The notes beneath the pieces were generated by a model. That model made no database searches. It had not been told where the DNA came from and saw nothing but the letters and a program-made list of their open reading frames with translations. 64,000 nucleotides of DNA from a virus. A program made the translations under genes and the position numbers. Shown here one piece after another: positions 1-64,000 of this stretch. Numbering within the stretch: position 1 is the first letter of the stretch; each line of letters starts with the position of its first letter. The stretch lies in the IMG/VR virus record IMGVR_UViG_3300028844_003967, positions 5,221-69,220 of that record. One strand, given 5' to 3'.

Positions 1-117
1 ATGAAAGGTAAAGATATGTTTACTGGAGACAGACATGCTACAAAAGCTTTTATACCTAAACCAAAAGGTTACGGAGGAGTTAAAAACAGTACATATATAA
101 GACCTCAATCTAAATAA
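1..117 (+). CDS. 3' end (or whole) of a short ORF upstream of the lysis genes
   Basis: Frame open from base 1 to TAA at 115-117 (MKGKDMFTGDRHATKAFIPKPKGYGGVKNSTYIRPQSK); may be truncated by the window edge; a hairpin follows at ~118-140. Confidence 0.4.
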   Translation: MKGKDMFTGDRHATKAFIPKPKGYGGVKNSTYIRPQSK

Positions 118-147
118 GATTGAGGCTTATGCCTTAAATTATTTATT

Positions 148-327
148 ATGGAAAGATTATTTAAAAGTGGTCTTGTGACTACTATATTAGGAACTCTAAT
201 ATGTATTGGAGCTTGTGTTCTTTATTTTATGGATAAACCAATGGAAGAAGTGGTTATTATGTTTGGATGGGGATTAACATTTTTACGTTCAAAAGATTCA
301 TTGATTGGTATTAATCCAAAAAAGTGA
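148..327 (+). CDS. Putative holin (59 aa, two hydrophobic segments); absent from the ORF track
   Basis: Hand translation: MERLFKSGLVTTILGTLICIGACVLYFMDKPMEEVVIMFGWGLTFLRSKDSLIGINPKK; its stop overlaps the GTG start of the next gene (GTGA). Confidence 0.6.
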   Translation: MERLFKSGLVTTILGTLICIGACVLYFMDKPMEEVVIMFGWGLTFLRSKDSLIGINPKK

Positions 328-761
328 AAATACTTTTTGTTATATTATTAGCATTTTTATTTTCTTGTAGTCCTCAAAAAAGGCTAAATAGATTAATAAA
401 AAAACATCCCGAATTAGTAAAAGTTGATACCATTGTGGTAAGAGATACTATTCGAGATACTATTAATGTGACTACAGAGTTAGTCAAACTTGATACAATA
501 TTCTCATTAAATGAGATTCATGATACCATTACAATAACGAAGGACAATTTGACAATTCGTTATTATCATGATACAATTCATGATAGTATATACATATCAG
601 GTGAATGTGATACTATTTTTGTTAAGGTTCCTTATGAAAGGATTGTTGAATACAAAGTACCTTGTGATAAGGTAATTGTAAAAAAAGGTATAAGCTGGTG
701 GTATTGGTTTATAATAATAATGCTTATATTAGGGATTTTATATTTAGTTAAGAAAAGATAA
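324..761 (+). CDS. Putative unimolecular spanin (u-spanin)
   Basis: N-terminal lipoprotein signal with lipobox FLFSC, beta-rich DT-repeat middle, C-terminal TM helix (WWYWFIIIMLILGILYLV) then KKR; same architecture as T1 gp11; adjacent to the holin-like gene. Confidence 0.7.
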   Translation: MKILFVILLAFLFSCSPQKRLNRLIKKHPELVKVDTIVVRDTIRDTINVTTELVKLDTIFSLNEIHDTITITKDNLTIRYYHDTIHDSIYISGECDTIFVKVPYERIVEYKVPCDKVIVKKGISWWYWFIIIMLILGILYLVKKR

Positions 762-764
762 GTT

Positions 765-1058
765 ATGTATGTAGAGATAGAAGTTACAATGCTTGATAAA
801 AAGCAAAATGAAATGCCAACAGTTATTCCAAGAGAAAGTATTTCATATTATAGAGGCTATATATCAAATGAAGATGAAGGTATGGATAGGGCTTTTGTTA
901 TGGTCTATTTAAAAGGAAATGATAGACCTATGAAAATTTTATCTACTTTGGATTCATTTAAAAAAAAATGTTGCGCTAAGCACGTTAATGTAGAAGGATT
1001 GTCAAATGATAAAATTGATAATTTAACTGAATATATAGCTGAATTAAAAAAAGATTAA
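765..1058 (+). CDS. Hypothetical protein
   Basis: 97-aa ORF starting 3 nt after the spanin; last gene before a convergent terminator. Confidence 0.6.
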   Translation: MYVEIEVTMLDKKQNEMPTVIPRESISYYRGYISNEDEGMDRAFVMVYLKGNDRPMKILSTLDSFKKKCCAKHVNVEGLSNDKIDNLTEYIAELKKD

Positions 1059-1116
1059 TATATTTGATATTGTAATTGTAGTAATCCGCTATCAATAACT
1101 TTCAAAATTTAATTTA

Positions 1117-1146
1117 AAGGCTACCTTAATTAGGTAGCCTTTTTTT
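1117..1146. terminator. Bidirectional intrinsic terminator between convergent blocks
   Basis: AAAGGCTACCT-TAATT-AGGTAGCCTTTTTT perfect stem with A/T tails. Confidence 0.8.
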
Positions 1147-1585
1147 ATTTATACCATTTTCTATTAGGGTAATCCGGGCTTGATTGCCTAAACCTATTTA
1201 TGTTAACCTTAATGTTTCTGTCAAAACTATTATATTCTTCTCTATATTTTTTGTTTGTTTCAACTTGATTAGCTACTGATTTACAAGAATGCAATATTGT
1301 AGCATGATCTTTATTTCCACATTTTCTCCCAATATAAGAAGCTCCAATATCTGGAAAGTTAGTTCTTAACAAAGAATGAATTATTTGTCTTGCTTTTACA
1401 ATTTTTTGATATCTTACTCTTGAAAAAACAGCTTTTTCTTCTAATTCATATCTTTTACATACCATTTCGGTTATGTATTTAAAAGCATCTGTATTATGCT
1501 TAAGGTCTCCTAATCCGGGCATTACCCAAGGACTTGGTATTGGAATAAGCCCATTCTTTAAAGTATATATGTTTTCTTTTTGCAT
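1145..1585 (-). CDS. Stand-alone DnaA C-terminal (domain IV) HTH protein
   Basis: IVKARQI...IGRKCGNKDHATILHSCK matches the DnaA domain IV signature (RQI...IG..FG.RDHTTV.H); no AAA+ domain. Confidence 0.75.
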   Translation of the reverse strand: MQKENIYTLKNGLIPIPSPWVMPGLGDLKHNTDAFKYITEMVCKRYELEEKAVFSRVRYQKIVKARQIIHSLLRTNFPDIGASYIGRKCGNKDHATILHSCKSVANQVETNKKYREEYNSFDRNIKVNINRFRQSSPDYPNRKWYK

Positions 1586-1595
1586 AAAATTTTAT

Positions 1596-2456
1596 TTAAA
1601 ATATATATCGAATTTTGTTCCAAGGTATAATTTTGTCATGTAGGTCGGTCCATTGTTTTATGTACTGACTTTTAAGATTATGTTTATACCTTATGTTTAC
1701 ACCTCCATATTGAGATGTTTTAATCTCTTGGTTACTTGGTGTCCATAATAAATTTTCACCACTTAAATTATTGTCTAAATTATGTTGATGTTTATTTTTG
1801 TTATGTGTAAGAAATATAACTTCAGCTAAAACTTCTGCTTTGTTTTCTATGTAATCATTACACATTTCAAATAATAATTCATAATCTTCTAACCAGTTGT
1901 CATAAACTACAACAGGTGAAAAATTTAAGTGAACTTCATATCCTGATTCTATAAAAGCATCAACAGCTTTTATTCTGTCAATAATTTTTGCTGTGTTAGG
2001 TTCTAAATCATCAGCTAAATTTTGAGGCATTAAACTAAATCTAATTCTTACTTTTTTTTTAGGATTAAAATATAAAAATTTTACAGGTATTGTTTTAGTA
2101 GCAAAAGTTCCCATAGCTATAGGATGATTTTTAAAATATTCAAAAATGTATTCCCAATTATGGTATTTAGCGTGTAAAGCAAAATCTTCATTACAAGATA
2201 TATCATAAGTGATATATTTTTCATGAGTTTGATTAGGCTTTTTTATATCAGCAAACATTACATGATTATTTACAGCAGTAAGAATTTCATTAGGATTTTT
2301 TGCAATAGTTAATCCATTGGATAAATGTCTTTTCATATAACAATATGTACAGTTAAATAAACATCCATATCCAAATGAGGGAGTAATGTAATCTGATGAT
2401 CTACCACTCTCTCTAATTTTCATACTTTTTCTTTTCAGTTCTTTTACTTTACTCAT
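1596..2456 (-). CDS. splB: Spore photoproduct lyase-like radical SAM protein
   Basis: CxxxCxxC (GCLFNCTYCY); motifs YDISCNEDF, FATK, RIRFSLMP, HLNFSPV and KTSQYGG..RY typical of the SPL family. Confidence 0.8.
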   Translation of the reverse strand: MSKVKELKRKSMKIRESGRSSDYITPSFGYGCLFNCTYCYMKRHLSNGLTIAKNPNEILTAVNNHVMFADIKKPNQTHEKYITYDISCNEDFALHAKYHNWEYIFEYFKNHPIAMGTFATKTIPVKFLYFNPKKKVRIRFSLMPQNLADDLEPNTAKIIDRIKAVDAFIESGYEVHLNFSPVVVYDNWLEDYELLFEMCNDYIENKAEVLAEVIFLTHNKNKHQHNLDNNLSGENLLWTPSNQEIKTSQYGGVNIRYKHNLKSQYIKQWTDLHDKIIPWNKIRYIF

Positions 2457-2489
2457 CTTTTTTTGTTTTTAGTTAATGTAATAAAAATT

Positions 2490-2525
2490 AAAAGGGAATC
2501 GCCTTGGCAGACCGATTCCCTTTTT
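2490..2525. terminator. Intrinsic terminator/hairpin
   Basis: AAAAGGGAATCG...CGATTCCCTTTTT inverted repeat between the exonuclease and splB-like genes. Confidence 0.65.
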
Positions 2526-2547
2526 ATCACACAATCCCGACACAGGA

Positions 2548-3402
2548 CTATATTATTCCTTGAATAAAGTGATTATCAATTTCAGATTTATTTTCTATAA
2601 AATGATACTTAAACTTATTTAATGCATCTTCATATTTTTCTTTACCGCTAATATAAGAATCTTCTCCTAATTCAAAAATACCTACAGTAAATGGATATGT
2701 TTTTTCAATAGCTATAAAATAAAACTTATCAATATTTGCTACATCTTTATAAAATGCAGCTTGTTGGTCATAGTTATATTTTCTCATAGCTTTAATAAAG
2801 CTTCTTTCTGTAACTGCATCAGACATTGTTTTTAAATCAACAACATACTTTCCAGTATTAGTAGCATCTAATTTAGATTTACATTTAACTCCTAATAAAG
2901 TGTTTTGATAAACAATTTCATTTTTAGTATTAGAAAGTAACTGAGATACATTAGGAATGTTTGTTAACTTATCTCTAATAGCAAACACTCTATCCATTTC
3001 TTCCATAGTTAAACGCTCTCTATTAGCATTATTAATAAGAATTTCATTAAGCCATTCTTTATATTGTTTAGTTGATGTTGGTCTTTTACCTCCAATTTCA
3101 GCTATTATTTCGCTATCATCTACTGCATAAAACCTTGCTTCAAACATATCTGGTTCTAACACAATACAATGTACTGCACTTCCAAATGTAAATGCTTTAG
3201 ATGTTTTACTTCCAAGCTCATAATAAGCTTTTAAGTGTTGAGGTCCACCTTCATTAATTTTCTTTAAGTGAGTATTAGTCACATAATCTGTGTCGGCAAA
3301 ATATTTATCATCATCCCAATCAAGAACACCGTCTTGATTAGGGTCGTGATTAACTAATTCTTTCATAAATTCTTTTGCTTCGTTACTTGGTATCATATTC
3401 AT
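2548..3402 (-). CDS. RecE/ExoVIII-like PD-(D/E)XK exonuclease (DUF3799-type)
   Basis: FGSAVHCIVLEP, CKSKLD, VVDLKT and YDQQAAFY motifs. Confidence 0.8.
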   Translation of the reverse strand: MNMIPSNEAKEFMKELVNHDPNQDGVLDWDDDKYFADTDYVTNTHLKKINEGGPQHLKAYYELGSKTSKAFTFGSAVHCIVLEPDMFEARFYAVDDSEIIAEIGGKRPTSTKQYKEWLNEILINNANRERLTMEEMDRVFAIRDKLTNIPNVSQLLSNTKNEIVYQNTLLGVKCKSKLDATNTGKYVVDLKTMSDAVTERSFIKAMRKYNYDQQAAFYKDVANIDKFYFIAIEKTYPFTVGIFELGEDSYISGKEKYEDALNKFKYHFIENKSEIDNHFIQGII

Positions 3403-3824
3403 GATTTCAATTCTTTAATTTGAGCCTCAAGATTTTCTATTTTGGCTAATTTTTTATTTCTTGCTATTTCTTTAGCTTTACTTCTGAAAGATTTAAATTC
3501 TTTTATATGTGATTCTAAATCTTCAATTATTGCATTTAATGATGCAGCTGAAACATCAAATGGAAGCTTTATATTATTAGAATAACCTATTACTTCCGTA
3601 TCGTTTCCATAATAAAAAGACCACTTACTATAATCTGGATAAGAATCATCAAAATATAATCTTATTTCTTCTTTATCTTTACTTATAATCGCATAATTTG
3701 TATCTCTGTAAGATACATCTCTTTTTACTCTTATATAATTATGATTAAAATCCATTTGTAATTCTTTTCCTGTTCTTGCATAATCTTCTGCAAGTGCTAT
3801 TAGTTTGTTAATTTGTTTTTTCAT
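3399..3824 (-). CDS. Hypothetical protein with C-terminal coiled coil
   Basis: 141-aa ORF overlapping the next gene by 4 nt. Confidence 0.6.
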   Translation of the reverse strand: MKKQINKLIALAEDYARTGKELQMDFNHNYIRVKRDVSYRDTNYAIISKDKEEIRLYFDDSYPDYSKWSFYYGNDTEVIGYSNNIKLPFDVSAASLNAIIEDLESHIKEFKSFRSKAKEIARNKKLAKIENLEAQIKELKS

Positions 3825-3830
3825 CTTTTT

Positions 3831-4049
3831 TTAATTTATACATGTACAGTTAATCTCTCCCTTTATATCTTTTCCGTTAGAAAATTCATTGTGGTCATTA
3901 AAATGACCTACTCCAGCATCAAAATGTACTTTTTGAAACATATTACCTTCATCATCTGCAGAGCAAACGATTGGTTTGTTAAGTACTTCTGGATTTTCTT
4001 TTGCAATGTCTTGCAATCTTGATATGTGTTCTTTAAGTGTTATAGCCAT
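3831..4049 (-). CDS. Hypothetical phage protein (DDEGN motif)
   Basis: 72-aa ORF in the operon; contains SADDEGN. Confidence 0.6.
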   Translation of the reverse strand: MAITLKEHISRLQDIAKENPEVLNKPIVCSADDEGNMFQKVHFDAGVGHFNDHNEFSNGKDIKGEINCTCIN

Positions 4050-4465
4050 TATCTTTTTTTAGGTTTAATAAATTTACGTTTCTTCTTAGGTTGACATAGT
4101 TCCCATTCATCTTTATATAAGAATTGCCAATCATAACCTTTCTTAATACCATAGTCTACAAATTCTAATGCATTTAACCTTCTTTTTACAAGTGGGCCAT
4201 AGCCTAATGGTATATAATCTTTACCTATATACTCATGCATTTGTTTGCAAGCATGTATTAAATCATCACTAAAATGCTGAGTAATTATTTGTATAGGTTT
4301 ATCTAATTGTTCTGTTTTATCAGATTTAGCATATTTATTCATTAAGTTTCTAAAATCATCTCTTTCTTCATTAAAAAATACTACGAGTTCATTGTCAAAA
4401 GAATCTTGTAAGAATAGCTTATTCTGGTATCTGATTAATAAATTGTTTAATAGTTCTTGTGACAT
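4049..4465 (-). CDS. Hypothetical protein
   Basis: 138-aa ORF coupled to its neighbours. Confidence 0.55.
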   Translation of the reverse strand: MSQELLNNLLIRYQNKLFLQDSFDNELVVFFNEERDDFRNLMNKYAKSDKTEQLDKPIQIITQHFSDDLIHACKQMHEYIGKDYIPLGYGPLVKRRLNALEFVDYGIKKGYDWQFLYKDEWELCQPKKKRKFIKPKKR

Positions 4466-4967
4466 ACTTAATTTTACGCGGTTTAAATGATTTGTCGGTT
4501 AATAGATAACGTTCAGGAGTAAATGTTTTCTTAAATAGCATCGGTATCTTAGTCATAGTGACATATACTCCATACTTTTCATAAATATCCTTTATGTTAT
4601 TGGTAGCTAATCGAGTCATGTTATTATTATCAAATACTCCTTTAACTTCAACTATTGATACATTTCCTTGAGATATGAATGGAGTGGTTATTTTTTCTCC
4701 ATCTTGAAGCTCCTGTGTAAAAATACCTATAGCTTGATCAGTCCACTTAATTTTAAAGTCAGGCGTGTAAACTCTTCCAGAAAATAATGTTTGTGTTAAC
4801 TCCTTATCGGGAACACGTTTCATTGGTTTAATGTATTTTATGGTTAAATCAGATGTTAACTGAAAAGGTTCATCAATCTTCTCCCATAATTCAATAAAAT
4901 TCCAATTCCTTAATACCTCAAGATACCAAGAAAAATACTTTTCTTCTTTACTATCAAACATTATCAA
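4419..4967 (-). CDS. PD-(D/E)XK endonuclease (DUF1064-like)
   Basis: FDSKEE, YTPDF and VEVKG motifs. Confidence 0.7.
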   Translation of the reverse strand: MIMFDSKEEKYFSWYLEVLRNWNFIELWEKIDEPFQLTSDLTIKYIKPMKRVPDKELTQTLFSGRVYTPDFKIKWTDQAIGIFTQELQDGEKITTPFISQGNVSIVEVKGVFDNNNMTRLATNNIKDIYEKYGVYVTMTKIPMLFKKTFTPERYLLTDKSFKPRKIKYVTRTIKQFINQIPE

Positions 4968-5553
4968 TAATATTATCAGCCATATACGCAGCTATGTTAT
5001 AATCATATCCTTCCATTATTTCACAAACTCTATATATAAAGTCAAATTCTGCTCTAAGCATTGAAATAGTCATTTCAGCTTTTTTAATATGTGGTTCAAA
5101 TAGCTTGTGTAATATATCTTCTGACTCCGTAAATTTATTACGTTTACGAAATAGTATAAGTTCCAGTCTACGTTTAACTTCTTTACTTTGATTTATTTTA
5201 TTTTCTAATTCTCTTATTTTATCATTAATAAGTGCATGAATTAGTTTAATAATATCAACTCTTTCAAATGAAGTTTTTTCAATATTAATTATTTCAGGAA
5301 TAATATAGGTATCAAAAAATGTTTGTATTTCTTTTTCAAATGATACTTCTTCAGCATTACCTGTAATGTCGTACATTTTTCTACTTAAAGGATCTATTAA
5401 AACCGTATATGCTTTTTGAATCTTTTTAAATAAATCTTCATTTCCACTTTCCTTATCTGGATGATGTATTTTAGATTTATCTTTATAAGCTTTTTTAATC
5501 TCTTTTGGTGTAGCATTTTTACTTACACCAAGTACTTCATATAACTCATCCAT
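4954..5553 (-). CDS. J-domain (DnaJ-like) co-chaperone
   Basis: LYEVLGV...EIKKAY...HHPDK...F..I..AY.VL.DP..R.MYD, a canonical J domain with HPD; helical C-terminal region. Confidence 0.85.
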   Translation of the reverse strand: MDELYEVLGVSKNATPKEIKKAYKDKSKIHHPDKESGNEDLFKKIQKAYTVLIDPLSRKMYDITGNAEEVSFEKEIQTFFDTYIIPEIINIEKTSFERVDIIKLIHALINDKIRELENKINQSKEVKRRLELILFRKRNKFTESEDILHKLFEPHIKKAEMTISMLRAEFDFIYRVCEIMEGYDYNIAAYMADNIIDNV

Positions 5554-5566
5554 ATGTAATTATTTA

Positions 5567-5598
5567 AATTCATCGAGCACCGAAGCACCCGACAAATT
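5567..5598 (-). repeat. Intergenic hairpin element (cUUCGg family)
   Basis: TCGAGCAC-CGAA-GCACCCGA on +; mismatches in this core stem are A/C on +, i.e. G:U on the minus-strand RNA. Confidence 0.75.
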
Positions 5599-5599
5599 G

Positions 5600-6190
5600 T
5601 TATTTTTTACGTTCTCTAATTACTTTTACATCATTATCAGTGTAACATAGCATACAGTTCATGCATGCTCCATGACAATTAGCATTGTCTTTAGTAGATA
5701 CAGCTGCAAAAGTTTTATCAAAATAATCTAATACCTTTTTATCAGTACACTCTCCATCAATTTTTGATACAGAAAAAATATACTTAATATTTGGTATTTT
5801 ATCGTATTTAAGAACAATGTCTGTTCTTTTAGTCCATAAACCAAAATTGGTATAAGGATTTTTCTTTGCTATTGCAATTAAGTTTTCCATATGTATATCA
5901 TTAATTAACTCTCCAAAAGAGTTAAAGCGTACATATCGATTATTAAATGTTGGCAATTCTCTGTCAGTTAAAAGCTGTTTAGATAGTAATTCAGAATTAT
6001 GTAATAGTTTAATCTCTAAGTTTTTTCTAAACTTAGAAAGTCGATTACTATAACAAACTCCACATACACTACCTTTTACTTTTGACATTAACTGACAAAA
6101 ATCATTGGTTAAGCTACTAACACTAATGGATGGAATGTTTTTCATTTTACCATTACCTGTAGTAACGTGTACTTGAGTCAGGCTATTCAT
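5600..6190 (-). CDS. GP88-like Fe-S/radical-SAM-related phage protein
   Basis: C...GSVCGVCY, VRFNSFGE and FGLWTKR motifs; C-terminal CxxxCxxCxxC. Confidence 0.65.
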   Translation of the reverse strand: MNSLTQVHVTTGNGKMKNIPSISVSSLTNDFCQLMSKVKGSVCGVCYSNRLSKFRKNLEIKLLHNSELLSKQLLTDRELPTFNNRYVRFNSFGELINDIHMENLIAIAKKNPYTNFGLWTKRTDIVLKYDKIPNIKYIFSVSKIDGECTDKKVLDYFDKTFAAVSTKDNANCHGACMNCMLCYTDNDVKVIRERKK

Positions 6191-6198
6191 TTTTAAAT

Positions 6199-6501
6199 TT
6201 AGTGATTGTTATTTCTAACATAATAAGGCACATCTCTCATGTGCAACATAACTAATTTAACGCTTGTAGATATTCTTTCTTCTTTAAAAACTTTAATATA
6301 TGGATCTTCTACCATTACAAGTCCATTCTTAAAAGCTTCATTATAACACAAATCTTCAGTAAGTTCTCCAAACTGAACAACACTTCCTGGTATAGATATG
6401 TTTACAGTAAGAGTTTCTCCTTGTTTCATCTTATCAGATTCAACATTATATGCTGCTCTAATAACTTTTCTGATTTCTTTTTCAATTTGATTTAATTCCA
6501 T
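6199..6501 (-). CDS. Hypothetical protein
   Basis: Track ORF 6199-6540; likely start ATG at 6501 (MELNQIEK) after an A-rich leader. Confidence 0.55.
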   Translation of the reverse strand: MELNQIEKEIRKVIRAAYNVESDKMKQGETLTVNISIPGSVVQFGELTEDLCYNEAFKNGLVMVEDPYIKVFKEERISTSVKLVMLHMRDVPYYVRNNNH

Positions 6502-6581
6502 GTTTTTTATAAAGATTAATAATTTTTTCTTCAAAGTCAATGAACAAAAAGTCCATTTCTAATTCGTACTTGTCGAATATA

Positions 6582-7046
6582 TCACGTAGTTTTTCTTTTA
6601 GGCTCATAATTATTCATATAACAATCTTCATTTGGGTCTGGAATATCTATTCCTTTATTAGCAAAATGCACTTGTAACTGAAATTTAAATGTATTAAATT
6701 CTTTAGTTGTCATAGCGCTTGTGCTTTTAGTTTCAGAATATGTAACTAATTTACCCATTACTTCTTTAGTTCTAAATTTTGCTTTTACAATTTCGTTTAA
6801 TATATAGTGATGAATATCCTCTTTTTCATAAGGCTCTCCTTCTATCTCTAATAGAACTTCTTGTACTGTTTTAATAGCTACACCCCAATACCAACGATTC
6901 TGTTTAGCAGAACGTCTTTTATTTGCTTTCTTAATAGTAATTTCAATTTCTTTGTCTTTGTATTGCGTAAGCATGCTTTTAACAAAATCATGATTATTAA
7001 TTACTATCTGTCCATTTTTGTCTACTGTTCCTATAAATGCGTTCAT
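6582..7046 (-). CDS. NinB/Orf-like recombination protein
   Basis: RRSAKQNRWYWG and STSAMTTKEF...GIDIPDP motifs of the NinB family. Confidence 0.7.
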   Translation of the reverse strand: MNAFIGTVDKNGQIVINNHDFVKSMLTQYKDKEIEITIKKANKRRSAKQNRWYWGVAIKTVQEVLLEIEGEPYEKEDIHHYILNEIVKAKFRTKEVMGKLVTYSETKSTSAMTTKEFNTFKFQLQVHFANKGIDIPDPNEDCYMNNYEPKRKTT

Positions 7047-7057
7047 AAATTATAATT

Positions 7058-7093
7058 AAAATACAAGGAGTACCGAAGTACTCCTTGTATTTT
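7058..7093 (-). repeat. Intergenic hairpin element (perfect 16-bp stem, UUCG loop)
   Basis: AAAATACAAGGAGTAC-CGAA-GTACTCCTTGTATTTT. Confidence 0.85.
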
Positions 7094-7095
7094 TA

Positions 7096-7728
7096 TTAGA
7101 ATGGTAAATCATCATCTTCATCACCTAATTGTTGAGATTTTTCAACTGGCTCCATTTCTCTTGCAGTTTGTGGCATAGGATTATTATCTCTTTCCCATAT
7201 TTTTAATTCGCCATCAAACTTAGCTTTATCATCAGGTCTAAGAGTTTTTCTAAAATAATCACTCTTACCAGTTAGTTCTTCGTTAACCGGGCCGGAATAT
7301 AAATATCTAATAGCCTCTTTAACTACAGGCTTATTATTGTTATTTTTATCATATCCGATATACTCTTCAGCTCGAAATAAAACTTTTATTTCTTTGCCTA
7401 TTACATCAACTAATGCTTTTGCACCTTTAGACTTCATATCTACTCCAGCATTTGTAAAGAACTCTTTAATTGCTTTTAATTTAAATCCTCTTGTATCTGC
7501 TGAATCAGCATCTCTTGTTCTAAAAAACTTTGATGTATTTAATTCTGCTGTAGATGTATCTCTAAATTCAACTTCCATATAAGGACAGCCCTTATAATCT
7601 TTATTGATATCTTCAGATAGTTCACATTTTTGTACTTCTGCTACAGTAACTCTTGGAGAGCTCATGTATTTACTTTTTTGTTCAATTTGGTGCTTTTCAG
7701 CTTCTGCAAATTCTTTGTCAAAACTCAT
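7096..7728 (-). CDS. Putative single-stranded DNA-binding protein
   Basis: Acidic C-terminal tail ending DEDDDLPF; lies directly downstream of the Sak4-like ATPase. Confidence 0.65.
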   Translation of the reverse strand: MSFDKEFAEAEKHQIEQKSKYMSSPRVTVAEVQKCELSEDINKDYKGCPYMEVEFRDTSTAELNTSKFFRTRDADSADTRGFKLKAIKEFFTNAGVDMKSKGAKALVDVIGKEIKVLFRAEEYIGYDKNNNNKPVVKEAIRYLYSGPVNEELTGKSDYFRKTLRPDDKAKFDGELKIWERDNNPMPQTAREMEPVEKSQQLGDEDDDLPF

Positions 7729-7759
7729 TTTTTACGTTTTAAAAATTAATAACTTAAAC

Positions 7760-8425
7760 CTACTTTTTAGTAGGCTCTTCTTCATTGTAATATTCTTCAA
7801 TAACTTTAATTACTTCAGCTATATCGTTTGGCATTTGCTTAGGTAGCATTTCCATTGGAGATTTAGCTGAAACATGCTCATAACCTTTCTGACGATTAGT
7901 TATAAATCTATATTCAGGATCTCCGTTTTCATTTGTTACCATATCTGAGAAAAGAACTATTACAAATTCTTTTTCTACTTTTTTCTTAAGACTACCATCT
8001 ACAGATATAAATCTTTCCTCTACACCTCCTGCTCCTTCAAGCACTTGGTCGATTCCCGTCATTATAACATATTTATTAGTATTCTTAGACTTATGTAATA
8101 TTCTCATAAGTTCTTTTTTGTATTCATCCCAAAAATCAAAACCTTTAAATGCTTTACCAATTTCTCTATAAGCGTGTTCTGTTAAAGAAGTAAAACTTTC
8201 AACAACAACTATATCTGCTTTATTACTTGAAATTGCTTTATCAAATGTTTTTTCAAAAGCATCTAAATCAGCTATAGGAACGTTTAATTTAAACTTTCCA
8301 GCGCCTTTAAATGGCAAAGCTTTTTGCTCTGTATTAATAATAATTGTTCTTTCAGGATTTAAATTTCTGAGTGAAGAACTCTTTCCGGTACCAGATGGCC
8401 CGACAATAAAAATGTTTGGTTTCAT
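7760..8425 (-). CDS. AAA_24/Sak4-like ATPase (recombinase)
   Basis: Walker A GPSGTGKS, Walker B-like IVVVES, C-terminal SAKSPMEM...PND. Confidence 0.75.
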   Translation of the reverse strand: MKPNIFIVGPSGTGKSSSLRNLNPERTIIINTEQKALPFKGAGKFKLNVPIADLDAFEKTFDKAISSNKADIVVVESFTSLTEHAYREIGKAFKGFDFWDEYKKELMRILHKSKNTNKYVIMTGIDQVLEGAGGVEERFISVDGSLKKKVEKEFVIVLFSDMVTNENGDPEYRFITNRQKGYEHVSAKSPMEMLPKQMPNDIAEVIKVIEEYYNEEEPTKK

Positions 8426-8430
8426 TTATT

Positions 8431-8640
8431 TTAGTTTTTAGAAATTAAAAATGATTCTTTGCGTACTACTCTATTACATTGCCCTCTATTTAAGGGTTTA
8501 ATAGTTCTTTCTGTTAAGTCGCATATTTCAGTAGAATTAATCACGTTTTTATATGTATCAACCCACTCTATGCCTTGACATAACTCAATAAGCTCTTGTT
8601 CTGACCTTATTTCTTTTTGTAAAATTAATAACCTTGTCAT
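8431..8640 (-). CDS. Hypothetical protein
   Basis: 69-aa ORF in the operon orientation. Confidence 0.45.
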   Translation of the reverse strand: MTRLLILQKEIRSEQELIELCQGIEWVDTYKNVINSTEICDLTERTIKPLNRGQCNRVVRKESFLISKN

Positions 8641-8689
8641 AGTTTATTTAATATAGTAAATGTAAGAAAAGTACATTAATTAACCTAAC

Positions 8690-8947
8690 TTATTTAGGTT
8701 TTCTTGGTGCTGAATCTTTTCTAATTCTTAAGTTTACACTCTTACCTTTTTCATTTACTATTTTTTTATATTTAGTAGTTAATTTTAATTTAAAATAACC
8801 TTTAATATTGATTTCTTCGTTTCTTAACATCAAAGAACGACAAGCAAGGAAGAACCGTCTAATGACTATATGAATTACTTTCGGATGGATTCCTGTATTC
8901 TCCGATATTTCTTTGACGATTTTGGTATTCTTCCAATTCTTTTTCAT
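8690..8947 (-). CDS. HU/IHF-like DNA-binding protein
   Basis: IVKEISENTGI...V..VI..F...L..NEEINIKGYFKL pattern of the HU fold; basic. Confidence 0.7.
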   Translation of the reverse strand: MKKNWKNTKIVKEISENTGIHPKVIHIVIRRFFLACRSLMLRNEEINIKGYFKLKLTTKYKKIVNEKGKSVNLRIRKDSAPRKPK

Positions 8948-10292
8948 TATAAGGATTATTACAAAATTTAGTTAACTCACTAATAAAGTATGTTTCTACA
9001 CTTCCCATTCCGGTATTTCTACCTTTAGCTATTATTATTTCAGCTTGTTCGATAGGTGGAATACCTTCTTCAATTTGAAAATAAGCTGGTCTATGTACAA
9101 ATATAACTGTATCAGCATCTTGTTCTATAGCGCCTGATTCTCTCAAATCTCCAAGAGTAGGTCTTTTATTAGCTCTACCATGAATTGCTCTGTTAATTTG
9201 AGATAAAGCCATTACTACTATTCCTAATTCAGATGCAATTTCTTTTAACATTCTTGACATTTTAGCAATTTCTTGCTCACGATTATTAGCGCCTGGTATG
9301 TCACATGTCATTAACTGAAGATAGTCTATAACTACAAATCTAACTTCATATCTAATAAAATATTTTCTAATTTTATTACATATTTTAGTAATGCTTCTTG
9401 ATTTATCATCAATCCACCATTTTTGTTTAGACAATCTTTCTTTAGTTGTATCTCTCATTTGATAATTTTTATAAGACATACACTTATTTCTTATGTTTTT
9501 CAATGGAATAAAAGCATCTGATGCAATAATTCTGTTAATTAAAGCAGTTTCACTCATTTCTAAAGAAAACATAGCTACACGAACACCACTTAGAATATTA
9601 TTTTTAAATATTTCTAATGCTAATGAAGTTTTACCCATTGATGGAGCTGCTGCAAGAATTACTAAATCATGTGGTTCAAAACCTGTAATATGTAAATCAA
9701 GTTCAGTTAAATGTGTTTTAATAAAATGTGTTGTATCTTGATTGTCTTGATAGTCTATAGCCTTATCTAAAGCTTTGTTTACATCAAACTCTTCAATTTC
9801 TCCCATTTCTTGAATTTCAATTATCTTTTCAGATATAGAACCAAGAATTAGCATAGGATCAACCATTTCATTACAACTTTCATTTACTTTGTCTGATAAC
9901 AGCATTAATGCTCTACGTCTGGCATATCCATTTAATAATTTAATATGTTCCAGCAAATGTTCGTCATTGTCAATACGTTCACATATATCATTGAGATAAA
10001 CAATTAGGTCAAAACCTATCTTTTTCTCCATCACATAATCAACATATTTTTTACTTGTTAAGTAATCAGTTACCAAAACTATATCAACTTTTGATTCATT
10101 TGATAACTCTCTTACCGCACTGTAGATATACTTACATTCTATTGTAGAAAATTCGTGAATACTTAGTTGGTCTGCAACCTGATAATAAGTATCTGGAAAA
10201 TTAATAAAAGTAGCAAGTACAATTTCTTCTAAATCAGTATTTGATTGACCGATAAAGTTACTTTCTGTAAAAAAATCTAATTGTTCACTCAT
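8859..10292 (-). CDS. dnaB: Replicative DNA helicase
   Basis: AAAPSMGKTS, FSLEMS, IDYLQLM, LSQINR, DLRESGAIEQDAD and IIAKGRN motifs; full N-terminal domain. Confidence 0.95.
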   Translation of the reverse strand: MSEQLDFFTESNFIGQSNTDLEEIVLATFINFPDTYYQVADQLSIHEFSTIECKYIYSAVRELSNESKVDIVLVTDYLTSKKYVDYVMEKKIGFDLIVYLNDICERIDNDEHLLEHIKLLNGYARRRALMLLSDKVNESCNEMVDPMLILGSISEKIIEIQEMGEIEEFDVNKALDKAIDYQDNQDTTHFIKTHLTELDLHITGFEPHDLVILAAAPSMGKTSLALEIFKNNILSGVRVAMFSLEMSETALINRIIASDAFIPLKNIRNKCMSYKNYQMRDTTKERLSKQKWWIDDKSRSITKICNKIRKYFIRYEVRFVVIDYLQLMTCDIPGANNREQEIAKMSRMLKEIASELGIVVMALSQINRAIHGRANKRPTLGDLRESGAIEQDADTVIFVHRPAYFQIEEGIPPIEQAEIIIAKGRNTGMGSVETYFISELTKFCNNPYNEKELEEYQNRQRNIGEYRNPSESNSYSH

Positions 10293-10312
10293 TTATATTT
10301 ATATATTAAAAA

Positions 10313-10336
10313 TCAAGGAGCAACGAAGCCCCTTGA
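10313..10336 (-). repeat. Intergenic hairpin element (degenerate)
   Basis: TCAAGGAGCAACGAAGCCCCTTGA between the thiF-like gene and dnaB. Confidence 0.6.
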
Positions 10337-10339
10337 AAG

Positions 10340-11104
10340 TTACAATCCTATTGGATTTGTTTTTCCTGTTTCTAAATTAATGTAATATCCTCTTTGAGTA
10401 ATTGAATAATCTTTAAGTAGTTTCCATAATAAATTCAATCCCATATAAGAAACAATAGGATTAATAAATAAGTCTTGCTTTTCAATAGCTTCTGCTACTG
10501 AACAGCTTGGCTCATTATCATCTTTAATACTCTTTAAATCAAATTCTTTATCAATAGTTGGTAATTTTTCAATAGTCTTGTATTTCTTTGATTTAGGCTG
10601 TTTGGTTCTATCAGAGCTTCCAAGTATTACTTGACCTGATTTATTACTATTGCCTAAGTCTAACCAATAATAAGGTTTTTCCCAATCTTGATATACTTTT
10701 GTCTTATTCCAATATTTTGAAATATTCATTCTTGCTTTAGCAGTATCAACACAACTTATAACAATGTTAGTGTGTTCAGCTGTTTCTTTATCGTATTTAT
10801 AGTTAGTGCTATGCCAAGAGGTTCCATAAAATCTATTGATTCTTGAAATAAGAACATCAGCTTTGTATCTACCTACATCAGATGCAGAAAATAGCTGTCT
10901 ACCAAAATTTGCTTCTGTTACTTTATCATCATCAAACATAATAGCTAATAAGCCGGGATGTCCTAATGCTTGTAAGGTAACATTCATTCTTGCCAATCCT
11001 TGAATTACTTGTGAACCATTACCTCCAGCTCCAATTACATTTACTGTAATTGGATGAGGTGGATTAACTATATAATCAGGAGCATAATGTATTTTAGACT
11101 TCAT
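10340..11104 (-). CDS. PRTRC ThiF-family (E1-like) ubiquitin-activating protein
   Basis: GAGGNGS Rossmann motif, DDDKVTEANFGRQ, SCVD, WLDLGN, catalytic-Cys region PSCSVAEAIEKQDLFIN. Confidence 0.9.
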   Translation of the reverse strand: MKSKIHYAPDYIVNPPHPITVNVIGAGGNGSQVIQGLARMNVTLQALGHPGLLAIMFDDDKVTEANFGRQLFSASDVGRYKADVLISRINRFYGTSWHSTNYKYDKETAEHTNIVISCVDTAKARMNISKYWNKTKVYQDWEKPYYWLDLGNSNKSGQVILGSSDRTKQPKSKKYKTIEKLPTIDKEFDLKSIKDDNEPSCSVAEAIEKQDLFINPIVSYMGLNLLWKLLKDYSITQRGYYINLETGKTNPIGL

Positions 11105-11793
11105 ATTCCTAAATTTTCTTTAATATTATTAACTATTAGACTTTCTAATAATTCATCTGTAGGAAACTTGTTTTTTCCATTTAATGATTCCCAAAGCTGA
11201 TGTAAATCAGTTTTTGATTTAGATAAAACATTTTTCATGTTATGGCTAAATTTACTTTCCCAAAATCCTAATTCGATTCCTTTAATGTAATCTTCATAGT
11301 ATTTTGCATCATTTGGCCATTTACCCGTTCCCCAACATACACTTCCATTATCACTAACATTAGAAAATGGAGCTATAAACAGCTTAGTTTTACTGTTTAG
11401 TTTATTGCTTTTCATTGCGTATATGGATAGCTTATTGTTTTCAGCAACCCAAAGCAAACGCGGAACAGGAGCAATTATATCTTTTAATTCAACAGATTTA
11501 GTAAAATACATCCTCATTATTTGAGGATTAGTTGTCCAAGCAACAAGAGTGTGACCAGGACTATTTCTTACAGTTATTATATTCTTAGGTATTCTTCCTT
11601 TAAATTGAAGTCTATCAGTAACATCAACAGACATAGTGTCCATTATATCAACAATAGTATTTTTCATTAAAGGATGAGTTGCCCCAAAAGACAAATCATC
11701 CTTAATAGAGCAAGATTCTAAGTAGTAATCACTACCACTCCTATGAACTATAATAGCTTGTACAGGTTTATAAAGTTTTTCTTTTAGTTCCAT
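11101..11793 (-). CDS. PRTRC protein B (prokaryotic E2 family D)
   Basis: PVPRLLW, LFIAPFSNVSDNGSVCWG (conserved Cys) and FWESKFSH; start moved to ATG 11793, just after the upstream stop. Confidence 0.85.
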   Translation of the reverse strand: MELKEKLYKPVQAIIVHRSGSDYYLESCSIKDDLSFGATHPLMKNTIVDIMDTMSVDVTDRLQFKGRIPKNIITVRNSPGHTLVAWTTNPQIMRMYFTKSVELKDIIAPVPRLLWVAENNKLSIYAMKSNKLNSKTKLFIAPFSNVSDNGSVCWGTGKWPNDAKYYEDYIKGIELGFWESKFSHNMKNVLSKSKTDLHQLWESLNGKNKFPTDELLESLIVNNIKENLGI

Positions 11794-11794
11794 A

Positions 11795-13006
11795 TTACAT
11801 TTTTTCCCAGTTCCAAATCTCTCTATAATAAATATCAGTTCCGAAATCAAACCATTGTTCAAGTTCTTTTCCGAACAACTCATATTTTTCATCAAAATTA
11901 TTTACATAATGATCAGCTGTCAATACAGAATAAGCACGAGTTTCAATTACTCCAACTTGTCCTGCATGGTCATTTAACCATTGCTCAATACCAAATTCCC
12001 AAAATGGACATCTAAAATCCCATTCAAACTTTAAAAAATCTAAAGCTGTTACTGGATGACCAGATTCATACTCATCTTCTGTAATGAAAATTAAATCATT
12101 GATTGTAACGTTATTATGATTATAATATAATTTCATTCCATTTTTAGCCCATTCTAATAATTCAATAAACATAGAGTTTCTTGGCTTATAAGTATTGATT
12201 TCATTCATTAGCCAATCTTCATCAATCATTTTATAGATATCGTTTATTTCTTTTATTAGTAAATATCCAATTCCATCTTTAATTGGAATTTTATATCTAC
12301 TATCAGGTCTCCAATGAATAAAATTCTTTAATTCATTAGCTGAACAAGATTCAAGAAAACCTTTTTTGTTCCAATTAAAATCAACTTTATCTTCGCAGTC
12401 TACTAAACTATCAAAAAACATTTCTTTAGCATCTTCGCTAAACCCTTCTTGAAAATCATTTAATAAAAATTTACCTTTAACTAATGAAATAACATTTCTT
12501 ATTATTACATATAATTTTGGGTTTTCATTTCTTAATTGAATTAGCCATTTTAAAGGCATAGAAACTTGATTACACAACATATCGTGAGCACAATATGATT
12601 GTATATGTAAATCTCCATTAATATCTTCAATAAGAGTTTCTGCATTATTAGGCATAAGCCTATCAATTTTACTTTGCATTAAAGAAACAATATCATTTAC
12701 ACTCATGTCTTTTGTAAACACTAAGTCATTATTGTACTTAGGGTGGTTTTTAATACATGCATATAAATTAGATACAAAATTATTGCGTACGTTGAAGCTA
12801 CCTTGCTTCAACTGTACGCATAATTCATTGTAAAATTCTTGTTTCTTTAAGGAATGTGGTCTATTTGATTTGATGACATTATTTGTCTTTCTTGATTCTC
12901 TAATGTTACTCCCCAATTTTCCTCTTGAGAAAATATTCTTCCCAAGTATTGGTGAAAGCTCTTTAGAGATTCGTTTTGTTTCAAATGTTTCAATTCCTGT
13001 TTGCAT
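11795..13006 (-). CDS. PRTRC protein F-like
   Basis: 403 aa, located between C and B in the usual PRTRC order; no motif recognised directly. Confidence 0.55.
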   Translation of the reverse strand: MQTGIETFETKRISKELSPILGKNIFSRGKLGSNIRESRKTNNVIKSNRPHSLKKQEFYNELCVQLKQGSFNVRNNFVSNLYACIKNHPKYNNDLVFTKDMSVNDIVSLMQSKIDRLMPNNAETLIEDINGDLHIQSYCAHDMLCNQVSMPLKWLIQLRNENPKLYVIIRNVISLVKGKFLLNDFQEGFSEDAKEMFFDSLVDCEDKVDFNWNKKGFLESCSANELKNFIHWRPDSRYKIPIKDGIGYLLIKEINDIYKMIDEDWLMNEINTYKPRNSMFIELLEWAKNGMKLYYNHNNVTINDLIFITEDEYESGHPVTALDFLKFEWDFRCPFWEFGIEQWLNDHAGQVGVIETRAYSVLTADHYVNNFDEKYELFGKELEQWFDFGTDIYYREIWNWEKM

Positions 13007-13038
13007 AATTTGTCTATAATTTTTAGATTTTCATCCAT
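12847..13038 (-). CDS. Small ORF overlapping the 5' end of the F-like gene
   Basis: ATG 2 nt after the Ubl stop codon; 63 aa, predicted helical. Confidence 0.45.
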   Translation of the reverse strand: MDENLKIIDKLCKQELKHLKQNESLKSFHQYLGRIFSQEENWGVTLENQERQIMSSNQIDHIP

Positions 13039-13040
13039 TA

Positions 13041-13250
13041 TTATCCTTTTACGCCAACAGTTTTACCAAATTCAAACATTATTTCATCATTTTCAATAGA
13101 TGGGCCTTCAAGTGATGCATTAGTTAATTCGGGATATTGTCCTGAATAAAATTGCATTACATCTTTAGCTTCCATAATTGGGTCTGGATCTGATAATGTA
13201 AGTTTTCCGTATTTGAATACTCTTTTTAGTGTTTTAGCTTCAAGGCTCAT
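13041..13250 (-). CDS. PRTRC protein C (prokaryotic ubiquitin-like protein)
   Basis: LKRVFKY..L.LSDPDP.M....V..FYS..YPELTNA.LEGP...F...VGVKG; free C-terminal Gly. Confidence 0.9.
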   Translation of the reverse strand: MSLEAKTLKRVFKYGKLTLSDPDPIMEAKDVMQFYSGQYPELTNASLEGPSIENDEIMFEFGKTVGVKG

Positions 13251-13977
13251 AATTAAATTTATTTACTGATTCAACTTGGAATTGAGCTTTCGCGTCTAAT
13301 TCATCTTGTAATACTTCTATTTCTGCTTCACTCATTGGTGCAGAATGAACAATACGATTGTTTTCTATCTCTAATTGATTAGGAGATTCAGGTAATTCAT
13401 TTTTAATTTCTTTACCTAATTCATTAGCAATTACCGGAGCAGTTACAGCATCAGCTTTTTGAGCTTCAACAAATAAATCTACTTGGTTTTTAATTGGTTT
13501 AGCATCTTCTAAATCTTTAGATAATTTGTTTACATTAGCTGCACCAGGAGTTAATTTAATAGCTTTGTCTAATTCTTTTTCAGCATTCTTAAAATCTTTA
13601 GCTGTAATAAATTCATTAGCTTTAATAATAATCTTAGCTACTTTTTCTTTATTCTTTTTAGCTTGAGCTTTTAATTCAGCTTGGTGTTTATTTTCTTCTG
13701 CTAATTTTTCAGCACCTTTCTCAAAATTGTCAATTTCAATAACGATACCTGTAACTTTAGTCATTGGTTCTTTAATAGCATTAAAAAACTCTTCGTCAAG
13801 TTCTTCAATAGTACCTCTAATAACCATTGGCTGTACACTATCTTTAGCATTGTCTTTAATTCTTGGTTGTGGTAATAGCGATACTACAACAGTATCTCCG
13901 GAACCTTTAGCAACCGTTAATGTTAAATTCATAGAGCCAAGAAATGGCGCTATAGTAGCGAAAAAATTTGTTTTCAT
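13240..13977 (-). CDS. PRTRC protein E
   Basis: NFFATIAP..L.LTV......VVSLLP...PMVIRGTIEELDEEFF.AI..P N-terminal domain, TPR-like helix pair, low-complexity tail. Confidence 0.85.
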   Translation of the reverse strand: MKTNFFATIAPFLGSMNLTLTVAKGSGDTVVVSLLPQPRIKDNAKDSVQPMVIRGTIEELDEEFFNAIKEPMTKVTGIVIEIDNFEKGAEKLAEENKHQAELKAQAKKNKEKVAKIIIKANEFITAKDFKNAEKELDKAIKLTPGAANVNKLSKDLEDAKPIKNQVDLFVEAQKADAVTAPVIANELGKEIKNELPESPNQLEIENNRIVHSAPMSEAEIEVLQDELDAKAQFQVESVNKFNYEP

Positions 13978-14023
13978 ACATTTTGGATTTAATTAATAAC
14001 TTTCATTGTAAATATAAATAAAA

Positions 14024-14051
14024 TTCAGTTAGCACCGAAGTACTAACTGAA
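14024..14051 (-). repeat. Intergenic hairpin element upstream of the PRTRC cassette
   Basis: TTCAGTTAGCAC-CGAA-GTACTAACTGAA; further hairpins at 14055-14076 and ~14102-14141. Confidence 0.8.
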
Positions 14052-14148
14052 GTATTACAGCTTTCGCAAGCTGTAACCATTTGTATGAACAACAAAAACC
14101 AAAGAGCAGAGAAGAACGGAAACCATTCTTCAATACTCTTTTAAATTT

Positions 14149-14541
14149 TCACACTATTGTTAGTGTATTTTGCTCTACATATTCTAACAATATTTCAGAC
14201 AGAATAGTTTTACATTGTTCTATTTGTTCTGTTTGAGTAGGAGTAACATCTCCATTTTCTAATTTGTTTAACCTACTTATATCTTCAAATAAATATTCAA
14301 ATGATTCTTTTACTTGTTCATTTATTATTTCTTTAGCTGTCATTGGAATTGTAACTAAATTACAATGAAAAGCTAATTGGTCTAAAGGTATTCTTCCATG
14401 ATTAGATGAATAATATCCTTGAGCTTTGTATCTCTCTACAAAATTGTCTAAAGCTTCTCCAGCTTCTTCTACAGTTTCGTAAGTTTTCATTCTATTGATA
14501 GATATACCATCAGGTGACATTACATCATAATATTTTATCAT
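14149..14541 (-). CDS. Hypothetical phage protein
   Basis: 130-aa ORF with ATGA overlap to the upstream gene. Confidence 0.6.
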   Translation of the reverse strand: MIKYYDVMSPDGISINRMKTYETVEEAGEALDNFVERYKAQGYYSSNHGRIPLDQLAFHCNLVTIPMTAKEIINEQVKESFEYLFEDISRLNKLENGDVTPTQTEQIEQCKTILSEILLEYVEQNTLTIV

Positions 14542-14954
14542 ATGTATAATTTTGTGTTTTTAGTGTAGATGTATGAAATTTCTCCAAAAACCTCTACTGG
14601 CTCTTGAAATGGATAATATGCTATCCAATTAATAGCTTTCTTAGGATTAAACTCTAACTGTGTTGGCATATCATCAGCTATCTCAACATCTTCTACATTG
14701 TCTTTTACGTAGCTACCAGCACATATCCATGCACATGGTTGTTTATTTGCTCCTTCTAAAATCTTTTTGGCTGTATTTGGCCTGTTATAAAGAAAGCAGT
14801 TTCTAAAAATAATAGTAAACTTAGTTGGATCTACGTATTCAACGATAGCTCCTTGTTTACTATTAGTTATATATTCTCTTATTTGCCACCATCCGTAGTG
14901 CTTACCTTTTCCAAGGTGCCTACGAATAGTGTACATATAATTGGTATTAAACAT
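14538..14954 (-). CDS. Hypothetical phage protein
   Basis: 138-aa ORF coupled to both neighbours. Confidence 0.6.
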   Translation of the reverse strand: MFNTNYMYTIRRHLGKGKHYGWWQIREYITNSKQGAIVEYVDPTKFTIIFRNCFLYNRPNTAKKILEGANKQPCAWICAGSYVKDNVEDVEIADDMPTQLEFNPKKAINWIAYYPFQEPVEVFGEISYIYTKNTKLYI

Positions 14955-15142
14955 TAATTTAAATGTTTACGAGCAAAAGCAGAATGAGCAGCTTGCTCTT
15001 CATCTGATTCTTCATCCTCAAAATTATATCCTCTTGGATTATTAATTTCATCTTCTCCACAATTCCCACAATAAGCTGGATTGGAGTTTTCTTTATCTTT
15101 CCCTAAATTGTCGTAACAATTAGGACATCTTAAATCTGCCAT
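14954..15142 (-). CDS. Small zinc-ribbon protein
   Basis: CPNC...CGNC and an acidic tail. Confidence 0.6.
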   Translation of the reverse strand: MADLRCPNCYDNLGKDKENSNPAYCGNCGEDEINNPRGYNFEDEESDEEQAAHSAFARKHLN

Positions 15143-15144
15143 AG

Positions 15145-15315
15145 TTATTCTTTTTCTAATTCTACCATACCTGTACCGTCACAGGTTTCGCATTTCTTCA
15201 TATAGCCACATCCTCCACAACAATCTCCGATAGGATATACACTACATTGGTAACTTGTATCTTCAAAATATTCTCCATCTTCGCAGTCTGGACATTCTAT
15301 TTGTTCATCAGGCAT
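15145..15315 (-). CDS. Small Cys-rich zinc-finger protein (56 aa); absent from the ORF track
   Basis: Hand translation: MPDEQIECPDCEDGEYFEDTSYQCSVYPIGDCCGGCGYMKKCETCDGTGMVELEKE; fills the gap with 2-nt spacing on both sides; DnaJ-type CxxCxGxG. Confidence 0.7.
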   Translation of the reverse strand: MPDEQIECPDCEDGEYFEDTSYQCSVYPIGDCCGGCGYMKKCETCDGTGMVELEKE

Positions 15316-15317
15316 AA

Positions 15318-15719
15318 TTATATCATTCTTAATGTATTGTTATTAAAGAATTTAATAGTAACATCAGTTCCTATTACTTTCTCAACAATAGCTTGAACAT
15401 ATCTAATGTAGCAATCTCTATCTTGTTTTTTCATTTTCTTAAAATAGTAATTATCTACAGTGTTTCCACTCCACATACTTACTTCTTGGTCATGATGTGT
15501 TAAAAAGCCTGGTATATTCCAATTAGCTTTATAACTAAATCCAGTTATATATAAGCTTGTTGATATTCTTGTTTTTGTATGGTTTCTTGCCACTACACAA
15601 ACATACCCTTTCTTTTTTACCTCATCAATAAAGTCTTTCTGACTTGCTAAAGGTCTAAATTCCATTACCATAGGTGTCGGAATAAATTCAATTTTGTTAG
15701 TTTCAAATAATGCTTCCAT
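15318..15719 (-). CDS. Hypothetical protein
   Basis: Track ORF; likely start MEALFETN at 15719. Confidence 0.55.
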   Translation of the reverse strand: MEALFETNKIEFIPTPMVMEFRPLASQKDFIDEVKKKGYVCVVARNHTKTRISTSLYITGFSYKANWNIPGFLTHHDQEVSMWSGNTVDNYYFKKMKKQDRDCYIRYVQAIVEKVIGTDVTIKFFNNNTLRMI

Positions 15720-15721
15720 AA

Positions 15722-15931
15722 TTATTTTTTTAATGCATGTTTTACTTCTCTTACCCATTCTTCATATCCAACTTGAAAAGCTATTGGGTCATACTTTCTT
15801 ATGGAAGTTCCCCATTTGTTCTGCCACATATGTGCCATACGAATAGTTCCTCCAATTATCCAACGCTCATCTCCTTGTTCTGGAGATAAGTCGTTTAGAT
15901 ATTCTTCATACTCTTTTTTTGTCAGCTTCAT
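15722..15931 (-). CDS. Hypothetical phage protein (..DPIAF.VG..EW motif)
   Basis: Track ORF; likely start MKLTKKEY at 15931. Confidence 0.6.
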   Translation of the reverse strand: MKLTKKEYEEYLNDLSPEQGDERWIIGGTIRMAHMWQNKWGTSIRKYDPIAFQVGYEEWVREVKHALKK

Positions 15932-16145
15932 GTATTTTGGTATTATCTTCAATTTTCTTAATTAGCTGATTCATTTCTTGTCTAACAAATTCTACAGTAA
16001 ACAATGCTCTTTTGCCATCTTTTTCTATATCTTCTAATATTTTAATTGAAGCATCTCGTTCAGCACGTAATGCTTCAATTATTATATAAGCTTCTCTTCC
16101 ATTAAACAATTTAATTTCTTTTAAACGATAGTCTGATGTTGCCAT
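15906..16145 (-). CDS. Hypothetical protein
   Basis: Likely start MATSDYRL at 16145, directly downstream of a hairpin element and AT-rich leader. Confidence 0.6.
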   Translation of the reverse strand: MATSDYRLKEIKLFNGREAYIIIEALRAERDASIKILEDIEKDGKRALFTVEFVRQEMNQLIKKIEDNTKIHEADKKRV

Positions 16146-16160
16146 AATTATATATATTTT

Positions 16161-16196
16161 AAAATTCAATCAGCACCGAAGCACTGATTGAGTTTT
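16161..16196 (-). repeat. Intergenic hairpin element
   Basis: AAAATTCAATCAGCAC-CGAA-GCACTGATTGAGTTTT; two A/C mismatches equal G:U on the minus strand. Confidence 0.85.
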
Positions 16197-16754
16197 TTAC
16201 TTTTCTAAACATTTTAATTGATTACTTATTACATTAGGTTTATCACAATCGTAACTCTCATAACCTTTGCTCCAGTAAATCCTAACCTTTTCTATGTCCG
16301 ATGATTTAAGAGAGCTTATGTCTGACTCTTCTAAAACACAATAGCTTGAGTAAGTTGTTGTTCCCCTATCGTAATCGGAGTCTCCAAAATCTGACTTGCC
16401 AATTATAAGTTCAATCATTGATCCATCTACTAATTTCATAATAATTTTACTACCTTTAGACACTACTCCATAATATTCATAGGCTTTTTTAGTTTGAAAT
16501 TTAGCATTAAAATATAATGCATAAGTTTCATTTAGCTTGGCTGTGTAAACTCCAATTTCCAGATACTGCTCTTTCTTGCGTTTGTAGTATTTTAATAGTG
16601 CAGAATCTGTGTGAGAAATAAATGGTTCGGTTTCCATTATTATTCTTGTGTCTCCTGTAAATTCATCTACTTCATTCTTGTAGTAATTACATTCTTGTGC
16701 GTTACATATTAATACTCCCATTAATAAGGTTATTGTTAAAATTGTTCTTTTCAT
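16197..16754 (-). CDS. Secreted/periplasmic protein with Sec signal peptide
   Basis: MKRTILTITLLMGVLICNA-Q Bacteroidota-type signal peptide (Gln at +1); NEVDEFTG motif. Confidence 0.65.
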   Translation of the reverse strand: MKRTILTITLLMGVLICNAQECNYYKNEVDEFTGDTRIIMETEPFISHTDSALLKYYKRKKEQYLEIGVYTAKLNETYALYFNAKFQTKKAYEYYGVVSKGSKIIMKLVDGSMIELIIGKSDFGDSDYDRGTTTYSSYCVLEESDISSLKSSDIEKVRIYWSKGYESYDCDKPNVISNQLKCLEK

Positions 16755-16768
16755 TATTTTTATTTTTA

Positions 16769-17185
16769 TTAAATTTTTTTCACTAAGTGATAAATTTTTC
16801 TTAACTCAACTTTTTCTGCTTCAGTTAAATTTTTTCCAAGTCTTTCTATTAGAGATAAAACTTCATTTATTTTTGTTTTCTTACTTTTAGTTTTATTTTT
16901 CTTTAACTTAAATGGTAGGTTATCTGTTAAATCCCATTCTATCACATTTCTATTGGTTACAGTACATTTACGTACTCTCACTTCATAAATGACTCCTAAA
17001 TCACGTAATTCGGTAAACCTTGAAGAAACTCCAAAGACTCCAAATTTTGCTCCTGATTTTGTTATTGCTTCTGATGAAGTACAAGGAGCTGATTTTAATA
17101 ATGTTTCTAAAACTTCTAATCTTCTTTTAGATAATAACCCTTCTGCTTTTATTTGTTTATAACATTCTATACTTGTTTGTCTCAT
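16769..17185 (-). CDS. Winged-helix DNA-binding protein
   Basis: PCTSSEA...VSSRFTELRDLGVI.EV..RKC.VT.R.V..W pattern. Confidence 0.6.
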   Translation of the reverse strand: MRQTSIECYKQIKAEGLLSKRRLEVLETLLKSAPCTSSEAITKSGAKFGVFGVSSRFTELRDLGVIYEVRVRKCTVTNRNVIEWDLTDNLPFKLKKNKTKSKKTKINEVLSLIERLGKNLTEAEKVELRKIYHLVKKI

Positions 17186-17197
17186 AATTATTATGTA

Positions 17198-17644
17198 TTA
17201 AATTAATCCTTCATCAGCAAAGCTATAAAAGCTTTCTTCTGTTATTATTAAATGATCAAGTACTGTAATATCAAGTAACTTTCCGCAATCTACCATTTTA
17301 TTAGTAAGATTGATATCGGCTTGACTTGGTTTTAAATTACCTGATGGATGATTGTGTACAAGTATTACGCTTCTTGCATTACACAATAAACCATGCTGAA
17401 ATACAGTTTTAGGGTCTGCAATAGTTCCTGTTAGACCTCCTAATCCAACTATTGTAAAACCAATAGTATTGTTAGCTGTATTTAGATATACACACATAAA
17501 AGCTTCTCTATAGTCAATTTGTACCGGAAATACTTTCCTTACAAATTCACTTAAAGCTTGAGAAGAATTTATTTTCATCCTATGTACATCATCTTTCTTA
17601 GTATATACTGCTTCCAGTTCTTTAGCAAATGATTTAAGATTCAT
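17198..17644 (-). CDS. radC: RadC-like JAB/MPN domain protein
   Basis: REAF..YLN.AN, HNHPSGNLKPSQAD and LDHLII...YSFADEG motifs; JAB domain only. Confidence 0.9.
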   Translation of the reverse strand: MNLKSFAKELEAVYTKKDDVHRMKINSSQALSEFVRKVFPVQIDYREAFMCVYLNTANNTIGFTIVGLGGLTGTIADPKTVFQHGLLCNARSVILVHNHPSGNLKPSQADINLTNKMVDCGKLLDITVLDHLIITEESFYSFADEGLI

Positions 17645-17658
17645 AATTATATATTTTA

Positions 17659-17693
17659 AAATTCAATGAGTACCGAAGCACTCATTAAAATTT
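17659..17693 (-). repeat. Intergenic hairpin element
   Basis: AATGAGTAC-CGAA-GCACTCATT; downstream leader almost identical to that at 16143-16170. Confidence 0.85.
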
Positions 17694-17694
17694 A

Positions 17695-17955
17695 TTAATA
17701 CCCTACAAAATAATTCATCCATTCATCTTCATCTGCGTTATCTTGCATGTCATTAAACTCTTTAGCCATATCTCCATTAAGAACTACCTCTTGTGGTTTA
17801 TTCTCTTCCGAGTATTTCTCATACGCATACAATAATGATTCTAATATCTTATGAGGCCCATTGTTCCTCATAAGCATTAAAACTGTATTTTCAGCGTGAG
17901 ATGAGGTCATATCTTTAACCTCAATCTCTTTACCTTCTCTTGTTTTCCATTTCAT
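17695..17955 (-). CDS. Hypothetical phage protein (W.T..G..I...DM...H..N motif)
   Basis: 86-aa ORF coupled to the upstream gene. Confidence 0.6.
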   Translation of the reverse strand: MKWKTREGKEIEVKDMTSSHAENTVLMLMRNNGPHKILESLLYAYEKYSEENKPQEVVLNGDMAKEFNDMQDNADEDEWMNYFVGY

Positions 17956-18347
17956 TAGTCCTGGTATCTGTTAATGCTTTCTCCAAAGACAGTTGCTCCG
18001 TCAATGTACATGCCTTTCCAAAAGAATACTATTCTGTTTTTTTGTATAATTGGTTTAACCCACAAAGCAGGACTATCAAACAAAACACCATTCTCTATCA
18101 AAGAAACAGAAGGTATTCTAATCTTTGAAATTTTAGTCTTGCTTATAACTTTAGTCTTGCCAAAATTATTCTTAACAGTCTTTTTAATAGTCTTGTTTTC
18201 AATTATACAGCCTTTTTTAGTGGCTTTTATAATTAAATTGTCAAATAGTACTTTAGCAATCTCCCAATCGCTTAAATCACATTCTTTTCTAAGTCTTTCT
18301 GAGCTTTTAAACCCTTTTTCTTCTAATAATTGTCCTAATCGTGCCAT
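17955..18347 (-). CDS. Hypothetical basic protein
   Basis: 130-aa ORF in the block orientation, TAATG coupling to the next gene. Confidence 0.55.
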   Translation of the reverse strand: MARLGQLLEEKGFKSSERLRKECDLSDWEIAKVLFDNLIIKATKKGCIIENKTIKKTVKNNFGKTKVISKTKISKIRIPSVSLIENGVLFDSPALWVKPIIQKNRIVFFWKGMYIDGATVFGESINRYQD

Positions 18348-18417
18348 AATCTTCTGTGTTTTATTAGTTGTTTGTATATATATTAATTTGCAGAATATCT
18401 ATATAATATCTACTGCA

Positions 18418-18444
18418 TAAAAAAAGAGGCTATTAAACCTCTTT
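18418..18444 (-). terminator. Intrinsic terminator
   Basis: AAAAAAAGAGG-CTATTAAA-CCTCTTT; T run follows the stem on the minus strand. Confidence 0.6.
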
Positions 18445-18597
18445 ATTATTGTTGTCTTTTACAAGCTCATTCATCCATCTTACTAACAGGACATCTTGTA
18501 AATGTTTATCGTTAAAGTTTCTCCAAAAACTTAACATATCTTCTTTAGTTATTTTTGGAGTCTTTCTAACAGATTTACTCTTTCCAGCATTATCCAT
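18433..18597 (-). CDS. Small hypothetical protein (54 aa); absent from the ORF track
   Basis: Hand translation MDNAGKSKSVRKTPKITKEDMLSFWRNFNDKHLQDVLLVRWMNELVKDNNNKEV; overlaps the upstream stop. Confidence 0.5.
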   Translation of the reverse strand: MDNAGKSKSVRKTPKITKEDMLSFWRNFNDKHLQDVLLVRWMNELVKDNNNKEV

Positions 18598-18919
18598 GCT
18601 TTTTAGATTTTTTCCAATGTTGATTTACATTAAACAAAGTGAATTTATCAAAGATAAGATCAGATTCTTTCCAATTTTTAAAAACATATATCCCTATCTC
18701 ATCCGGATATAGATACATCTTTTCTAAATATTCAGTTTGATGTTTATAGTTTTCTGATTTTTTCTTATTATCTAAATGGACAGTATAGTGATAAAGCTTT
18801 CTGTTCCACTCTCTGCATAAAGTAGATATATATAGATATTTTATACCAAACATAATAACATACGTTAGAGGTATAACAATAGATAATATACATAGTAAGT
18901 GAATAGTTTCTTCGTTCAT
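18590..18919 (-). CDS. Membrane-anchored hypothetical protein
   Basis: N-terminal TM segment (LLCILSIVIPLTYVIMFGI). Confidence 0.55.
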   Translation of the reverse strand: MNEETIHLLCILSIVIPLTYVIMFGIKYLYISTLCREWNRKLYHYTVHLDNKKKSENYKHQTEYLEKMYLYPDEIGIYVFKNWKESDLIFDKFTLFNVNQHWKKSKKHG

Positions 18920-19055
18920 AGTTTTTGTTTTAACAGGTTAAAATTTATTTCGAGTCTTTCTAAGACAAAAACATTACCGCTGGACATACATTAGTCTGTC
19001 GGTAATTAAGTATTGTTCGTATTTAATTGGGTAATTATTGCATCTGTTTAGTAAA

Positions 19056-19086
19056 AAAAAAGAGTACACGTTAGTGTACTCTTTTT
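19056..19086. terminator. Hairpin/terminator, variant of the GTAC element
   Basis: AAAAAGAGTACAC-GTTA-GTGTACTCTTTTT. Confidence 0.7.
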
Positions 19087-19093
19087 GTATTTA

Positions 19094-19729
19094 CTAAAGG
19101 TTTGCTTTAGTTATGTTACTGATTTGGTCAAAGTTTCTATCTCCCGAAGTAATTTTCAATCGGTAAGTAGTATCTTTCAACTCGTTGATAATTTTGCATA
19201 ATGCTTCACAATATGCTTTAGGCTCATTTACTCGAACTGCGTAGCATTTGTTATTATCATTACTATTATCAAAGATAAACTCTAATTCATCTCCATGCAT
19301 TTCTCTTAAAGCAGGTAATTCTTTTGCAAGGTCTGTGATTTCGATAGGTTGAGTTACCTTGATTACAGATTCTTGGTCTGTACCCTCGTTTTGTACAACA
19401 TCTACCTCTTGAGTATATGCTACAAATGGATTAGGTAAAGAACTAAGCAAATCTGTTTTATCAGCATGAATAAACAAATATCTGTATTTGTTGATAGCTT
19501 TTGCTAATTCATTTGCTCGAGAAGTTCTGATAAAATCGTTTATACCGTCATCTCCTTTAGCTAATGCTCCAAAGTTTACTTTAACTGAATAAGTTTCTAC
19601 TCCGTCTTTAGTTTTGGTATGAACGCTTGCATCTTCAAGTTTAGCAAATCCTGATTTCATTGTTCTTAATGCCGAGCTTTTTGCATTAGTTGATAATTGA
19701 GCTCCTCCGAATTGTTCTAAAAAATTCAT
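19094..19729 (-). CDS. Hypothetical protein (211 aa)
   Basis: Likely start MNFLEQFGG at 19729; the track's longer TTG start runs into a hairpin. Confidence 0.65.
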   Translation of the reverse strand: MNFLEQFGGAQLSTNAKSSALRTMKSGFAKLEDASVHTKTKDGVETYSVKVNFGALAKGDDGINDFIRTSRANELAKAINKYRYLFIHADKTDLLSSLPNPFVAYTQEVDVVQNEGTDQESVIKVTQPIEITDLAKELPALREMHGDELEFIFDNSNDNNKCYAVRVNEPKAYCEALCKIINELKDTTYRLKITSGDRNFDQISNITKANL

Positions 19730-19822
19730 ATTAATGTTAGTGGTAAGCCACGACCTTTTAGTTAATAAATAATCAAGCAACAAAGAAGAACAAAAACTCT
19801 TTGCTACTTGAAAAGTGTAGGT

Positions 19823-19987
19823 TTACGATACTCTCAATACTTTGAGAGAACGTGCTATTCTGTTAGGATTGTAGCTAACAAGAACAGATGTCATGATTTT
19901 AGCATCTTTTCTTGTAGATGCTAATAGTTTAGAACTTTTTAACCTTGGTCTTTTAGTTCGTGTCGGTGATAGTGTATCTCTTTGCAT
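19823..19987 (-). CDS. Small basic protein (54 aa); absent from the ORF track
   Basis: MQRDTLSPTRTKRPRLKSSKLLASTRKDAKIMTSVLVSYNPNRIARSLKVLRVS, lying between two hairpins. Confidence 0.5.
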   Translation of the reverse strand: MQRDTLSPTRTKRPRLKSSKLLASTRKDAKIMTSVLVSYNPNRIARSLKVLRVS

Positions 19988-20059
19988 ATTATTTGGTGAT
20001 GTTTATAGTAAAACATCAACCAACAAAGAAGTACTTTGTTGATTGTTATGTTTAAGTTT

Positions 20060-20317
20060 TTATTTCATCTTTCCGTATCTGTTTTCAATAATTAATTCAA
20101 GAAGTATATTTTGTAGTTCTTCAGATAAATGCTGAAACAAATCAGGATTGTACTTAAACGAACAAAATTGATGTAATTGCCAAGCGTCAAGTGTACGCAT
20201 AGTACTACTACTTACTTTACAGTTTCCGGATTTGTAGCACCACAATTCTATTGTTCTTTCTTTTGAGGTTTTTACCTCAAATGTGTAGCCTAATAAGGTT
20301 ATTTCTAATTCTAACAT
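20060..20317 (-). CDS. Hypothetical early protein
   Basis: 85-aa ORF between two hairpin elements. Confidence 0.6.
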   Translation of the reverse strand: MLELEITLLGYTFEVKTSKERTIELWCYKSGNCKVSSSTMRTLDAWQLHQFCSFKYNPDLFQHLSEELQNILLELIIENRYGKMK

Positions 20318-20376
20318 AGTTCAAGTTGTTACTCATAGTAGAATAACAAAGAATACCGAAGTACTCTTTGTTATTT

Positions 20377-20685
20377 TTAAAGGTTTTTAAATCCTCCTGC
20401 AAGACATTTGAAGTTGTTCCAAGTAGTTCTATACTTTTGATGTTTAGTCTGAAGTATAATAAACTGTGATGTTACATTAACTACACGATATATTCCATTA
20501 CGGGAATTAACGTGTATTTTATCTCCAATGTAACAAGGTTTAATAGCTTTTACGAGCTTAAATCTTCTTCTCTTAGGGTTAGCATCATAAACCTCAAGTT
20601 CGTAATACCATTTACTTGGTACGTCTAACACAACATCAGAAGGAAGAAACGGAGACCAACCATAGTCATCAATTTTATTTTTCAT
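20377..20685 (-). CDS. Hypothetical early protein (possible SH3/KOW-like C-terminus)
   Basis: Likely start MKNKIDD at 20685; IGDKIHV....GIYRVVNV. Confidence 0.55.
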   Translation of the reverse strand: MKNKIDDYGWSPFLPSDVVLDVPSKWYYELEVYDANPKRRRFKLVKAIKPCYIGDKIHVNSRNGIYRVVNVTSQFIILQTKHQKYRTTWNNFKCLAGGFKNL

Positions 20686-20739
20686 ATTGCTAAGTTTTAA
20701 AATTACAAAGAACAAGGAAGTACCTTGTTCTTTGGTTAA

Positions 20740-21021
20740 TTACATTTGACTTGTATTATAAGGCTTGTCAATCATGTAGTAATCTGTACATAAATCTTCT
20801 AAAGATTCGTAATGACCATTTAAAGCTATCGCAAGTATATCACTTTTGGTAGTGTAATAGTCAATCCATGGAGAATAGAAGTACTTTATGTTGTATAAGT
20901 AGTTTTCGTATTTCTCGTATGTTTGTGATTCCATTTCATTATAACTCCATAATGAGTTTAATTTTTTCTGATACCAATTATAAGCATCAGAAATTTTTTT
21001 GTAATTAATAGGTGTGTTCAT
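20740..21021 (-). CDS. Tyr-rich hypothetical early protein
   Basis: 93-aa ORF between two hairpin elements. Confidence 0.6.
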   Translation of the reverse strand: MNTPINYKKISDAYNWYQKKLNSLWSYNEMESQTYEKYENYLYNIKYFYSPWIDYYTTKSDILAIALNGHYESLEDLCTDYYMIDKPYNTSQM

Positions 21022-21073
21022 AGCTTATAGTTTTAGTTAAACATTCAATGAGTACAGAAGTACTCATTGAATG

Positions 21074-21199
21074 TTATCCCCAATTAAATTTAACAAATGG
21101 TTTGTTGGGTTTAATTGGTTTCCAACATACTCTTAGTTTATACACGTCTAACGTGTATTTCCAAGTGTTTCCGTCTTTATGTAATCTAAATATTTTCAT
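21074..21199 (-). CDS. Small protein (41 aa); absent from the ORF track
   Basis: MKIFRLHKDGNTWKYTLDVYKLRVCWKPIKPNKPFVKFNWG; stop codon forms the base of the next hairpin. Confidence 0.55.
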   Translation of the reverse strand: MKIFRLHKDGNTWKYTLDVYKLRVCWKPIKPNKPFVKFNWG

Positions 21200-21252
21200 A
21201 TGATTTAGTTTTAGTGAATAATACAAAGAGTACGGAAGTACTCTATGTATTA

Positions 21253-21438
21253 TTAATGATTGTGAGAATGAAACATTAATAGTTTTATTCTCATCTCAAG
21301 CATATCAGCTTTTTTCTTTGCACCAGCATAAGGTATAGATTCAGGTTTAAGCTCGTTTAATCTTGCTTTGTAACCATTATACTTACGCACAAGATTTCCT
21401 ATGCGTGAATGCAGTTTATTCATCTTTTCAGTAGTCAT
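21253..21438 (-). CDS. Small helical protein (61 aa)
   Basis: Likely start MTTEKMNK at 21438; the track's extension crosses a hairpin element. Confidence 0.6.
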   Translation of the reverse strand: MTTEKMNKLHSRIGNLVRKYNGYKARLNELKPESIPYAGAKKKADMLEMRIKLLMFHSHNH

Positions 21439-21497
21439 ATCTAAGTTGGTTATAATTGTGAATAACCAACAAGCACCGAAGTACTTGTTGATTATTT

Positions 21498-21638
21498 TTA
21501 GAAAGGACATACAGCTGTGCATGGTGCTGACTTAGAATAAGATTTACTTGTTGAGCATGATGACATGACTATACATACAAGTAATAAATAAGCTATTACT
21601 GTGAAGTAACAAGCATTCATAAGTTTTTCTCTTTTCAT
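21498..21638 (-). CDS. Very small putative lipoprotein (46 aa); absent from the ORF track
   Basis: MKREKLMNACYFTVIAYLLLVCIVMSS-CSTSKSYSKSAPCTAVCPF; basic N-terminus, hydrophobic core, lipobox MSSC. Confidence 0.6.
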   Translation of the reverse strand: MKREKLMNACYFTVIAYLLLVCIVMSSCSTSKSYSKSAPCTAVCPF

Positions 21639-21673
21639 AACTATAGTTTTAAAAATTCAATAAGCAATGAAGC

Positions 21674-21805
21674 TTATTGAATAGGGTAACCTGCGTCATA
21701 CAGGTATTGTTCTGTTCGCACATCAGCTTGGTGTACTTTGTAAAGAACAATTAGAATTAGCATTAATGTGATAGATAACACGATAATTTTTAGTTTTTTT
21801 TTCAT
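21674..21805 (-). CDS. Small membrane protein (43 aa); absent from the ORF track
   Basis: MKKKLKIIVLSITLMLILIVLYKVHQADVRTEQYLYDAGYPIQ. Confidence 0.55.
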   Translation of the reverse strand: MKKKLKIIVLSITLMLILIVLYKVHQADVRTEQYLYDAGYPIQ

Positions 21806-21921
21806 ATCAGTTTAATTAATTCACGATTAACAGCGTCTGAAATTTTTTGTTTAGAGCTGTAGTTTTCATTGATTTCTGCATTAATTAATATGCGAGAAAC
21901 GATTTGTTTAAATTTTTTCAT
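21802..21921 (-). CDS. Small protein (39 aa); absent from the ORF track
   Basis: MKKFKQIVSRILINAEINENYSSKQKISDAVNRELIKLI; ATGA overlap with the next ORF. Confidence 0.55.
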   Translation of the reverse strand: MKKFKQIVSRILINAEINENYSSKQKISDAVNRELIKLI

Positions 21922-22732
21922 AATGATTTTAATATTAGTTTAAATAACAAAGAAGTACTACGAAGCATACTTAAAAAAAATTCAATCAGTACGTGAGTAC
22001 TGATTGAATAGTTGACTTGCTAAGTCTAAGTTTGGGAATTACACTCCAAAGCAATAAGGAGACACCACAACGGTTGGTATCATAAGTGAACAACTGTTCA
22101 CGCAAGCTTATTAAGATTATTACTGAATTGTAATAATCAATCAATACCGAAGTATTGATTGATGTTGCTTATTTACTTGATGTAGTAGGTTACAAGCGTG
22201 TACCTAATTATTATAAACCAATCATAGTGGAATTAGAATAATAATCAAAGAATAAAGAAGTACAATACAAAGAATACGTCACATTGTCATTGACAAATCG
22301 TCATGCTCTAACCATTGCTATTGTCATTTATTTCTTATAACTTCGTACACTCATATGTATCACGTATGAACAACAACATAACCAAACAGTTTCTAATCGT
22401 AGTAGAAATGTAGAGGATTGACACTCTCCACTCGCTTGGCTCTCACTACAGTATAACTACGCAGTAGGTAGTAAACTCAATCAAAATGCAATGAAGAACT
22501 TGTGATGAATTGTATTTGGATTTGGTTTTCAAATCGTTTTCGATTTGGTACCCCGTATGTTTCCATTTTGCTTTCAGAAGTTGCTAACTTTAAGATAGTC
22601 TTCTCACCCTTGGCATCCACTACTACTTTACGACCAGTATGTGTTTGGGATCAGGGCCGGGGGTTGTTTTAGGAATTGATGTATTCAGTTAATTCAATAG
22701 GGGTATGTTATATAATGATAAAAAAATATTAG

Positions 22733-22740
22733 TATATTTG
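22733..22740 (+). promoter_or_regulatory. Bacteroidota sigma70-type -7 element (TAnnTTTG)
   Basis: TATATTTG about 30 nt upstream of ORF 22770. Confidence 0.5.
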
Positions 22741-22769
22741 GGTATTGTTAATCATTAAAGATATGTGTT

Positions 22770-22898
22770 ATGCCAAAAGGTAAAAGGAAATTAAAGAAAC
22801 GTATAACTGCTGCTAAGATGGGAGCTGGTGCTACTAAGAAGGTAGCGAAGAAAGCTGCTAAGAAGATTGTTAAGAAGCGTAGGAGTAGTGGGTATTAA
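22770..22898 (+). CDS. Histone H1-like Lys/Ala-rich basic peptide (42 aa); absent from the ORF track
   Basis: MPKGKRKLKKRITAAKMGAGATKKVAKKAAKKIVKKRRSSGY; has its own promoter element and terminator. Confidence 0.65.
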   Translation: MPKGKRKLKKRITAAKMGAGATKKVAKKAAKKIVKKRRSSGY

Positions 22899-22904
22899 AA
22901 AATT

Positions 22905-22932
22905 AAGGGAGTGGTTAGCTCCCTTCTTTCTT
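22905..22932 (+). terminator. Intrinsic terminator
   Basis: AAGGGAG-TGGTTAG-CTCCCTT followed by CTTTCTT. Confidence 0.6.
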
Positions 22933-23152
22933 ACATGTTGTTGCCTTGGTGTAGTGTTTTAATTACAAGCCAAGCTAATAACATTATTGATATTGGTAGT
23001 GTTAGAAACGTAATAACCCATATTGGATTATTCTCTCCTGAATGTTTAACGAACCAAGATATGGATGCTAATCCACACATCCAGACTACTAATAATACGA
23101 CCAATAGCATTGGTCTTTCCCATAGGTATTTCCAAATTGTTTTATTACTCAT
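22931..23152 (-). CDS. Two-TM membrane protein
   Basis: Two hydrophobic helices in 73 aa. Confidence 0.55.
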   Translation of the reverse strand: MSNKTIWKYLWERPMLLVVLLVVWMCGLASISWFVKHSGENNPIWVITFLTLPISIMLLAWLVIKTLHQGNNM

Positions 23153-23172
23153 GTTCTTTGTTTTAGTTTAAT

Positions 23173-23547
23173 TTATTCTTCTTCCATTTTAGATGTGAAC
23201 CTATTTGGGTCCAATCTTTCTTTTTCTGTTTGTTCCTGGTCTATATCTAACTTGAATACTAAATCACCATTCATGTATGTTGCTTTGGGATCTATCTTGC
23301 CAAACATTTGACATAAATATATATCTCTTGTAAATCCACTAAGTGCAGCTGTGTAATCTGTTTTACCTTCCGGCACATATGCTTTACGATAGAAATGCCA
23401 TAGATACCATTTCTTACGATGCTTCTTTCTTAGGTTAGTTTCTAACACTAACGTATTCTGTTCTCTTGTAGATACAATGTGAGGATAGATAGGTACTAAT
23501 ACTTCTTCCTGTTCTTTTTCTTTACTTTCTTCTTTGGTACTTTCCAT
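23173..23547 (-). CDS. Hypothetical protein
   Basis: 124-aa ORF in a short minus-strand operon. Confidence 0.55.
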   Translation of the reverse strand: MESTKEESKEKEQEEVLVPIYPHIVSTREQNTLVLETNLRKKHRKKWYLWHFYRKAYVPEGKTDYTAALSGFTRDIYLCQMFGKIDPKATYMNGDLVFKLDIDQEQTEKERLDPNRFTSKMEEE

Positions 23548-23705
23548 GTTGGAGGATTATTAGAGACCTTTACTAAACCATTTAGTGATGGTGATTCAAT
23601 GCCTCTTGATTTTAAAATTCTTCTTGTCTTTTCTCCTTGCGAGAGAATATTGTGTGAAATACTATTAATCGAATCTATATATTTCTTTTCTTCTTCCTTG
23701 TTCAT
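23496..23705 (-). CDS. Hypothetical basic protein
   Basis: 69-aa ORF with TAATG coupling. Confidence 0.5.
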   Translation of the reverse strand: MNKEEEKKYIDSINSISHNILSQGEKTRRILKSRGIESPSLNGLVKVSNNPPTWKVPKKKVKKKNRKKY

Positions 23706-24055
23706 TAGTGTTTAAATTCATCGAACTCATAACAAACCCTACCTTCAGATACAATGTCAATTTCTCTGACTACAGCATAATGCTTATCTAAGTCATCTCT
23801 AATATCTTTTTCTCTCCAAATAAATTTAATCAAGTTCGATCTTAAATTCTTGGTAGGTGATTGATTCTGTTCATCCAGAACAATCGGGTACAATCTACAA
23901 ATAATAGTCTTAACATCTTTCATTCCTTTAGCTACTTTTCTTTGATTTTTAGAAGTAAGTAGTTTGTGTACAGAATGAGGATAATAATATATATTAAAAT
24001 TTGCTATACAAGTTCTTGGCTTATAGCCTATTGGGTACTTTCTTTTTTCGTTCAC
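23705..24055 (-). CDS. Hypothetical protein
   Basis: 116-aa ORF, GTG start, divergent from the packaging operon. Confidence 0.55.
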   Translation of the reverse strand: MNEKRKYPIGYKPRTCIANFNIYYYPHSVHKLLTSKNQRKVAKGMKDVKTIICRLYPIVLDEQNQSPTKNLRSNLIKFIWREKDIRDDLDKHYAVVREIDIVSEGRVCYEFDEFKH

Positions 24056-24124
24056 ATTGCTAATTTATAAATATTTATTAAATCTAATGTACTTTTATTA
24101 CATTAATTTATTATCATTGTACTA

Positions 24125-24484
24125 ATGAAAGCGAAACATACAAGATGTGACTTTACTGTTCCTTTGTACGATGTGTCTGTATATGTTTACATATCAAATG
24201 ATATGTCTAATAATGTATCTGCAATTAATAATGATTTTGGATTAAACTCCACTAACGTTAATTCTCAGGGCAAGTCTATACAGTTTAGTAACAATAAAGA
24301 AACTAAGTTTGCTATGCTTTTTAAAGATGATGATAATTTAGATAAGGTAATAACTCATGAATCATTGCATATTTCTTGGTATATTTGTGAATACGTTGGT
24401 ATTGGGTTAACTCCAAATAACCATGAAGCACAAGCTTATATTCTTGAATACATAGTAGATAAAGTAAAGAGTTTTTTGTTTTGA
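24125..24484 (+). CDS. Zincin-like metallopeptidase-motif protein
   Basis: ITHESLH (HExxH) plus downstream HEAQAY. Confidence 0.65.
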   Translation: MKAKHTRCDFTVPLYDVSVYVYISNDMSNNVSAINNDFGLNSTNVNSQGKSIQFSNNKETKFAMLFKDDDNLDKVITHESLHISWYICEYVGIGLTPNNHEAQAYILEYIVDKVKSFLF

Positions 24485-24804
24485 GTAGAGTTAAGCTAAA
24501 TAAGAATGGCAATCCTTTTGAGGAATGTGATAGAGAGATTACGGTTGAAGTAATGAATACTATTTCTGGTTTAAGTAAAACTGGAATAAAAATGTTAGAA
24601 TATATGATGTCCTATTCTCCAAAGGATGCTAATAAGATTTATATTGAAAAGAAAGCATTTATGTTTGATTGTGATATGAAGGAGAAGTCATTCTTTAATG
24701 GTATTAAAGATTTAGTAAATAATAATATTATTGCTACATCAGATATATCGTTTGAGTATTATTTTAACCATGCCTATTTTGGCAAAAAAGAAAAAACAAA
24801 ATGA
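24481..24804 (+). CDS. RepL-like winged-helix protein
   Basis: LSKTGIKML...SFFNGIKDLV..NII......YYFN pattern; located upstream of terminase as in crAss-like phages. Confidence 0.55.
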   Translation: MSRVKLNKNGNPFEECDREITVEVMNTISGLSKTGIKMLEYMMSYSPKDANKIYIEKKAFMFDCDMKEKSFFNGIKDLVNNNIIATSDISFEYYFNHAYFGKKEKTK

Positions 24805-25022
24805 TTGTAGAAAGAATATCAGAAACAATGTTTACTATTGACGGAGAATTGGCTGAGCTGTATGAAGGGAGATTAGAATTTTCCAATGGTCAAGAAATAA
24901 CTTACTATCAGTTTAGAGCTGTTCAAGAGTTTTTAGATATAGAAGAAAATGATCTTCGTAACTTAGCGCATAGAAAAGTAGTAAGACTACTTGCTGAGTT
25001 AGGTATTAAAAGAGAAAAGTAA
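24801..25022 (+). CDS. Hypothetical protein
   Basis: 73-aa ORF with ATGA overlap. Confidence 0.55.
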   Translation: MIVERISETMFTIDGELAELYEGRLEFSNGQEITYYQFRAVQEFLDIEENDLRNLAHRKVVRLLAELGIKREK

Positions 25023-25026
25023 AGTA

Positions 25027-25569
25027 ATGTTTAACGAGCTTATTGAAATAGATAAAGAAGGTAATGTATTTATTCAAGATGATTCTATTGCCTTAATGCC
25101 AAAACTATGGGCTGTCTATAAAGACAAGTATGGTGGAAGTAAAATGGTAAGATGGATTGTGTCAATGGATGATTACAAGTCTCCATTTCGTAGATTACCT
25201 GAAGAAGAACGTTCTGAAAGATTGACAATGAATATATTTGGAAAGAGAACATTAAGAAGAACTACTGAAAAACTTGTTACAGAAGCAAGGCACGAATATA
25301 AAATGTTACAGTTTGACCCTATGGTTGATCAGTACAATGCAATGAGTGAGCAAATGTTTCTTATGACTCAAGTATTTAAGTCTATGAAACCTTCTAAAGA
25401 TAATTTAGCTGATTTAAATGATATGCAAGTAAAAATGCAAAAAGCAGCAGAAGCACGAGAGAAGCTTAAAACAATGATTATTAAAGACCAAGATTCTGAT
25501 TCTAAAATTAAAGGTACAGGTTCAGATGATTTCTCAATATTTGAAAACGAACAAAGATTAGAAGATTGA
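25027..25569 (+). CDS. Conserved protein upstream of terminase (possible small terminase subunit)
   Basis: Helical 180-aa ORF overlapping the terL start; function inferred from synteny only. Confidence 0.5.
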   Translation: MFNELIEIDKEGNVFIQDDSIALMPKLWAVYKDKYGGSKMVRWIVSMDDYKSPFRRLPEEERSERLTMNIFGKRTLRRTTEKLVTEARHEYKMLQFDPMVDQYNAMSEQMFLMTQVFKSMKPSKDNLADLNDMQVKMQKAAEAREKLKTMIIKDQDSDSKIKGTGSDDFSIFENEQRLED

Positions 25570-27521
25570 TATCAGCACAAAAATATTCGCCAGTACTATT
25601 TGATAAAAGTATTAATAAGTTTGAAAGCTTTAGAACAGATAGTATAGAGTATTCACAATTTTGGAGAACTCAAAAGGATAGAATATTAAATGGCTACAAA
25701 CCCAATGGAGGTGTTTGGATTCCGGGTAATTATTATTTCTATTTAAACTTTTCTAAAATACATGGATTAAACCCAGGTGCAAAACGTAAAAGCATGATAT
25801 CTCCATTGTATCGTGACCAAGACCACGAGTACTATCAGGAAGTTCATGAAGCTAAAGAAAACGGTAGAGGAATTATTGTTTTAAAAGCAAGGCGTAAGGG
25901 GTTTTCTTTCATGAATGCCAATATACTTCTGCATGAATGGACTTGCTTTCCTCATTCTGAAAATGGATTAGGAGCGCAGAAAGAAGATTACGTACAAGAT
26001 TTTAGAAAAAAGATGTTACTATCGTATAACGAGCTACCACCTCAGTTTAGAAATAAGATACTTCACAACAATGAGGAAATCTTTATGTCTGGATATAAAG
26101 AAAAGGAGAATGGTATATGGATGGAGAGAGGAACTAAGTCTATGATTCACTTTAGGGTAATGGAAAAGCCAAATGCTTTTAGGGGTACTTCACTTAACTT
26201 TATGGTATTTGAAGAAGCTGGTGAGTTTTTAAAGCTTAAACGTTCTTTTGAATCTTCTGAAGATTGTTTTAAAGAAGGTGATGTATTTTTTGGTACACCT
26301 ATTATTGGTGGAACTTCTAACAACATGGAGATTGAGAGTGATGATTATATGGAAATGTTTTATAATGCTGAACGATATAATCTAAAACCTGTATTTATTA
26401 AAGCTTCTAAAGTCTTTGGTAGTTTCTTTGATATGAGTACCGGCAAGTCTGATGTTAAAGGTGCTGAAGAATATGTAATGGCTGAAGCTCAGCGTAGGAA
26501 AGAATCAGGTGATTTACAAACTTACTATTCTTACTTACAAGAAAATCCTTTAGAAGTAGAACATGCTTTCTTTAAGTCTGGTGCTACTCCATTTGATTTA
26601 AATAAAATCAATACTCAGATAGGCAATATCATGACTAATAAGAATTTTGATATTGTTAAAAAGGGAAGATTAGATTGGCCGAAAAATAAGGATGGTAAAA
26701 CTGTATTTGGAGGAAAGCCAATATGGGTAGATGATGATGGTAGCTTAGATGCTAATGACATAAATAAAGAAATGTTTCCGTTTGAGATGATTGAAAGACC
26801 ATTAGATGGAATTAAAAATGCTCATGTTGCTGCAGTCGATCCTTATCATATTGATGATGAGTTAGAAGAAATGAAGAAAGGTGGTAAGGTAGATAATAAG
26901 TCTAAAGGTTCAATGTGTGTATATAGAAGGTTTGTCGATACTAATACTGTATGTGAACTACCAGTTGCATTTTATACAGACAGACCTTATTCAAAAGAAG
27001 CTTTTTATGAGAACTGTTTAAAGATGTGTATTTATTATGATTCAAGAATATTAGTTGAATACAATGATGATGGTTTTTTAAAGTACTTTATTAAGAATAA
27101 AATGCAGAGATATCTAAAAGAACGACCACGTTCTGCTGATTCTCCAAATAGTAAAGCTACTAACAAGTATGGGGTACATATGAAATCATTTCAAAAGAAA
27201 CTACTTACAGAGCTTGTAGATGAATATGTTAAAAAACATCATGAAGATATTTACTTCTTGAAACTTTTAAATGAACTTGCAGTATATGGTAAACAAAACA
27301 CAGATAGGGTAATGTCTTTTGGTATGGCTCTTATTCATTCTATGGATGCTGAAAGAAAGGTTTACGATGAAAAAGAAGATGAAGAAGCAGAAAAAATGTT
27401 TATTCCTCATTTTGGTAGAAAAAACGATGGCACTATAGTGTCTATTCATAGAGATACGGACGGTAACTTGCAGAAGTCAAGAAGAAGTCCTAATTTTGAT
27501 TACGATTTTAGTGATGATTAA
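25566..27521 (+). CDS. terL: Terminase large subunit
   Basis: Walker A VLKARRKGFS, Walker B MVFEEAG, nuclease motifs AAVDPY and DRVMSFG. Confidence 0.93.
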   Translation: MISAQKYSPVLFDKSINKFESFRTDSIEYSQFWRTQKDRILNGYKPNGGVWIPGNYYFYLNFSKIHGLNPGAKRKSMISPLYRDQDHEYYQEVHEAKENGRGIIVLKARRKGFSFMNANILLHEWTCFPHSENGLGAQKEDYVQDFRKKMLLSYNELPPQFRNKILHNNEEIFMSGYKEKENGIWMERGTKSMIHFRVMEKPNAFRGTSLNFMVFEEAGEFLKLKRSFESSEDCFKEGDVFFGTPIIGGTSNNMEIESDDYMEMFYNAERYNLKPVFIKASKVFGSFFDMSTGKSDVKGAEEYVMAEAQRRKESGDLQTYYSYLQENPLEVEHAFFKSGATPFDLNKINTQIGNIMTNKNFDIVKKGRLDWPKNKDGKTVFGGKPIWVDDDGSLDANDINKEMFPFEMIERPLDGIKNAHVAAVDPYHIDDELEEMKKGGKVDNKSKGSMCVYRRFVDTNTVCELPVAFYTDRPYSKEAFYENCLKMCIYYDSRILVEYNDDGFLKYFIKNKMQRYLKERPRSADSPNSKATNKYGVHMKSFQKKLLTELVDEYVKKHHEDIYFLKLLNELAVYGKQNTDRVMSFGMALIHSMDAERKVYDEKEDEEAEKMFIPHFGRKNDGTIVSIHRDTDGNLQKSRRSPNFDYDFSDD

Positions 27522-27534
27522 ATTATATTAATAT

Positions 27535-29733
27535 ATGGAGTTTCCAAGACAGAATATTCCCGAATCTCAAAAAGATGAGGAATGGCACATGAATACAGTT
27601 GATGCTATTATTTCACAAAGCAGACAGAATACGAGATACTTGTCAACAAGAAAAAATGACCACGAGAATTATCTAATTGTAAATGGAGACTTTGATAACA
27701 AGCAGTTTGAGTATGTTACTGACATGTATGGTATTACAGCTCCTGCAAGATTAGTAAATTATCCAATTATACTTCCTAAACTTGATTTACTTGCTGGTGA
27801 ATTAATATCACAACCATTACAATACACTGTAAATGTAGTAAACAGAAATGCTATTCGTAGAAAAAACGAAAAGCGAACTCAGATTGCAGCTGAAGTTATA
27901 CTCAAGCCTATTCGTAGAGAAATAGAAAAAGTAATAGGTATGCCTCTTCCAGATGAAGATTTAGGTGCTGAAATTCCTGAAGATGTAGATGCTTATACTA
28001 AAATGAACTTTCGTGACCATGTAGAAGAAATGGTTTATACGGGTCTTTCGTATTGCTCACAAAAATGGGGATTAGACCAAGTGTTTAAAAGAGGATTTTA
28101 TGATTTAGGAATTACCGGTAAAGAGTTTTACAGAGTAATGTTAAAAAATGGTGATCCTTATGTAGAGCGTTGTGACCCAAGGTCAATGCTTTATGATATA
28201 GATTCAGATAAAGAAAATATTAAAGATTCTAAATATGCTGGTGTAGATAATTGGTACACAGTTAATGAAATACTTGATACTTACAATCTTTACTTAAATA
28301 AAGAGCAAATTAATGAGATTGAAGAATTAGAACAACAAGATACTGCTTGGTATCAGGAACAAAACTCTCAATACGATAATTATACTTTTGCTAATGGAGA
28401 GTCAATGAAGGTTCGTGTAGTTGATGTTCAATGGCGTTCATTTAGGTCTGTTAAATATAAAGTATCTCCAAATAAATATGACCCTTCTATTGATTATCAT
28501 AAAAGAGTTAAAGATAATTATAAAGCTAAAAAAGGAGAGAAGATTGTTACTAAAGTAACTAATGATGTTCGACAAGCTGTTAAAATTGGTCATAATATTC
28601 TTATTAAATGGGGTAGGAAGCCTAATCAAATAAGATACGAAGAAAATTATTCTAATACTTCATTAGATTTCTTTGGTGCAATTAGAAATAACTTTAATGG
28701 ACAAACATTGTCTGTAGTAGATTCTCTTAAAAATATACAAATACTTTATAACATAGTAATGTATCAAATAGAACTTGCACTTGCAAGGTCAGGTTCTAAA
28801 GCTATTGTATATGATGTTTCTCAGAAACCTAAGAATGTACCATTAGAAGATGTAATGTATCATGCTAAAAACTCTGGTCTTATTCTTATAAATTCTCGTC
28901 AAGAAGGCATGAGTAACTTTAATCAATTTCAATCTATTGATTTTACGCTATCTCAATCAGTTGCTCAAATGACTAATTTAAAAATAATGCTTGAAGATAC
29001 TGCTGATAAACTTACAGGAATATCAGCTGCTCGTGCCGGGGTAACTAAGTCAGGAGATTTAGTAGGGGTTACAGAAAGAAATGTAATGCAGTCTACATTA
29101 ATTACTGCTCCATTATTTGATTTACATTATAACCTTGTTGGAGATGTATTGCAAGGTCTATGTGCTTTAATGAAGCCAGCATGGGGAATGGAAGGTCGTA
29201 TGGCTAATATATTTGGAGATATGGGTATGCAAACCTTTAAAATTGACAAATCTATTGCTTTGGACGAGTATGGTATCTTTGTTGAGAATAGTGGTAGAGA
29301 AGTTCAACGTAAACAATCTATGTTGGCTTTAATGGATAGATATGCTTCGTCAGGTAACTTAGATCCTATGGCTGCAATTAAAGCTGTAAATGCAGACAAT
29401 GCTACTGAAGTAGAATCAGTATTAGTTCAAGGTCTTGAAGCAGTTCAAGCTGCATCTCTTGATATGGAACAACAGCAAATGGCTTTACAAGAACAGACTA
29501 ATCAAATAAATGCTGAGAAAACTGCTGTTTCTGTTAAAGTTGCTCAAATTAAAGCTGAAGCTGATATTGAAGTTCAGAGAATGAAAAATGAAGCAGATGG
29601 TATAATTGGTGATGCTGAACGTCAGCATAAAGAAGATATGCAAGGTGCTGAAAGAAAGGCTAAATTAGATGAAGCTATGTTAATGGCTTCTGGTGAAGAA
29701 ATGCAAGAAAACAATGAAGCATCTGAAATGTAA
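27535..29733 (+). CDS. Portal protein (crAss-like)
   Basis: 732 aa after terL; FPRQ start, NYPII.PK..LL.GE, GVTER...QS..IT, Gln-rich helical C-terminus. Confidence 0.88.
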   Translation: MEFPRQNIPESQKDEEWHMNTVDAIISQSRQNTRYLSTRKNDHENYLIVNGDFDNKQFEYVTDMYGITAPARLVNYPIILPKLDLLAGELISQPLQYTVNVVNRNAIRRKNEKRTQIAAEVILKPIRREIEKVIGMPLPDEDLGAEIPEDVDAYTKMNFRDHVEEMVYTGLSYCSQKWGLDQVFKRGFYDLGITGKEFYRVMLKNGDPYVERCDPRSMLYDIDSDKENIKDSKYAGVDNWYTVNEILDTYNLYLNKEQINEIEELEQQDTAWYQEQNSQYDNYTFANGESMKVRVVDVQWRSFRSVKYKVSPNKYDPSIDYHKRVKDNYKAKKGEKIVTKVTNDVRQAVKIGHNILIKWGRKPNQIRYEENYSNTSLDFFGAIRNNFNGQTLSVVDSLKNIQILYNIVMYQIELALARSGSKAIVYDVSQKPKNVPLEDVMYHAKNSGLILINSRQEGMSNFNQFQSIDFTLSQSVAQMTNLKIMLEDTADKLTGISAARAGVTKSGDLVGVTERNVMQSTLITAPLFDLHYNLVGDVLQGLCALMKPAWGMEGRMANIFGDMGMQTFKIDKSIALDEYGIFVENSGREVQRKQSMLALMDRYASSGNLDPMAAIKAVNADNATEVESVLVQGLEAVQAASLDMEQQQMALQEQTNQINAEKTAVSVKVAQIKAEADIEVQRMKNEADGIIGDAERQHKEDMQGAERKAKLDEAMLMASGEEMQENNEASEM

Positions 29734-29744
29734 TAAAAAATTTA

Positions 29745-29752
29745 TATATTTG
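29745..29752 (+). promoter_or_regulatory. TAnnTTTG -7 promoter element
   Basis: TATATTTG in the portal/scaffold intergenic gap. Confidence 0.5.
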
Positions 29753-29777
29753 TATTAAACATAATACCATATAAGAT

Positions 29778-30899
29778 ATGTCAGAAGAAGTAAAAGATGG
29801 TGATGTAAGTGGTGAAACAAAAGAGTTTGACCCAAGTGCATTCGGTAGTGGGATAGTTGAAACAGTAGAAAATAATACTGAAGAAACTCCTGAAATTGCA
29901 ACAAATGAATCGTCAGAAGATTCATCTAAAGTAACAAATAGTGAAGATAATGATGATGAATCATTTGATTGGTCTAATAGTTATAAAGATGATAATACTG
30001 ATAATACTGAAGAAGAAAAAAGTGAGGTAGAAGATTCAAGTGCTAATGAAAATAATGACAATACAGAAACAGAAGTATTGTCAGAAAATAATAATACAGA
30101 TGCGGATAAGGATATAGAAAAAACTCCTTCTGTGTTTGATGGTTCTTTGACAGATGAACACTTTTCTGCATTTGCAGATGAGTTAGGAATAAAAGCTACA
30201 AGTATGACAGAGCTTAAAGATGCTATGTTAAAACTTGAAGAAGATAACAAAAGACTTCAACAAAATGCAGGAAGTAATGTAACTAATAAGAAAATTGATT
30301 CGTTACAAGGTTATCTAAAATTAGATGACAAAGAATTGTTACAAAAAGATTTAGAGGCTCAGGGCTTTAAAGGAGATCAACTCCAAGAAGCAATAGATAC
30401 TCTACAAGATAATGGGATGCTCAAAGTAGAAGCTACTAAAGTTCGTAATGCGATAAATGGTAGTATTGAAAATGAACGTTCTGCAATAACACAAGGTGCT
30501 CGTGACGAAGATGCAAAGCAACTAAAGGAACGAGAAGAAAGTGTTAAAGCTCTAAATACTTATATATCTAATCAAACAGAAATGTTTGGTTTTAAGATGG
30601 CTAAGGATGAAGAAACACTTGTAAAGGTTAGAGATAGCCATCACAAGTATATTACAAGTGGTAATTTTTTAAAAGATATTACCAAAAATAATGAAAGTTT
30701 AGCGGAAAGCGCTTGGCTGTGGAAGAATCGAGAAACACTGCTAAAAGCTGCCCGTAACGGAGGGTTACAACAAGGACGTTCTGAAATTTTAAATGATTTG
30801 CACAATCCAGATACCGACAAAGGTAAAGGATTTGTTAGCCCTGACGGTAAGGGTGAATTTAATGTAAGTCAATTTAGAGGTTCAGCGAATAAGAAATAA
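29778..30899 (+). CDS. Putative scaffolding/head assembly protein
   Basis: Highly acidic disordered N-terminal half and coiled coils; between portal and capsid. Confidence 0.65.
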   Translation: MSEEVKDGDVSGETKEFDPSAFGSGIVETVENNTEETPEIATNESSEDSSKVTNSEDNDDESFDWSNSYKDDNTDNTEEEKSEVEDSSANENNDNTETEVLSENNNTDADKDIEKTPSVFDGSLTDEHFSAFADELGIKATSMTELKDAMLKLEEDNKRLQQNAGSNVTNKKIDSLQGYLKLDDKELLQKDLEAQGFKGDQLQEAIDTLQDNGMLKVEATKVRNAINGSIENERSAITQGARDEDAKQLKEREESVKALNTYISNQTEMFGFKMAKDEETLVKVRDSHHKYITSGNFLKDITKNNESLAESAWLWKNRETLLKAARNGGLQQGRSEILNDLHNPDTDKGKGFVSPDGKGEFNVSQFRGSANKK

Positions 30900-30927
30900 A
30901 AATGTTGTATAATTTAAAATTAGAAAA

Positions 30928-32301
30928 ATGAAATACCATTCAGGTACATATGGTAAGGAAACCATCGAGTCTAATTCGTTAGTTGCGAATTTACTTAAAT
31001 ATCCAGAAATTGCTAAAACGTTAATTCGTCAATACCCACAATATTCTCTTAACTATTTTGTAGACGGTACAAGCCGATTTGCAAAAGAAGAGTTAATTGG
31101 AGAAAATGCTTTTAGATGGCCTATTATTGGACGTTTAAATCGACCATCTACATTAACTGGTGTTAGTGTTGGAACAGGAGTAGGTGTAGCTTCTTTTACA
31201 TTTGAAACAGAAGAAAACTATTTAAATCCTAACGATATTGTAAGATTTAAATCAGGTAGACAAGCAATCATTATGTCAGAGCCTATTGCTTCTGCAGGTG
31301 GTTACACATTTACAGCTAAATTACAGACTAACGATTTAACATTAGCTTTATTAGCTTCTGATGTTGTTGCCGGTCTTACAGTTAATACTGCTGGTAGTGC
31401 TTTCCCTGAAGGTTCAGAAAGAGGTTACGAAAATCACGTTTACCCAGATTGGTACATCAATCACATTGGTATTAACAGAAAGTCTAAATCTATTACAGGT
31501 TCAGCTCTTACTGATATTACTTGGATTGAGAACAACGGTCAACGTCTATGGTACTTTACTGACCAAGACATGATGATGGAAGAGTTCTATTACCAAAAAG
31601 AACTTGATTCTTGGTATAGTACTTCTACTATGGATGCTAACGGAAATTCATTAGTATTTGGAAATGACGGTAAGCCTATCGTTAAAGGAGATGGTATCTT
31701 GAGACAAATTGATGCTGCCAATGTTGATACTTACAATGGTACATTAACTGAAAAAAGATTAACTGACTTCTTAGCACAATTATCTCTTAACACAGGAGTT
31801 AAGTCTGCACATTGGTTAGTATTTACTGGAACTGGTGGTAGAGTTGCTTTTCACGAAGCTATGAAAGATTTAGTTTACCCTTCAGGTAACTTAATCTACG
31901 ATGCTGAAATTGGAAAAGAGCAAGAAATAGGTGTAAACTTTACTACTTATAATGCTTTAGGTCACAGAATGACATTGGTTGAAAACCCATTGTTTGATGA
32001 TCCTAACTTACATGGTAATGACATTGACCCAGTTAGTGGTTATCCTAAAGAGTCGTTCAGAATGGTATTCTTAAACTTCGGTCACACTAACGGTGTTTCT
32101 AACATTGAAAGAAAAGTGAAAGGAGCAGGTGGAATTAACAGAGGAATGATTGTTAAGTATATCGCTGGTATGGTTGACCCATTTGACCAAAAATCAATGA
32201 AAGCTGCAAACTCTCGTGATAGCTTCACTTGTGAAGTATTATGTGAGTCTGGAATTATTGTAAGAAACCCATTGTCTTGTGGACAGTTGGTATTTGCATA
32301 A
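30928..32301 (+). CDS. Major capsid protein (crAss-like)
   Basis: 457 aa; FPEGSERG, KGDGILRQI, VFTGTGG..AF, NPLFDD and GIIVRNPLSCG motifs; synteny. Confidence 0.88.
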   Translation: MKYHSGTYGKETIESNSLVANLLKYPEIAKTLIRQYPQYSLNYFVDGTSRFAKEELIGENAFRWPIIGRLNRPSTLTGVSVGTGVGVASFTFETEENYLNPNDIVRFKSGRQAIIMSEPIASAGGYTFTAKLQTNDLTLALLASDVVAGLTVNTAGSAFPEGSERGYENHVYPDWYINHIGINRKSKSITGSALTDITWIENNGQRLWYFTDQDMMMEEFYYQKELDSWYSTSTMDANGNSLVFGNDGKPIVKGDGILRQIDAANVDTYNGTLTEKRLTDFLAQLSLNTGVKSAHWLVFTGTGGRVAFHEAMKDLVYPSGNLIYDAEIGKEQEIGVNFTTYNALGHRMTLVENPLFDDPNLHGNDIDPVSGYPKESFRMVFLNFGHTNGVSNIERKVKGAGGINRGMIVKYIAGMVDPFDQKSMKAANSRDSFTCEVLCESGIIVRNPLSCGQLVFA

Positions 32302-32347
32302 TTCTAACACTGTTTTAAAATAATTGTTAATCCAATAAAAAGTAAAG

Positions 32348-33052
32348 ATGGAAAAGATAAGTAAAGCAGAAGTTAAAAGTCTATTAGTAGATGCACCAAC
32401 TTCTGGATTCGCAGAAATTATATTAAAAGACCCAAAGAGAACGGGTTCAATAGTTCTTAGAGATTATCACTTAACGGATGATGAGGGCGCACGCTCTCAT
32501 CGTCCTTTTGTTGATAAAGAAGGTAATCATAGGATTATAAAAATAACGAAGAAGAAAAAGCTTAATTTAACTTATGATAATGATAGGTTAGAATATATGC
32601 AAGCTAAACTTCATCCTATTTTTACAGAAGGTCCAACGCCTATTCTTATTGTTGTAAACAAGGAAGAAGAGGCTAATGATTTTATTATTGAAAAAGATTT
32701 AGAAGCTAAAGTTAATGGAGTAATTCAAAAACTTAATGGTTCTGAACTTAGAAAATTTGCTCGTGTGTTGCTTCTTAAAGTAAATGAAGGTTCTACTGAT
32801 GCTGCTGTTAAAAGAGCAGTATATGAAAAAGCTGAATTAGAGCCTATAATGGTTCTTGAAGCTTGGGAAGATCCTGAAAGACCTTTAAAGGAATTAATTA
32901 GAGCTGGTGTAACAAAGAAAGTGTTTACTTCAAAAAATGGTCGTTGGTCATGTGAAGGTGCTTTATGTGGTACATCATTTGAAACAACGCTTGAGTGGTT
33001 AAAAGAGAATGAAGATTTATTACCTAAATTACGTAAACAGATATTTAAATAA
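32348..33052 (+). CDS. Conserved virion protein downstream of the capsid gene
   Basis: Synteny with the crAss-like capsid block; C-terminal G..CG.SFE....WLK..ED motif. Confidence 0.6.
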   Translation: MEKISKAEVKSLLVDAPTSGFAEIILKDPKRTGSIVLRDYHLTDDEGARSHRPFVDKEGNHRIIKITKKKKLNLTYDNDRLEYMQAKLHPIFTEGPTPILIVVNKEEEANDFIIEKDLEAKVNGVIQKLNGSELRKFARVLLLKVNEGSTDAAVKRAVYEKAELEPIMVLEAWEDPERPLKELIRAGVTKKVFTSKNGRWSCEGALCGTSFETTLEWLKENEDLLPKLRKQIFK

Positions 33053-33055
33053 GAT

Positions 33056-33694
33056 ATGACTTTACTTGAGTGGCACGAAACAGCAGATTTATTAATTGAC
33101 AAAGCTGATGCACCGTATTTTAATAGTACGGAAAAAGACAGATTTTTTAATTTATCTCAAGTTGAATTTGTTGAAACTCGATATGGTCAATTTGAATTTA
33201 ATGAAAGACGTAGAAAGGAGTTAATACCTTTAGTTAGAGTATCTACTGCTGTTACAGCAAATATAATTAATCTTGATGCTATAACTGATTTTCTTTTTAT
33301 ATTAAACCTAAGAGGGGTTTTTTCTGATGGTTGTGGTGGAGAAATGAATAAAAGAATATCTCCAATTAAGTTAGATACTGAAGGAGGAAATGACAATGAC
33401 CCTTTTAATAGACATGATAACGGTAACCCTGGTTATACTGAATATAATAATAATACTAATAACATAGTAGAAATTAAATCAGAAACAGACCCGATTAGCA
33501 TTTCAATGAAGTATTTAAAATTACCTCGTAATGTTTTTTTAGATGAAACAGTTCCGGCTAATACTATTGAGTCAGAAATGCCTCAAGGAACACATGAGGA
33601 AATTATAAATATTGCAGTTAGAAAAATGTTGTTTACAGTTCAAGATCAACTTGGTTATCAATTACAAGCAAACGAAATAAATCAACAAGAATAA
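33056..33694 (+). CDS. Head-tail ring/adaptor protein
   Basis: E.D.FFN.SQ..F, YLKLP and SEMP..THEEII.IAV motifs. Confidence 0.7.
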   Translation: MTLLEWHETADLLIDKADAPYFNSTEKDRFFNLSQVEFVETRYGQFEFNERRRKELIPLVRVSTAVTANIINLDAITDFLFILNLRGVFSDGCGGEMNKRISPIKLDTEGGNDNDPFNRHDNGNPGYTEYNNNTNNIVEIKSETDPISISMKYLKLPRNVFLDETVPANTIESEMPQGTHEEIINIAVRKMLFTVQDQLGYQLQANEINQQE

Positions 33695-33705
33695 CACTAT
33701 AAGTT

Positions 33706-33981
33706 ATGGCAAAGAAACAAAAATACAATAGTATGGAGGACTTATCAGATATGAAAGTATCTGAATTGAAAGCTATTGCTCCAGAATTTGATGTAAAAAT
33801 TTCTAAAAAAATGAGGAAAGCTGATATAATAAAAGCTATCTTTGATTCAAAGTATAATGTATTTATTGATGCTGATGCTCCTTCTAAGGCTAATTCTGTT
33901 AAGATAGAAAAACCTAAAGAAGTAAAACCAGTATTTAAAAAACTTGTTAAAGTTCATAAATACAGAAAAAACTTTCAATAG
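33706..33981 (+). CDS. Rho-N/HeH-like small nucleic-acid-binding protein
   Basis: LSDMKVSELKAIA.EFDV....KMRKADIIKAI. Confidence 0.65.
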   Translation: MAKKQKYNSMEDLSDMKVSELKAIAPEFDVKISKKMRKADIIKAIFDSKYNVFIDADAPSKANSVKIEKPKEVKPVFKKLVKVHKYRKNFQ

Positions 33982-34043
33982 AATTTAACAAGCTTGAAAT
34001 GACTCAAGCCTTAAATATATATAAATAAATAAAAAATAAAGAT

Positions 34044-34736
34044 ATGTCGCAAAACGCAGGACGTAATTATTTTGCACTAATAGCTGAGGGTTATACTCCA
34101 GCATTAGCAGCAGATGGAACCATTGACCTAACGCCGGGTTACGTAGTTCCAAAAACATCATTAGTTAAGGCGCTTTTTGTTGCTCCAAACCCTGGAACAG
34201 CTGGTAATTTAGAATTTACATTTGCAGGTACTTATGTAGTTGGAGATATGATTCGATTGACTATTACTTCAAACTTGACTAATCGTCAACAATGGAGAAA
34301 GTCTTATGTTTACGAAGTTGTATCTGGAGATACAGTAACAGATATTGCAGCAGCATTTGCAGCATTAATCTCTGCTGATGATGGAGAAAATTCTCCTTAC
34401 GCATCTGCAACTAATCTTGCTGGTGTTCTTACTGTTACTCAAAAAGGTGATGATAAGAGAGGTTTGGTTGGTTATGAATATACTGATTCAGCTGCCGGAA
34501 CTATAGTTCTTGTTTCAACTTTAACAGTTTATTCAGAAGGGCAACCTGATGATTTACTAGATAAAGGTATTCCAGCTGACCAAATCGGAACTGGTCCTTA
34601 CGATACTGTTCGTATTGCTGCTAATCCAGAAGCTGCAATTCCATTTATTGATGCAGTTGGTGCAGTAGCAAAAGAAATCTATTGGTTTGGTACTCCAGGT
34701 GAAGGAGCTCCTTTAGAAACGTTGATTAATTCATAA
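34044..34736 (+). CDS. Putative structural (auxiliary capsid/decoration) protein
   Basis: Ala/Gly/Thr-rich beta-type protein with its own terminator; TxTDIAAAFAALI motif. Confidence 0.55.
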   Translation: MSQNAGRNYFALIAEGYTPALAADGTIDLTPGYVVPKTSLVKALFVAPNPGTAGNLEFTFAGTYVVGDMIRLTITSNLTNRQQWRKSYVYEVVSGDTVTDIAAAFAALISADDGENSPYASATNLAGVLTVTQKGDDKRGLVGYEYTDSAAGTIVLVSTLTVYSEGQPDDLLDKGIPADQIGTGPYDTVRIAANPEAAIPFIDAVGAVAKEIYWFGTPGEGAPLETLINS

Positions 34737-34759
34737 TCAATAATTAATTTTGGTTTATC

Positions 34760-34793
34760 AAAAAGGGTGATGGCAGTGTCATCACCCTTTTTT
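34760..34793 (+). terminator. Intrinsic terminator
   Basis: AAAAAGGGTGATGGCAGTGTCATCACCCTTTTTT. Confidence 0.8.
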
Positions 34794-34804
34794 ATTTTTA
34801 TATT

Positions 34805-35503
34805 ATGGCAACATTAGATGAATACGCATACAATATTAGGAACATAGCACGTTCAGGTCAAGGTAACTCTGATGATGATTTATTAAGAATTAAACAAGTT
34901 AAGTTTTGGATTCAATATTATAGAGCTAAAGGAATTGAGATATTAACAGATATGGGTAAGCATATTGACCCACAACTTGTTCAAGATTTAGGTATTCTAA
35001 AATTAGAAGAAGTAGATAAAGCTGATAGTGCTTGTCCAGCGGTTAGTTGGGGATGTAAAATTCAAAAAGTTACTTTACCTAAATTTGCATCATTCCCTAA
35101 AAATAGAGCAATTATATTTATTGGAAAAATAGATAAACAAACTCCTTTAGATTATAATAAGGCTGATGTAAATAAATTTAAATCAGCTACAAGGTTTGGT
35201 AATTTAAGAAGTAAGGTATATTTAATTGGCAATACTGCATATGTAGAACTTATAGAAGCCGATGCTGATATGTGTTATATAAATGTTCGTGGTGTTCTTG
35301 AAGATCCAACTAAAGCAAATTATTATCCTCAAGCTGGTTGTGAAGCTGTTTGTTGGAACGATGGTAAAGATGAATATCCTTTGCCTATGAGTCTTTATAC
35401 TTATGTATTAGAAAATATACTGCAAAAAGAATTAAATTGGACTACACAAGCTGTAAACGATGAACTAAATAATGCAAGACAAGATAACCAAAAGCTTAGA
35501 TAG
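34805..35503 (+). CDS. Tail ring protein
   Basis: MATL.E..Y.I, QDLG.L.LEEVD, INVRGVLEDP and EYPLP motifs typical of crAss-like ring proteins. Confidence 0.7.
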   Translation: MATLDEYAYNIRNIARSGQGNSDDDLLRIKQVKFWIQYYRAKGIEILTDMGKHIDPQLVQDLGILKLEEVDKADSACPAVSWGCKIQKVTLPKFASFPKNRAIIFIGKIDKQTPLDYNKADVNKFKSATRFGNLRSKVYLIGNTAYVELIEADADMCYINVRGVLEDPTKANYYPQAGCEAVCWNDGKDEYPLPMSLYTYVLENILQKELNWTTQAVNDELNNARQDNQKLR

Positions 35504-36008
35504 ACATGGGTTCATTACATTAAAAGGTGTATTTGATGAAGCTAAAAAATCTATAGATAAGGATTTAAATAACTTATCGAATAATCCAACAAGGATTAAT
35601 AAAATGACATGGAGAATGTTTTCTTTGATAATGCGAGAGTATTTCAAGATAATGTTTAGAGAGTTAGTAAGAGGTTATGAGTTTGTTTGGCTAAACAAAT
35701 TTGGTAATTTACGCGTAGTAAAAACTATGTGTACAAGGTATAATCCATCTACTTATAAAGTTTATAAGGATAAAAATGGTAAACCTTACGTAAAAAAAGT
35801 TAAATTTGATGTAAATAAATATGGTGGTTATTGGCACTTTATTTTTTGGGATGTAGGAAAGAAATGGAGGCAATATCGTTTTGATGCTGATATAAAGTTT
35901 AAAAGAGCTTTTATGAAGCAAGTAGATAATGGCTTTGAATACTTAGACTACTCTCTATATAAAGACGGTCAAGGAGCATCAGACACTTACATCTTTAAAG
36001 TAAAATAG
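35472..36008 (+). CDS. IHF-like protein of the crAss structural block
   Basis: F..I.REYF..M..EL..G.EF...NKFG.L.V.K; synteny between ring genes. Confidence 0.55.
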   Translation: MQDKITKSLDRHGFITLKGVFDEAKKSIDKDLNNLSNNPTRINKMTWRMFSLIMREYFKIMFRELVRGYEFVWLNKFGNLRVVKTMCTRYNPSTYKVYKDKNGKPYVKKVKFDVNKYGGYWHFIFWDVGKKWRQYRFDADIKFKRAFMKQVDNGFEYLDYSLYKDGQGASDTYIFKVK

Positions 36009-36009
36009 A

Positions 36010-37194
36010 ATGAGCCATAAAATATCTCTCAATAGAATTATAGGTAACGTTGTAGGTAATCTTGATCTTGAAAACATTAATGAATCGATTGAAGATTTTG
36101 CAAGATGGTCTGCAGAAGCAGTAACTAAAATTGGTTCAAGAAACTCTTATCATAGGCATGAGTGTTTAATAGAAATTAAAAACTATAAAGCATCTCTTCC
36201 AAAAAACTTTGTTTCTCCGATTGCAGTTAAGTATAAAAATAATTTATTAAATATAACTAAAAGGAGTTTTAGAGATTTTAGCAAAGGTTCTGCATTAAAT
36301 GTAGTTACAGATGGTGCTATAAATAACAATCAAAGAATTACAAATTCAGCAGGTGTACCTTTAACAGTTAGAATAACTTTTGTAGGTGTATTTACAGCTG
36401 GAGAAACTATTTCTATTACTGTAGTTTCAAATGATTGCGGTAATGTTTACTCAAATATATATAGTTATGTTGTTTTACCGGGAGATACTCCAGCTTTAAT
36501 TGCTGTTGCTTTTAATGATATGTTTCAAGCTATTTCAAATCTTCCTTACACTACTGTAGTTAGTGGAGATTCTATTGATTTAATAGGTAGAAATCCTAAC
36601 ATTAATTTTACTATTGCTATTTCTGAAAACAGTGTAATGGGTTCTGTTGACCAATGTGTTGTTCAGAAAAGAGTTCCTGAAAGAATAAATACTACTAATA
36701 CAGATACAGACACTAATGCAAGACATCCTAAATTCACTGATGATAGTTTAGCTAATAGAAGTGTAGCTAATATTGATACAGGAATGTTATCTACAAGTAG
36801 AACGGGTAGTTTAAATGCTTATGGATTTGGGTTTAATGATTTTCAATCAGCTCAAGTTTATTCAATAGATAATGGATGTATTAACTTTAATGCTTTAGAT
36901 GGTGAAACATTAGCTATTGCATATATGGGTGTAGAGTTAGATGAAGAAGGGTGGCCAATGATTTATCATATGCATGAAGATGCTGTTACTCATTATTTAC
37001 AGTATATGCTTATTTCAAGAAGATATTACAATGGTAAAGTTCCTCAGCATGTATTTGTTAATTCAGAAAGAAGATGGTTATACTTATGTTCTCAAGCAAG
37101 AGGGGATGATGAAATGCCTACTCCTGATGAATTTAACTATCTTGCTAATATGTGGAATCAATTAATGCCGCTACCTAATAAAAACTTATTTTAA
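36010..37194 (+). CDS. Tail tubular/ring protein with inserted domain
   Basis: IKNYKA.LP, IAYMG..LDEEG.PMI and RW...C.QAR motifs. Confidence 0.7.
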   Translation: MSHKISLNRIIGNVVGNLDLENINESIEDFARWSAEAVTKIGSRNSYHRHECLIEIKNYKASLPKNFVSPIAVKYKNNLLNITKRSFRDFSKGSALNVVTDGAINNNQRITNSAGVPLTVRITFVGVFTAGETISITVVSNDCGNVYSNIYSYVVLPGDTPALIAVAFNDMFQAISNLPYTTVVSGDSIDLIGRNPNINFTIAISENSVMGSVDQCVVQKRVPERINTTNTDTDTNARHPKFTDDSLANRSVANIDTGMLSTSRTGSLNAYGFGFNDFQSAQVYSIDNGCINFNALDGETLAIAYMGVELDEEGWPMIYHMHEDAVTHYLQYMLISRRYYNGKVPQHVFVNSERRWLYLCSQARGDDEMPTPDEFNYLANMWNQLMPLPNKNLF

Positions 37195-40100
37195 TGGCAA
37201 GTAAGCAAACAGTAAACTCCTTCCAAGAGGGAATGAAGCAAGATGTTGATATCTTGTTGTCAAATAATAAATCTTATCGTTATTCGATAGGAGGGAGATT
37301 AATGTTTAATAAAGATGGGACTTATTCTTGGGAAGTTGAAAATGGAAACAGACTTTCTTTTTTAATGACTCCAAGAAATGGAACTGATGTTAGTAAATAT
37401 GTTCCTATAGGTCATGCAGGAAATAGTAGTATTCGTGTTATATTTTCTGTTAATCCGGTATCAGGATTTTCAGAAATAGGAATATTTTCTATAGACAATG
37501 AAGGAAATGGACAATATAAAACATTGTTTAATGACCAAGACGATCCTAATGGAGATATATTAAATTTTAATCCTAACAATCAAATTGAAGCTCGTTTTAC
37601 TTATGAAAATGACTCTACCATTCGTGTATATTGGGTAGATGGTGTAGAAAATAATAGTAATCAACCAAGAGTATTTACGTTTAAATATGATAGAAATATA
37701 GGTAATAGTTCAAATACAAATGCTTATTCTGCTGTTACTTTAAGTGTTCATTCTATTAACTCTCAAGCAGAGTTTGATATGGGGCTTATTAAATATGACA
37801 GAAGAGTAAATGGTAATTTATTAACAGGTGTTTATCAATATACTTATAGTCTTGGAACTGTAGATGGATATGATACTCCTTGGTACCCATTAACAAGAAA
37901 AATATTTGTTACTTCTGATGAGGTAAGTAATACTAATTGGAATACTTATGAAATGGAAGGTGCTGGTATTGTTTCTTCTAAGGGAAATAGAATAGAAATA
38001 AAAGGTATTGACCAAAAATTTGATAGAATAAGAGTTGCTTATGTTTACAGTAAAACAAAAGATACCAACGATAGTGCAAATATATTTTCTCAAACAGATA
38101 TTAGTGGGGCTACAATGTCATTTGACCATGTATCAAATCAAGGAGAACCATTGCTTATAGAGGAAATTCCAGCTATATTTTCAGGTATTAGAGCTGCTAA
38201 GACTTTAAATATAAAAGATTCTACTCTTTATTATGGAAATCTTGTAGAAGGTATATTATCTGATTATGATACTGAAACTATTCTTTCTTCATTAACGGTA
38301 AAGCCTATCTTTAGAGATATGCGTTCTGATACAAAAAATTATGATACTACAAGTGCAATTACAAGTCCTCCGGTAACACATCAAAATTCTTCTACAGAAA
38401 CAACTACGGTAAGATTAAATCAAGGCGTTTCAGGAACAGAAACATATAATATATACCAAGACTATAAGAATTATAAAGGAACTCAAGTAGAGCATTTATA
38501 TACTGGTTATTTTAGGGGAGAAACATATAGGTTTGCTATTGTTTTTTATGATAAATTAGGATATCCTTCATTTGCTGCGCATTTGTGTGATATTAAATTT
38601 CCCGAACAATCTTCTGATACATTTACAGCAAATAGAATTACAACTTCAAATACAGTAGTTAATGTTGCTGCTGGTGGTGGTGTTCTTCCTACAAGAGCAT
38701 GGCCTACAAATAATTATGGTAATTATACTTCTCCTGCAGTTGTAGATGGAGAAAATACGGGTGCTGGAGATTATTCTCATATTAGAATAATGGGATTACA
38801 AGTAGATGGAATTGATGCTTCTACAATATCTCAGCAGATATCGGGATTTAAAATTGTTAGAACAGAGCTTGATGCTACAATACTTACGCAAGGATTAGCT
38901 TACCCAACAGTAAAAGAAGTTAATACATCTGCTCCACTTCCATTGTATTTTCAAGAATGGGTTGATGCAACAACAGGTGCGCCTATGGGTGCTGGTACTT
39001 TAGAAGGAGATATTGCTCTTAAAGGTGTTGATATGGCAAATAGTATTACGAATACTACTTCTACGGGAACTACTCCATTGTTTTTAGTAAGACCAAACCT
39101 TACTACAATGTATTTACCCGATTATGATTTTGATGCTAACAATTTACCTACAATTCAATCTCAAGATAAATTAAAATTAGTTGGTGGTTGTTTTTCTCAA
39201 AACTCTACTCCAGCAAGTGCAGTTCCTGAATGGGATGGGTTTCAGCTTACGGGAAATAGTGATACTCAGCAATACGTTAAAAAAATGTATTACAGTGCTA
39301 ATTTATTTCATGATGCTCCATCACAACCTTATCCAATATATTTGTCTGAAGCTTCTCCAACAGCCATTTGGACAACAGGTTTAGGGGGAGAAGTTCCAAA
39401 TTATGAAACCGGATTGCTTTTAGCAAATAGAGTTGAATGGGAAAATGCTTCATGGACTCCATCTACAAATGAATATAAAGGTTGGGGTAAACCTCAAACT
39501 GTATTTTTTAAAACAACTAATTTTGGTAGTCAAACAGTTGGTGGTTCTGCTTTTTATAGTGTAAATTCTTTTGGAACTCCATTGTATGGAGATTATATGG
39601 GTAATTGGATATGTAATTATGTTCGACCAAATGCTAATCCTTATGGGGGTTTAACTTTAAGTGCTTTAGAAACATCTATATTTTATGGCACTGGACATTT
39701 TCAGCCGGTAAATAATTCTTCATTTATAACTCCTGCGGGAGCTTTATTTAACGAAATAGAAGTTTGGGGTGGTGATTGTTATTTAGATTACTTTGGGTTT
39801 GCAAGAGTTTATAGTAGAATGGATGGTACTTTAGGTGCTCCTGAATATGATTACGCAGAAGGAATTGTATTTCCTTGGGAAAGTAAATTAAATCATACTT
39901 TAAGACAAGCTGCTTCACAAGACAATCCAATGTACACAGATGTTGGTACTCGTTCTTGGTATGAATATTTAAATGGTGGTACTAATTGGCCAAAAGGTAT
40001 TTTTGAATTTGATTTAGATAATAGATTAATAGAAGAATTTAATATTGCTGATTCATTGCAGTTTCAAGAGTTAATACAGTTTTATGCTCCTAAGCCTTTA

Positions 40101-41513
40101 AACTTTTTAGATAATACAAGGTTTCCTACTCGTTGGAGATATACACGTGAAAAGATAATAGGTGATCCAATAGATACTTGGAGATTGTTTCAGGTAAATG
40201 ATTTTGATGATTTAAAAGGAGAGTACGGAGAAATTACCTCATCGTTATATATATTTAATCAAATATATTCTTGGCAGTTATCTGCTTTTGGTAGGTTAAG
40301 AGCATCTGATAGGGCAATAATTGAGTCTGCTAATGCTGGTTCACTTACTACAGGCGTTGGTGATAAACTTGATGGAATTGATTATGTGTCTGAAATAGAA
40401 GGAAATCAACATCAATGGAGTTTGTTTTCTTCTGGTAAGGCTGCTTATTGGATTAATGTTGATATGAAATCAATTATGAGATTTGCTCAAGATGGTAGAG
40501 TAAGTCTTAGTGATACTTATGGTATTCATGATTTTAGTGCAGATACTTTAGGTATTTTTGCTAATATTGATAATCCTGCTTGGTCGGGAGGAATTGCTGG
40601 AGTTTACGACCATGACAATGGAGATGCTATTTGGTCTTTAAACTATGATGAATACTTATATAGAAATGGCCCTCTTTTTGTTTCTTCTGTAAAAACAGAT
40701 GCAAGTTCAGAGGTTTATGAAAATAATTCAACTATATTTTTTAGTTATACTGGAGCTGTAGCAAGTGGAGTTTATTTTCCTCAAGGTTCAACATTATCAG
40801 GAGAAAATAATAATTCTGTTTATTATGTTTCTGCTAATTCTACTTCTAATGTTTTTGGAATATACACAGTAGATGCTAATGGAGTTCCTACAAAATTAGT
40901 TGATGTTAATCCAAATGAATCATATAAAGTATCAAGAATTAGTAATACTGATGTATGGACAGCATCTTTAGTTCTAACTAAAGAGATAAGTCCTGAACCA
41001 TTTTCAATATCGTTTAATGAGAATTTAAATTTATTTCAAGGATTTCATCCTTTTAAGTCTACTTTCTTTATGTCGCATAATGACAATTTATTATCAGTAG
41101 ATAATGATGTTGTTGGACAAGACAACAAGATTTTTATTCATGATAGTTTTGCTCCTAAAAATACATTTTACGGATTACAATATAAGGCTATTTTATCATC
41201 TGTTTCTGCAGAAGCGCCAATGCTTCAAAAAATATTTGATGATGTTAGGGTTAACTGTAATGATGAAGCTTCATTAACAATGACTAATTTCTTAATAGAA
41301 ACTGAAACTCAAAGTTATTTTTTCGATGTTGCTTCTGATACAAGAAAAAAATATGTTGAAGATATACTTAGATTTCCTATAAGAACTAAAATTCAAAAAG
41401 ACCGTACAAGAGGCAAACATTTAAGAATGACATTTGAGTTTTTGAATAATTCGTATAAGTCAGTAAGAATGATTAATTTAGTAACATGGTTTAGAAATTC
41501 AAATAGAATATAA
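37194..41513 (+). CDS. Tail stabilization/muzzle (P22 gp10-like) protein
   Basis: 1439 aa; NSF..GM..D start, YFRGETYRFAIVFYDK.G, WGGDCYL, GEYGEI and terminal R.RGK motifs. Confidence 0.8.
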   Translation: MASKQTVNSFQEGMKQDVDILLSNNKSYRYSIGGRLMFNKDGTYSWEVENGNRLSFLMTPRNGTDVSKYVPIGHAGNSSIRVIFSVNPVSGFSEIGIFSIDNEGNGQYKTLFNDQDDPNGDILNFNPNNQIEARFTYENDSTIRVYWVDGVENNSNQPRVFTFKYDRNIGNSSNTNAYSAVTLSVHSINSQAEFDMGLIKYDRRVNGNLLTGVYQYTYSLGTVDGYDTPWYPLTRKIFVTSDEVSNTNWNTYEMEGAGIVSSKGNRIEIKGIDQKFDRIRVAYVYSKTKDTNDSANIFSQTDISGATMSFDHVSNQGEPLLIEEIPAIFSGIRAAKTLNIKDSTLYYGNLVEGILSDYDTETILSSLTVKPIFRDMRSDTKNYDTTSAITSPPVTHQNSSTETTTVRLNQGVSGTETYNIYQDYKNYKGTQVEHLYTGYFRGETYRFAIVFYDKLGYPSFAAHLCDIKFPEQSSDTFTANRITTSNTVVNVAAGGGVLPTRAWPTNNYGNYTSPAVVDGENTGAGDYSHIRIMGLQVDGIDASTISQQISGFKIVRTELDATILTQGLAYPTVKEVNTSAPLPLYFQEWVDATTGAPMGAGTLEGDIALKGVDMANSITNTTSTGTTPLFLVRPNLTTMYLPDYDFDANNLPTIQSQDKLKLVGGCFSQNSTPASAVPEWDGFQLTGNSDTQQYVKKMYYSANLFHDAPSQPYPIYLSEASPTAIWTTGLGGEVPNYETGLLLANRVEWENASWTPSTNEYKGWGKPQTVFFKTTNFGSQTVGGSAFYSVNSFGTPLYGDYMGNWICNYVRPNANPYGGLTLSALETSIFYGTGHFQPVNNSSFITPAGALFNEIEVWGGDCYLDYFGFARVYSRMDGTLGAPEYDYAEGIVFPWESKLNHTLRQAASQDNPMYTDVGTRSWYEYLNGGTNWPKGIFEFDLDNRLIEEFNIADSLQFQELIQFYAPKPLNFLDNTRFPTRWRYTREKIIGDPIDTWRLFQVNDFDDLKGEYGEITSSLYIFNQIYSWQLSAFGRLRASDRAIIESANAGSLTTGVGDKLDGIDYVSEIEGNQHQWSLFSSGKAAYWINVDMKSIMRFAQDGRVSLSDTYGIHDFSADTLGIFANIDNPAWSGGIAGVYDHDNGDAIWSLNYDEYLYRNGPLFVSSVKTDASSEVYENNSTIFFSYTGAVASGVYFPQGSTLSGENNNSVYYVSANSTSNVFGIYTVDANGVPTKLVDVNPNESYKVSRISNTDVWTASLVLTKEISPEPFSISFNENLNLFQGFHPFKSTFFMSHNDNLLSVDNDVVGQDNKIFIHDSFAPKNTFYGLQYKAILSSVSAEAPMLQKIFDDVRVNCNDEASLTMTNFLIETETQSYFFDVASDTRKKYVEDILRFPIRTKIQKDRTRGKHLRMTFEFLNNSYKSVRMINLVTWFRNSNRI

Positions 41514-42232
41514 TGGCAATATTTACAGATACAAGAGAACTAAACAGACAAGCTTCTACAGACCATCTTGATAGAGTTAAGGGCTTAGACAAGACTGCAT
41601 TAGCGATACTTGGATATAAAAATGATGGAACAAGAAGTGCTTGGGGTAAGATTAACCCTATGATTGGAGGGATAGGTACTAATAAATTAGCGCAAACAGT
41701 TATTGGTAAAAATAGTGAAACAGGAACAGATACATTAGCTGCATTAAAAGGTACTGAAAAAGAAGCTATAAACAATACATTAAATAAAGCTGCTTTAGCT
41801 GCTACCATAATGTCTGCAGGAACTGGAGCTCCTATAATGGGTGCTATTAGTAAAGGTCTTGGAATGATTACCGGAGGTAGTGATAAAAGTGATTTGTTTA
41901 AAGATGTTTCTAATATGGCTAAAAAAGAAGAGTCTATGGAGGCTTTAGATTCAGTTAATTTAGATGGTGGATATTCTGAACAAACTATTGATGGCGTTAC
42001 TACAACAATGGTAGATGGTAATCCAGTAATGATAGATGGTGTTCCTATTGATGCTGTGGGTGGAACAGACGCTGGAGGTGAACTAAAAAATGTTTTAGGT
42101 AGTGCTGGAAATTTAGATATATTACAATCTGGAATTGGAGCCATTACTTCAGAGGTTGCATTAAATGAGGCAGAAAAAGAAGCTGTAGTTACAAGTGGTA
42201 AAAAATCAATGAATCAATTTAGTTACTTATAA
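41513..42232 (+). CDS. Putative internal virion/ejection protein
   Basis: Gly/Ala-rich with an amphipathic segment; after the muzzle gene. Confidence 0.5.
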   Translation: MAIFTDTRELNRQASTDHLDRVKGLDKTALAILGYKNDGTRSAWGKINPMIGGIGTNKLAQTVIGKNSETGTDTLAALKGTEKEAINNTLNKAALAATIMSAGTGAPIMGAISKGLGMITGGSDKSDLFKDVSNMAKKEESMEALDSVNLDGGYSEQTIDGVTTTMVDGNPVMIDGVPIDAVGGTDAGGELKNVLGSAGNLDILQSGIGAITSEVALNEAEKEAVVTSGKKSMNQFSYL

Positions 42233-42233
42233 T

Positions 42234-44630
42234 ATGAGAGGGTTAGATATAACAAAAAAAGATGAAGGTAAAAATTGGTGGGATAAATATACTCCTACAG
42301 AGCTTTTAAAAAATCTTACTAAACAAGAAGAAAAAGTTTATAAAGATATTCCTTATGTTCAAGGAGTAAATAATACTATACCTTCTTTACCTAATTATGA
42401 GGGATTAGTTGATTCTCCTACTGCACAAAAATTCTTTGAATTAGTAAAAAATAAAAATTATGATTTAGGCGCTAAGGGTATTGCTAATTGGACTAATGCT
42501 AATGGCAAACGTAAAACAAATATTGATAGTATAGATTGTAGTGGTGCTGTTTGTGTTGTTAAAAATGCAATGGGTGCTGATTATAATTTAACAAATACAG
42601 GAGCTGCTAAATTTAAGTCTGTTGCTAAAACAAAAGGAATTAAGCCTGAAGAATCTGTTGATGGTGATATGATTGTTTTTCAAACCGAAGGAGATAATAC
42701 AGACCATATTGGTTTTATTGTAGTTGATGATCAAGGAAGAAGATATATTGCTGAATCTTCAAGTTCTTACAATGGAACAACTATTACTCCATACGAAGAA
42801 AGAGTAAAAGATTTAGAATCTCGTTTGCCAAACTTAACTTATGACATTGTTTCTGACAATGAAAACAGACCAGCTCCAAAGCCTTATAATACAAGTTACG
42901 AGCATTTAACTAATGATAAGATTGAAGTTAGACCTCCTTCAAAAGTTTTAGATAAAGCTAAAGAAGCTACAAAACAAGGTGCTATTCCTAATAATGCGGT
43001 AAAAGTTGAAAAGCCTATTGTTTCTGGAAATTCTTGGGGAGATAGATTTGTTGACATAATTAAAGAAGCGGGAGAAGAAATAGCAGCTGAACCAACAATA
43101 GAAACTGCAACAGAAGAAGTTGCTATAGACCCTAATATTGACGCTACTTCTAAAGCTGGGGATGATACAGAAGTTGTCACTGATGATACAGAGGGTGTTG
43201 GTGGAGCTGAACTAACCGAAGAATTAAAAGGTGGCATTACTGATGAAAATAAGCAAAAAGTAATAGATGCATTAGATTCAATACCATCTTGGATGAAAAA
43301 TGCAATAAGTGAAGACCCTAAAGTTCTTGATGACCCTACTTTTTTAGAAACTTTGGAAGGAACTCCAGCGGGTTCTATTTTAGATTTCTTTACAAAAGGA
43401 TTAACTGGTGTTGACATTTTTAAAAAAGATGTTGATGATAAAAGTCAAGAGGTTCCAAATTGGATGAAATCAATAGGGGAAAAATTTACTTCTTCTTTTG
43501 CAAAAACAACTGGACTTGGTTTAGGAGATACGGCTAAAAAAATAGTTACTTCTGGTATTGTTGATAAACCTAAAAGTGCATTAGCTGATGAAGAAACTGT
43601 AGCTGAAGAAGTAGATTATTCATCTCCAGACTACATTAATGATTTACCTGATGAAAATGGAGTTGTTGGTGGTGCAGGAGGTGTTGCAACCATAGATGAT
43701 TTTGATGCTGATAAATTAAAACAACAAATTGCTGATAATAAAGAATTATTAGGAAATTTAAATAATCGTCAACCATTTGAATATGAATCACAAACTCAAT
43801 GGAATAATGATTTAGCAGGCACTATTGCAGATGCTGGTAGAGGTATTGTAGGAATGATAGGCGCAAGTGAGCCATTGCCAAAATATTCAAGAAGTGAAAT
43901 GTTTAAAACATCTATGGGAGAACTTACCGATAGAAGAAACATGGGTCTTTCTGATGATGAAATTGGATTTGCTAAACAAATGGCTGAACGAGGATATGGA
44001 TATGACGTAAAAAATATTCGTAGAATGGCGGGTGGTTCTGCTGGTGTTGCTCTTGGAAATCTTGGTAGAGCGCAAGGTCAACTATATGACCAATATGGTC
44101 AATTAGCTACAAGAGATGAAGCTGTTCGTAGACAAAATAGAGCTGACTTTAACAGAGGTGCTTTACAAGAAGAACGTGTTAATAGAATGATATTTGAAGA
44201 TGATTTAAGACAAGCTGAAAGAAGTAAGGCTGCTGCTGCTCAATTAACTTCAGAGTCTATGAAAAATATTAAAGACCGTAATCAATACAATAGGGCATTT
44301 GGACCAGGTAGTCAAATTTATCAATATTATGAAGATGTTCTTAGAGATAAAGAGTCATCTATTTTTTATAGAGAACAAGCTAATGCTGATAGAGAGCTTG
44401 AGGCTAAACAAGAGTTAGAAAGAAAAATAGCTGCAGATGAAAAATCTTTGTTTGAAAGAACAGGAGGTTTAAATGACGGTGTTACTTTAGGTGGAGAAGA
44501 TATAATGACAGTAGAAGATGGTTTAAAAAAATTAAACCTAACTCAAGAATTATTTGATGGTTTAGATGATAATAGTAAAAAACAAGTTTACGATAAGTTA
44601 TCGACTATGGGGATAGGAAAACCTAAATAA
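42234..44630 (+). CDS. Ejection protein with N-terminal NlpC/P60 peptidoglycan hydrolase domain
   Basis: IDCSGAV...GDMIVF....DHIGF...IAESSS; acidic linker; helical C-terminus. Confidence 0.7.
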   Translation: MRGLDITKKDEGKNWWDKYTPTELLKNLTKQEEKVYKDIPYVQGVNNTIPSLPNYEGLVDSPTAQKFFELVKNKNYDLGAKGIANWTNANGKRKTNIDSIDCSGAVCVVKNAMGADYNLTNTGAAKFKSVAKTKGIKPEESVDGDMIVFQTEGDNTDHIGFIVVDDQGRRYIAESSSSYNGTTITPYEERVKDLESRLPNLTYDIVSDNENRPAPKPYNTSYEHLTNDKIEVRPPSKVLDKAKEATKQGAIPNNAVKVEKPIVSGNSWGDRFVDIIKEAGEEIAAEPTIETATEEVAIDPNIDATSKAGDDTEVVTDDTEGVGGAELTEELKGGITDENKQKVIDALDSIPSWMKNAISEDPKVLDDPTFLETLEGTPAGSILDFFTKGLTGVDIFKKDVDDKSQEVPNWMKSIGEKFTSSFAKTTGLGLGDTAKKIVTSGIVDKPKSALADEETVAEEVDYSSPDYINDLPDENGVVGGAGGVATIDDFDADKLKQQIADNKELLGNLNNRQPFEYESQTQWNNDLAGTIADAGRGIVGMIGASEPLPKYSRSEMFKTSMGELTDRRNMGLSDDEIGFAKQMAERGYGYDVKNIRRMAGGSAGVALGNLGRAQGQLYDQYGQLATRDEAVRRQNRADFNRGALQEERVNRMIFEDDLRQAERSKAAAAQLTSESMKNIKDRNQYNRAFGPGSQIYQYYEDVLRDKESSIFYREQANADRELEAKQELERKIAADEKSLFERTGGLNDGVTLGGEDIMTVEDGLKKLNLTQELFDGLDDNSKKQVYDKLSTMGIGKPK

Positions 44631-44708
44631 CCTTAAAATAAATTTCTTATATTAAGAAGGTTAATAACAAAAGATTAAAAGATAAATAATATTTAATACA
44701 TTTACAAT

Positions 44709-46244
44709 ATGGCAGATTGGGGTTTATATAGTGCTTTAAGAGGTACTGACGATTGGGCTCAAAAGAGACAAGACCAACAAATGAATCTTCTTGCGGCTGA
44801 AAAAAGCGAAGCAAGAGAAAGACAAAAGGTTGCTGAATCTGCGTCTGCAGAAGCTGATATTGCAAAATACATGGAAGAACTACAGAACTTAGAAGTTCTT
44901 CCTGAAGATCAAGAAAGAGTTGCACAAGCAGAAAAACAAGCTCGTCAAAATATTGTTGCTGGTATTGCTAAAAATAACGGAGATTTAAGAAGGTATATGA
45001 GTACGGGTGGTATAACTGCTCTTAATGATTATAAAACTTCTGTAATGCAATCAGAAGAAGTTAAACAAGCTGGTGTTAATAAAGTTAATCTTACAAACTA
45101 TCTTAATCAAGATGCTAAAGGAAACCAACGTCATAAATTTGTTGATGTTGATGTTCCTATGTTTGATGAAGAAGGAAATCAAATAGGTTCTGAAACTAAA
45201 AAAATGTCTTTCCAAGACCAATACGATTTGTATAAACAAGGAAAGATTAAAAATCTTAATTATGATGGTTCTGAAACAAGAATCAATATGGGAATTGAAG
45301 ATTTTAATAGAATGTATAAAAATCCAGCTGACCCTTATCAAGAAGATAATTACGTTACTGCATCTAATATTTATGAAAAGATGCTTAGTAAAGGAGCTTC
45401 AGAAGAATATGCAAGAGAGCAAGCTAACCGATATGCTGATATGGCTGCAAAAGGTGGAGATGTTTGGAGATGGAAAGCGGGAGATCAAAATGAGTTAGCA
45501 TTAAAAATGGCTAAATTAAAAATGGCAAGAGATAAAGCTGCAGCAAAAGCAGCTGGTAGTGGAGGTAGAAATACTACTGCAACTCGAACATCTAATGTTA
45601 TTGGAGAGGTTAATGAGTTACAATCAGGCTCAGTATTGCCATCTGGAAGAAATGACCAAAATGCTATTCTTTATAATTTAGGATTTAATAAAAATGATGA
45701 TGGTGTATATATGCCTCCTTCTACTGGATTTGAAGTTAGAGATGCAATGAATCCTGAATTTAAATATGATTTAAAATATATAGATAATATAGAATATAAA
45801 GATTATGTTGCTTTAGAAGATGAGAATGGTATTACGCAAAAATATTTAAGAGCAACTGTTAAATGGCCTGACCCAACATCTTTAATGGGCGGTGTGTTTT
45901 CTTGGGGTGATTGGGAAGATCAACCATTTACGGATAAAGTAGGTTATACGACTCCTAAAGACCCCTCAATAGAAAAAAATTGGCAAATGGATTCGGATAA
46001 TAATTATTTTACAGGAGATATATTAGTACCTATAGATAGAGCTATTAATACTCCGCATATTAAAATGCAAATGAATAAAATGATTAATGTTAATGAAAAT
46101 GCTGATTATACTTTTGGCAGCACTACTAATGAAGATATGCAAGAAATGTCAAGAGAATATTTAATGTATCTTTCAGAAGCTATGGATGTAAGTCCAGAAG
46201 AGGTATTAGAAACATTTATGATTGCTAATCAACAAAATCAATAA
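44709..46244 (+). CDS. Putative ejection/cargo protein
   Basis: Helical Gln/Ala-rich N-terminus; directly before the vRNAP gene. Confidence 0.55.
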   Translation: MADWGLYSALRGTDDWAQKRQDQQMNLLAAEKSEARERQKVAESASAEADIAKYMEELQNLEVLPEDQERVAQAEKQARQNIVAGIAKNNGDLRRYMSTGGITALNDYKTSVMQSEEVKQAGVNKVNLTNYLNQDAKGNQRHKFVDVDVPMFDEEGNQIGSETKKMSFQDQYDLYKQGKIKNLNYDGSETRINMGIEDFNRMYKNPADPYQEDNYVTASNIYEKMLSKGASEEYAREQANRYADMAAKGGDVWRWKAGDQNELALKMAKLKMARDKAAAKAAGSGGRNTTATRTSNVIGEVNELQSGSVLPSGRNDQNAILYNLGFNKNDDGVYMPPSTGFEVRDAMNPEFKYDLKYIDNIEYKDYVALEDENGITQKYLRATVKWPDPTSLMGGVFSWGDWEDQPFTDKVGYTTPKDPSIEKNWQMDSDNNYFTGDILVPIDRAINTPHIKMQMNKMINVNENADYTFGSTTNEDMQEMSREYLMYLSEAMDVSPEEVLETFMIANQQNQ

Positions 46245-46249
46245 ATTTA

Positions 46250-49200
46250 TTGTTAATGAAGTCTGAAGAAAGTAGTAGAATAACAGATAATATGAGTGAT
46301 GAATTTTTATCTGAATGGATTGAAAGCGGTAAACCTATATCTGAATTTAAAAAATCTCAATCAGGTAAAGAAAAAGGTATTGATATAAAAGAAACTGAAG
46401 ATGCTATAATTGAATCAAATACAGATGATGATGCACGAGTAAAAGCTAATTTAGAAAAATTAAATGCATTAGCTGAACAAGAAGGTTTTTCTGTAGATGA
46501 AGTAGGTCAAAATTTTAAAGAAACAATAGGTCAAGTAAAAAGAGGTGTTCCTACTGGTTTTGAAGATACATATATTCCTGATGTTCAGGAAAATAATCAA
46601 AGTTGGGCTGCTGATTTTGGCGAAGCATTATATGAAGGATTGGTTATTAACGCTGCAAAAGGAGTTACAAATTTAATTCCAACAATGTTTCAAATGAATC
46701 TTTTTAATACTTATGGGCTTCCTGGTGTTGATAAAAAAATAACAGATGATGTCACTAAGCTTACAATGGATTGGACTTCAGATTGGATTAATACTACTAC
46801 TGCTTGGTTTGATGGAATTTCTCCTACATATAGTGATGCTTATTATAGAGGTGATTTTGACCGTAAATTAGCAACTGGACTTGGACAAGGGCTTGGGTTT
46901 ATTGGTGGTATTATGCTTGGTGGTGCGGGAGCCGTAGGTGCAATAGGAAAAGGTTCTAATATTGCTGCAAGACTTGGTAGTTTTGCAACTGGAACAACCA
47001 TGATGTACCCAATGGTTTATGAAGAAGCTATTGAAAATAATATTGATCCAGCTCATGCTTCTCGATTAGCTTTAGGTATATCGGGATTAGTTTCTTTAAC
47101 TGAAGGAGCTGCACTTGAAGCTATTGGTAAAACAATGAGTAAACCTCTTGTAAATAAAGCTACTAAAGAAGTTCTAAAAAAAGAATTAACAAAACTTGGT
47201 AAAGCCACTTCATTAAAAGATATATATAAGCTTGAACAAAATTTTGCTAAAGGATTTAGTCAAAAAATTAAAGCTGTAGGTCCAAAAATGTTTCAAGGTT
47301 CTGCTATTGAAGCTGGTCAAGAATTTTCTCAAACATATATTGAGGAAGGAATGAAGCAGTTATATGATGGAACAATAGGTAGAGACAAGAAAAAAGGTGA
47401 AGGTGCTTTTGGTGCAGAAATAAGACCTTGGAAAGAAAAAGGATATGAAACTTTTGAAGAAGCTGTTTTTGGAGGATTAGTTGGTGGTATTCTTGGTGGA
47501 GCACTTCCTTCTACCGGAATGTTTAAAGGAAAAGTTCAGCAAGAAACTTTATTTAATTATGTAAATAAAAATGTTCGTAAAGGTAAACATAAAAATATAT
47601 ACAAAATAGAGCAATCTATTCGTGAATTACAGAATACAGGAAAATTAAATGAAGAACAAGCTAATCAAGCATCTGCTGAAATAAAAAAATTAGTTAAATA
47701 TTCTAACGAAACTAAGGCATTAAATATAACTGACGATATTGCTAATTATCAATTATATCAACTTTCTGATTATAATAAACAAATAAAAAGTAATATAGAT
47801 AAAAACTTTAAAGAAGCAGATAATTTACCTAAAGCTATTAATCAAGCCTATAGGGTTAATAGAGATATGGGTGATAAATTAGTAACTGCTATCAATCAGG
47901 ATATGGATGATATTATTACTGATAAAAAACCATATACAAAAAGTAAAAATAAGTTTGAAAAAAGATTACAAGAGTATAGAAAACTTGCTGGAAAAGTTTA
48001 TAATAATGAAATAACCGAAGAAGATTTTAATGCTGAATTAGAATCTATTAAAACTGGTAAAACTGCTAAACCATCACAACAAAAAGCAGAGAAGGACAAA
48101 GCGAAAGCTGTTGAGTATAAAACTAAAGATGGTGATACTATTACTGAATCAGCTATGCAAGATGCTGAATCTATACTAAAAGGATATAATGCAGCATTAG
48201 ATATAAGTCCAGAAGCAGAAGCTGAATTTCAAGCTAAGTTAAAAGAAGAATACGGTATTGAAAAAGAGGGATTAAGATTCTTAGTAGAAAACGAAGGAAG
48301 TACTGTTGATGAAATGAAAGCTAATCTTGAAGCTACTGAGATTGCTGATAAGAAAGAAGAACCTAAAGTTAAAAAAGTAAAAGCTTATAGAACCGAGGGT
48401 ACTGAAATGGGGAAACTTGATACTGCTTTTAGAGGTAGTGGAAAGTACTATGCTTTAGATAAACCATTTGTTACTGGTAAAGAGGGAGAGGTTGTTACTG
48501 AAAGTGAAATTGAAATAGATGAGTCTAAAACATTAGATTTAACTAAATCACAAGAAACTGGTAAGGAAGATTCTGCTTCTAAGAAATATAGCGAAATAAG
48601 AAAAGAGGCTAAGAAAAGATTTGATGCTATTCCTCGTAAAGAAAGAAAAACAAATACATTCAATGATTTAGTTCAAGAGGTTGCTTTAGAACAAGGTATT
48701 GAGGGTGTTGTTAGTTACATTGAGCCAGGTGCTCCTGATGTTGATGTAATGAAAGAATACGGTAGGGAATATGTTGACTATAGAAAACCTACTGATAAAA
48801 CTAAAGAAGAAGAACTATCTGTTAAAGAGCAAACAATAGAATCTTTAAAAAATGATTTAAAAGGTGAGTTTGTATCTGAAGAAGCTAAAAAGGAAATACA
48901 AGAAAAAATAGATAAATTAGAAGCTGAAGTAAAAGTTGAAGATGAACTTGATGAAGATGGCGTTGAAGAACAAATCCAAGAAGATGAACAAGTTGAAGAA
49001 CAAACAGAAGAAGAATTAAAAAATGATTTAGCTAACATTGAAGATGCAGAAATAGTTGAAGATTTAGAGAAACCAACACAACAAAGTAGTGAGGTTAAAT
49101 CTCAAAAAGATATTGATGATGCTATAGATAGCGCATTTGATTTTCTTAATGATAATGAAAGTGACCCTAAAGAACAAAGAGCAACAACTAATGTTATTGC

Positions 49201-52200
49201 TAAAGATACTGTTAGAAATAATCCAGCTCTTCAAAAGAAAATTGTTAAACACTTTAGAAAAATATTCCCTAATATACCTGTAAAGCAAGTTGAAAGAATT
49301 GCATCTGAATATGGTGGACAAGTATTGGGTAGAGTAGTTGAGAAAGGAATTGAAATAGATTCTTCACAAGCTTTTCAAAATACAATTATACATGAGTACG
49401 CTCACGTATATATGAAAATTCTTGGTAAGAATGATCCGGTAATAAAACTTGGTTTAGAATTAATTGAAGATACTAAATACTTTGAGGATGCTAAAAAAGC
49501 TTATCCTAACCTTAGTAAAGCTGACCAATTAGAAGAAGCATTAGCTGAAGCTATTGCTGATAATTCTTATGAAAAACTTAAAATTAAATTTGAAGGAAGT
49601 AATGTAGATAAGTTTGTTGCTTTCTTAAAAAAGTTTTGGTCAAGAATAAAAAGACAGTTTACTAAATCTAAATCTAAGGATATAGTAGATATTATTTCGG
49701 ATGGTATAACTTTCCGAGAACAACCTTTTATGTATAACTCTAAAATACTTACTGGAGTTAACAAGGAGCAACGTGCTACTAAGAAAGCTGTTGAAGCTAC
49801 TTCTATGATACAAGGTTATTTATCTATGCTTAGAATGAAAAAAGTAGAAGATAAGAACTTTATCTTTGACCCTAATAATTCTGCACAAGTTTCCGGATTT
49901 GTTTATACTGCTTTTAAAAATAGATATAATTTAGAAAAAGAAAATAAACTTAAAGATAATCAGGTAAAGATATTTGATGATGTAACAATAGATTTAATTC
50001 CAGAAGAAACTAAAGCTGATGTAGCTGCTAATAGAAATGCTGTTATGAGTTCTATGGAAAACGATATGCCTCAATTATACGAGGTAGTTCAAAGGTCTAT
50101 TGAATCATTAACTAAAAGTGCATTACCAACTTTAGAAGAAATATCTTCTGATAGTGCTGTAAAAGCTAACAAAAAAATATCTGAATCTATTAGGTCTATT
50201 GTTACTGCTATTATTGATTATGATGGTAGAATTATAGATGCTAATAACATAGATAGATATGTTGCTGATTTAGCTGCTAATACTTATGGTAAGGCTGGGT
50301 TTGAAGCTCAACTTCAAAAAGATGCAGAAAAAGGTAAAAGTATTGAAGCAAGTAGGTTTTATGAAATGCTTGGTCAAATGTCACCATCAATCAAGCAATC
50401 TATTGTAAGTGAGTTATCTTCTTTAATTCAAACTAAATATACGGGATTAACATTACAAGATGAAAATGGAGTTCCTAAGCTTACATCAAAAATAGTTAAT
50501 GAAGATGAATCTGTTAAATCGCAACTTGATAGTTTCTATCAAAGAATAGAATTATTAAATGATGATTTTGGTTTAGATGATTTTATTGATGTACCAAAAA
50601 ATAGATATCTACTTAAAAACAAAGATGTTGATGCTTTAAATGAAGCTAAAAATATAATTGAACAATTATATGATATTCAAATAGACAATGAAACATGGGG
50701 TAGTTTATCTGATGATATTATAAAATCTTCTAAAGAGGATTGGGGAATGAGTAATTTCCTAAGAGCAGTTAACGATGTTATCAAAGGAGATAAACGTCCA
50801 AAAGCTATAAATACTTGGAGTAAAAAAGTTTTTAAAGCTGTTTCTGATAAAACTGCATTGACAAATAACTTCCCTAACATGAGTGGGAATAGTGTTTCGT
50901 CTACAAACTTTGGTTATTTTATTTCTGAACAAGCATCAATGATGTTTAATAAAGAAGGACATTTAGATAAGATGAAAAAAAATCCTATCTACAAAAATAA
51001 TCCTGTCTTTAAAATGATTGTAAATAACTTTGAAAAAAACGAAGTTAAAGATATTGATTGGGCTGTGCATGATGCTTTAAGTAACATGTACACAAGTAAA
51101 GTCATGGATCATCCAAGACAATATAAAGCTGATACAGTTATTGTAGGTTTATCTTATTTTGCAAATGATGCAAGTAAAAATAGCTATAGACAAAGTATAG
51201 GTGTATCTGGAGATAGAAGTAAAATTACAACAGTACGTTCTCCAAGATTTGATAATTTTGAAGCTATTAAAGAGCAATTAATTAAAGATGCTGCTACTCA
51301 ACAAAAAATATTTAATAATGCAGTCAAAGGTCTTGATGTCAATTCTGATGAATATAAAAAGATTGTAGAGAACTTTAATGACATGTACATGAATAAAGTA
51401 GTAGATGGAAAAGTTGTTACTCCTAATAGTAAGTTATATCCAAGTGAAGCTACTAAACAAAACAAAGCTAATATAGCTTACATTAAACAAGTTGTTAGAG
51501 GAAACAAACTTGAAGCTGCTATATCAAAAGACCATGTAGGTGCAAAGGAAAAATATAAAAGCTTTGACGAGTTAGTAGGTGCTTATTATTACACTGAAGC
51601 TATTAACAGAAATGCTTTAATGGATTTGTTTGCTGGTACTATGTTAGACCGTAAAAATGTAGCTGATGCTGTTAAACGTGGTTCAGGATATAATTCTGGT
51701 GGTACTTTAATTGAACATAATAAACCTGTTACGTTTGTTGTTTATGATGTTCCAAGTGAAGTTGAAGAAGGAGAATACACTTCTGATTCAATGAGTATAG
51801 ATGGAACACACTTACACAAACACACTATGGATGATGCTGGTGTTATGGGTAATGTAGGTACTAATAAAAAAGATTTTATATTTCAAGTAGACCCAAGTAC
51901 TTCTAAAACGTTTATGGTCAAGATGAGTTCTATTGGAATAGAACAAAATGAAGATGGTACTAACTTTGATAAAATGGGCCCAGAATACAAAAGAATGGGA
52001 GATGCATTTTTAAAAGCCGAAAAGTATTTTGCTAATAAGTATGGAGATAATGCACCGCATATTAAGTTTGTTGATAGTAAAACATTAAAAGGTAATGACG
52101 GTAGCTTTAAGAAAGTTAAACTTACTGATTTACTTAACGATTTAGAGAATAATGAATTTGGTTCTCTTGAAGATGCTTCTTTTGAAATGGAAGTTAATAA

Positions 52201-55171
52201 CCATAGAGTTGCTTTTGACCTTAATAAAGATTTATCTAAAATTCCTTTAGAACAACAAGAAGTGGTTCTTTCTACTCAAGAAAGAGTTATTGCTTCTACT
52301 AAAGCTACTAAAGCTGAAATAGATACTTTTGAACAATCTATTGTTGATATGCTTCAAGAAAGCTTAGGTATGTCTAATGAAGATTATTATAAATCTAAAA
52401 CTAAACGAGATGTAAATAATCCTCAAAAGTTTTTAGACAGTTTGCTTAAAAATGCTGATGAGCAAAAATCAAATTCAATATCTGAATTGCTTTATAATAT
52501 TAGAGATTATAATCAAGCAAATCCAAGTAATCCAATTACCGTTTATGATGACCCAAATTTAGTTAATCTTGTTCAACAAGCCATTGCTACTAAATTTACT
52601 AAAGATGGTATTCGTACAGAAATGGCTGGAAATTATTTACATATGTTACCTAACTATGGAAATGATTTAAAATGGTATGACTATGGTAAAACAGGAACAG
52701 AAAGTCATCCAGAGATAGGTGCGCCAATGTCAATGTTTGTTCAAAAAAAAGAAGGAGAAACTGATGCAGAATATGTAACCAGAGCAAATAAATATTTAGA
52801 AGATGCTAAAGCTAAAGGTGGATTAAGAACTGTTGTTGTTCGTGTTCCTGCTTCAAAAGGTATGTCTACATTTGTAGCTACTGTTAAATATTTTACAGAC
52901 CCTTCAGTTAATACTGTTATAGTTCCTGATGGATTTATTAAGGCTTCGGATGCTGATCACGATGGAGATAAAACTTTTGTCTATAGAGAGGATATAAAAG
53001 CTGATGGTACAATTAATGTAAATTCAACTAAAAACAAAGCGTTTAATGAACTACATAAACGTATATCTTCTGAAGCTCTTGTTGAGGAAACAAAAGACAG
53101 TTTAAAGTTAGAGCCTATTAAAGATATTTTAGAAGAATATAATTTAGACCAAACTAAAGATTATAAATTAACGGATGCTGTAGAGTTAGCTAATATTACT
53201 GAACAAATGGGATTTGGTGAACGTGCTATTGGAATATTAGCAAATGCTTCTAAAATGTTATCAGTAATGAGTCAGTCAAAAGAAGGTTTAAAATTTGAAC
53301 TTAGATTTGGCTATGAAATGGAAATGGATAATGGTACTCTAAGAGGAAAACTTTTAGATTATGCTGAGAGTACTCAATATCAAGATTTTGTAGATACTCA
53401 AGGTTCTGATATGGCAAGGCTATTACAAGCTGCATTAGATATGGGTAATGACCCTATATTAATGTCCACCGGTATTAATGCAGAAACAATTAATGTAGCA
53501 ACAACATTAACATTACTTGGTGTTCCAACTAAACAAGTAATAGGCTTTTTAAACAATCCAGCGATTAAAGACTTTAATATTGCGTTGACTAAAATTAATG
53601 GTGGTTTTGGTATTGGAGAAAGCACTACTGCTTATAGATTACAAGAAGAATATTTACAAACTATATCTCCTGATAAGTCAAGATTTAAAGATGCTGAATC
53701 TTTAAGAAAGCATATTGATAATAATAATGGAGAAATTAGAAATCTTAAAGAAGGTGTTTATCAAACTAAAAAAGGAGATGTTTATTTTTCTGTTACTAAT
53801 GTGGGTGAGCAAGGTATTGGAACAATAGAAATGATTGGTGCAGATAGATTAACTGGAGAGTATTCTGATTTAGCTATAATTGAAAAGTACTTAGAAATAA
53901 AATCATATGCTGATGCTCTTCAAAAATTACTTCCTATTATAAAGTTAGATACTAATTTACCTAATAATGGAGTTGGAATTAAAAACTTAAGTGATGTAGA
54001 ATCTGATATTAAGCAAGATGAATATCCAATTACTGTAGATAATTTACTTAATAGACCATTAAATAAACATCAGATGCAAGTAGCTGAATTACAAAAATCA
54101 TCAGCTAAAAGTAAATTTATTACTCAGAACGATTTCTTTTTTGGTCTTACTAAAAAATTCAATAGACCTAAAGCTTCTATAGATAATTCTTTTATGCATC
54201 AACATGCTGAAAAAAGTTTAAGATTAGAACATTCAGACCCTAAGAAATTTATTTATGATTTTGCAAATGACATTAGTAATATTATTTACTCCGGTTTAAG
54301 TGGAGAAATAAATGTTCCAGATGCTCGTTGGCAAGATTCACAAATAAGACAAGAAGTAGAAATGTACTCTAAATTAAAAAATGAAAATCGTCAAGAGTAT
54401 AATAATGATATGGCAAACTTGCCTGAAATGTATTCAAATGCTATTGAAGAATTGATTCCTCAATATGAAGAAGCTTTAAATAATTTTGATAGAAATTTAG
54501 AATTATCTAAGAATAAATTTATTAATGCTTTACAAGTATCTTATAAGCAAGATGAGGATGGAAGTAAAAGTGAGTATTTAATTAAGTCTAAAACAGGATA
54601 TAGTAAAGAAAGCCCTACTGTTAAGCAAGAAATTAAAGATGCATTTCTTAAGTTACCACAAGATATGCAAGATAAATTTGTTGATTATCAATTACTACGT
54701 CATGGGGTTAATGAAAAAATGGGTAGCTTAATGGGTATGTTACCTAACAGTCTTGGTCTTAAAACAGATGCTCTTTCTTCTATTAATGAAATAACTAAGA
54801 TGGGTAGTAGAGAAGATTATTTTAAAAATCAAAAAAATCTTATAGAAAGAAATACTGCTTTATCAATGCTTAATACATTATCAGAGCCTAAGTATGTTGA
54901 AAAGATTGAAGAAGGTAACGATAATTTATTAGGCTTAAATAGTCGTGATGCTTATATAAAGCAAGGAGAAAATATATATAAAAGAACAAGTGATAAGGTT
55001 GATATAAAAGGTAATGAACTTCCTATATATAAGAAGATAACTAATGATCAGTTTGTTGCTGGAAAACATTTTACTAAATTTGGTACCGAAGAATCATTAG
55101 AAGAAAGTAAAATTTCTGATGAGCAGATTGAGGAAGAAATAAAAAAATGTAGAATTAAACCTAAGAAATAA
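46250..55171 (+). CDS. Giant virion-packaged RNA polymerase polyprotein (crAss-like)
   Basis: Catalytic-loop motif ASDADHDGDK (52949-52969) preceded by VVRVPA; QAALDMGNDP; zincin motif HEYAH (49391-49405); Gly-rich membrane segments near the N-terminus; exact start uncertain. Confidence 0.8.
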   Translation: MLMKSEESSRITDNMSDEFLSEWIESGKPISEFKKSQSGKEKGIDIKETEDAIIESNTDDDARVKANLEKLNALAEQEGFSVDEVGQNFKETIGQVKRGVPTGFEDTYIPDVQENNQSWAADFGEALYEGLVINAAKGVTNLIPTMFQMNLFNTYGLPGVDKKITDDVTKLTMDWTSDWINTTTAWFDGISPTYSDAYYRGDFDRKLATGLGQGLGFIGGIMLGGAGAVGAIGKGSNIAARLGSFATGTTMMYPMVYEEAIENNIDPAHASRLALGISGLVSLTEGAALEAIGKTMSKPLVNKATKEVLKKELTKLGKATSLKDIYKLEQNFAKGFSQKIKAVGPKMFQGSAIEAGQEFSQTYIEEGMKQLYDGTIGRDKKKGEGAFGAEIRPWKEKGYETFEEAVFGGLVGGILGGALPSTGMFKGKVQQETLFNYVNKNVRKGKHKNIYKIEQSIRELQNTGKLNEEQANQASAEIKKLVKYSNETKALNITDDIANYQLYQLSDYNKQIKSNIDKNFKEADNLPKAINQAYRVNRDMGDKLVTAINQDMDDIITDKKPYTKSKNKFEKRLQEYRKLAGKVYNNEITEEDFNAELESIKTGKTAKPSQQKAEKDKAKAVEYKTKDGDTITESAMQDAESILKGYNAALDISPEAEAEFQAKLKEEYGIEKEGLRFLVENEGSTVDEMKANLEATEIADKKEEPKVKKVKAYRTEGTEMGKLDTAFRGSGKYYALDKPFVTGKEGEVVTESEIEIDESKTLDLTKSQETGKEDSASKKYSEIRKEAKKRFDAIPRKERKTNTFNDLVQEVALEQGIEGVVSYIEPGAPDVDVMKEYGREYVDYRKPTDKTKEEELSVKEQTIESLKNDLKGEFVSEEAKKEIQEKIDKLEAEVKVEDELDEDGVEEQIQEDEQVEEQTEEELKNDLANIEDAEIVEDLEKPTQQSSEVKSQKDIDDAIDSAFDFLNDNESDPKEQRATTNVIAKDTVRNNPALQKKIVKHFRKIFPNIPVKQVERIASEYGGQVLGRVVEKGIEIDSSQAFQNTIIHEYAHVYMKILGKNDPVIKLGLELIEDTKYFEDAKKAYPNLSKADQLEEALAEAIADNSYEKLKIKFEGSNVDKFVAFLKKFWSRIKRQFTKSKSKDIVDIISDGITFREQPFMYNSKILTGVNKEQRATKKAVEATSMIQGYLSMLRMKKVEDKNFIFDPNNSAQVSGFVYTAFKNRYNLEKENKLKDNQVKIFDDVTIDLIPEETKADVAANRNAVMSSMENDMPQLYEVVQRSIESLTKSALPTLEEISSDSAVKANKKISESIRSIVTAIIDYDGRIIDANNIDRYVADLAANTYGKAGFEAQLQKDAEKGKSIEASRFYEMLGQMSPSIKQSIVSELSSLIQTKYTGLTLQDENGVPKLTSKIVNEDESVKSQLDSFYQRIELLNDDFGLDDFIDVPKNRYLLKNKDVDALNEAKNIIEQLYDIQIDNETWGSLSDDIIKSSKEDWGMSNFLRAVNDVIKGDKRPKAINTWSKKVFKAVSDKTALTNNFPNMSGNSVSSTNFGYFISEQASMMFNKEGHLDKMKKNPIYKNNPVFKMIVNNFEKNEVKDIDWAVHDALSNMYTSKVMDHPRQYKADTVIVGLSYFANDASKNSYRQSIGVSGDRSKITTVRSPRFDNFEAIKEQLIKDAATQQKIFNNAVKGLDVNSDEYKKIVENFNDMYMNKVVDGKVVTPNSKLYPSEATKQNKANIAYIKQVVRGNKLEAAISKDHVGAKEKYKSFDELVGAYYYTEAINRNALMDLFAGTMLDRKNVADAVKRGSGYNSGGTLIEHNKPVTFVVYDVPSEVEEGEYTSDSMSIDGTHLHKHTMDDAGVMGNVGTNKKDFIFQVDPSTSKTFMVKMSSIGIEQNEDGTNFDKMGPEYKRMGDAFLKAEKYFANKYGDNAPHIKFVDSKTLKGNDGSFKKVKLTDLLNDLENNEFGSLEDASFEMEVNNHRVAFDLNKDLSKIPLEQQEVVLSTQERVIASTKATKAEIDTFEQSIVDMLQESLGMSNEDYYKSKTKRDVNNPQKFLDSLLKNADEQKSNSISELLYNIRDYNQANPSNPITVYDDPNLVNLVQQAIATKFTKDGIRTEMAGNYLHMLPNYGNDLKWYDYGKTGTESHPEIGAPMSMFVQKKEGETDAEYVTRANKYLEDAKAKGGLRTVVVRVPASKGMSTFVATVKYFTDPSVNTVIVPDGFIKASDADHDGDKTFVYREDIKADGTINVNSTKNKAFNELHKRISSEALVEETKDSLKLEPIKDILEEYNLDQTKDYKLTDAVELANITEQMGFGERAIGILANASKMLSVMSQSKEGLKFELRFGYEMEMDNGTLRGKLLDYAESTQYQDFVDTQGSDMARLLQAALDMGNDPILMSTGINAETINVATTLTLLGVPTKQVIGFLNNPAIKDFNIALTKINGGFGIGESTTAYRLQEEYLQTISPDKSRFKDAESLRKHIDNNNGEIRNLKEGVYQTKKGDVYFSVTNVGEQGIGTIEMIGADRLTGEYSDLAIIEKYLEIKSYADALQKLLPIIKLDTNLPNNGVGIKNLSDVESDIKQDEYPITVDNLLNRPLNKHQMQVAELQKSSAKSKFITQNDFFFGLTKKFNRPKASIDNSFMHQHAEKSLRLEHSDPKKFIYDFANDISNIIYSGLSGEINVPDARWQDSQIRQEVEMYSKLKNENRQEYNNDMANLPEMYSNAIEELIPQYEEALNNFDRNLELSKNKFINALQVSYKQDEDGSKSEYLIKSKTGYSKESPTVKQEIKDAFLKLPQDMQDKFVDYQLLRHGVNEKMGSLMGMLPNSLGLKTDALSSINEITKMGSREDYFKNQKNLIERNTALSMLNTLSEPKYVEKIEEGNDNLLGLNSRDAYIKQGENIYKRTSDKVDIKGNELPIYKKITNDQFVAGKHFTKFGTEESLEESKISDEQIEEEIKKCRIKPKK

Positions 55172-55173
55172 TT

Positions 55174-58100
55174 ATGGCAGTATGTCCAAATATAAGTCAC
55201 CCAGATTGGAAAACACTTGAAGCTCGTTATGGAGAAAAAGGTGCTTGGAGAAAATATATTGAGAATGGTTATAATATACCTACTCCTGAAAATGTTTCTA
55301 AGCAATTAAAGTTTGACAAAGATGGGATTAGGTTTAAAAAAAGAGATACTTTACAAGCTTTAAATGACAATCCTGCATTAGCTAAAAAGATTATTGATAG
55401 ACTTGCAAAGCTATATCCTGATGTAAAGGTTTATGAAAATGGATTGTTTGATGAAAATGGTAATTGGATAGATATTGCTCCTGGTGAAAAAGGTATGCAT
55501 TATCGTAATGCTTTTATGGGTGCTGTTGCTTGGGCTAATGATGCATATATGGAAACCCCACCACATGAATATGCACATGAGTATGTTGATATGTTTAGGG
55601 AATTACCTATTGTTAAAAAAGGTATTGCAAAATATGGAGAGGAACAGCTTGTAAAAAGAATAGGTTCTTATTATGCTAAACGTGAAATGAGTAATTCATT
55701 CCAAAAATTCTTACAAGATTTTTGGTCTACTATTAAGTCTTTTGTTGGTTCTCCTGATATTGCTGATATTTTAGCTCAAAACTTTTATGAGGGTAAAATG
55801 TTAGATGGTCCAATTCATAAAGGCACTGCTATTGTAAGATATCAAGAAGGTGATGGTGTGTTAAAGAAAACTAATGGAGGTGTTAATTCTGATGGTCGTT
55901 ATGATAAAGACGCTGAAAAGATAGTTGAACTTACTGATGATTGGGCTAAAAATGAAATAAAAGGTAATGGTGTAGGAACATGGTATGAATCTACTGAAGG
56001 AGTAGAAGAATTTAATCGTTATGGTTTATCTAATTATATTGCTCAAACATTTAATAGATTAAAATCTCAAGATTTAAATAGAGATGGTGAATATATGAAC
56101 TCTCCATTTCTTGATACAAGGTTAATTGAAGATGTATTAAAAACTATAGAAGATGAAGGTTCTATGGATTTAATAGGTAAGGCTATAATTGGTAAAGAGG
56201 AAGTTGTTTTAGATACTGAACAAGCAGCTGCTTTAGCTACAATACTTCGTGCAGAAAAAAGATTAAATCATATTCAAAAAGCTAATAATTCTTATTACGA
56301 TGGTGATGGAAATTTTATTCCAAGAGAAGATGTAACTCAAAATATTAAAGATTCGATTGATGAAACTGCTAAACGTAGAGAATACCTTTATAATAAAGTA
56401 CCTACTAAAGCGTTAAGAGAATCACTAAAATTTATTGAAAAAGCTTTAACTTCCTTACAATTAAATTCAAGACTTATAGCTAAGTATCTTTCAGGTAGTG
56501 AAAATAGTGAACTTTCTGATATGGCTTATAAAGCATTAGACCAAGCAGATAGTAAGAAGTTAGGTATAATGCAAAGATTTACAGATATATTTACTGCTAC
56601 TGAAAATATACCAGGTTATAACAAATGGTCTATATTTCAAACTCCTGATGCTAATATTAAAGATTTAGATACTGTGTCTGTAGAAACTTCAGATGGAACA
56701 GTAGAGCTAACTAAATCGGAATACATTACTATGTATTTAAATTTAAGACAAGCAGATTCAAGAAAAGCTATTATTAATAAAGGCTTTATACTTGATCAAA
56801 GTGTTAAAGGTCGTGAAGGTCAATTTAATAAAACATTTACATTAAAATCAAGTGAGCCTATTAAAATACAAAAAGCTGTTGAGGCAGATTCTGAAATGAT
56901 GGAAGTTATTAAAAAGATAGATGAATCTTTAGCTTACATGTATGAAGAAACTAATCCGGTTTTTAAACAAGAACATGGTTATGATTTAGAAGAAAGAGAA
57001 TATTACTTTCCTGTTTTTACTGGAGCTGAAAGTGTAATGCAGATAAGAAGTAAGAATAGTCTTGACCAATTTAGAGCGGGTAATGCACGTTTAGGACAAG
57101 ATAAGCCATTACGTATTGGTGACTCTGTAGCAATAATGAATAACATAAAAAACAGTGGAGCAACCTATGCTGCATATGCTTTGCCTATTTCTAACTTAAG
57201 AAAGTTAATGGCTGATGTCGCTGATAAATATGAAAATCAACAAGAAAAAACTTACTTTAAAAGTTTAGAAGGAATAATAAATTCTATTGAATCTCCCGGT
57301 GAATTGTTTAATAGTGGTACAGAAAAGAATTTTAATCAATGGGTTAATAGCCTTACAAGTAATTTTTCTGTTTCTGTTCTCGGAATGAACTTAGCTGTTA
57401 TGATGAAACAACCAGTTTCATATATAACTGCAATGGAAGAGATAGATAAAAAATATTTAAAAGGAGCTGGATGGGGTATAGGCGGTGTTGTTGGAATATC
57501 TCCAATGAAAATAATTAGGTCATTAGCTTATACAGGAGTTAAAGGTGGGGAAAGTAAACTTCCCGTTGAATGGAATTTAGATAAAAGTGACCCTATATAT
57601 GAAGAATTAATGAAGATGCCTAAGATGAGAGCAAGACTTGAAGGTATGGTATCTAAAGAAACGGGTGAAGCTTTAATGAATCAAGATATAGGAAGGGATA
57701 AGATTAAAGTACCCGGAATGAAAAATGAAGATGGTACTCCAGTTTATATTAGTAAAGCAAGGCTAATGGAGGGTATTAAGATTTTTGATTCTGTAACTAT
57801 TATGTCTATTTACAAAGCGGTAAAACTTGAAACTGCTGAACAACATCCTAATCTTGTAGAAGGAACTGCAGAGTATGAAACTCATGTAGAATTGAGATTA
57901 AATGATATTGTAAATAAAACTCAACCTACTTATGATGCTCCTAATAGAGCAGTACTTTCTTTGTCTAAAAATCCAGTTGCAAGGGTATTAACTATGTTTA
58001 GTTCTGCAAGAAGTAAAGTAGCTATGTTAATGATTGATGGTGTTATTAGTTATGTAAATAATCCTTCTCCTGAGAATAAAGCAAAATTATTTAAAAGAAG

Positions 58101-58485
58101 TTTAAATGTAATGGTTACAACTTCTATAGCTTTGGCAGCTATAGATATGTTAAAAGGAGCTACTCTTTACGGAATGGATGATGATGATGATATTTTTGCA
58201 GGAATTGGAACTTTAATGATTTCTAATAATTTAAGTTATTTGTATGGTATAAATAATTTAAGTTCTTTAGTTATGTCACAATTAGATGATAAACCTTGGC
58301 ATAAGACAATGCAGCATCCAGTTGAAGGATTAGTTCAAGAAACTTCTGAAGCATTAGCACATATCTTTAAAGGAAACTTGGATAAAGCATTTTGGAAGTC
58401 ATTAGATGTAGCAATGAAAACTACAGGTTTACCATTAGTTGCAAAAACATATCCTAAAGCTGTTATTAGCCGACTTCCAGAATAA
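55174..58485 (+). CDS. Large ejection protein with zincin-like (HEYAH) domain
   Basis: MAVCPNISHPDWK start, ETPPHEYAHEY, helical C-terminal region with hydrophobic segments. Confidence 0.65.
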   Translation: MAVCPNISHPDWKTLEARYGEKGAWRKYIENGYNIPTPENVSKQLKFDKDGIRFKKRDTLQALNDNPALAKKIIDRLAKLYPDVKVYENGLFDENGNWIDIAPGEKGMHYRNAFMGAVAWANDAYMETPPHEYAHEYVDMFRELPIVKKGIAKYGEEQLVKRIGSYYAKREMSNSFQKFLQDFWSTIKSFVGSPDIADILAQNFYEGKMLDGPIHKGTAIVRYQEGDGVLKKTNGGVNSDGRYDKDAEKIVELTDDWAKNEIKGNGVGTWYESTEGVEEFNRYGLSNYIAQTFNRLKSQDLNRDGEYMNSPFLDTRLIEDVLKTIEDEGSMDLIGKAIIGKEEVVLDTEQAAALATILRAEKRLNHIQKANNSYYDGDGNFIPREDVTQNIKDSIDETAKRREYLYNKVPTKALRESLKFIEKALTSLQLNSRLIAKYLSGSENSELSDMAYKALDQADSKKLGIMQRFTDIFTATENIPGYNKWSIFQTPDANIKDLDTVSVETSDGTVELTKSEYITMYLNLRQADSRKAIINKGFILDQSVKGREGQFNKTFTLKSSEPIKIQKAVEADSEMMEVIKKIDESLAYMYEETNPVFKQEHGYDLEEREYYFPVFTGAESVMQIRSKNSLDQFRAGNARLGQDKPLRIGDSVAIMNNIKNSGATYAAYALPISNLRKLMADVADKYENQQEKTYFKSLEGIINSIESPGELFNSGTEKNFNQWVNSLTSNFSVSVLGMNLAVMMKQPVSYITAMEEIDKKYLKGAGWGIGGVVGISPMKIIRSLAYTGVKGGESKLPVEWNLDKSDPIYEELMKMPKMRARLEGMVSKETGEALMNQDIGRDKIKVPGMKNEDGTPVYISKARLMEGIKIFDSVTIMSIYKAVKLETAEQHPNLVEGTAEYETHVELRLNDIVNKTQPTYDAPNRAVLSLSKNPVARVLTMFSSARSKVAMLMIDGVISYVNNPSPENKAKLFKRSLNVMVTTSIALAAIDMLKGATLYGMDDDDDIFAGIGTLMISNNLSYLYGINNLSSLVMSQLDDKPWHKTMQHPVEGLVQETSEALAHIFKGNLDKAFWKSLDVAMKTTGLPLVAKTYPKAVISRLPE

Positions 58486-58487
58486 AC

Positions 58488-58518
58488 TTTGAATTATAAA
58501 TAAATAAGATTAACTTTG
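58488..58518 (+). promoter_or_regulatory. Complete Bacteroidota promoter (-33 TTTG / -7 TAnnTTTG)
   Basis: TTTG 58488-58491, 19-nt spacer, TAACTTTG 58511-58518; ATG follows at 58524. Confidence 0.6.
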
Positions 58519-58523
58519 AAAAT

Positions 58524-59441
58524 ATGAATTTAGTACTTGACTTTACAGCTTGCATGGCAGATGATTGCAAAAGCATTAAATTTTGCGATACAACTTGTGT
58601 GTTTGACCCAATTCTACCAGCTAACTGTGTTAACGGATATGGCTATTTAGATAACCCTTCTAAAAGAGATATTAACTATGCAAGATTTGGTTGGATAACT
58701 CCTGATGGAAATGTTATGACTGATTTAGATTTAAACTGGAAACCAGGCACTAAATCTTTTGTTGAGTTTACTGTAGAAAGTGGAACAAACGGAATTATAA
58801 TTGTTGATATTGATGGAATCGTATTGGGAGATGCTGTGTTTGTAACAGATGTAGATACAACAGTTGCTTTGTTAGTTGCGTCTATTAATGGTAATGCTGC
58901 TACTACAGGTTGGCATGCAGAAATTAAATATGGAACTACTGATGTAATTGTAATTACTCAAAATAGTTATGGTGTTGAATATAATAACAAGCTAACTACT
59001 ATTACTTTAAGTGGTGATATAGCTGTTACATTAGATCAACCATTGACTCTTGGAGGTACAGACGAAACAAATTGTTTTTGTATTACTCCAGCAGACCTTA
59101 CTGCAGCTTCATCTTCTGTTTCTACTGTTACTAACTCATTTGCTGATGGAGTTCATACTATAACTTATATTCTTTATGATGTATCTTCTCAAGAGATTGC
59201 ACGTAAAAGTCAAAAATTCTTATATACTTGTCATTTAGTTAACGGTATAAAAGAATTACTTACTTCTATGGCTGATGGTACATGTGCTTGTAGTCATGAT
59301 GAGGTTGATGAAAGAATAATGAAATTAAGAATGATGCTTGAACAAGCTCAAGTAGAGTTTGATGAATGCTTATTTGATTGTGCTCAAGATACAATTAATA
59401 AAGCAAATAAATTATTTGATAGAATTTGTACTGGTTGTTAA
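58524..59441 (+). CDS. Putative tail hub/structural protein
   Basis: Cys-rich termini, FADGV..ITY motif, beta-rich insert. Confidence 0.5.
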   Translation: MNLVLDFTACMADDCKSIKFCDTTCVFDPILPANCVNGYGYLDNPSKRDINYARFGWITPDGNVMTDLDLNWKPGTKSFVEFTVESGTNGIIIVDIDGIVLGDAVFVTDVDTTVALLVASINGNAATTGWHAEIKYGTTDVIVITQNSYGVEYNNKLTTITLSGDIAVTLDQPLTLGGTDETNCFCITPADLTAASSSVSTVTNSFADGVHTITYILYDVSSQEIARKSQKFLYTCHLVNGIKELLTSMADGTCACSHDEVDERIMKLRMMLEQAQVEFDECLFDCAQDTINKANKLFDRICTGC

Positions 59442-59444
59442 ATT

Positions 59445-60110
59445 ATGGCTATTAACTACATATCTTTACCGAACTTAGCTACTGATGTTGCTTTAATACA
59501 AACTGAAATTAATGCAATAGAATCTGCTGCACAAAGACCTCAGTGGAATAATACATTAATTCCTCATATAAAACCACGTTTTATATTTAAGGGTTCTGAA
59601 GATTGCTCTACTTTTTATCTTGAAGATGTTACTGATTATCAAGAATTAAGAACTATAGATACTAATGATGTTTCTATTAATGTTACATTTTTTTATAGAA
59701 CTATTTGTGGTGATGTAATTCCTTGTTCATCAGAACCATTTGGTGTAAACAGCAAAACTACTTTTGAAAATATTTACGGTGATGGCAAATATTGTGTTAA
59801 AGTTGATGTTACGTTATTAACGGAAGAATATAGAACAATTCCTATTGTACCTATAACAATTACTGAATCATTTGAATATTGTTTAGTTCAAGATTGTTGC
59901 CAAAATAAAGTAATTGATTTAAGAAAAGAAATTGCAGATTGCATGGCTTCGTTGTCTTGTAAGATAAATGAATATAAATGTATAGGAAGAAATTACTTTA
60001 AACTTACTTCAAAATATTTACAAATGAGTAATTTGTTGTGGGTTATGGATAATACAAATTCAAGCTGTGATGATTATGATTCATTTGCTTGTTTATTTAA
60101 AAAGATTTAA
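59445..60110 (+). CDS. Putative tail hub/structural protein
   Basis: Cys-rich with a DGKY motif; similar layout to the preceding gene. Confidence 0.5.
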   Translation: MAINYISLPNLATDVALIQTEINAIESAAQRPQWNNTLIPHIKPRFIFKGSEDCSTFYLEDVTDYQELRTIDTNDVSINVTFFYRTICGDVIPCSSEPFGVNSKTTFENIYGDGKYCVKVDVTLLTEEYRTIPIVPITITESFEYCLVQDCCQNKVIDLRKEIADCMASLSCKINEYKCIGRNYFKLTSKYLQMSNLLWVMDNTNSSCDDYDSFACLFKKI

Positions 60111-60111
60111 T

Positions 60112-60660
60112 ATGTGTGTAAAATGCGGTAATAAAAAATGTGATGATTGTAATCCTTCTTGTTATAATCCTGATAGTTCTTCATCTTTAACATATGATGG
60201 TCCTAAGTTTGAATGTACTGGTAATTTTACAATTAGTCCAGGTGATTCATTAAACGATACTTTAAATACTCTTTTTCAAGCAGCTTGTATTGCGGCTGGT
60301 AATGGAGGTAACTTTGCTATTCAATATCCGATATTAGATGAATTTGGGTATCGTGTTAATCTCGCTGCGGGAGTTCCTGTTTCTGAGAATATAACAAGAG
60401 TTGTTGTTGATAGAAATTTATGTAGTGAAGATATTATTGTTACTTGGGTTGATTTACCAGTTGAAATTGTTCAAATTCCATTGGACCCAGTTTCATATCC
60501 AAGTAATGCATCTACTCTTGTAATGCCTTGGTCAAATGGAAACGCTCCTGTAATTACTGTTCCAGTTGGACTACCTGCTGGAAATTATGATTGTACACTT
60601 AGGTTTACTACTGCTACTTGTGGAACTGTTGATTTACCTGTTAGAATAATTGCTTCGTAA
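60112..60660 (+). CDS. Cys-rich tail-fibre-associated paralog 1
   Basis: Start moved to MCVKCGNKKCDDC at 60112; shared N-terminal module. Confidence 0.6.
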   Translation: MCVKCGNKKCDDCNPSCYNPDSSSSLTYDGPKFECTGNFTISPGDSLNDTLNTLFQAACIAAGNGGNFAIQYPILDEFGYRVNLAAGVPVSENITRVVVDRNLCSEDIIVTWVDLPVEIVQIPLDPVSYPSNASTLVMPWSNGNAPVITVPVGLPAGNYDCTLRFTTATCGTVDLPVRIIAS

Positions 60661-60661
60661 T

Positions 60662-61285
60662 ATGTGCGTAAACTGTGGAAATACAAGTTGTAATAGTTGT
60701 AGCGGAGAATCATCCGTTACTAAATACTCATCGGAATTAAAATATAACGGAGATAAGTTTATTTGTAATGTAGGTTGGAATATATATCCAAATCAAAATT
60801 TAAATAAAGTAATATATGATCTTGCAAAAGTCTTATGTGATGCTGCAAATTATCCTCAATTTACTGAGAGTTTTGCTATAAAACAATTACCTGATGGATG
60901 GGATTTAATTCAAGATCCAAGTTATCCATTATATTACTTAAATTGGTATATAGTTGTTCAAGTTACTAACGGTGCTCCATCAAGTACAGTTGTTGATTCT
61001 ACTTTTGTAAGCCTTGATGGTGTACCTAATAAATTTGCAGTCGATAGAAATAATTGCAAAGAGGAAATATCAGTAGACTTTATAAACCTACCTTCAGGGT
61101 TCACTAATGGCGGTGGAGATGGTAAGATAACTCTTCCATTCTCTACATGGGAGTTTGATGCTGATAGAAGAACTCTTGAGTATGATGGAACTACTGCTGT
61201 AGGTATATATCAGTTTAATTTAGAATTATCTACTGCAAATTGCGGAACAGTAATAATACCTTATTTAGTTGCAGTAAACCCTTAA
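60662..61285 (+). CDS. Cys-rich tail-fibre-associated paralog 2
   Basis: Start moved to MCVNCGNTSCNSC at 60662; C-terminus resembles paralog 1 (VDRN.C.E.I.V..LP; TA.CGTV..P). Confidence 0.6.
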   Translation: MCVNCGNTSCNSCSGESSVTKYSSELKYNGDKFICNVGWNIYPNQNLNKVIYDLAKVLCDAANYPQFTESFAIKQLPDGWDLIQDPSYPLYYLNWYIVVQVTNGAPSSTVVDSTFVSLDGVPNKFAVDRNNCKEEISVDFINLPSGFTNGGGDGKITLPFSTWEFDADRRTLEYDGTTAVGIYQFNLELSTANCGTVIIPYLVAVNP

Positions 61286-61304
61286 AAAATTAAAATAATA
61301 AATT

Positions 61305-61865
61305 ATGTGTGTAAAATGTGGAATAAATAGTTGTGGATGTAGTGGCAAAACTACTGTAGATACTCCTTCAGGAAATGTTGTATGGGACGGTACTGCTATA
61401 ACTTGTGCTACTGATAGTTCAATAGATATAGAAGCTGGAGAAAAGTTAAATAGTATTTTAGATAAAATACTTAAAGGTATTTGTAAAGATTCTGTTCTTC
61501 CTTATTCATTTAATTCTCAAAATGCTGTTGCTTTAAATGCAATAGGTCTTATTCATACTTCTGATCCAGTTCCAGAAACAGGAACTTATTTAGTTAGAGC
61601 TGTTATTGAAGTATCTTCTAATGTGGGTGTGGGTCAATTAACAAATGCTCAATTTGTATTAAAGAAAAATGGTACTACTGGATTAAATTTGTATAGTGCA
61701 AATTATTTTAATTCTACAGAACCTACTGATTGGAAAACTATTGTTCTTGAGGGTTCTGTAGCGTTAACTGCTCTTGATACAGTTAGTATTGATTGTACTG
61801 CTTACTCTAATACTGGTGGTGCTTCATTTACTAAACATAGTTTATATGTTCAAAAACTTGGTTAA
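61305..61865 (+). CDS. Cys-rich tail-fibre-associated paralog 3 with C1q/TNF-like C-terminus
   Basis: MCVKCGINSCGC; VPETGTYLV.A...L.KNG...L.A.DTVSI...LYVQKLG. Confidence 0.6.
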   Translation: MCVKCGINSCGCSGKTTVDTPSGNVVWDGTAITCATDSSIDIEAGEKLNSILDKILKGICKDSVLPYSFNSQNAVALNAIGLIHTSDPVPETGTYLVRAVIEVSSNVGVGQLTNAQFVLKKNGTTGLNLYSANYFNSTEPTDWKTIVLEGSVALTALDTVSIDCTAYSNTGGASFTKHSLYVQKLG

Positions 61866-61872
61866 TTTTTTA

Positions 61873-61880
61873 TATATTTG
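61873..61880 (+). promoter_or_regulatory. TAnnTTTG -7 promoter element
   Basis: TATATTTG upstream of ORF 61905. Confidence 0.45.
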
Positions 61881-61904
61881 AATAAACTTTAAAAAAGATA
61901 AGTA

Positions 61905-62369
61905 ATGAAAGAAAATGGTAAAGTAACAAATGCTGACTGTAATATGTTAGCACATGCGATTGGAGATTTAATTAACACTGTTCCTTCTATGAAAATAGGA
62001 GTTCTTACGTATTTTAAAAACATACAAAAGAAGTTAGACAAGATTAATAAGTTAGCTTTTGATGAGCAAACTAAAATTTTAAAGAAGCATGTAAAACTTG
62101 ACAAGAGTGGTAATTGGGTATTAACTGAACCTACTCAAGAAGAAATGATGACTGGAGTTCAACCAGAATATATTTATAAAAATGCTGATGGTCGTGAAAA
62201 AGCCGAAGCTGAATTAAATAAACTTTTTAGCAAAAATATTGTTACTGAGTTTAATAAAATCAATCCAACTATGATTGCTAACTTAGATATTGTACCAGCA
62301 AAAAATCCAAAGTTTTCAATTATCATGGAAATGCTTTTTGAAAAAGAAGCTGAAATGGAAGTAGTGTAA
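61905..62369 (+). CDS. Hypothetical protein
   Basis: 154-aa helical ORF coupled (TAATG) to the endolysin gene. Confidence 0.55.
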   Translation: MKENGKVTNADCNMLAHAIGDLINTVPSMKIGVLTYFKNIQKKLDKINKLAFDEQTKILKKHVKLDKSGNWVLTEPTQEEMMTGVQPEYIYKNADGREKAEAELNKLFSKNIVTEFNKINPTMIANLDIVPAKNPKFSIIMEMLFEKEAEMEVV

Positions 62370-63184
62370 TGAGTTTAATAAGAGAAGATTATTTACAAGA
62401 GCTAATAGTTCCCACCTTTACAATAAGTAAGGGTGGGGATTCTTTTTATGCTAAAAAAATACAAGAGTGGATTAATCTTCATAAATATCATACACAAGGA
62501 TTTAATTTAAGTATTGGAATAGATGGAGATTACGGTAGAATTACTGAATCTGCTGTTCAAGATTTTCAAGAAGCTAAAGGACTTGATATTACAGGTAGTG
62601 TAGATGCTCTTACATGGATGCAATTAGTTGCTCCAATGCAAAAGGCTTTTTCTAAAATTAATTGCTCTTATGAGTTTCATATAAAAGATGTTTCATTAGC
62701 TTATGCTAAACAATTTGTTGACCAACATCCTACGGAAATTGGAAACAATACAGGCCCTTGGGTTCGTGCTTTTATGAAAGGAAAAGAGGGTGATTGGGCT
62801 GCTTGGTGTTGCGGTTCAATATGTACAGCTATAGACCATGGTGCTAATAGTTTAGAAAAATCAATGAATAATTGGTTTGAATGGGATTGGTCTTGTGAAA
62901 AACTAAGAAAAAAAGCTGTTAAAGGTGAGAATACAACCTATGTGTCGGAAAAAGAGGTTAAAGAAAAGTATTCAGAAATAGAACCCGGTGATCTTTTTCT
63001 CGTAATGAGTAGAGGTAGGGCAAGGCATATTGGTATCGTAGAAAAAATGAAAGGAGATATTATGTGCACCATTGAAGGTAACACTAATGATGAAGGCTCA
63101 AGAGAAGGATATGAATTTGTTAGAAGAAAAAGAAAAACTAATAAAGGAATTTACTCAATTATAAAATTACATAGACATGGCTGA
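62369..63184 (+). CDS. Endolysin/peptidoglycan hydrolase: PG-binding domain plus CHAP domain
   Basis: IDGDYG..TE.AV.DFQ..KGL..TG.VD..TW (PG_binding_1); AWCC, HIGIV and IEGNT (CHAP). Confidence 0.85.
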   Translation: MSLIREDYLQELIVPTFTISKGGDSFYAKKIQEWINLHKYHTQGFNLSIGIDGDYGRITESAVQDFQEAKGLDITGSVDALTWMQLVAPMQKAFSKINCSYEFHIKDVSLAYAKQFVDQHPTEIGNNTGPWVRAFMKGKEGDWAAWCCGSICTAIDHGANSLEKSMNNWFEWDWSCEKLRKKAVKGENTTYVSEKEVKEKYSEIEPGDLFLVMSRGRARHIGIVEKMKGDIMCTIEGNTNDEGSREGYEFVRRKRKTNKGIYSIIKLHRHG

Positions 63185-63545
63185 AAATTTAAGAAGAAGT
63201 CCACAAACTAAACAAGAATTATTACTTGCAGATATATATGGTGCAATTAAAGCTGGAGGCGGTGGCGGTCCAGCAAAAGCTACTGAAGCAACACTATTAT
63301 TAGTAGAACAAAATACAGCATCAGATGCTACAGTATTAGCTTCATCTTCTACTACAGGAGCAGGAACAATACCTGCAGGAAGTAAAGCTGCAACTATTTA
63401 TATAGATGGTGCAGGAGGATCAATAAACAGTGTTGTAAGACCAGATGGTTGGTCACAATCTTTTGAATTTAACAATGATACATTACCGGCTATACCTTAC
63501 AATGGTAACGGAACAGCTACAATGTATGTAGATATACTAACGTAA
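63177..63545 (+). CDS. Hypothetical structural protein
   Basis: Gly/Ala/Thr-rich; ATEATL motif seen in fibre proteins. Confidence 0.5.
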   Translation: MAENLRRSPQTKQELLLADIYGAIKAGGGGGPAKATEATLLLVEQNTASDATVLASSSTTGAGTIPAGSKAATIYIDGAGGSINSVVRPDGWSQSFEFNNDTLPAIPYNGNGTATMYVDILT

Positions 63546-63546
63546 T

Positions 63547-63927
63547 ATGTTTGGAACAGTAACAAGATTAAATACTACCACAGCAACAATAACTAAGGTT
63601 GCTCATGGTTTAAGCTTACCGGGTACAGATAAGTTAATGGCTATATACATTGATACAGCTACAGGTAATTTGTTGCCTTCAGATGCAACAGACACAAATA
63701 AACAAAAAGCTTTATTTGTAACTGAAATAGTTAGTGCTGATATTATAAAAGTACAGACTACTGGATTCTTTATATCAACAGCACATGGATATACAGTAGG
63801 AGAATACTATTATGTAACAGATGCTGGTGATGGGGGTTGGTCAACTACTCCAGGAACACTAAATGATGTAGGGTTCTTAGTACTTGATGCTAACACTTTA
63901 ATATTAATAGACAATAGAGAGCTATAA
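63547..63927 (+). CDS. Hypothetical structural protein (beta-rich, fibre/decoration-like)
   Basis: HG.TVGEYYYV.D...G..STTPG motif. Confidence 0.5.
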   Translation: MFGTVTRLNTTTATITKVAHGLSLPGTDKLMAIYIDTATGNLLPSDATDTNKQKALFVTEIVSADIIKVQTTGFFISTAHGYTVGEYYYVTDAGDGGWSTTPGTLNDVGFLVLDANTLILIDNREL

Positions 63928-64000
63928 TGTTTATCCAAAGAGGAAATAATAATTTTGATATACAGTTAGCTGATATACCAGTTTCACCTTTCACTAATAC
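63927..64000 (+). CDS. 5' part of an ORF truncated by the window end
   Basis: TAATG coupling; MFIQRGNNNFDIQLADIPVSPFTN, open to the end. Confidence 0.45.
   Translation, partial: MFIQRGNNNFDIQLADIPVSPFTN

Follow-up and report, generated by a model that had tools for sequence, protein, structure and literature searches.

Related RNA hairpins between the early and replication genes of a distant crAss-like phage

Why does a distant crAss-like phage with a 69-kb genome separate its early and replication genes by about 17 related RNA hairpins? The stretch of its DNA that was analysed (the window) comprised 64,000 nt. The initial annotation had listed 17 related palindromes in it, and a minus-strand stem-loop was found at all 17 sites. 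The folding of 16 was stable, with RNA dG values from -12.4 to -22.0 kcal/mol, while the copy at 19773 was a weak exception (-6.2 kcal/mol, 9-nt loop). The elements are given below with their covariance-model (CM) scores; names beginning with L denote related phages.

5567..5598 (-), loop UUCG, 14 pairs (5 G:U), CM 47.3 bits; 1 nt after the stop of ORF 6190-5600 and 13 nt before the ATG of a J-domain-like ORF
7058..7093 (-), type B, ACAAGGAGUAC-UUCG-GUACUCCUUGU, 16 pairs, CM 61 bits; flanked by ORF 7728-7096 and a NinB-like ORF
10313..10336 (-), 6-nt loop UUCGUU, upstream of DnaB, CM E 0.26; this site has the 4-nt-loop form GUGC-UUCG-GUGC in L009, L010 and L011
14024..14051 (-), type A-like, loop UUCG, U-rich tail UUUUAUUUAU, CM 54.4 bits
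16161..16196 (-), type A, CM 57.8 bits; in L018 and L010 one or two genes directly 5' are missing and the 5' arm differs
17659..17692 (-), type A, CM 56.5 bits; in L018 a compensated variant (AUAAGU/ACUUAU) with different upstream genes
19056..19086 (-), GAGUACAC-UAAC-GUGUACUC followed by nine U, CM E 0.015; next ATG 137 nt away, the strongest terminator-like member
19773..19805 (-), weak member, CM E 8.6; an unrelated UUCG hairpin takes this site in L010 and L018
20010..20049 (-), GUACUUC in and beside a 5-nt loop, CM E 0.72; crossover partner of the 20342 copy in L010
20342..20375 (-), type B, CM 51.7 bits; contributes its 3' half to the chimeric hairpin in L018 and its 5' flank to the one in L010
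20706..20734 (-), 12 pairs, 5-nt loop UACUU, CM E 0.15
21040..21075 (-), type A, loop UUCU, 16 perfect pairs, CM 56.2 bits
21217..21254 (-), type B, loop UUCC, CM 49.1 bits; its 5' half is found in the chimeric hairpin of L018
21461..21496 (-), loop UUCG, 2 G:U, CM 54.5 bits; 1 nt past the stop of ORF 21638-21498, with an ATG 22 nt downstream
21655..21682 (-), 6-nt loop UUCAUU, CM E 0.0011; doubly compensated in L037, and its 3' flank is joined to a 21980-type hairpin in L035
21980..22009 (-), type A, loop UCAC, eight U past the stem, CM 47.1 bits; in an ORF-poor leader
22136..22163 (-), AUCAAUCAAUAC-UUCG-GUAUUGAUUGAU, CM 48.8 bits; first copy in the direction of transcription, no upstream ORF, two similar copies in L018
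21940..21969 (-), orphan 3'-arm-like sequence AGUACUUCUUUGUUAUU that has nothing to pair with; the ATG at 21921 is 35 nt downstream
22236..22345 (-), leader box preceding the first hairpin, with a second orphan arm GUACUUCUUUAUUCUUUGAUUAUUAU at its end; conserved in five relatives

The motif GTRC-TTCG-GYAC (GTRCTTCGGYAC) was searched with at most one mismatch, with 100 shuffles as the control. Nine matches were obtained, all on the minus strand, compared with a shuffle mean of 0.13, and none of the 100 shuffles reached nine. The covariance model was trained on 11 copies with 4-nt loops, and the six copies left out of training are those with an E-value in the list; two intragenic hairpins, at 12258 and 16038, scored about the same as the weaker of these six. 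Among the 11 copies 95.5% of the cells were paired and both sides had changed in 8 of 14 pairs, which was matched by 0 of 500 shuffles. When relatives were included (35 sequences), 93.1% were paired and both sides had changed in 10 of 14 pairs. The covariance-model check proposed with the initial annotation thus revealed covariation both within the genome and with relatives, and the stems stay paired as claimed.

The description of the sequence itself had to be revised. The GTAC/UUCG apex, said to be conserved, was carried by only 9-11 of the 17 copies; the other loops were TAAC, TCAC, TACTT (twice), TTCGTT, TTCATT and one of 9 nt. Nor do the outer stems differ freely, as had been stated. They form two subfamilies, TTCAATNAGTRC..GYRCTNATTGAA and ACAARGAGTAC..GTACTCYTTGT, and the C-G pair at stem position 10 from the loop and the A-U pair at position 9 are nearly invariant. 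In more distant relatives the outer stem TTCAAG..CTTGAA was better kept than the GTAC apex: the 54-73%-identity relatives had this stem but lacked the apex, showing GAGC-UUNNUU-GCUC and other forms instead.

Every close relative carried the family, on the coding strand, and it could be traced down to 54% DnaB identity. The family has no entry in Rfam, and the 22-nt motif AGTRCTTCGGTRCTNNTTGNAT, scanned across 185,579 representative genomes, gave six single matches, which is the chance level. These results bear out the proposal of a phage-specific cis-element system. A dispersed family with subfamilies and orphan half-sites, whose copies turn over between relatives and form ORF-less hairpin chains in L018 and L037, might also consist of selfish MITE- or REP-like palindromes, which multiply in intergenic DNA without serving the phage. 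We regard this as extremely unlikely, since the elements are uniformly oriented relative to transcription, carry compensatory changes at orthologous sites, are placed precisely from stop to start and persist to the DnaB identity given above.

Then the strand was considered. The stems of the 17 window copies contained 204 Watson-Crick pairs, 17 G:U pairs distributed over nine hairpins, no A:C and 2 other pairs; across the 35 sequences, the 11 innermost pairs comprised 51 G:U, no A:C and 2 others. The A/C mismatches noted earlier on the plus strand are therefore G:U wobbles on the minus strand, and the folded strand is the transcript strand. All 9 motif matches had the UUCG loop on the coding strand, as did 29 of the 35 aligned copies, and in the relatives the coding strand outscored the opposite strand in the model at every match site. 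Read as the template (plus) strand, the same sites contain A:C mismatches and fold poorly. This asymmetry persisted under DNA folding parameters (-1.4 kcal/mol for the template strand of the 5567 copy vs -3.9 kcal/mol for the opposite strand), and DNA hairpin stabilities were low overall.

The strand bears on a role as DNA-level hairpin promoters or loading sites for the virion RNA polymerase, in which extrusion of the coding strand would free a single-stranded template for an enzyme preferring such DNA and each element would start the gene behind it. The asymmetry under DNA parameters and the position 11-29 nt upstream of an ATG would suit such a role, as would two points in the available part of the phi14:2 literature, where gp66 is active on single-stranded or denatured DNA but barely transcribes double-stranded DNA, and where an early promoter motif is not known. 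However, the template-strand versions are mismatched, unlike the template-strand hairpin of the N4 type, and the DNA stabilities are low. Moreover, the first genes of the block (24055-22931) have no preceding element, the elements resemble 3' elements in that their stems adjoin stop codons and are followed by U tails, and the family is absent from phi14:2. The N4-style promoter, one of the functions first suggested, is thus disfavoured, and promoters of this kind are very unlikely.

The placement of the hairpins was regular. As annotated, most begin near a stop codon and end shortly before an ATG: the stem started -9 to +7 nt from the stop in 12 of the 15 hairpins having an upstream ORF, and it ended 11-29 nt ahead of the next ATG in 12 of 17, which leaves no room for a promoter. 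A shared promoter-like module was not found in the hairpin spacers, sigma-70-like sites were not enriched (103 vs 115 expected), and SD-like sequences were not seen in the spacers. The hairpins occupied junctions between genes that neither overlap nor are translationally coupled, and the other junctions of the block were overlapping or at most 35 nt apart, except for three longer gaps.

Such positions would also be expected of translation-level spacers with no role in transcription, which would insulate an A/U-rich, SD-less start or pass terminating ribosomes on. The stem foot touches the stop codon, so that terminating ribosomes must melt the stem, and the ATG follows at a short, fairly constant distance. 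On the other hand, the copies at 22136 and 21980 have no upstream ORF, the one at 19056 is far from its ATG, U-rich tails are not required for this role, and this phage's late genes have no such hairpins at their starts. We consider these spacers distinctly unlikely.

The U-rich tails were compared with background using a U-tail score. It was -2.86 or lower in 17 of 17 hairpins compared with a background median of -2.1; 11 tails were in the top 5% of background and the remaining six were only moderately U-rich (top 6-17.5%). The commonest sequence after the stem, AAUUUUAAAA, is weaker than that of textbook terminators, and tail strength showed no correlation with how far away the next ATG was (rho -0.21, p 0.43). 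Terminator-like sites numbered 29 in 4500-24400, compared with 5.4 ± 2.7 in shuffles, and 8 in the late block (24401-44300), compared with 7.4 ± 2.6. Nine of the 29 were family members, those at 7058, 10313, 14024, 19056, 20010, 20706, 21217 and 21980 on the minus strand and that at 22136 called on the plus strand.

Our preferred reading, to which we assign a probability of roughly 0.55, is that the hairpins are leaky intrinsic terminators (attenuators) and mRNA 3'-end hairpins whose copies recombine as a by-product. A terminator or mRNA-stabilising hairpin had been among the functions suggested, and it fits the anatomy, since the wobbles are on the transcript strand, the stem foot lies at the stop codon and the tails are rich in U. 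The elements would act as RNA stem-loops in polycistronic early and replication transcripts from the minus strand, each in a short spacer between two translationally uncoupled genes, mostly capped by a C(UUCG)G tetraloop. Attenuation and 3'-end protection would then set the message dose and stability of each gene. Since efficient termination would leave the genes 11-29 nt downstream promoterless, this model needs leakiness; the copies at 19056, 21980 and 14024, with long U runs and long downstream gaps, would terminate almost completely.

Recombination among the copies was visible in relatives. Three chimeric hairpins, checked base by base, joined the copies at 21217 and 20342 (L018), 20342 and 20010 (L010), and 21980 and 21655 (L035), and cassettes of 300-870 bp were absent from these phages. 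The crossovers fell inside the elements, and the apex was converted at the orthologous 10313 site. Related phages have used the hairpins as crossover points during the gain and loss of small genes. The earlier suggestion of recombination points holds in this respect but not as a general rule of breakage, since by our own tally hairpin junctions were broken no more often than other gene junctions (6/12 vs 11/19). Recombination between copies would draw on the at least 9-13 nt of identical sequence that they share and on the annealing and exonuclease genes of the phage (the block contains genes for Sak4, an exonuclease and NinB). It would remove, add or swap hairpin-plus-gene cassettes and keep the family uniform within a lineage.

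The distribution of the family raises the question of which polymerase reads it. No match with E<2 was found across 24000-64000 of the window, in line with the claim that the structural block is free of elements, and none of the family in the 5.2 kb of the genome beyond the window. The hairpins are confined to a block whose phi14:2 equivalent is early and transcribed by the virion RNA polymerase (vRNAP); according to the available part of the phi14:2 literature, this holds for its whole replicative module. In our phage a gp66-like protein was recognised by hhalign (probability 84.6%, E 6.9e-6, match to the trigger-loop region), with a DHDGDK motif retained in homologues. With these two points, it is plausible, though only by analogy, that the vRNAP reads the hairpins as terminators. 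A comparable family was not found in the 41-kb early block of phi14:2, and crAss-type early transcription thus does not generally require such elements.

Folding stability alone does not account for the conservation of the GUAC apex, of the two almost unchanging stem pairs (C-G and A-U) and of the TTCAAG/CTTGAA stem, which argues against a plain terminator. The hairpins might instead be sequence-specific signals. Either the injected crAss-type vRNAP would pause or terminate at them, or an RNA-binding protein of the phage would bind or cut there, with the apex and stem bases recognised beyond the fold. The restriction to the vRNAP-type block, the gp66-like protein and the late block, which has a few unrelated GC-rich terminators instead, are consistent with this, and a precedent is given in the available text on Thermus phage P23-45, whose vRNAP has seven terminators with a common 26-nt motif (PMC10770324). 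Yet the apex is lost in the 54-73% relatives, one orthologous site switches between apex types, phi14:2 has no comparable family, and hairpin-to-hairpin recombination explains the uniformity within the lineage equally well. Recognition of this kind is possible but rather unlikely.

Several known systems resemble the family in part. C(UUCG)G hairpins reportedly occur in T4 intercistronic regions (Tuerk et al. 1988), and in both cases an extra-stable tetraloop caps intercistronic hairpins of an AT-rich lytic phage; the present stems, however, are related in sequence, lie in one transcription block and mark recombination joints. Coliphage N4 has three hairpin promoters (P1-P3) at its genome end; these have stems of 5-7 bp and loops of 3 nt and form on the template strand upstream of transcription units. 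It shares with our phage hairpin-forming early-region repeats and an injected RNA polymerase, but the 17 copies of the present family have stems of 9-16 bp and loops of 4-6 nt, their wobbles can pair only on the non-template (RNA) strand, and they directly follow stops. Rho-independent terminators and attenuators likewise follow a stop and have an RNA-strand stem-loop flanked by A-rich sequence 5' and a U-rich tail 3', whereas the present tails are mostly short or interrupted, the next ATG is close, and the copies are mostly within gene arrays and conserved in sequence among themselves. In P23-45, as far as its available account goes, early-region termination sites also have a common motif, and a two-barrel virion polymerase reads the early genes; the P23-45 sites come from experimental mapping, while ours are known from sequence alone. 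The promoter-early stem-loop (PeSL) cassettes of T4-like phages (Arbiol et al. 2010, PMC2839356; Comeau et al. 2014, PMC4122927) are, in the parts of these papers available, about 100 bp long with a strong sigma-70-like promoter and a Shine-Dalgarno sequence, whereas the present spacers measure 46-59 nt in total, have no shared promoter-like sequence and extend through conserved replication genes. Both systems place repeated terminator-like stem-loops between small non-essential early ORFs, and in both, recombination between copies leaves a single chimeric element with loss or gain of the intervening ORF; one published PeSL crossover lies within the loop, and one of ours in the apex.

The window carries a real, strand-specific and lineage-private family of intercistronic RNA hairpins. 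The initial annotation had placed 17 related hairpins between 5567 and 22163, and a hairpin was found on the minus (coding) strand at all 17 coordinates, with h19773 (each is named by its window start) being weak. The RNA dG lay between -12.4 and -22.0 in 16 of the 17. The motif GTRCTTCGGYAC, searched with at most one mismatch, gave nine matches, all on the minus strand, compared with 0.13 expected. A covariance model was trained on the 11 copies with 4-nt loops; its matches at E<0.1 were confined to 5561-22171, and the minus strand always scored better. The plus-strand structural block, from which copies were said to be absent, yielded none at E<2, and the 5.2 kb of genome beyond the window gave zero matches to the model. 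In addition, no Rfam family reached the gathering threshold in the window.

The stems had been described as staying paired, and the covariation check of the 11 copies bore this out: 95.5% of the cells paired, 8 of the 14 pairs were changed on both sides, and none of 500 shuffles matched this, while slid-alignment controls gave only 32-43% pairing. The proposal that selection acts on the folded minus strand also held, as the 17 stems contained 204 Watson-Crick, 17 G:U and 0 A:C pairs. Moreover, the plus-strand versions of the wobble-bearing copies folded much worse, both as RNA and as DNA. The presence of G:U without A:C pairs, together with the poor plus-strand folding, therefore indicated that the folding strand is the transcript strand. 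The outer stems did not differ freely, as had been thought; there were two sequence subfamilies, TTCAATNAGTRC.. and ACAARGAGTAC.., and near-invariant C-G and A-U pairs occurred at fixed stem positions. The apex regarded as conserved, GTAC-TTCG-GTRC, was missing from 6 of the 17 copies, and two orphan 3'-arm-like sequences had no pairing partner. Dispersed copies could also represent a REP/MITE-like selfish repeat, which was contradicted by the single orientation of all copies and the compensatory changes in their stems. The idea that GTAC sites are protected or avoided was rejected as well, since their count was ordinary (180 observed vs. 215 expected). Across the whole genome of this phage GTAC was normal, CTAG was nearly absent (5 observed vs. 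186 expected) and GATC was depleted (46 vs. 180), which may reflect restriction avoidance. Beside h21040, within a small minus-strand ORF, a plus-strand hairpin at 21080-21118 had 18 pairs, a 3-nt loop and wobble pairs compatible with the plus strand alone.

The record carrying the window (at 5221-69220) was 69,220 bp long with a G+C content of about 30%. ORF 37194-41513 matched the Crassvirus muzzle protein (Pfam PF25731, E 7e-105), and PHROGs matches were obtained for the terminase, portal and major head protein. The terminase shared only 25-28% identity with named crAss-like phages, and the hosts of the matching records were Bacteroides and Flavobacterium. No DNA-level match was found among GenBank phages by megablast with 18 kb, and a related-locus search with ORF 19094-19783 as query returned zero relatives. 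Judged by these protein matches, the phage is a distant crAss-like phage. Its minus-strand genes ran from about 24055 down to 1145, with small ORFs followed by DnaB, Sak4, NinB, exonuclease and others, and the plus-strand genes from 24125 onward were structural. The minus-strand stretch 11101-13977 of this replication block is a ubiquitin-like-conjugation/PRTRC-type set, in which a 403-aa ORF without a known family lies between the gene for PRTRC system protein E (PF19556, E 2e-31) and that for a prokaryotic E2 family D protein (PF14460, E 3e-30).

Contigs of related phages were found via DnaB (84-95% and 54% identity) and terminase (90-99% and 71-77%). The covariance model recovered the family in these relatives, always on the coding strand, and in the 40-kb record G001 the matches were confined to 29.5-39.5 kb. 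With 24 copies from relatives added to the alignment, 93.1% of the cells paired and both sides had changed in 10 of the 14 pairs; counts for the inner 11 pairs were 51 G:U, 0 A:C and 2 others. Compensated changes were seen at the h17659 site (AUGAGU/ACUCAU vs. AUAAGU/ACUUAU) and the h21655 site (AAUAAGC/GCUUAUU vs. AUAGAGC/GCUCUAU). In distant relatives the GUAC apex was mostly replaced (GAGC-UUCG-GUUC, GUUC-UUAG-GAAC, GAGC-UUAAUU-GCUC), and TTCAAG..CTTGAAUUU was retained. The DNA motif AGTRCTTCGGTRCTNNTTGNAT occurred in only 8 viral contigs, namely 4 already-identified relatives and 4 short uncharacterised contigs. A host-type repeat was dismissed, as the 22-nt pattern stood at chance level among 185,579 representative genomes, with 6 single matches. 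The early block of phi14:2, a crAss-like comparison phage, held no family member (best covariance-model match E 0.052) and only about 5 unrelated intergenic hairpins. The family is regarded as private to this lineage because phi14:2 lacks it. Literature searches yielded no earlier account of hairpins of this kind in crAss-like phages.

Placement followed the gene junctions. Among the 48 junctions of minus-strand genes, 15 held 16 hairpins, and h21461 was the seventeenth. As noted from the outset, most elements began at or near a stop codon (for 12 of the 15 hairpins preceded by an ORF, the stem started -9 to +7 nt from the stop) and ended shortly before an ATG (stem end 11-29 nt upstream in 12 of the 17). 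The junctions without a hairpin nearly all overlapped or were a few nt apart. The early block contained 29 terminator-like sites compared with 5.4 ± 2.7 in shuffles, and the late block, over its first 20 kb, contained 8 compared with 7.4 ± 2.6. By a U-tail score, the 3' tails were U-richer than the background median in 17/17 hairpins, in the top 5% in 11/17 and moderate in 6/17, and a stricter terminator rule flagged 9/17. Terminator-like hairpins outside the family, which were GC-richer and unique, were located as follows:

1116-1142, bidirectional non-family hairpin at the convergent junction
18423-18444, non-family terminator-like hairpin
22905-22925, non-family terminator-like hairpin
32473-32508, non-family terminator-like hairpin
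34757-34795, non-family terminator-like hairpin
62404-62444, non-family terminator-like hairpin

The only strong terminator-like hairpins of the late block were among these.

A link between strong tails and long, promoter-bearing gaps was rejected, because tail strength and distance to the next ATG were uncorrelated (rho -0.21, p 0.43). The flanks between hairpin and ATG shared no common k-mer module; of the 19 flanks, 4 contained TAAAAC, and TAAAA was likewise seen in 13 of 22 late-gene leaders. Bacteroidota-type TTTG..TAnnTTTG pairs behind the hairpins were patternless, and sigma-70-like sites were not enriched (103 vs. 115 expected). Downstream of the strong terminator-like h19056, in a 137-nt gap, the conserved word AATTACCGAYAG was found at 19000-19033 and in two relatives (L010:1165-1200; L011:594-630), and may serve as an internal promoter or operator.

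Two of the hairpins, h22136 and h21980, sit in a roughly 1-kb ORF-poor leader. On the minus strand, 21921-22931 had no ORF of at least 35 aa and held these two together with other small hairpins; it recalls the abundant early non-coding RNAs described for phi14:2. The leader region of the relatives L018 and L037 carried chains of 5-7 hairpins with no ORFs between them. A conserved leader box at 22236-22345 (minus strand; L018:3230-3400; L035:1530-1700) headed the chain; in it AAGTTATAAGAAATAAATGACAAT was followed by TTGTCAATGACAATGTGACG and, at the end, by an orphan hairpin arm. Its middle in L035 and L018 consisted of about six iteron-like direct repeats of TGTCACAG-like words. This box could be an early promoter/operator, or an origin. 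On the plus strand, a very basic 42-aa ORF (Lys/Arg-rich; 22770-22898) without a Pfam match lay within the minus-strand block.

The proposal that the hairpins are recombination points was upheld in part. Base-by-base checks identified three chimeric joints in relatives, with 300-870 bp absent. In L018, one hairpin combined the upstream flank and 5' arm of h21217 with the 3' arm and downstream flank of h20342; the change from one to the other fell inside the common GAGTACTTC, and two small ORFs and two hairpins, about 870 bp in all, were absent. In L010 the 5' flank of h20342 was joined to h20010 within the common ATAACAA, and in L035 the joint lay within ATTGAATTTTT and placed an h21980-type hairpin before the 3' flank of h21655. 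Indels also occurred at junctions lacking a hairpin: in a tally from the gene maps of the window and three relatives (L018, L010, L011), at least one relative showed a break at 6 of 12 hairpin junctions, compared with 11 of 19 others. The hairpins are crossover sites but not preferred boundaries. Other mosaic boundaries also fell on hairpins. At h16161, relatives lacked one or two genes directly 5' and had the 5' arm swapped; three relatives had an additional ORF directly 5' of h10313; L035 carried unrelated cassettes between h21217 and h20706; and a divergent allele of ORF 19729-19094 travelled with both flanking hairpins. The apex difference between close relatives at the h10313 site looks like conversion from another copy. 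Recombination was regarded as a by-product, because the repeats are short and dispersed and the phage encodes Sak4, an exonuclease and NinB.

ORF 46250-55171 (plus strand) encoded 2973 aa with a DHDGDKTFV motif (within SDADHDGDK). This motif aligned with the catalytic DFDIDKMYV of gp66, the phi14:2 virion RNA polymerase (vRNAP), after we shifted a non-significant BLAST HSP (E 6.9) by two residues, and it was retained in the consensus of 23 homologues. The profile of these homologues aligned with gp66 1601-1746, the trigger-loop region, with an hhalign probability of 84.6% and E 6.9e-6. The representative library contained 71 homologues, mostly of 2700-4800 aa. Searches of Pfam, PHROGs and PDB (phmmer) were blank, plain BLAST was blank or non-significant, and an atlas association with PF05183 RdRP (score 0.82) was treated as a lead only. 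From the motif and profile, the ORF probably encodes a giant virion RNA polymerase. A DFDAD string in ORF 42234-44630 (plus strand, 798 aa, tail/ejection gene region) was rejected as a polymerase motif; the protein contains a peptidase domain of the NlpC/P60 type (E 1.9e-5), and the string is probably coincidental.

The enrichment of terminator-like sites, the U-rich tails and the lack of promoter room or a promoter module therefore support reading the hairpins as terminators, and we infer that they are leaky terminators (attenuators) and 3'-end hairpins. They would act within long early transcripts, and the strong members h19056, h21980 and h14024 would cause near-complete stops. By analogy with phi14:2, the hairpin-bearing transcripts would be made by the injected polymerase: in that phage, the whole replicative module belongs to the early class, read by a rifampicin-resistant virion polymerase, and the authors of the phi14:2 study detected no shared motif upstream of the virion-polymerase early transcripts. 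The virion polymerase of P23-45 has seven terminators with a common 26-nt motif (PMC10770324), so that polymerase-specific signals have precedent. A bolder reading, which we consider rather unlikely, is that a crAss-type vRNAP reads the hairpins as its cis code: signals private to the lineage and recognised by sequence, at which it would stop, pause or restart, in the form of enzyme-halting RNA hairpins or of coding-strand DNA hairpins that expose single-stranded template. If so, the injected polymerase, which is not known to have a promoter or terminator, would express early genes one cassette at a time, and every early gene would be a swappable cassette because the signals are repeated.

The hairpins bear on the initiation and termination of early transcription in crAss-like phages. 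The element is compact, repeated, strand-specific and limited to the presumed vRNAP-transcribed block, and its natural variants (compensated stems, apex swaps and chimeras) could serve as templates when termination and read-through are assayed with the polymerases of host and phage.

Among known elements, N4-type vRNAP promoters are hairpins that the template strand forms ahead of a transcription unit, with a 5-7 bp stem and a 3-nt loop. An N4-style hairpin promoter had been suggested and did not fit the stems of 9-16 bp, the loops of 4-6 nt, the mismatched template-strand versions and the position after stop codons. C(UUCG)G hairpins occur in T4 intercistronic regions, and the window hairpins resemble them in this cap. 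The closest known system is the promoter-early stem-loop (PeSL) cassette of T4-like phages (PMC2839356, PMC4122927). In both, a stem-loop is repeated between small early ORFs, and recombination between copies yields one chimeric element, with an ORF gained or lost. PeSL carries a strong sigma-70-like promoter, while the window hairpins have none, with 11-29 nt to the ATG and no common module. PeSL-like cassette shuffling can therefore work with a bare terminator-like hairpin and no promoter, in a group unrelated to T4.

Follow-up and report, generated by a model that had tools for sequence, protein, structure and literature searches.

Small open reading frames punctuated by hairpins, with gene turnover at the hairpins, in the replication module of a crAss-like phage

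What kind of locus is a run of very small open reading frames in which nearly every frame is separated from the next by a hairpin? Such a run was described at 19.8-22.0 kb in the initial annotation of the stretch analysed here (64,000 nt, positions 5,221 to 69,220 of IMG/VR record IMGVR_UViG_3300028844_003967; hereafter the window), where it was likened to integron cassettes or anti-defence gene arrays. We found all nine of the ORFs that had been listed, at their positions on the minus strand; they are 39-102 aa long and each of them ends in TAA.

The record (69,220 bp, ~69 kb) is that of a crAss-like phage. Its major capsid protein matches Crass_capsid (PF23898, 1e-49), a second protein matches the crAss muzzle (PF25731, 7e-105), terminase and portal are assigned by PHROG match, and the genes form two divergent modules as in Crassvirales, to which the phage belongs. 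Its terminase is less than 28% identical to that of any deposited phage, and a DNA search of deposited phages with positions 18000-24000 gave no match. A tRNA scan found none, and an Rfam search of 18000-25000 (E up to 1) returned only sub-threshold rows at chance level (best E 0.07). The minus-strand (replication) module encodes, among others, DnaB, AAA_24 and a PD-(D/E)XK nuclease. The array lies 2-4 kb into this module, and upstream of it are four conserved genes and a conserved non-coding stretch (~0.9 kb). According to the available text of the phi14:2 study (10.1101/2020.03.07.982082), the whole replicative module of that phage is expressed early, lies on the opposite strand to the late genes and is transcribed by the virion RNA polymerase; by analogy, the minus-strand module described here, and the array with it, is presumably early. 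The first-expressed status and the host-takeover or anti-defence role put forward in the initial annotation would go further than this analogy.

The ORFs, named a1 to a9, and the hairpins around them are given below, with the folding z-score (z) where calculated; L007, L008, L009, L030 and L032 are related contigs, and X104 is a 104-aa ORF that is new in L007.

19094..19729, minus: 211-aa gene at the end of the variable stretch; identity to L008 and L032 only 32-33%; then a terminator-like hairpin at 19055-19088
19773..19811, minus: stem-loop separating a1 from the 211-aa gene; arms of 14 nt, loop of 11 nt; lacks the GTACTTC apex; z -3.4
19823..19987, minus: a1, 54 aa, basic; roughly 45-50% identical to its homologues in L008 and L032; 5-member 90% cluster
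20013..20049, minus: hairpin after a2, apex TACTT; z -5.4
20060..20317, minus: a2, 85 aa, without known family; homologues at 88, 80 and 77%; in-frame 1-aa indel
20340..20377, minus: hairpin after a3, C(UUCG)G apex; z -5.1; its 3' half occurs in the chimeric hairpin of L008
20377..20685, minus: a3, 102 aa, predicted small beta-barrel
20706..20734, minus: hairpin after a4, apex TACTT, then a T-rich tail; z -5.4
20740..21021, minus: a4, 93 aa, without known family; homologues at 95, 88 and 75%; in-frame 9- and 14-aa deletions
21040..21075, minus: hairpin after a5 and over its stop codon; perfect stem of 16 bp, apex UUCU; z -9.1
21074..21199, minus: a5, 41 aa; L032 homologue 73% identical
21217..21254, minus: hairpin after a6, apex UUCC; z -7.3; contributes its 5' half to the chimeric L008 hairpin; common boundary in the swap of a5 and a4 for X104
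21253..21438, minus: a6, 61 aa, helical-looking; the most widespread cassette (L007, L008, L009, L030, L032); 18-member cluster
21461..21496, minus: hairpin after a7, C(UUCG)G apex, two U.G wobbles (mRNA sense); z -6.5; duplicated in L030
21498..21638, minus: a7, 46 aa; N-terminus like a signal peptide plus Cys (lipoprotein-like), judged by eye; 89% in L007
21655..21682, minus: hairpin over the a8 stop, 11 bp, then a T-run; z -5.7; in L007 a different hairpin adjoins its 3' flank
21674..21805, minus: a8, 43 aa, single-pass membrane-like; start overlaps the a9 stop by 4 nt; singleton cluster only
21802..21921, minus: a9, 39 aa; exact sequence present on 4 contigs
21980..22009, minus: hairpin upstream of the array, 13 bp, then a T-run of 8; terminator-like
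22136..22163, minus: further hairpin, C(UUCG)G, followed by no ORF of at least 30 aa; z -6.0

One hairpin per interval, with the last two frames sharing an interval, had been proposed, and this is what we observed: a stem-loop is present at 8/8 non-overlapping junctions, and the remaining one, between a9 and a8, is a 4-nt overlap. The stems between the ORFs (11-16 bp) begin at or over the stop codon; the claim that stops often lie in the hairpin base itself holds for a part of the set, namely a3, a5, a6 and a8, where the stop is in the base or against it. Common to the array is a GTACTTC apex, which in the mRNA sense often makes a C(UUCG)G tetraloop. Between the end of a hairpin and the next ATG there are 17-38 nt, occupied by a short A-rich leader that often contains TAAAAC.

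All ten intergenic stretches fold with z between -3.4 and -9.1, and in no case was any of 200 shuffles as good. When stems of 12 bp or more are counted, the segment 19700-22200 has ten hairpins, two of them within ORFs. This is a density of 4.0 per kb, whereas the remainder of the minus-strand module has 0.93 per kb and the plus-strand module 0.63; when the segment was shuffled 100 times, the mean was 0.54 and the maximum 3. The apex motif, read as GAAGTAC on the plus strand, is found 19 times in the window (5.8 +/- 2.2 expected), nine of these in 20028-22263, and terminator-like sites number 21 in 14000-26000 (3.6 +/- 2.0 expected). Hairpins with the GTACTTC apex keep to one strand and one module: the minus-strand module has 14, on its coding strand, and the late module, 39.9 kb long, has none. 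A scan of viral contigs with a 14-nt apex pattern found single matches, at least 119 in number, 87 of them with stems of 5-6 bp only, which is about chance level. Two loci, L071 and L110, carry three long C(UUCG)G hairpins without an ORF array. Distant relatives (terminase 71-77%) have sparser hairpins with different apices, and the dense array is thus specific to the subclade of the window.

It may be asked whether the small frames are genes at all, or chance frames in a structured non-coding leader of which the hairpins alone are functional. Codon usage is intermediate: in bits per codon, real genes score 0.66 +/- 0.20, spurious ORFs -0.54 +/- 0.48 and the array ORFs -0.09 to 0.29; neither Pfam nor PHROG gave a family match for any of the nine; and a8 and a9, the only two of the nine in this position, have no homologues in the contigs examined. 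Against chance frames stands the pattern of substitution, with Ka/Ks of 0.10-0.56 overall in comparison to homologues (0.10 for a5, 0.30-0.54 for a6, 0.23 for a7, below 1 for a3) and, for a1, a pN of 0.41 against a pS of 0.82; these ratios indicate that the small genes are under purifying selection. The indels in a2 and a4 stay in frame. Start contexts are gene-like too, since TAAAA is found at -20..-3 in 5/9 array ORFs and in 42% of 43 large genes, as opposed to 8% of 1033 internal ATGs. A literature search for TAAAA as a ribosome-binding motif in Flavobacterium found nothing, and the argument made here is the comparison within the genome. The start ATGs of a3 (20685), a5 (21199) and a6 (21438) are nested in longer frames started by TTG or ATG, and that of a6 is backed by homologues which begin with the same Met. 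Finally, a3 has a confident predicted fold (pLDDT 85), and its C-terminal domain of ~50 aa has 98 remote relatives without a Pfam family; its profile found nothing below E 0.7 among PDB sequences, and with Foldseek nothing reached E <= 0.001, the rows obtained being weak ones to small beta-barrels (Tudor, KOW, Hfq-like). The ESM Atlas had no usable match for a4 or a2. Judging from conserved homologues, Ka/Ks, in-frame indels or gene-like start contexts, at least seven of the nine look like real genes, and the chance-frame reading is very improbable. The proteins had been called unrelated to each other, and blastp at E 1e-4 bears this out.

The region had also been called hypervariable. Relatives were found with the terminase and a 124-aa upstream protein as anchors (the 211-aa flank protein gave no match in viral contigs); alignments of a2 and a4 against viral contigs led to no locus, and their protein homologues are present in a large collection. 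The comparison set comprises six related contigs that cover part of the array, all of them metagenome assemblies, and L008 and L032 alone span it. Content of small genes differs across these six, some of which have terminases 95-96% identical. L008 has only a6 and a1 plus a remnant of a7; L007 has a7, a6, X104 and a3; L030 combines a6 and the 104-aa ORF with two further new ORFs; L032 has a6, a5, a3, a new 52-aa ORF and a1. Hypervariability is thus supported, and the relatives do not have the fixed content that was named as a refutation of the proposal; of the expectation that cassettes would vary in both content and order, however, the first half stands and the second is not supported, as shared genes keep the same order in all related contigs and no reordering was seen. 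With order constant, neither shuffling nor insertion from outside is demonstrated, and deletions alone could explain much of the content pattern.

The breakpoints fall inside hairpins or within about 10 nt of them at 4/4 aligned junctions. In L008 the junction is a chimeric hairpin made of the 5' half of the after-a6 hairpin and the 3' half of the after-a3 hairpin, and in L007 one hairpin is joined to a leader, the 3' flank of the a8-stop hairpin. In both L007 and L030, a5 and a4 are swapped for X104 between the same two hairpins, and in L030 the after-a7 hairpin is duplicated around an additional 78-aa ORF. The after-a4 hairpin still pairs in L007 by way of one double change and two wobbles. 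The same breakpoint pattern was seen outside the array, at 16161-16196 and 17657-17694. As gene sets differ among relatives and the exchange points are at hairpins, the units behave as cassettes. Crossovers sit wherever two parental hairpins are identical, which is the pattern of homology-driven exchange.

We therefore consider the array as a whole to be a stretch of accessory genes of the replication module, with an mRNA punctuated by hairpins that also serve as recombination joints, and we would put the probability of this reading at roughly 0.6. The phage is uncultured and marine, and the stretch, which lies within its minus-strand (presumably early) module, would be a hyperplastic one. In the transcript, the hairpins may act as leaky terminators and/or as 3'-end protectors which punctuate a polycistronic message. 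Near-identical hairpins stand at every gene boundary, and because of this, as the comparison of relatives shows, recombination or template switching between them deletes, inserts and replaces whole genes cleanly; hence the gene sets of close relatives differ while their order is kept. There seems to be neither room nor motif for a separate promoter per gene, sigma-70-like matches not being enriched (61, with 66.0 +/- 7.3 expected) and the Bacteroidetes-type TAnnTTTG being absent from the coding strand of 19277-25107. A U-tract follows the hairpins at 21980-22009, 21655-21682, 20706-20734 (T-rich) and 19055-19088 and the members at 7053, 14022, 16161 and 17657, while the hairpins after a2 to a7 have no clean U-tract (the after-a4 tail is T-rich; those after a2, a3, a5, a6 and a7 have no T-run). 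Wobble pairs in 17 family hairpins, in a strand-neutral count, are 18 G.U and 6 A.C as opposed to 41 and 44 in other hairpins of the module; G.U is thus modestly in excess (p 0.02 in the window), as it also is in a late-module control (92 vs 43). According to the available text of PMC4371310, the UUCG loop, which stabilises RNA specifically, was discovered in the mRNA of T4. UUCG proper is present in 10/38 hairpins of our first collection, which was picked by apex. To our knowledge, the UUCU, UUCC and UACUU apices are not known as unusually stable, and a protein may thus recognise the conserved GTACTTC.

Among known systems, the nearest is the modular shuffling of T4-type phages, whose hyperplastic regions contain PeSL (promoter-early stem-loop) cassettes, as presented in the available text of Arbiol et al. 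2010 (PMC2839356) and Comeau et al. 2014 (PMC4122927). As far as that text goes, in both systems repeated intergenic stem-loops flank small genes without known function in variable regions, indels or replacements between close relatives end in the motifs, and a few copies also adjoin variable genes in conserved modules; excised mini-circles with one ORF and one chimeric motif are reported for the PeSL-type cassettes. PeSL, however, holds a strong sigma-70-type early promoter, of which none is detectable here, and PeSL stems are described as often polyG/polyC, whereas those of the array are AT-rich and capped by the conserved GTACTTC / C(UUCG)G apex. The two systems also belong to different phage orders, with hosts of different phyla and different transcribing polymerases. 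RNase III hairpins lie between the early genes of T7, and the original report of C(UUCG)G hairpins in phage T4 mRNA is said to date from 1988. The T4 hairpins, as far as described in PMC4371310, are very stable stem-loops between early cistrons, as in the array. The array hairpins differ from those of T4 and T7 in being present at every junction, in sharing more than the tetraloop and in marking recombination breakpoints.

An obvious alternative is the integron-like one, in which a site-specific integrase of phage or host would recombine attC-type hairpins. One ORF per imperfect palindrome, a single orientation and variable content agree with it, and the ORFs are promoter-less in integron cassettes and array alike. 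Yet, just as had been noted for the window, the whole 69,220-bp record has no tyrosine or serine recombinase (no match to PF00589, for which the control fires in 14/14 genomes, nor to PF00239, control in 12/14). RYYYAAC / GTTRRRY core sites occur at 0/17 hairpins, the stems are near-perfect and lack the extrahelical bases of attC, and the crossovers at identity between parental hairpins are of homology type. As the record has neither an integrase nor attC-like core sites, the array is not an integron; the resemblance proposed at the outset does not hold, and we regard an integron-like mechanism as scarcely credible. It is distinctly unlikely, too, that the hairpins are selfish palindromic repeats (REP- or MITE-like) which settled in intergenic gaps, gene variability being unrelated or a by-product. 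Tandem hairpins do occur in runs of 4-5 without an ORF of at least 30 aa between them in L008, L009 and L030, ORF-less tandems are also seen at 21980-22163 of the window, and a few stem classes have copies at several places (the 17657 type three times in L008). On the other hand, the elements are strictly strand- and module-specific and keep a constant register between one gene's stop and the start of the next, the scanned ORFs of at least 100 aa (27 and 23 proteins) included no transposase or HUH-type gene, and the indel breakpoints coincide with hairpins at all four of the aligned junctions.

Another idea is that the hairpins are cis-signals, promoters or terminators, of the crAss-type virion RNA polymerase, giving each cassette its own start site. 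Stability by itself does not account for a GTACTTC that is conserved within variable stems and shifts in register relative to them; all family members lie in the module which the virion polymerase would, by analogy, transcribe; each member ends at its short distance upstream of an ATG; and a 2973-aa virion-type protein has a DxDGD-like motif (RNA-polymerase metal-binding type, a motif match only). In phi14:2, gp66 transcribes denatured DNA, and the available text of that study (10.1101/2020.03.07.982082) reports no common motif upstream of early transcripts. Phage N4 offers a precedent: its early genes are transcribed by a virion-carried polymerase, for which DNA hairpins upstream of them serve as promoters. 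But N4 has three short hairpins on the template strand, with stems of 5-7 bp and 3-nt loops, while the array has many long ones (stems of 11-16 bp), with several U-tracts and with wobbles that favour the coding strand and would be A.C mismatches on the template strand. T-runs of 4-8 after several members look terminator-like, and the hairpin runs without ORFs in L008, L009 and L030 fit poorly with a start site per gene. We thus hold this explanation to be unlikely. The same grade applies to a broader version, that GTACTTC-apex hairpins are cis-signals of this polymerase or of a dedicated RNA- or DNA-cutting factor, so that hairpin plus gene would be a self-sufficient exchangeable early unit; if true, it would mean a phage-borne cassette system without an integrase and would reveal the punctuation of crAss-like early transcription.

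Neither a full-text literature search nor a Crassvirales review yielded a description of hairpin-bounded arrays in crAss-like phages. Clean whole-gene turnover at repeated, presumably regulatory hairpins, known from T4-type phages, thus also operates in a very different order that infects Bacteroidota. With their conserved apex and their restriction to one strand and module, the hairpins are a concrete candidate for a signal in crAss-like early transcription, and the region marks the fast-evolving accessory genes of this lineage, which makes it a natural place for seeking host-interaction or counter-defence functions.

The source record (69,220 bp, of which the window is bases 5221-69220) is rated complete, with a G+C content of about 30%. 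Minus-strand genes occupy the stretch between about 24055 and 1145, plus-strand genes that from 24125 to the window end. In the plus-strand module, PHROG profiles matched a terminase (1.5e-83) and a portal protein (1.5e-81), and PF23898 (1.2e-49) and PF25731 (7e-105) identified a major capsid and a muzzle protein of the crAss type; the minus-strand module encodes DnaB, AAA_24, a PD-(D/E)XK nuclease, ThiF-, E2- and PRTRC-E-like proteins, RadC and DnaJ. As the terminase is less than 28% identical to that of any deposited phage, this phage represents a distant, uncultured crAss-like lineage. In its replication module, the ThiF-like, prokaryotic E2-like and PRTRC-system-E-like genes are adjacent (10340-13977, minus strand), and the RadC gene lies at 17198-17644. 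A 2973-aa protein (46250-55171, plus strand), with no Pfam match and a DxDGD-like motif near residue 2234, is probably the virion RNA polymerase. A preprint on the crAss-like phage phi14:2 describes an early replicative module that is encoded opposite to the late genes and read by the virion RNA polymerase, and states that no common upstream motif was found for early transcripts (10.1101/2020.03.07.982082).

All nine small ORFs which the initial annotation had placed at about 19.8-22.0 kb (a1-a9, 39-102 aa, coding order a9 to a1) are present, on the minus strand. In coding sense, every junction except a9/a8, where the ORFs overlap by 4 nt, has an 11-16 bp stem-loop starting at the TAA stop codon or overlapping it, then an A-rich leader of 17-38 nt, often with TAAAAC within, and the next ATG. 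Folding z-scores ranged from -3.4 to -9.1 in 10 of 10 intergenic stretches, with none of 200 shuffles equal. Hairpins number 4.0 per kb in the array, against 0.93 in the rest of the minus-strand module and 0.63 in the late module; terminator-like sites in 14-26 kb number 21, against 3.6 +/- 2.0 expected. The hairpins share the apex GTACTTC, present in 19 copies in the window (5.8 expected), nine of which fall in the 2.3 kb of the array; read as mRNA, the apex is frequently a C(UUCG)G tetraloop. A clear U-tract follows some of these family hairpins and is absent from others. None of this type was found in the 39.9-kb late module; those outside the array all belong to the minus-strand module and lie on its coding strand. 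We also observed runs of 2-5 family hairpins, at 50-150 nt spacing, with no intervening ORF of at least 30 aa; such runs may represent empty slots, or they may give rise to tiny peptides or small RNAs.

Family hairpins outside the junctions, and hairpin runs lacking ORFs
5567, 7053, 14022, 16161, 17657, 21980, 22136: further array-type hairpins, window, minus-strand module, coding strand
21980-22163: run, window
6195-6525: run, related contig L008
574-1107: run, related contig L009
1156-1615: run, segment of related contig L030

In two other low-G+C viral contigs, L071 and L110, a 3-kb stretch contains three long hairpins capped by C(UUCG)G, without a small-ORF array.

The first gene block is separated from the array by a stretch of about 550 nt without a conserved ORF (22230-22780, minus sense), which is conserved in five relatives with a mean column identity of 77% and invariant blocks. 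RNAalifold predicted 90 pairs in it, 7 with compensatory changes; the pairs include a long stem bearing GTACTTC on its 3' arm around a variable-length insert. This stretch is reminiscent of the abundant early non-coding RNAs reported near the early-module start of phi14:2. On the opposite strand, a 42-aa lysine-rich ORF (22770-22898, plus strand) has counterparts of 82-94% identity in L007-L010, with only 17 residues matched in L007. TAnnTTTG occurs at 22733, and a bidirectional terminator-like hairpin (22905-22925) comes after the ORF, which possibly encodes a small basic protein transcribed by the host polymerase.

Relatives were sought with two anchors, the terminase and a conserved 124-aa gene upstream, which yielded six contigs covering part of the array. 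The terminases of L007, L008 and L009 are 95-96% identical to that of the window, and the 124-aa protein is 92% identical in L030 and 72% in L032; L010 ends just before the array.

Array content in coding order (X104, Y41, Z78 and X52 are ORFs of 104, 41, 78 and 52 aa that the window lacks)
Window: a9 a8 a7 a6 a5 a4 a3 a2 a1
L008: (a7 remnant) a6 a1
L007: a7 a6 X104 a3, then contig end
L030: Y41 Z78 a6 X104, then contig end
L032: a6 a5 a3 X52 a1

The proposal that the array is hypervariable held for its content; the shared genes keep an unchanged succession. In relatives with a terminase identity of 71-77%, hairpins are sparser and their apices differ. A 95-aa HExxH ORF, absent from the window, directly follows the 124-aa gene in L009 (2279-2566, minus strand) and in a segment of L028 (377-664), so the first gene block is variable too.

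The family hairpins are exchange points of gene turnover, specific to strand and module and set in a fixed stop-to-start register. In all four junctions aligned, the ends fell in hairpins or no more than about 10 nt from one. L008 has a chimeric hairpin: its 5' arm is that of the window's post-a6 hairpin, its loop and 3' arm are those of the post-a3 one, and a5-a4-a3, which would lie between these parts, are absent. In L007, which lacks a9-a8, the 21980-type stem-loop continues directly into the sequence that flanks hairpin 21655 on its 3' side and into the start of a7. In both L007 and L030, X104 takes the place of a5 and a4, enclosed by the same hairpin pair, and base pairing in the distal hairpin survives one double change and two wobbles; L030 additionally has the 78-aa ORF flanked by two copies of the post-a7 hairpin. 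Outside the array, differences between the window and L008 adjoin the hairpins at 16161-16196 and 17657-17694. There, beside family hairpins (window 16161-16754 and 17657-17955, against L008 2216-3956), a 185-aa ORF is missing from L008, and an 86-aa window ORF is exchanged there for ORFs of 122 and 84 aa.

Several lines of evidence indicate that the array ORFs are real genes, even though Pfam and PHROGs profile searches matched none of the nine. Related contigs hold homologues of a1, a3, a5, a6 and a7 (Ka/Ks 0.10-0.56; for a1, pN 0.41 and pS 0.82), and a large protein collection holds homologues of a2 and a4 at 75-95% identity, including in-frame indels of 1, 9 and 14 aa. The 90% protein clusters have 2-23 members spread over several contigs. 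TAAAA precedes the start (-20 to -3) in 5 of 9 array ORFs, in 42% of 43 large genes and in 8% of 1033 internal ATGs. The predicted structure of a3 is a confident small beta-barrel (pLDDT 85); it has 98 remote relatives, and 18 of 20 scanned against Pfam had no family. Judged by eye, a7 resembles a small lipoprotein, and a8 a membrane protein with a single pass. Counting against gene status, the codon scores reach only an intermediate level, and the sole support for a8 and a9 is coupling, start context and exact copies. The anti-defence or host-takeover roles and the first-expressed timing proposed in the initial annotation are hypothetical.

The integron likeness seen in the initial annotation fails the defining tests of such a system: the 69,220-bp record contains no integrase or resolvase, and none of 17 hairpins carries core sites. 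The runs without an ORF in L008, L009 and L030 suggested selfish palindromes, which would leave the fixed register unexplained. The hairpins seem to function within mRNA, because the UUCG loop is described as an RNA-specific stabiliser (PMC4371310) and wobbles in 17 family hairpins are 18 G.U against 6 A.C, compared with 41 against 44 in other hairpins of the module; as late-module control hairpins also favour G.U (92 against 43), the wobble evidence is modest. Stability alone does not account for the conserved apex, and UUCG proper is found in only 10 of 38 hairpins of the first, apex-selected collection; it is conceivable, though improbable, that the hairpins are signals for the virion polymerase. 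The 17-38 nt leaders leave no space, and show no motif, for an individual host promoter in front of each gene, so the array is probably read off one polycistronic early message, in which the hairpins may be leaky terminators or 3'-end protectors. Exchange would most simply proceed by homologous recombination or template switching between repeated units, and the phage AAA_24 protein and PD-(D/E)XK nuclease might contribute.

In the literature searched, we found no description of a hairpin-bounded array in crAss-like phages. Among known systems, the PeSL cassettes of T4-type phages come nearest; they are described as repeated promoter-plus-stem-loop motifs on either side of ORFans in hyperplastic regions, where indels and swaps are mediated by these motifs (PMC2839356, PMC4122927). 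Because our array has no detectable sigma-70 promoter, a defining PeSL feature, and differs in sequence, host and polymerase, we do not class it as a PeSL member, but it works in the same way as a PeSL region.
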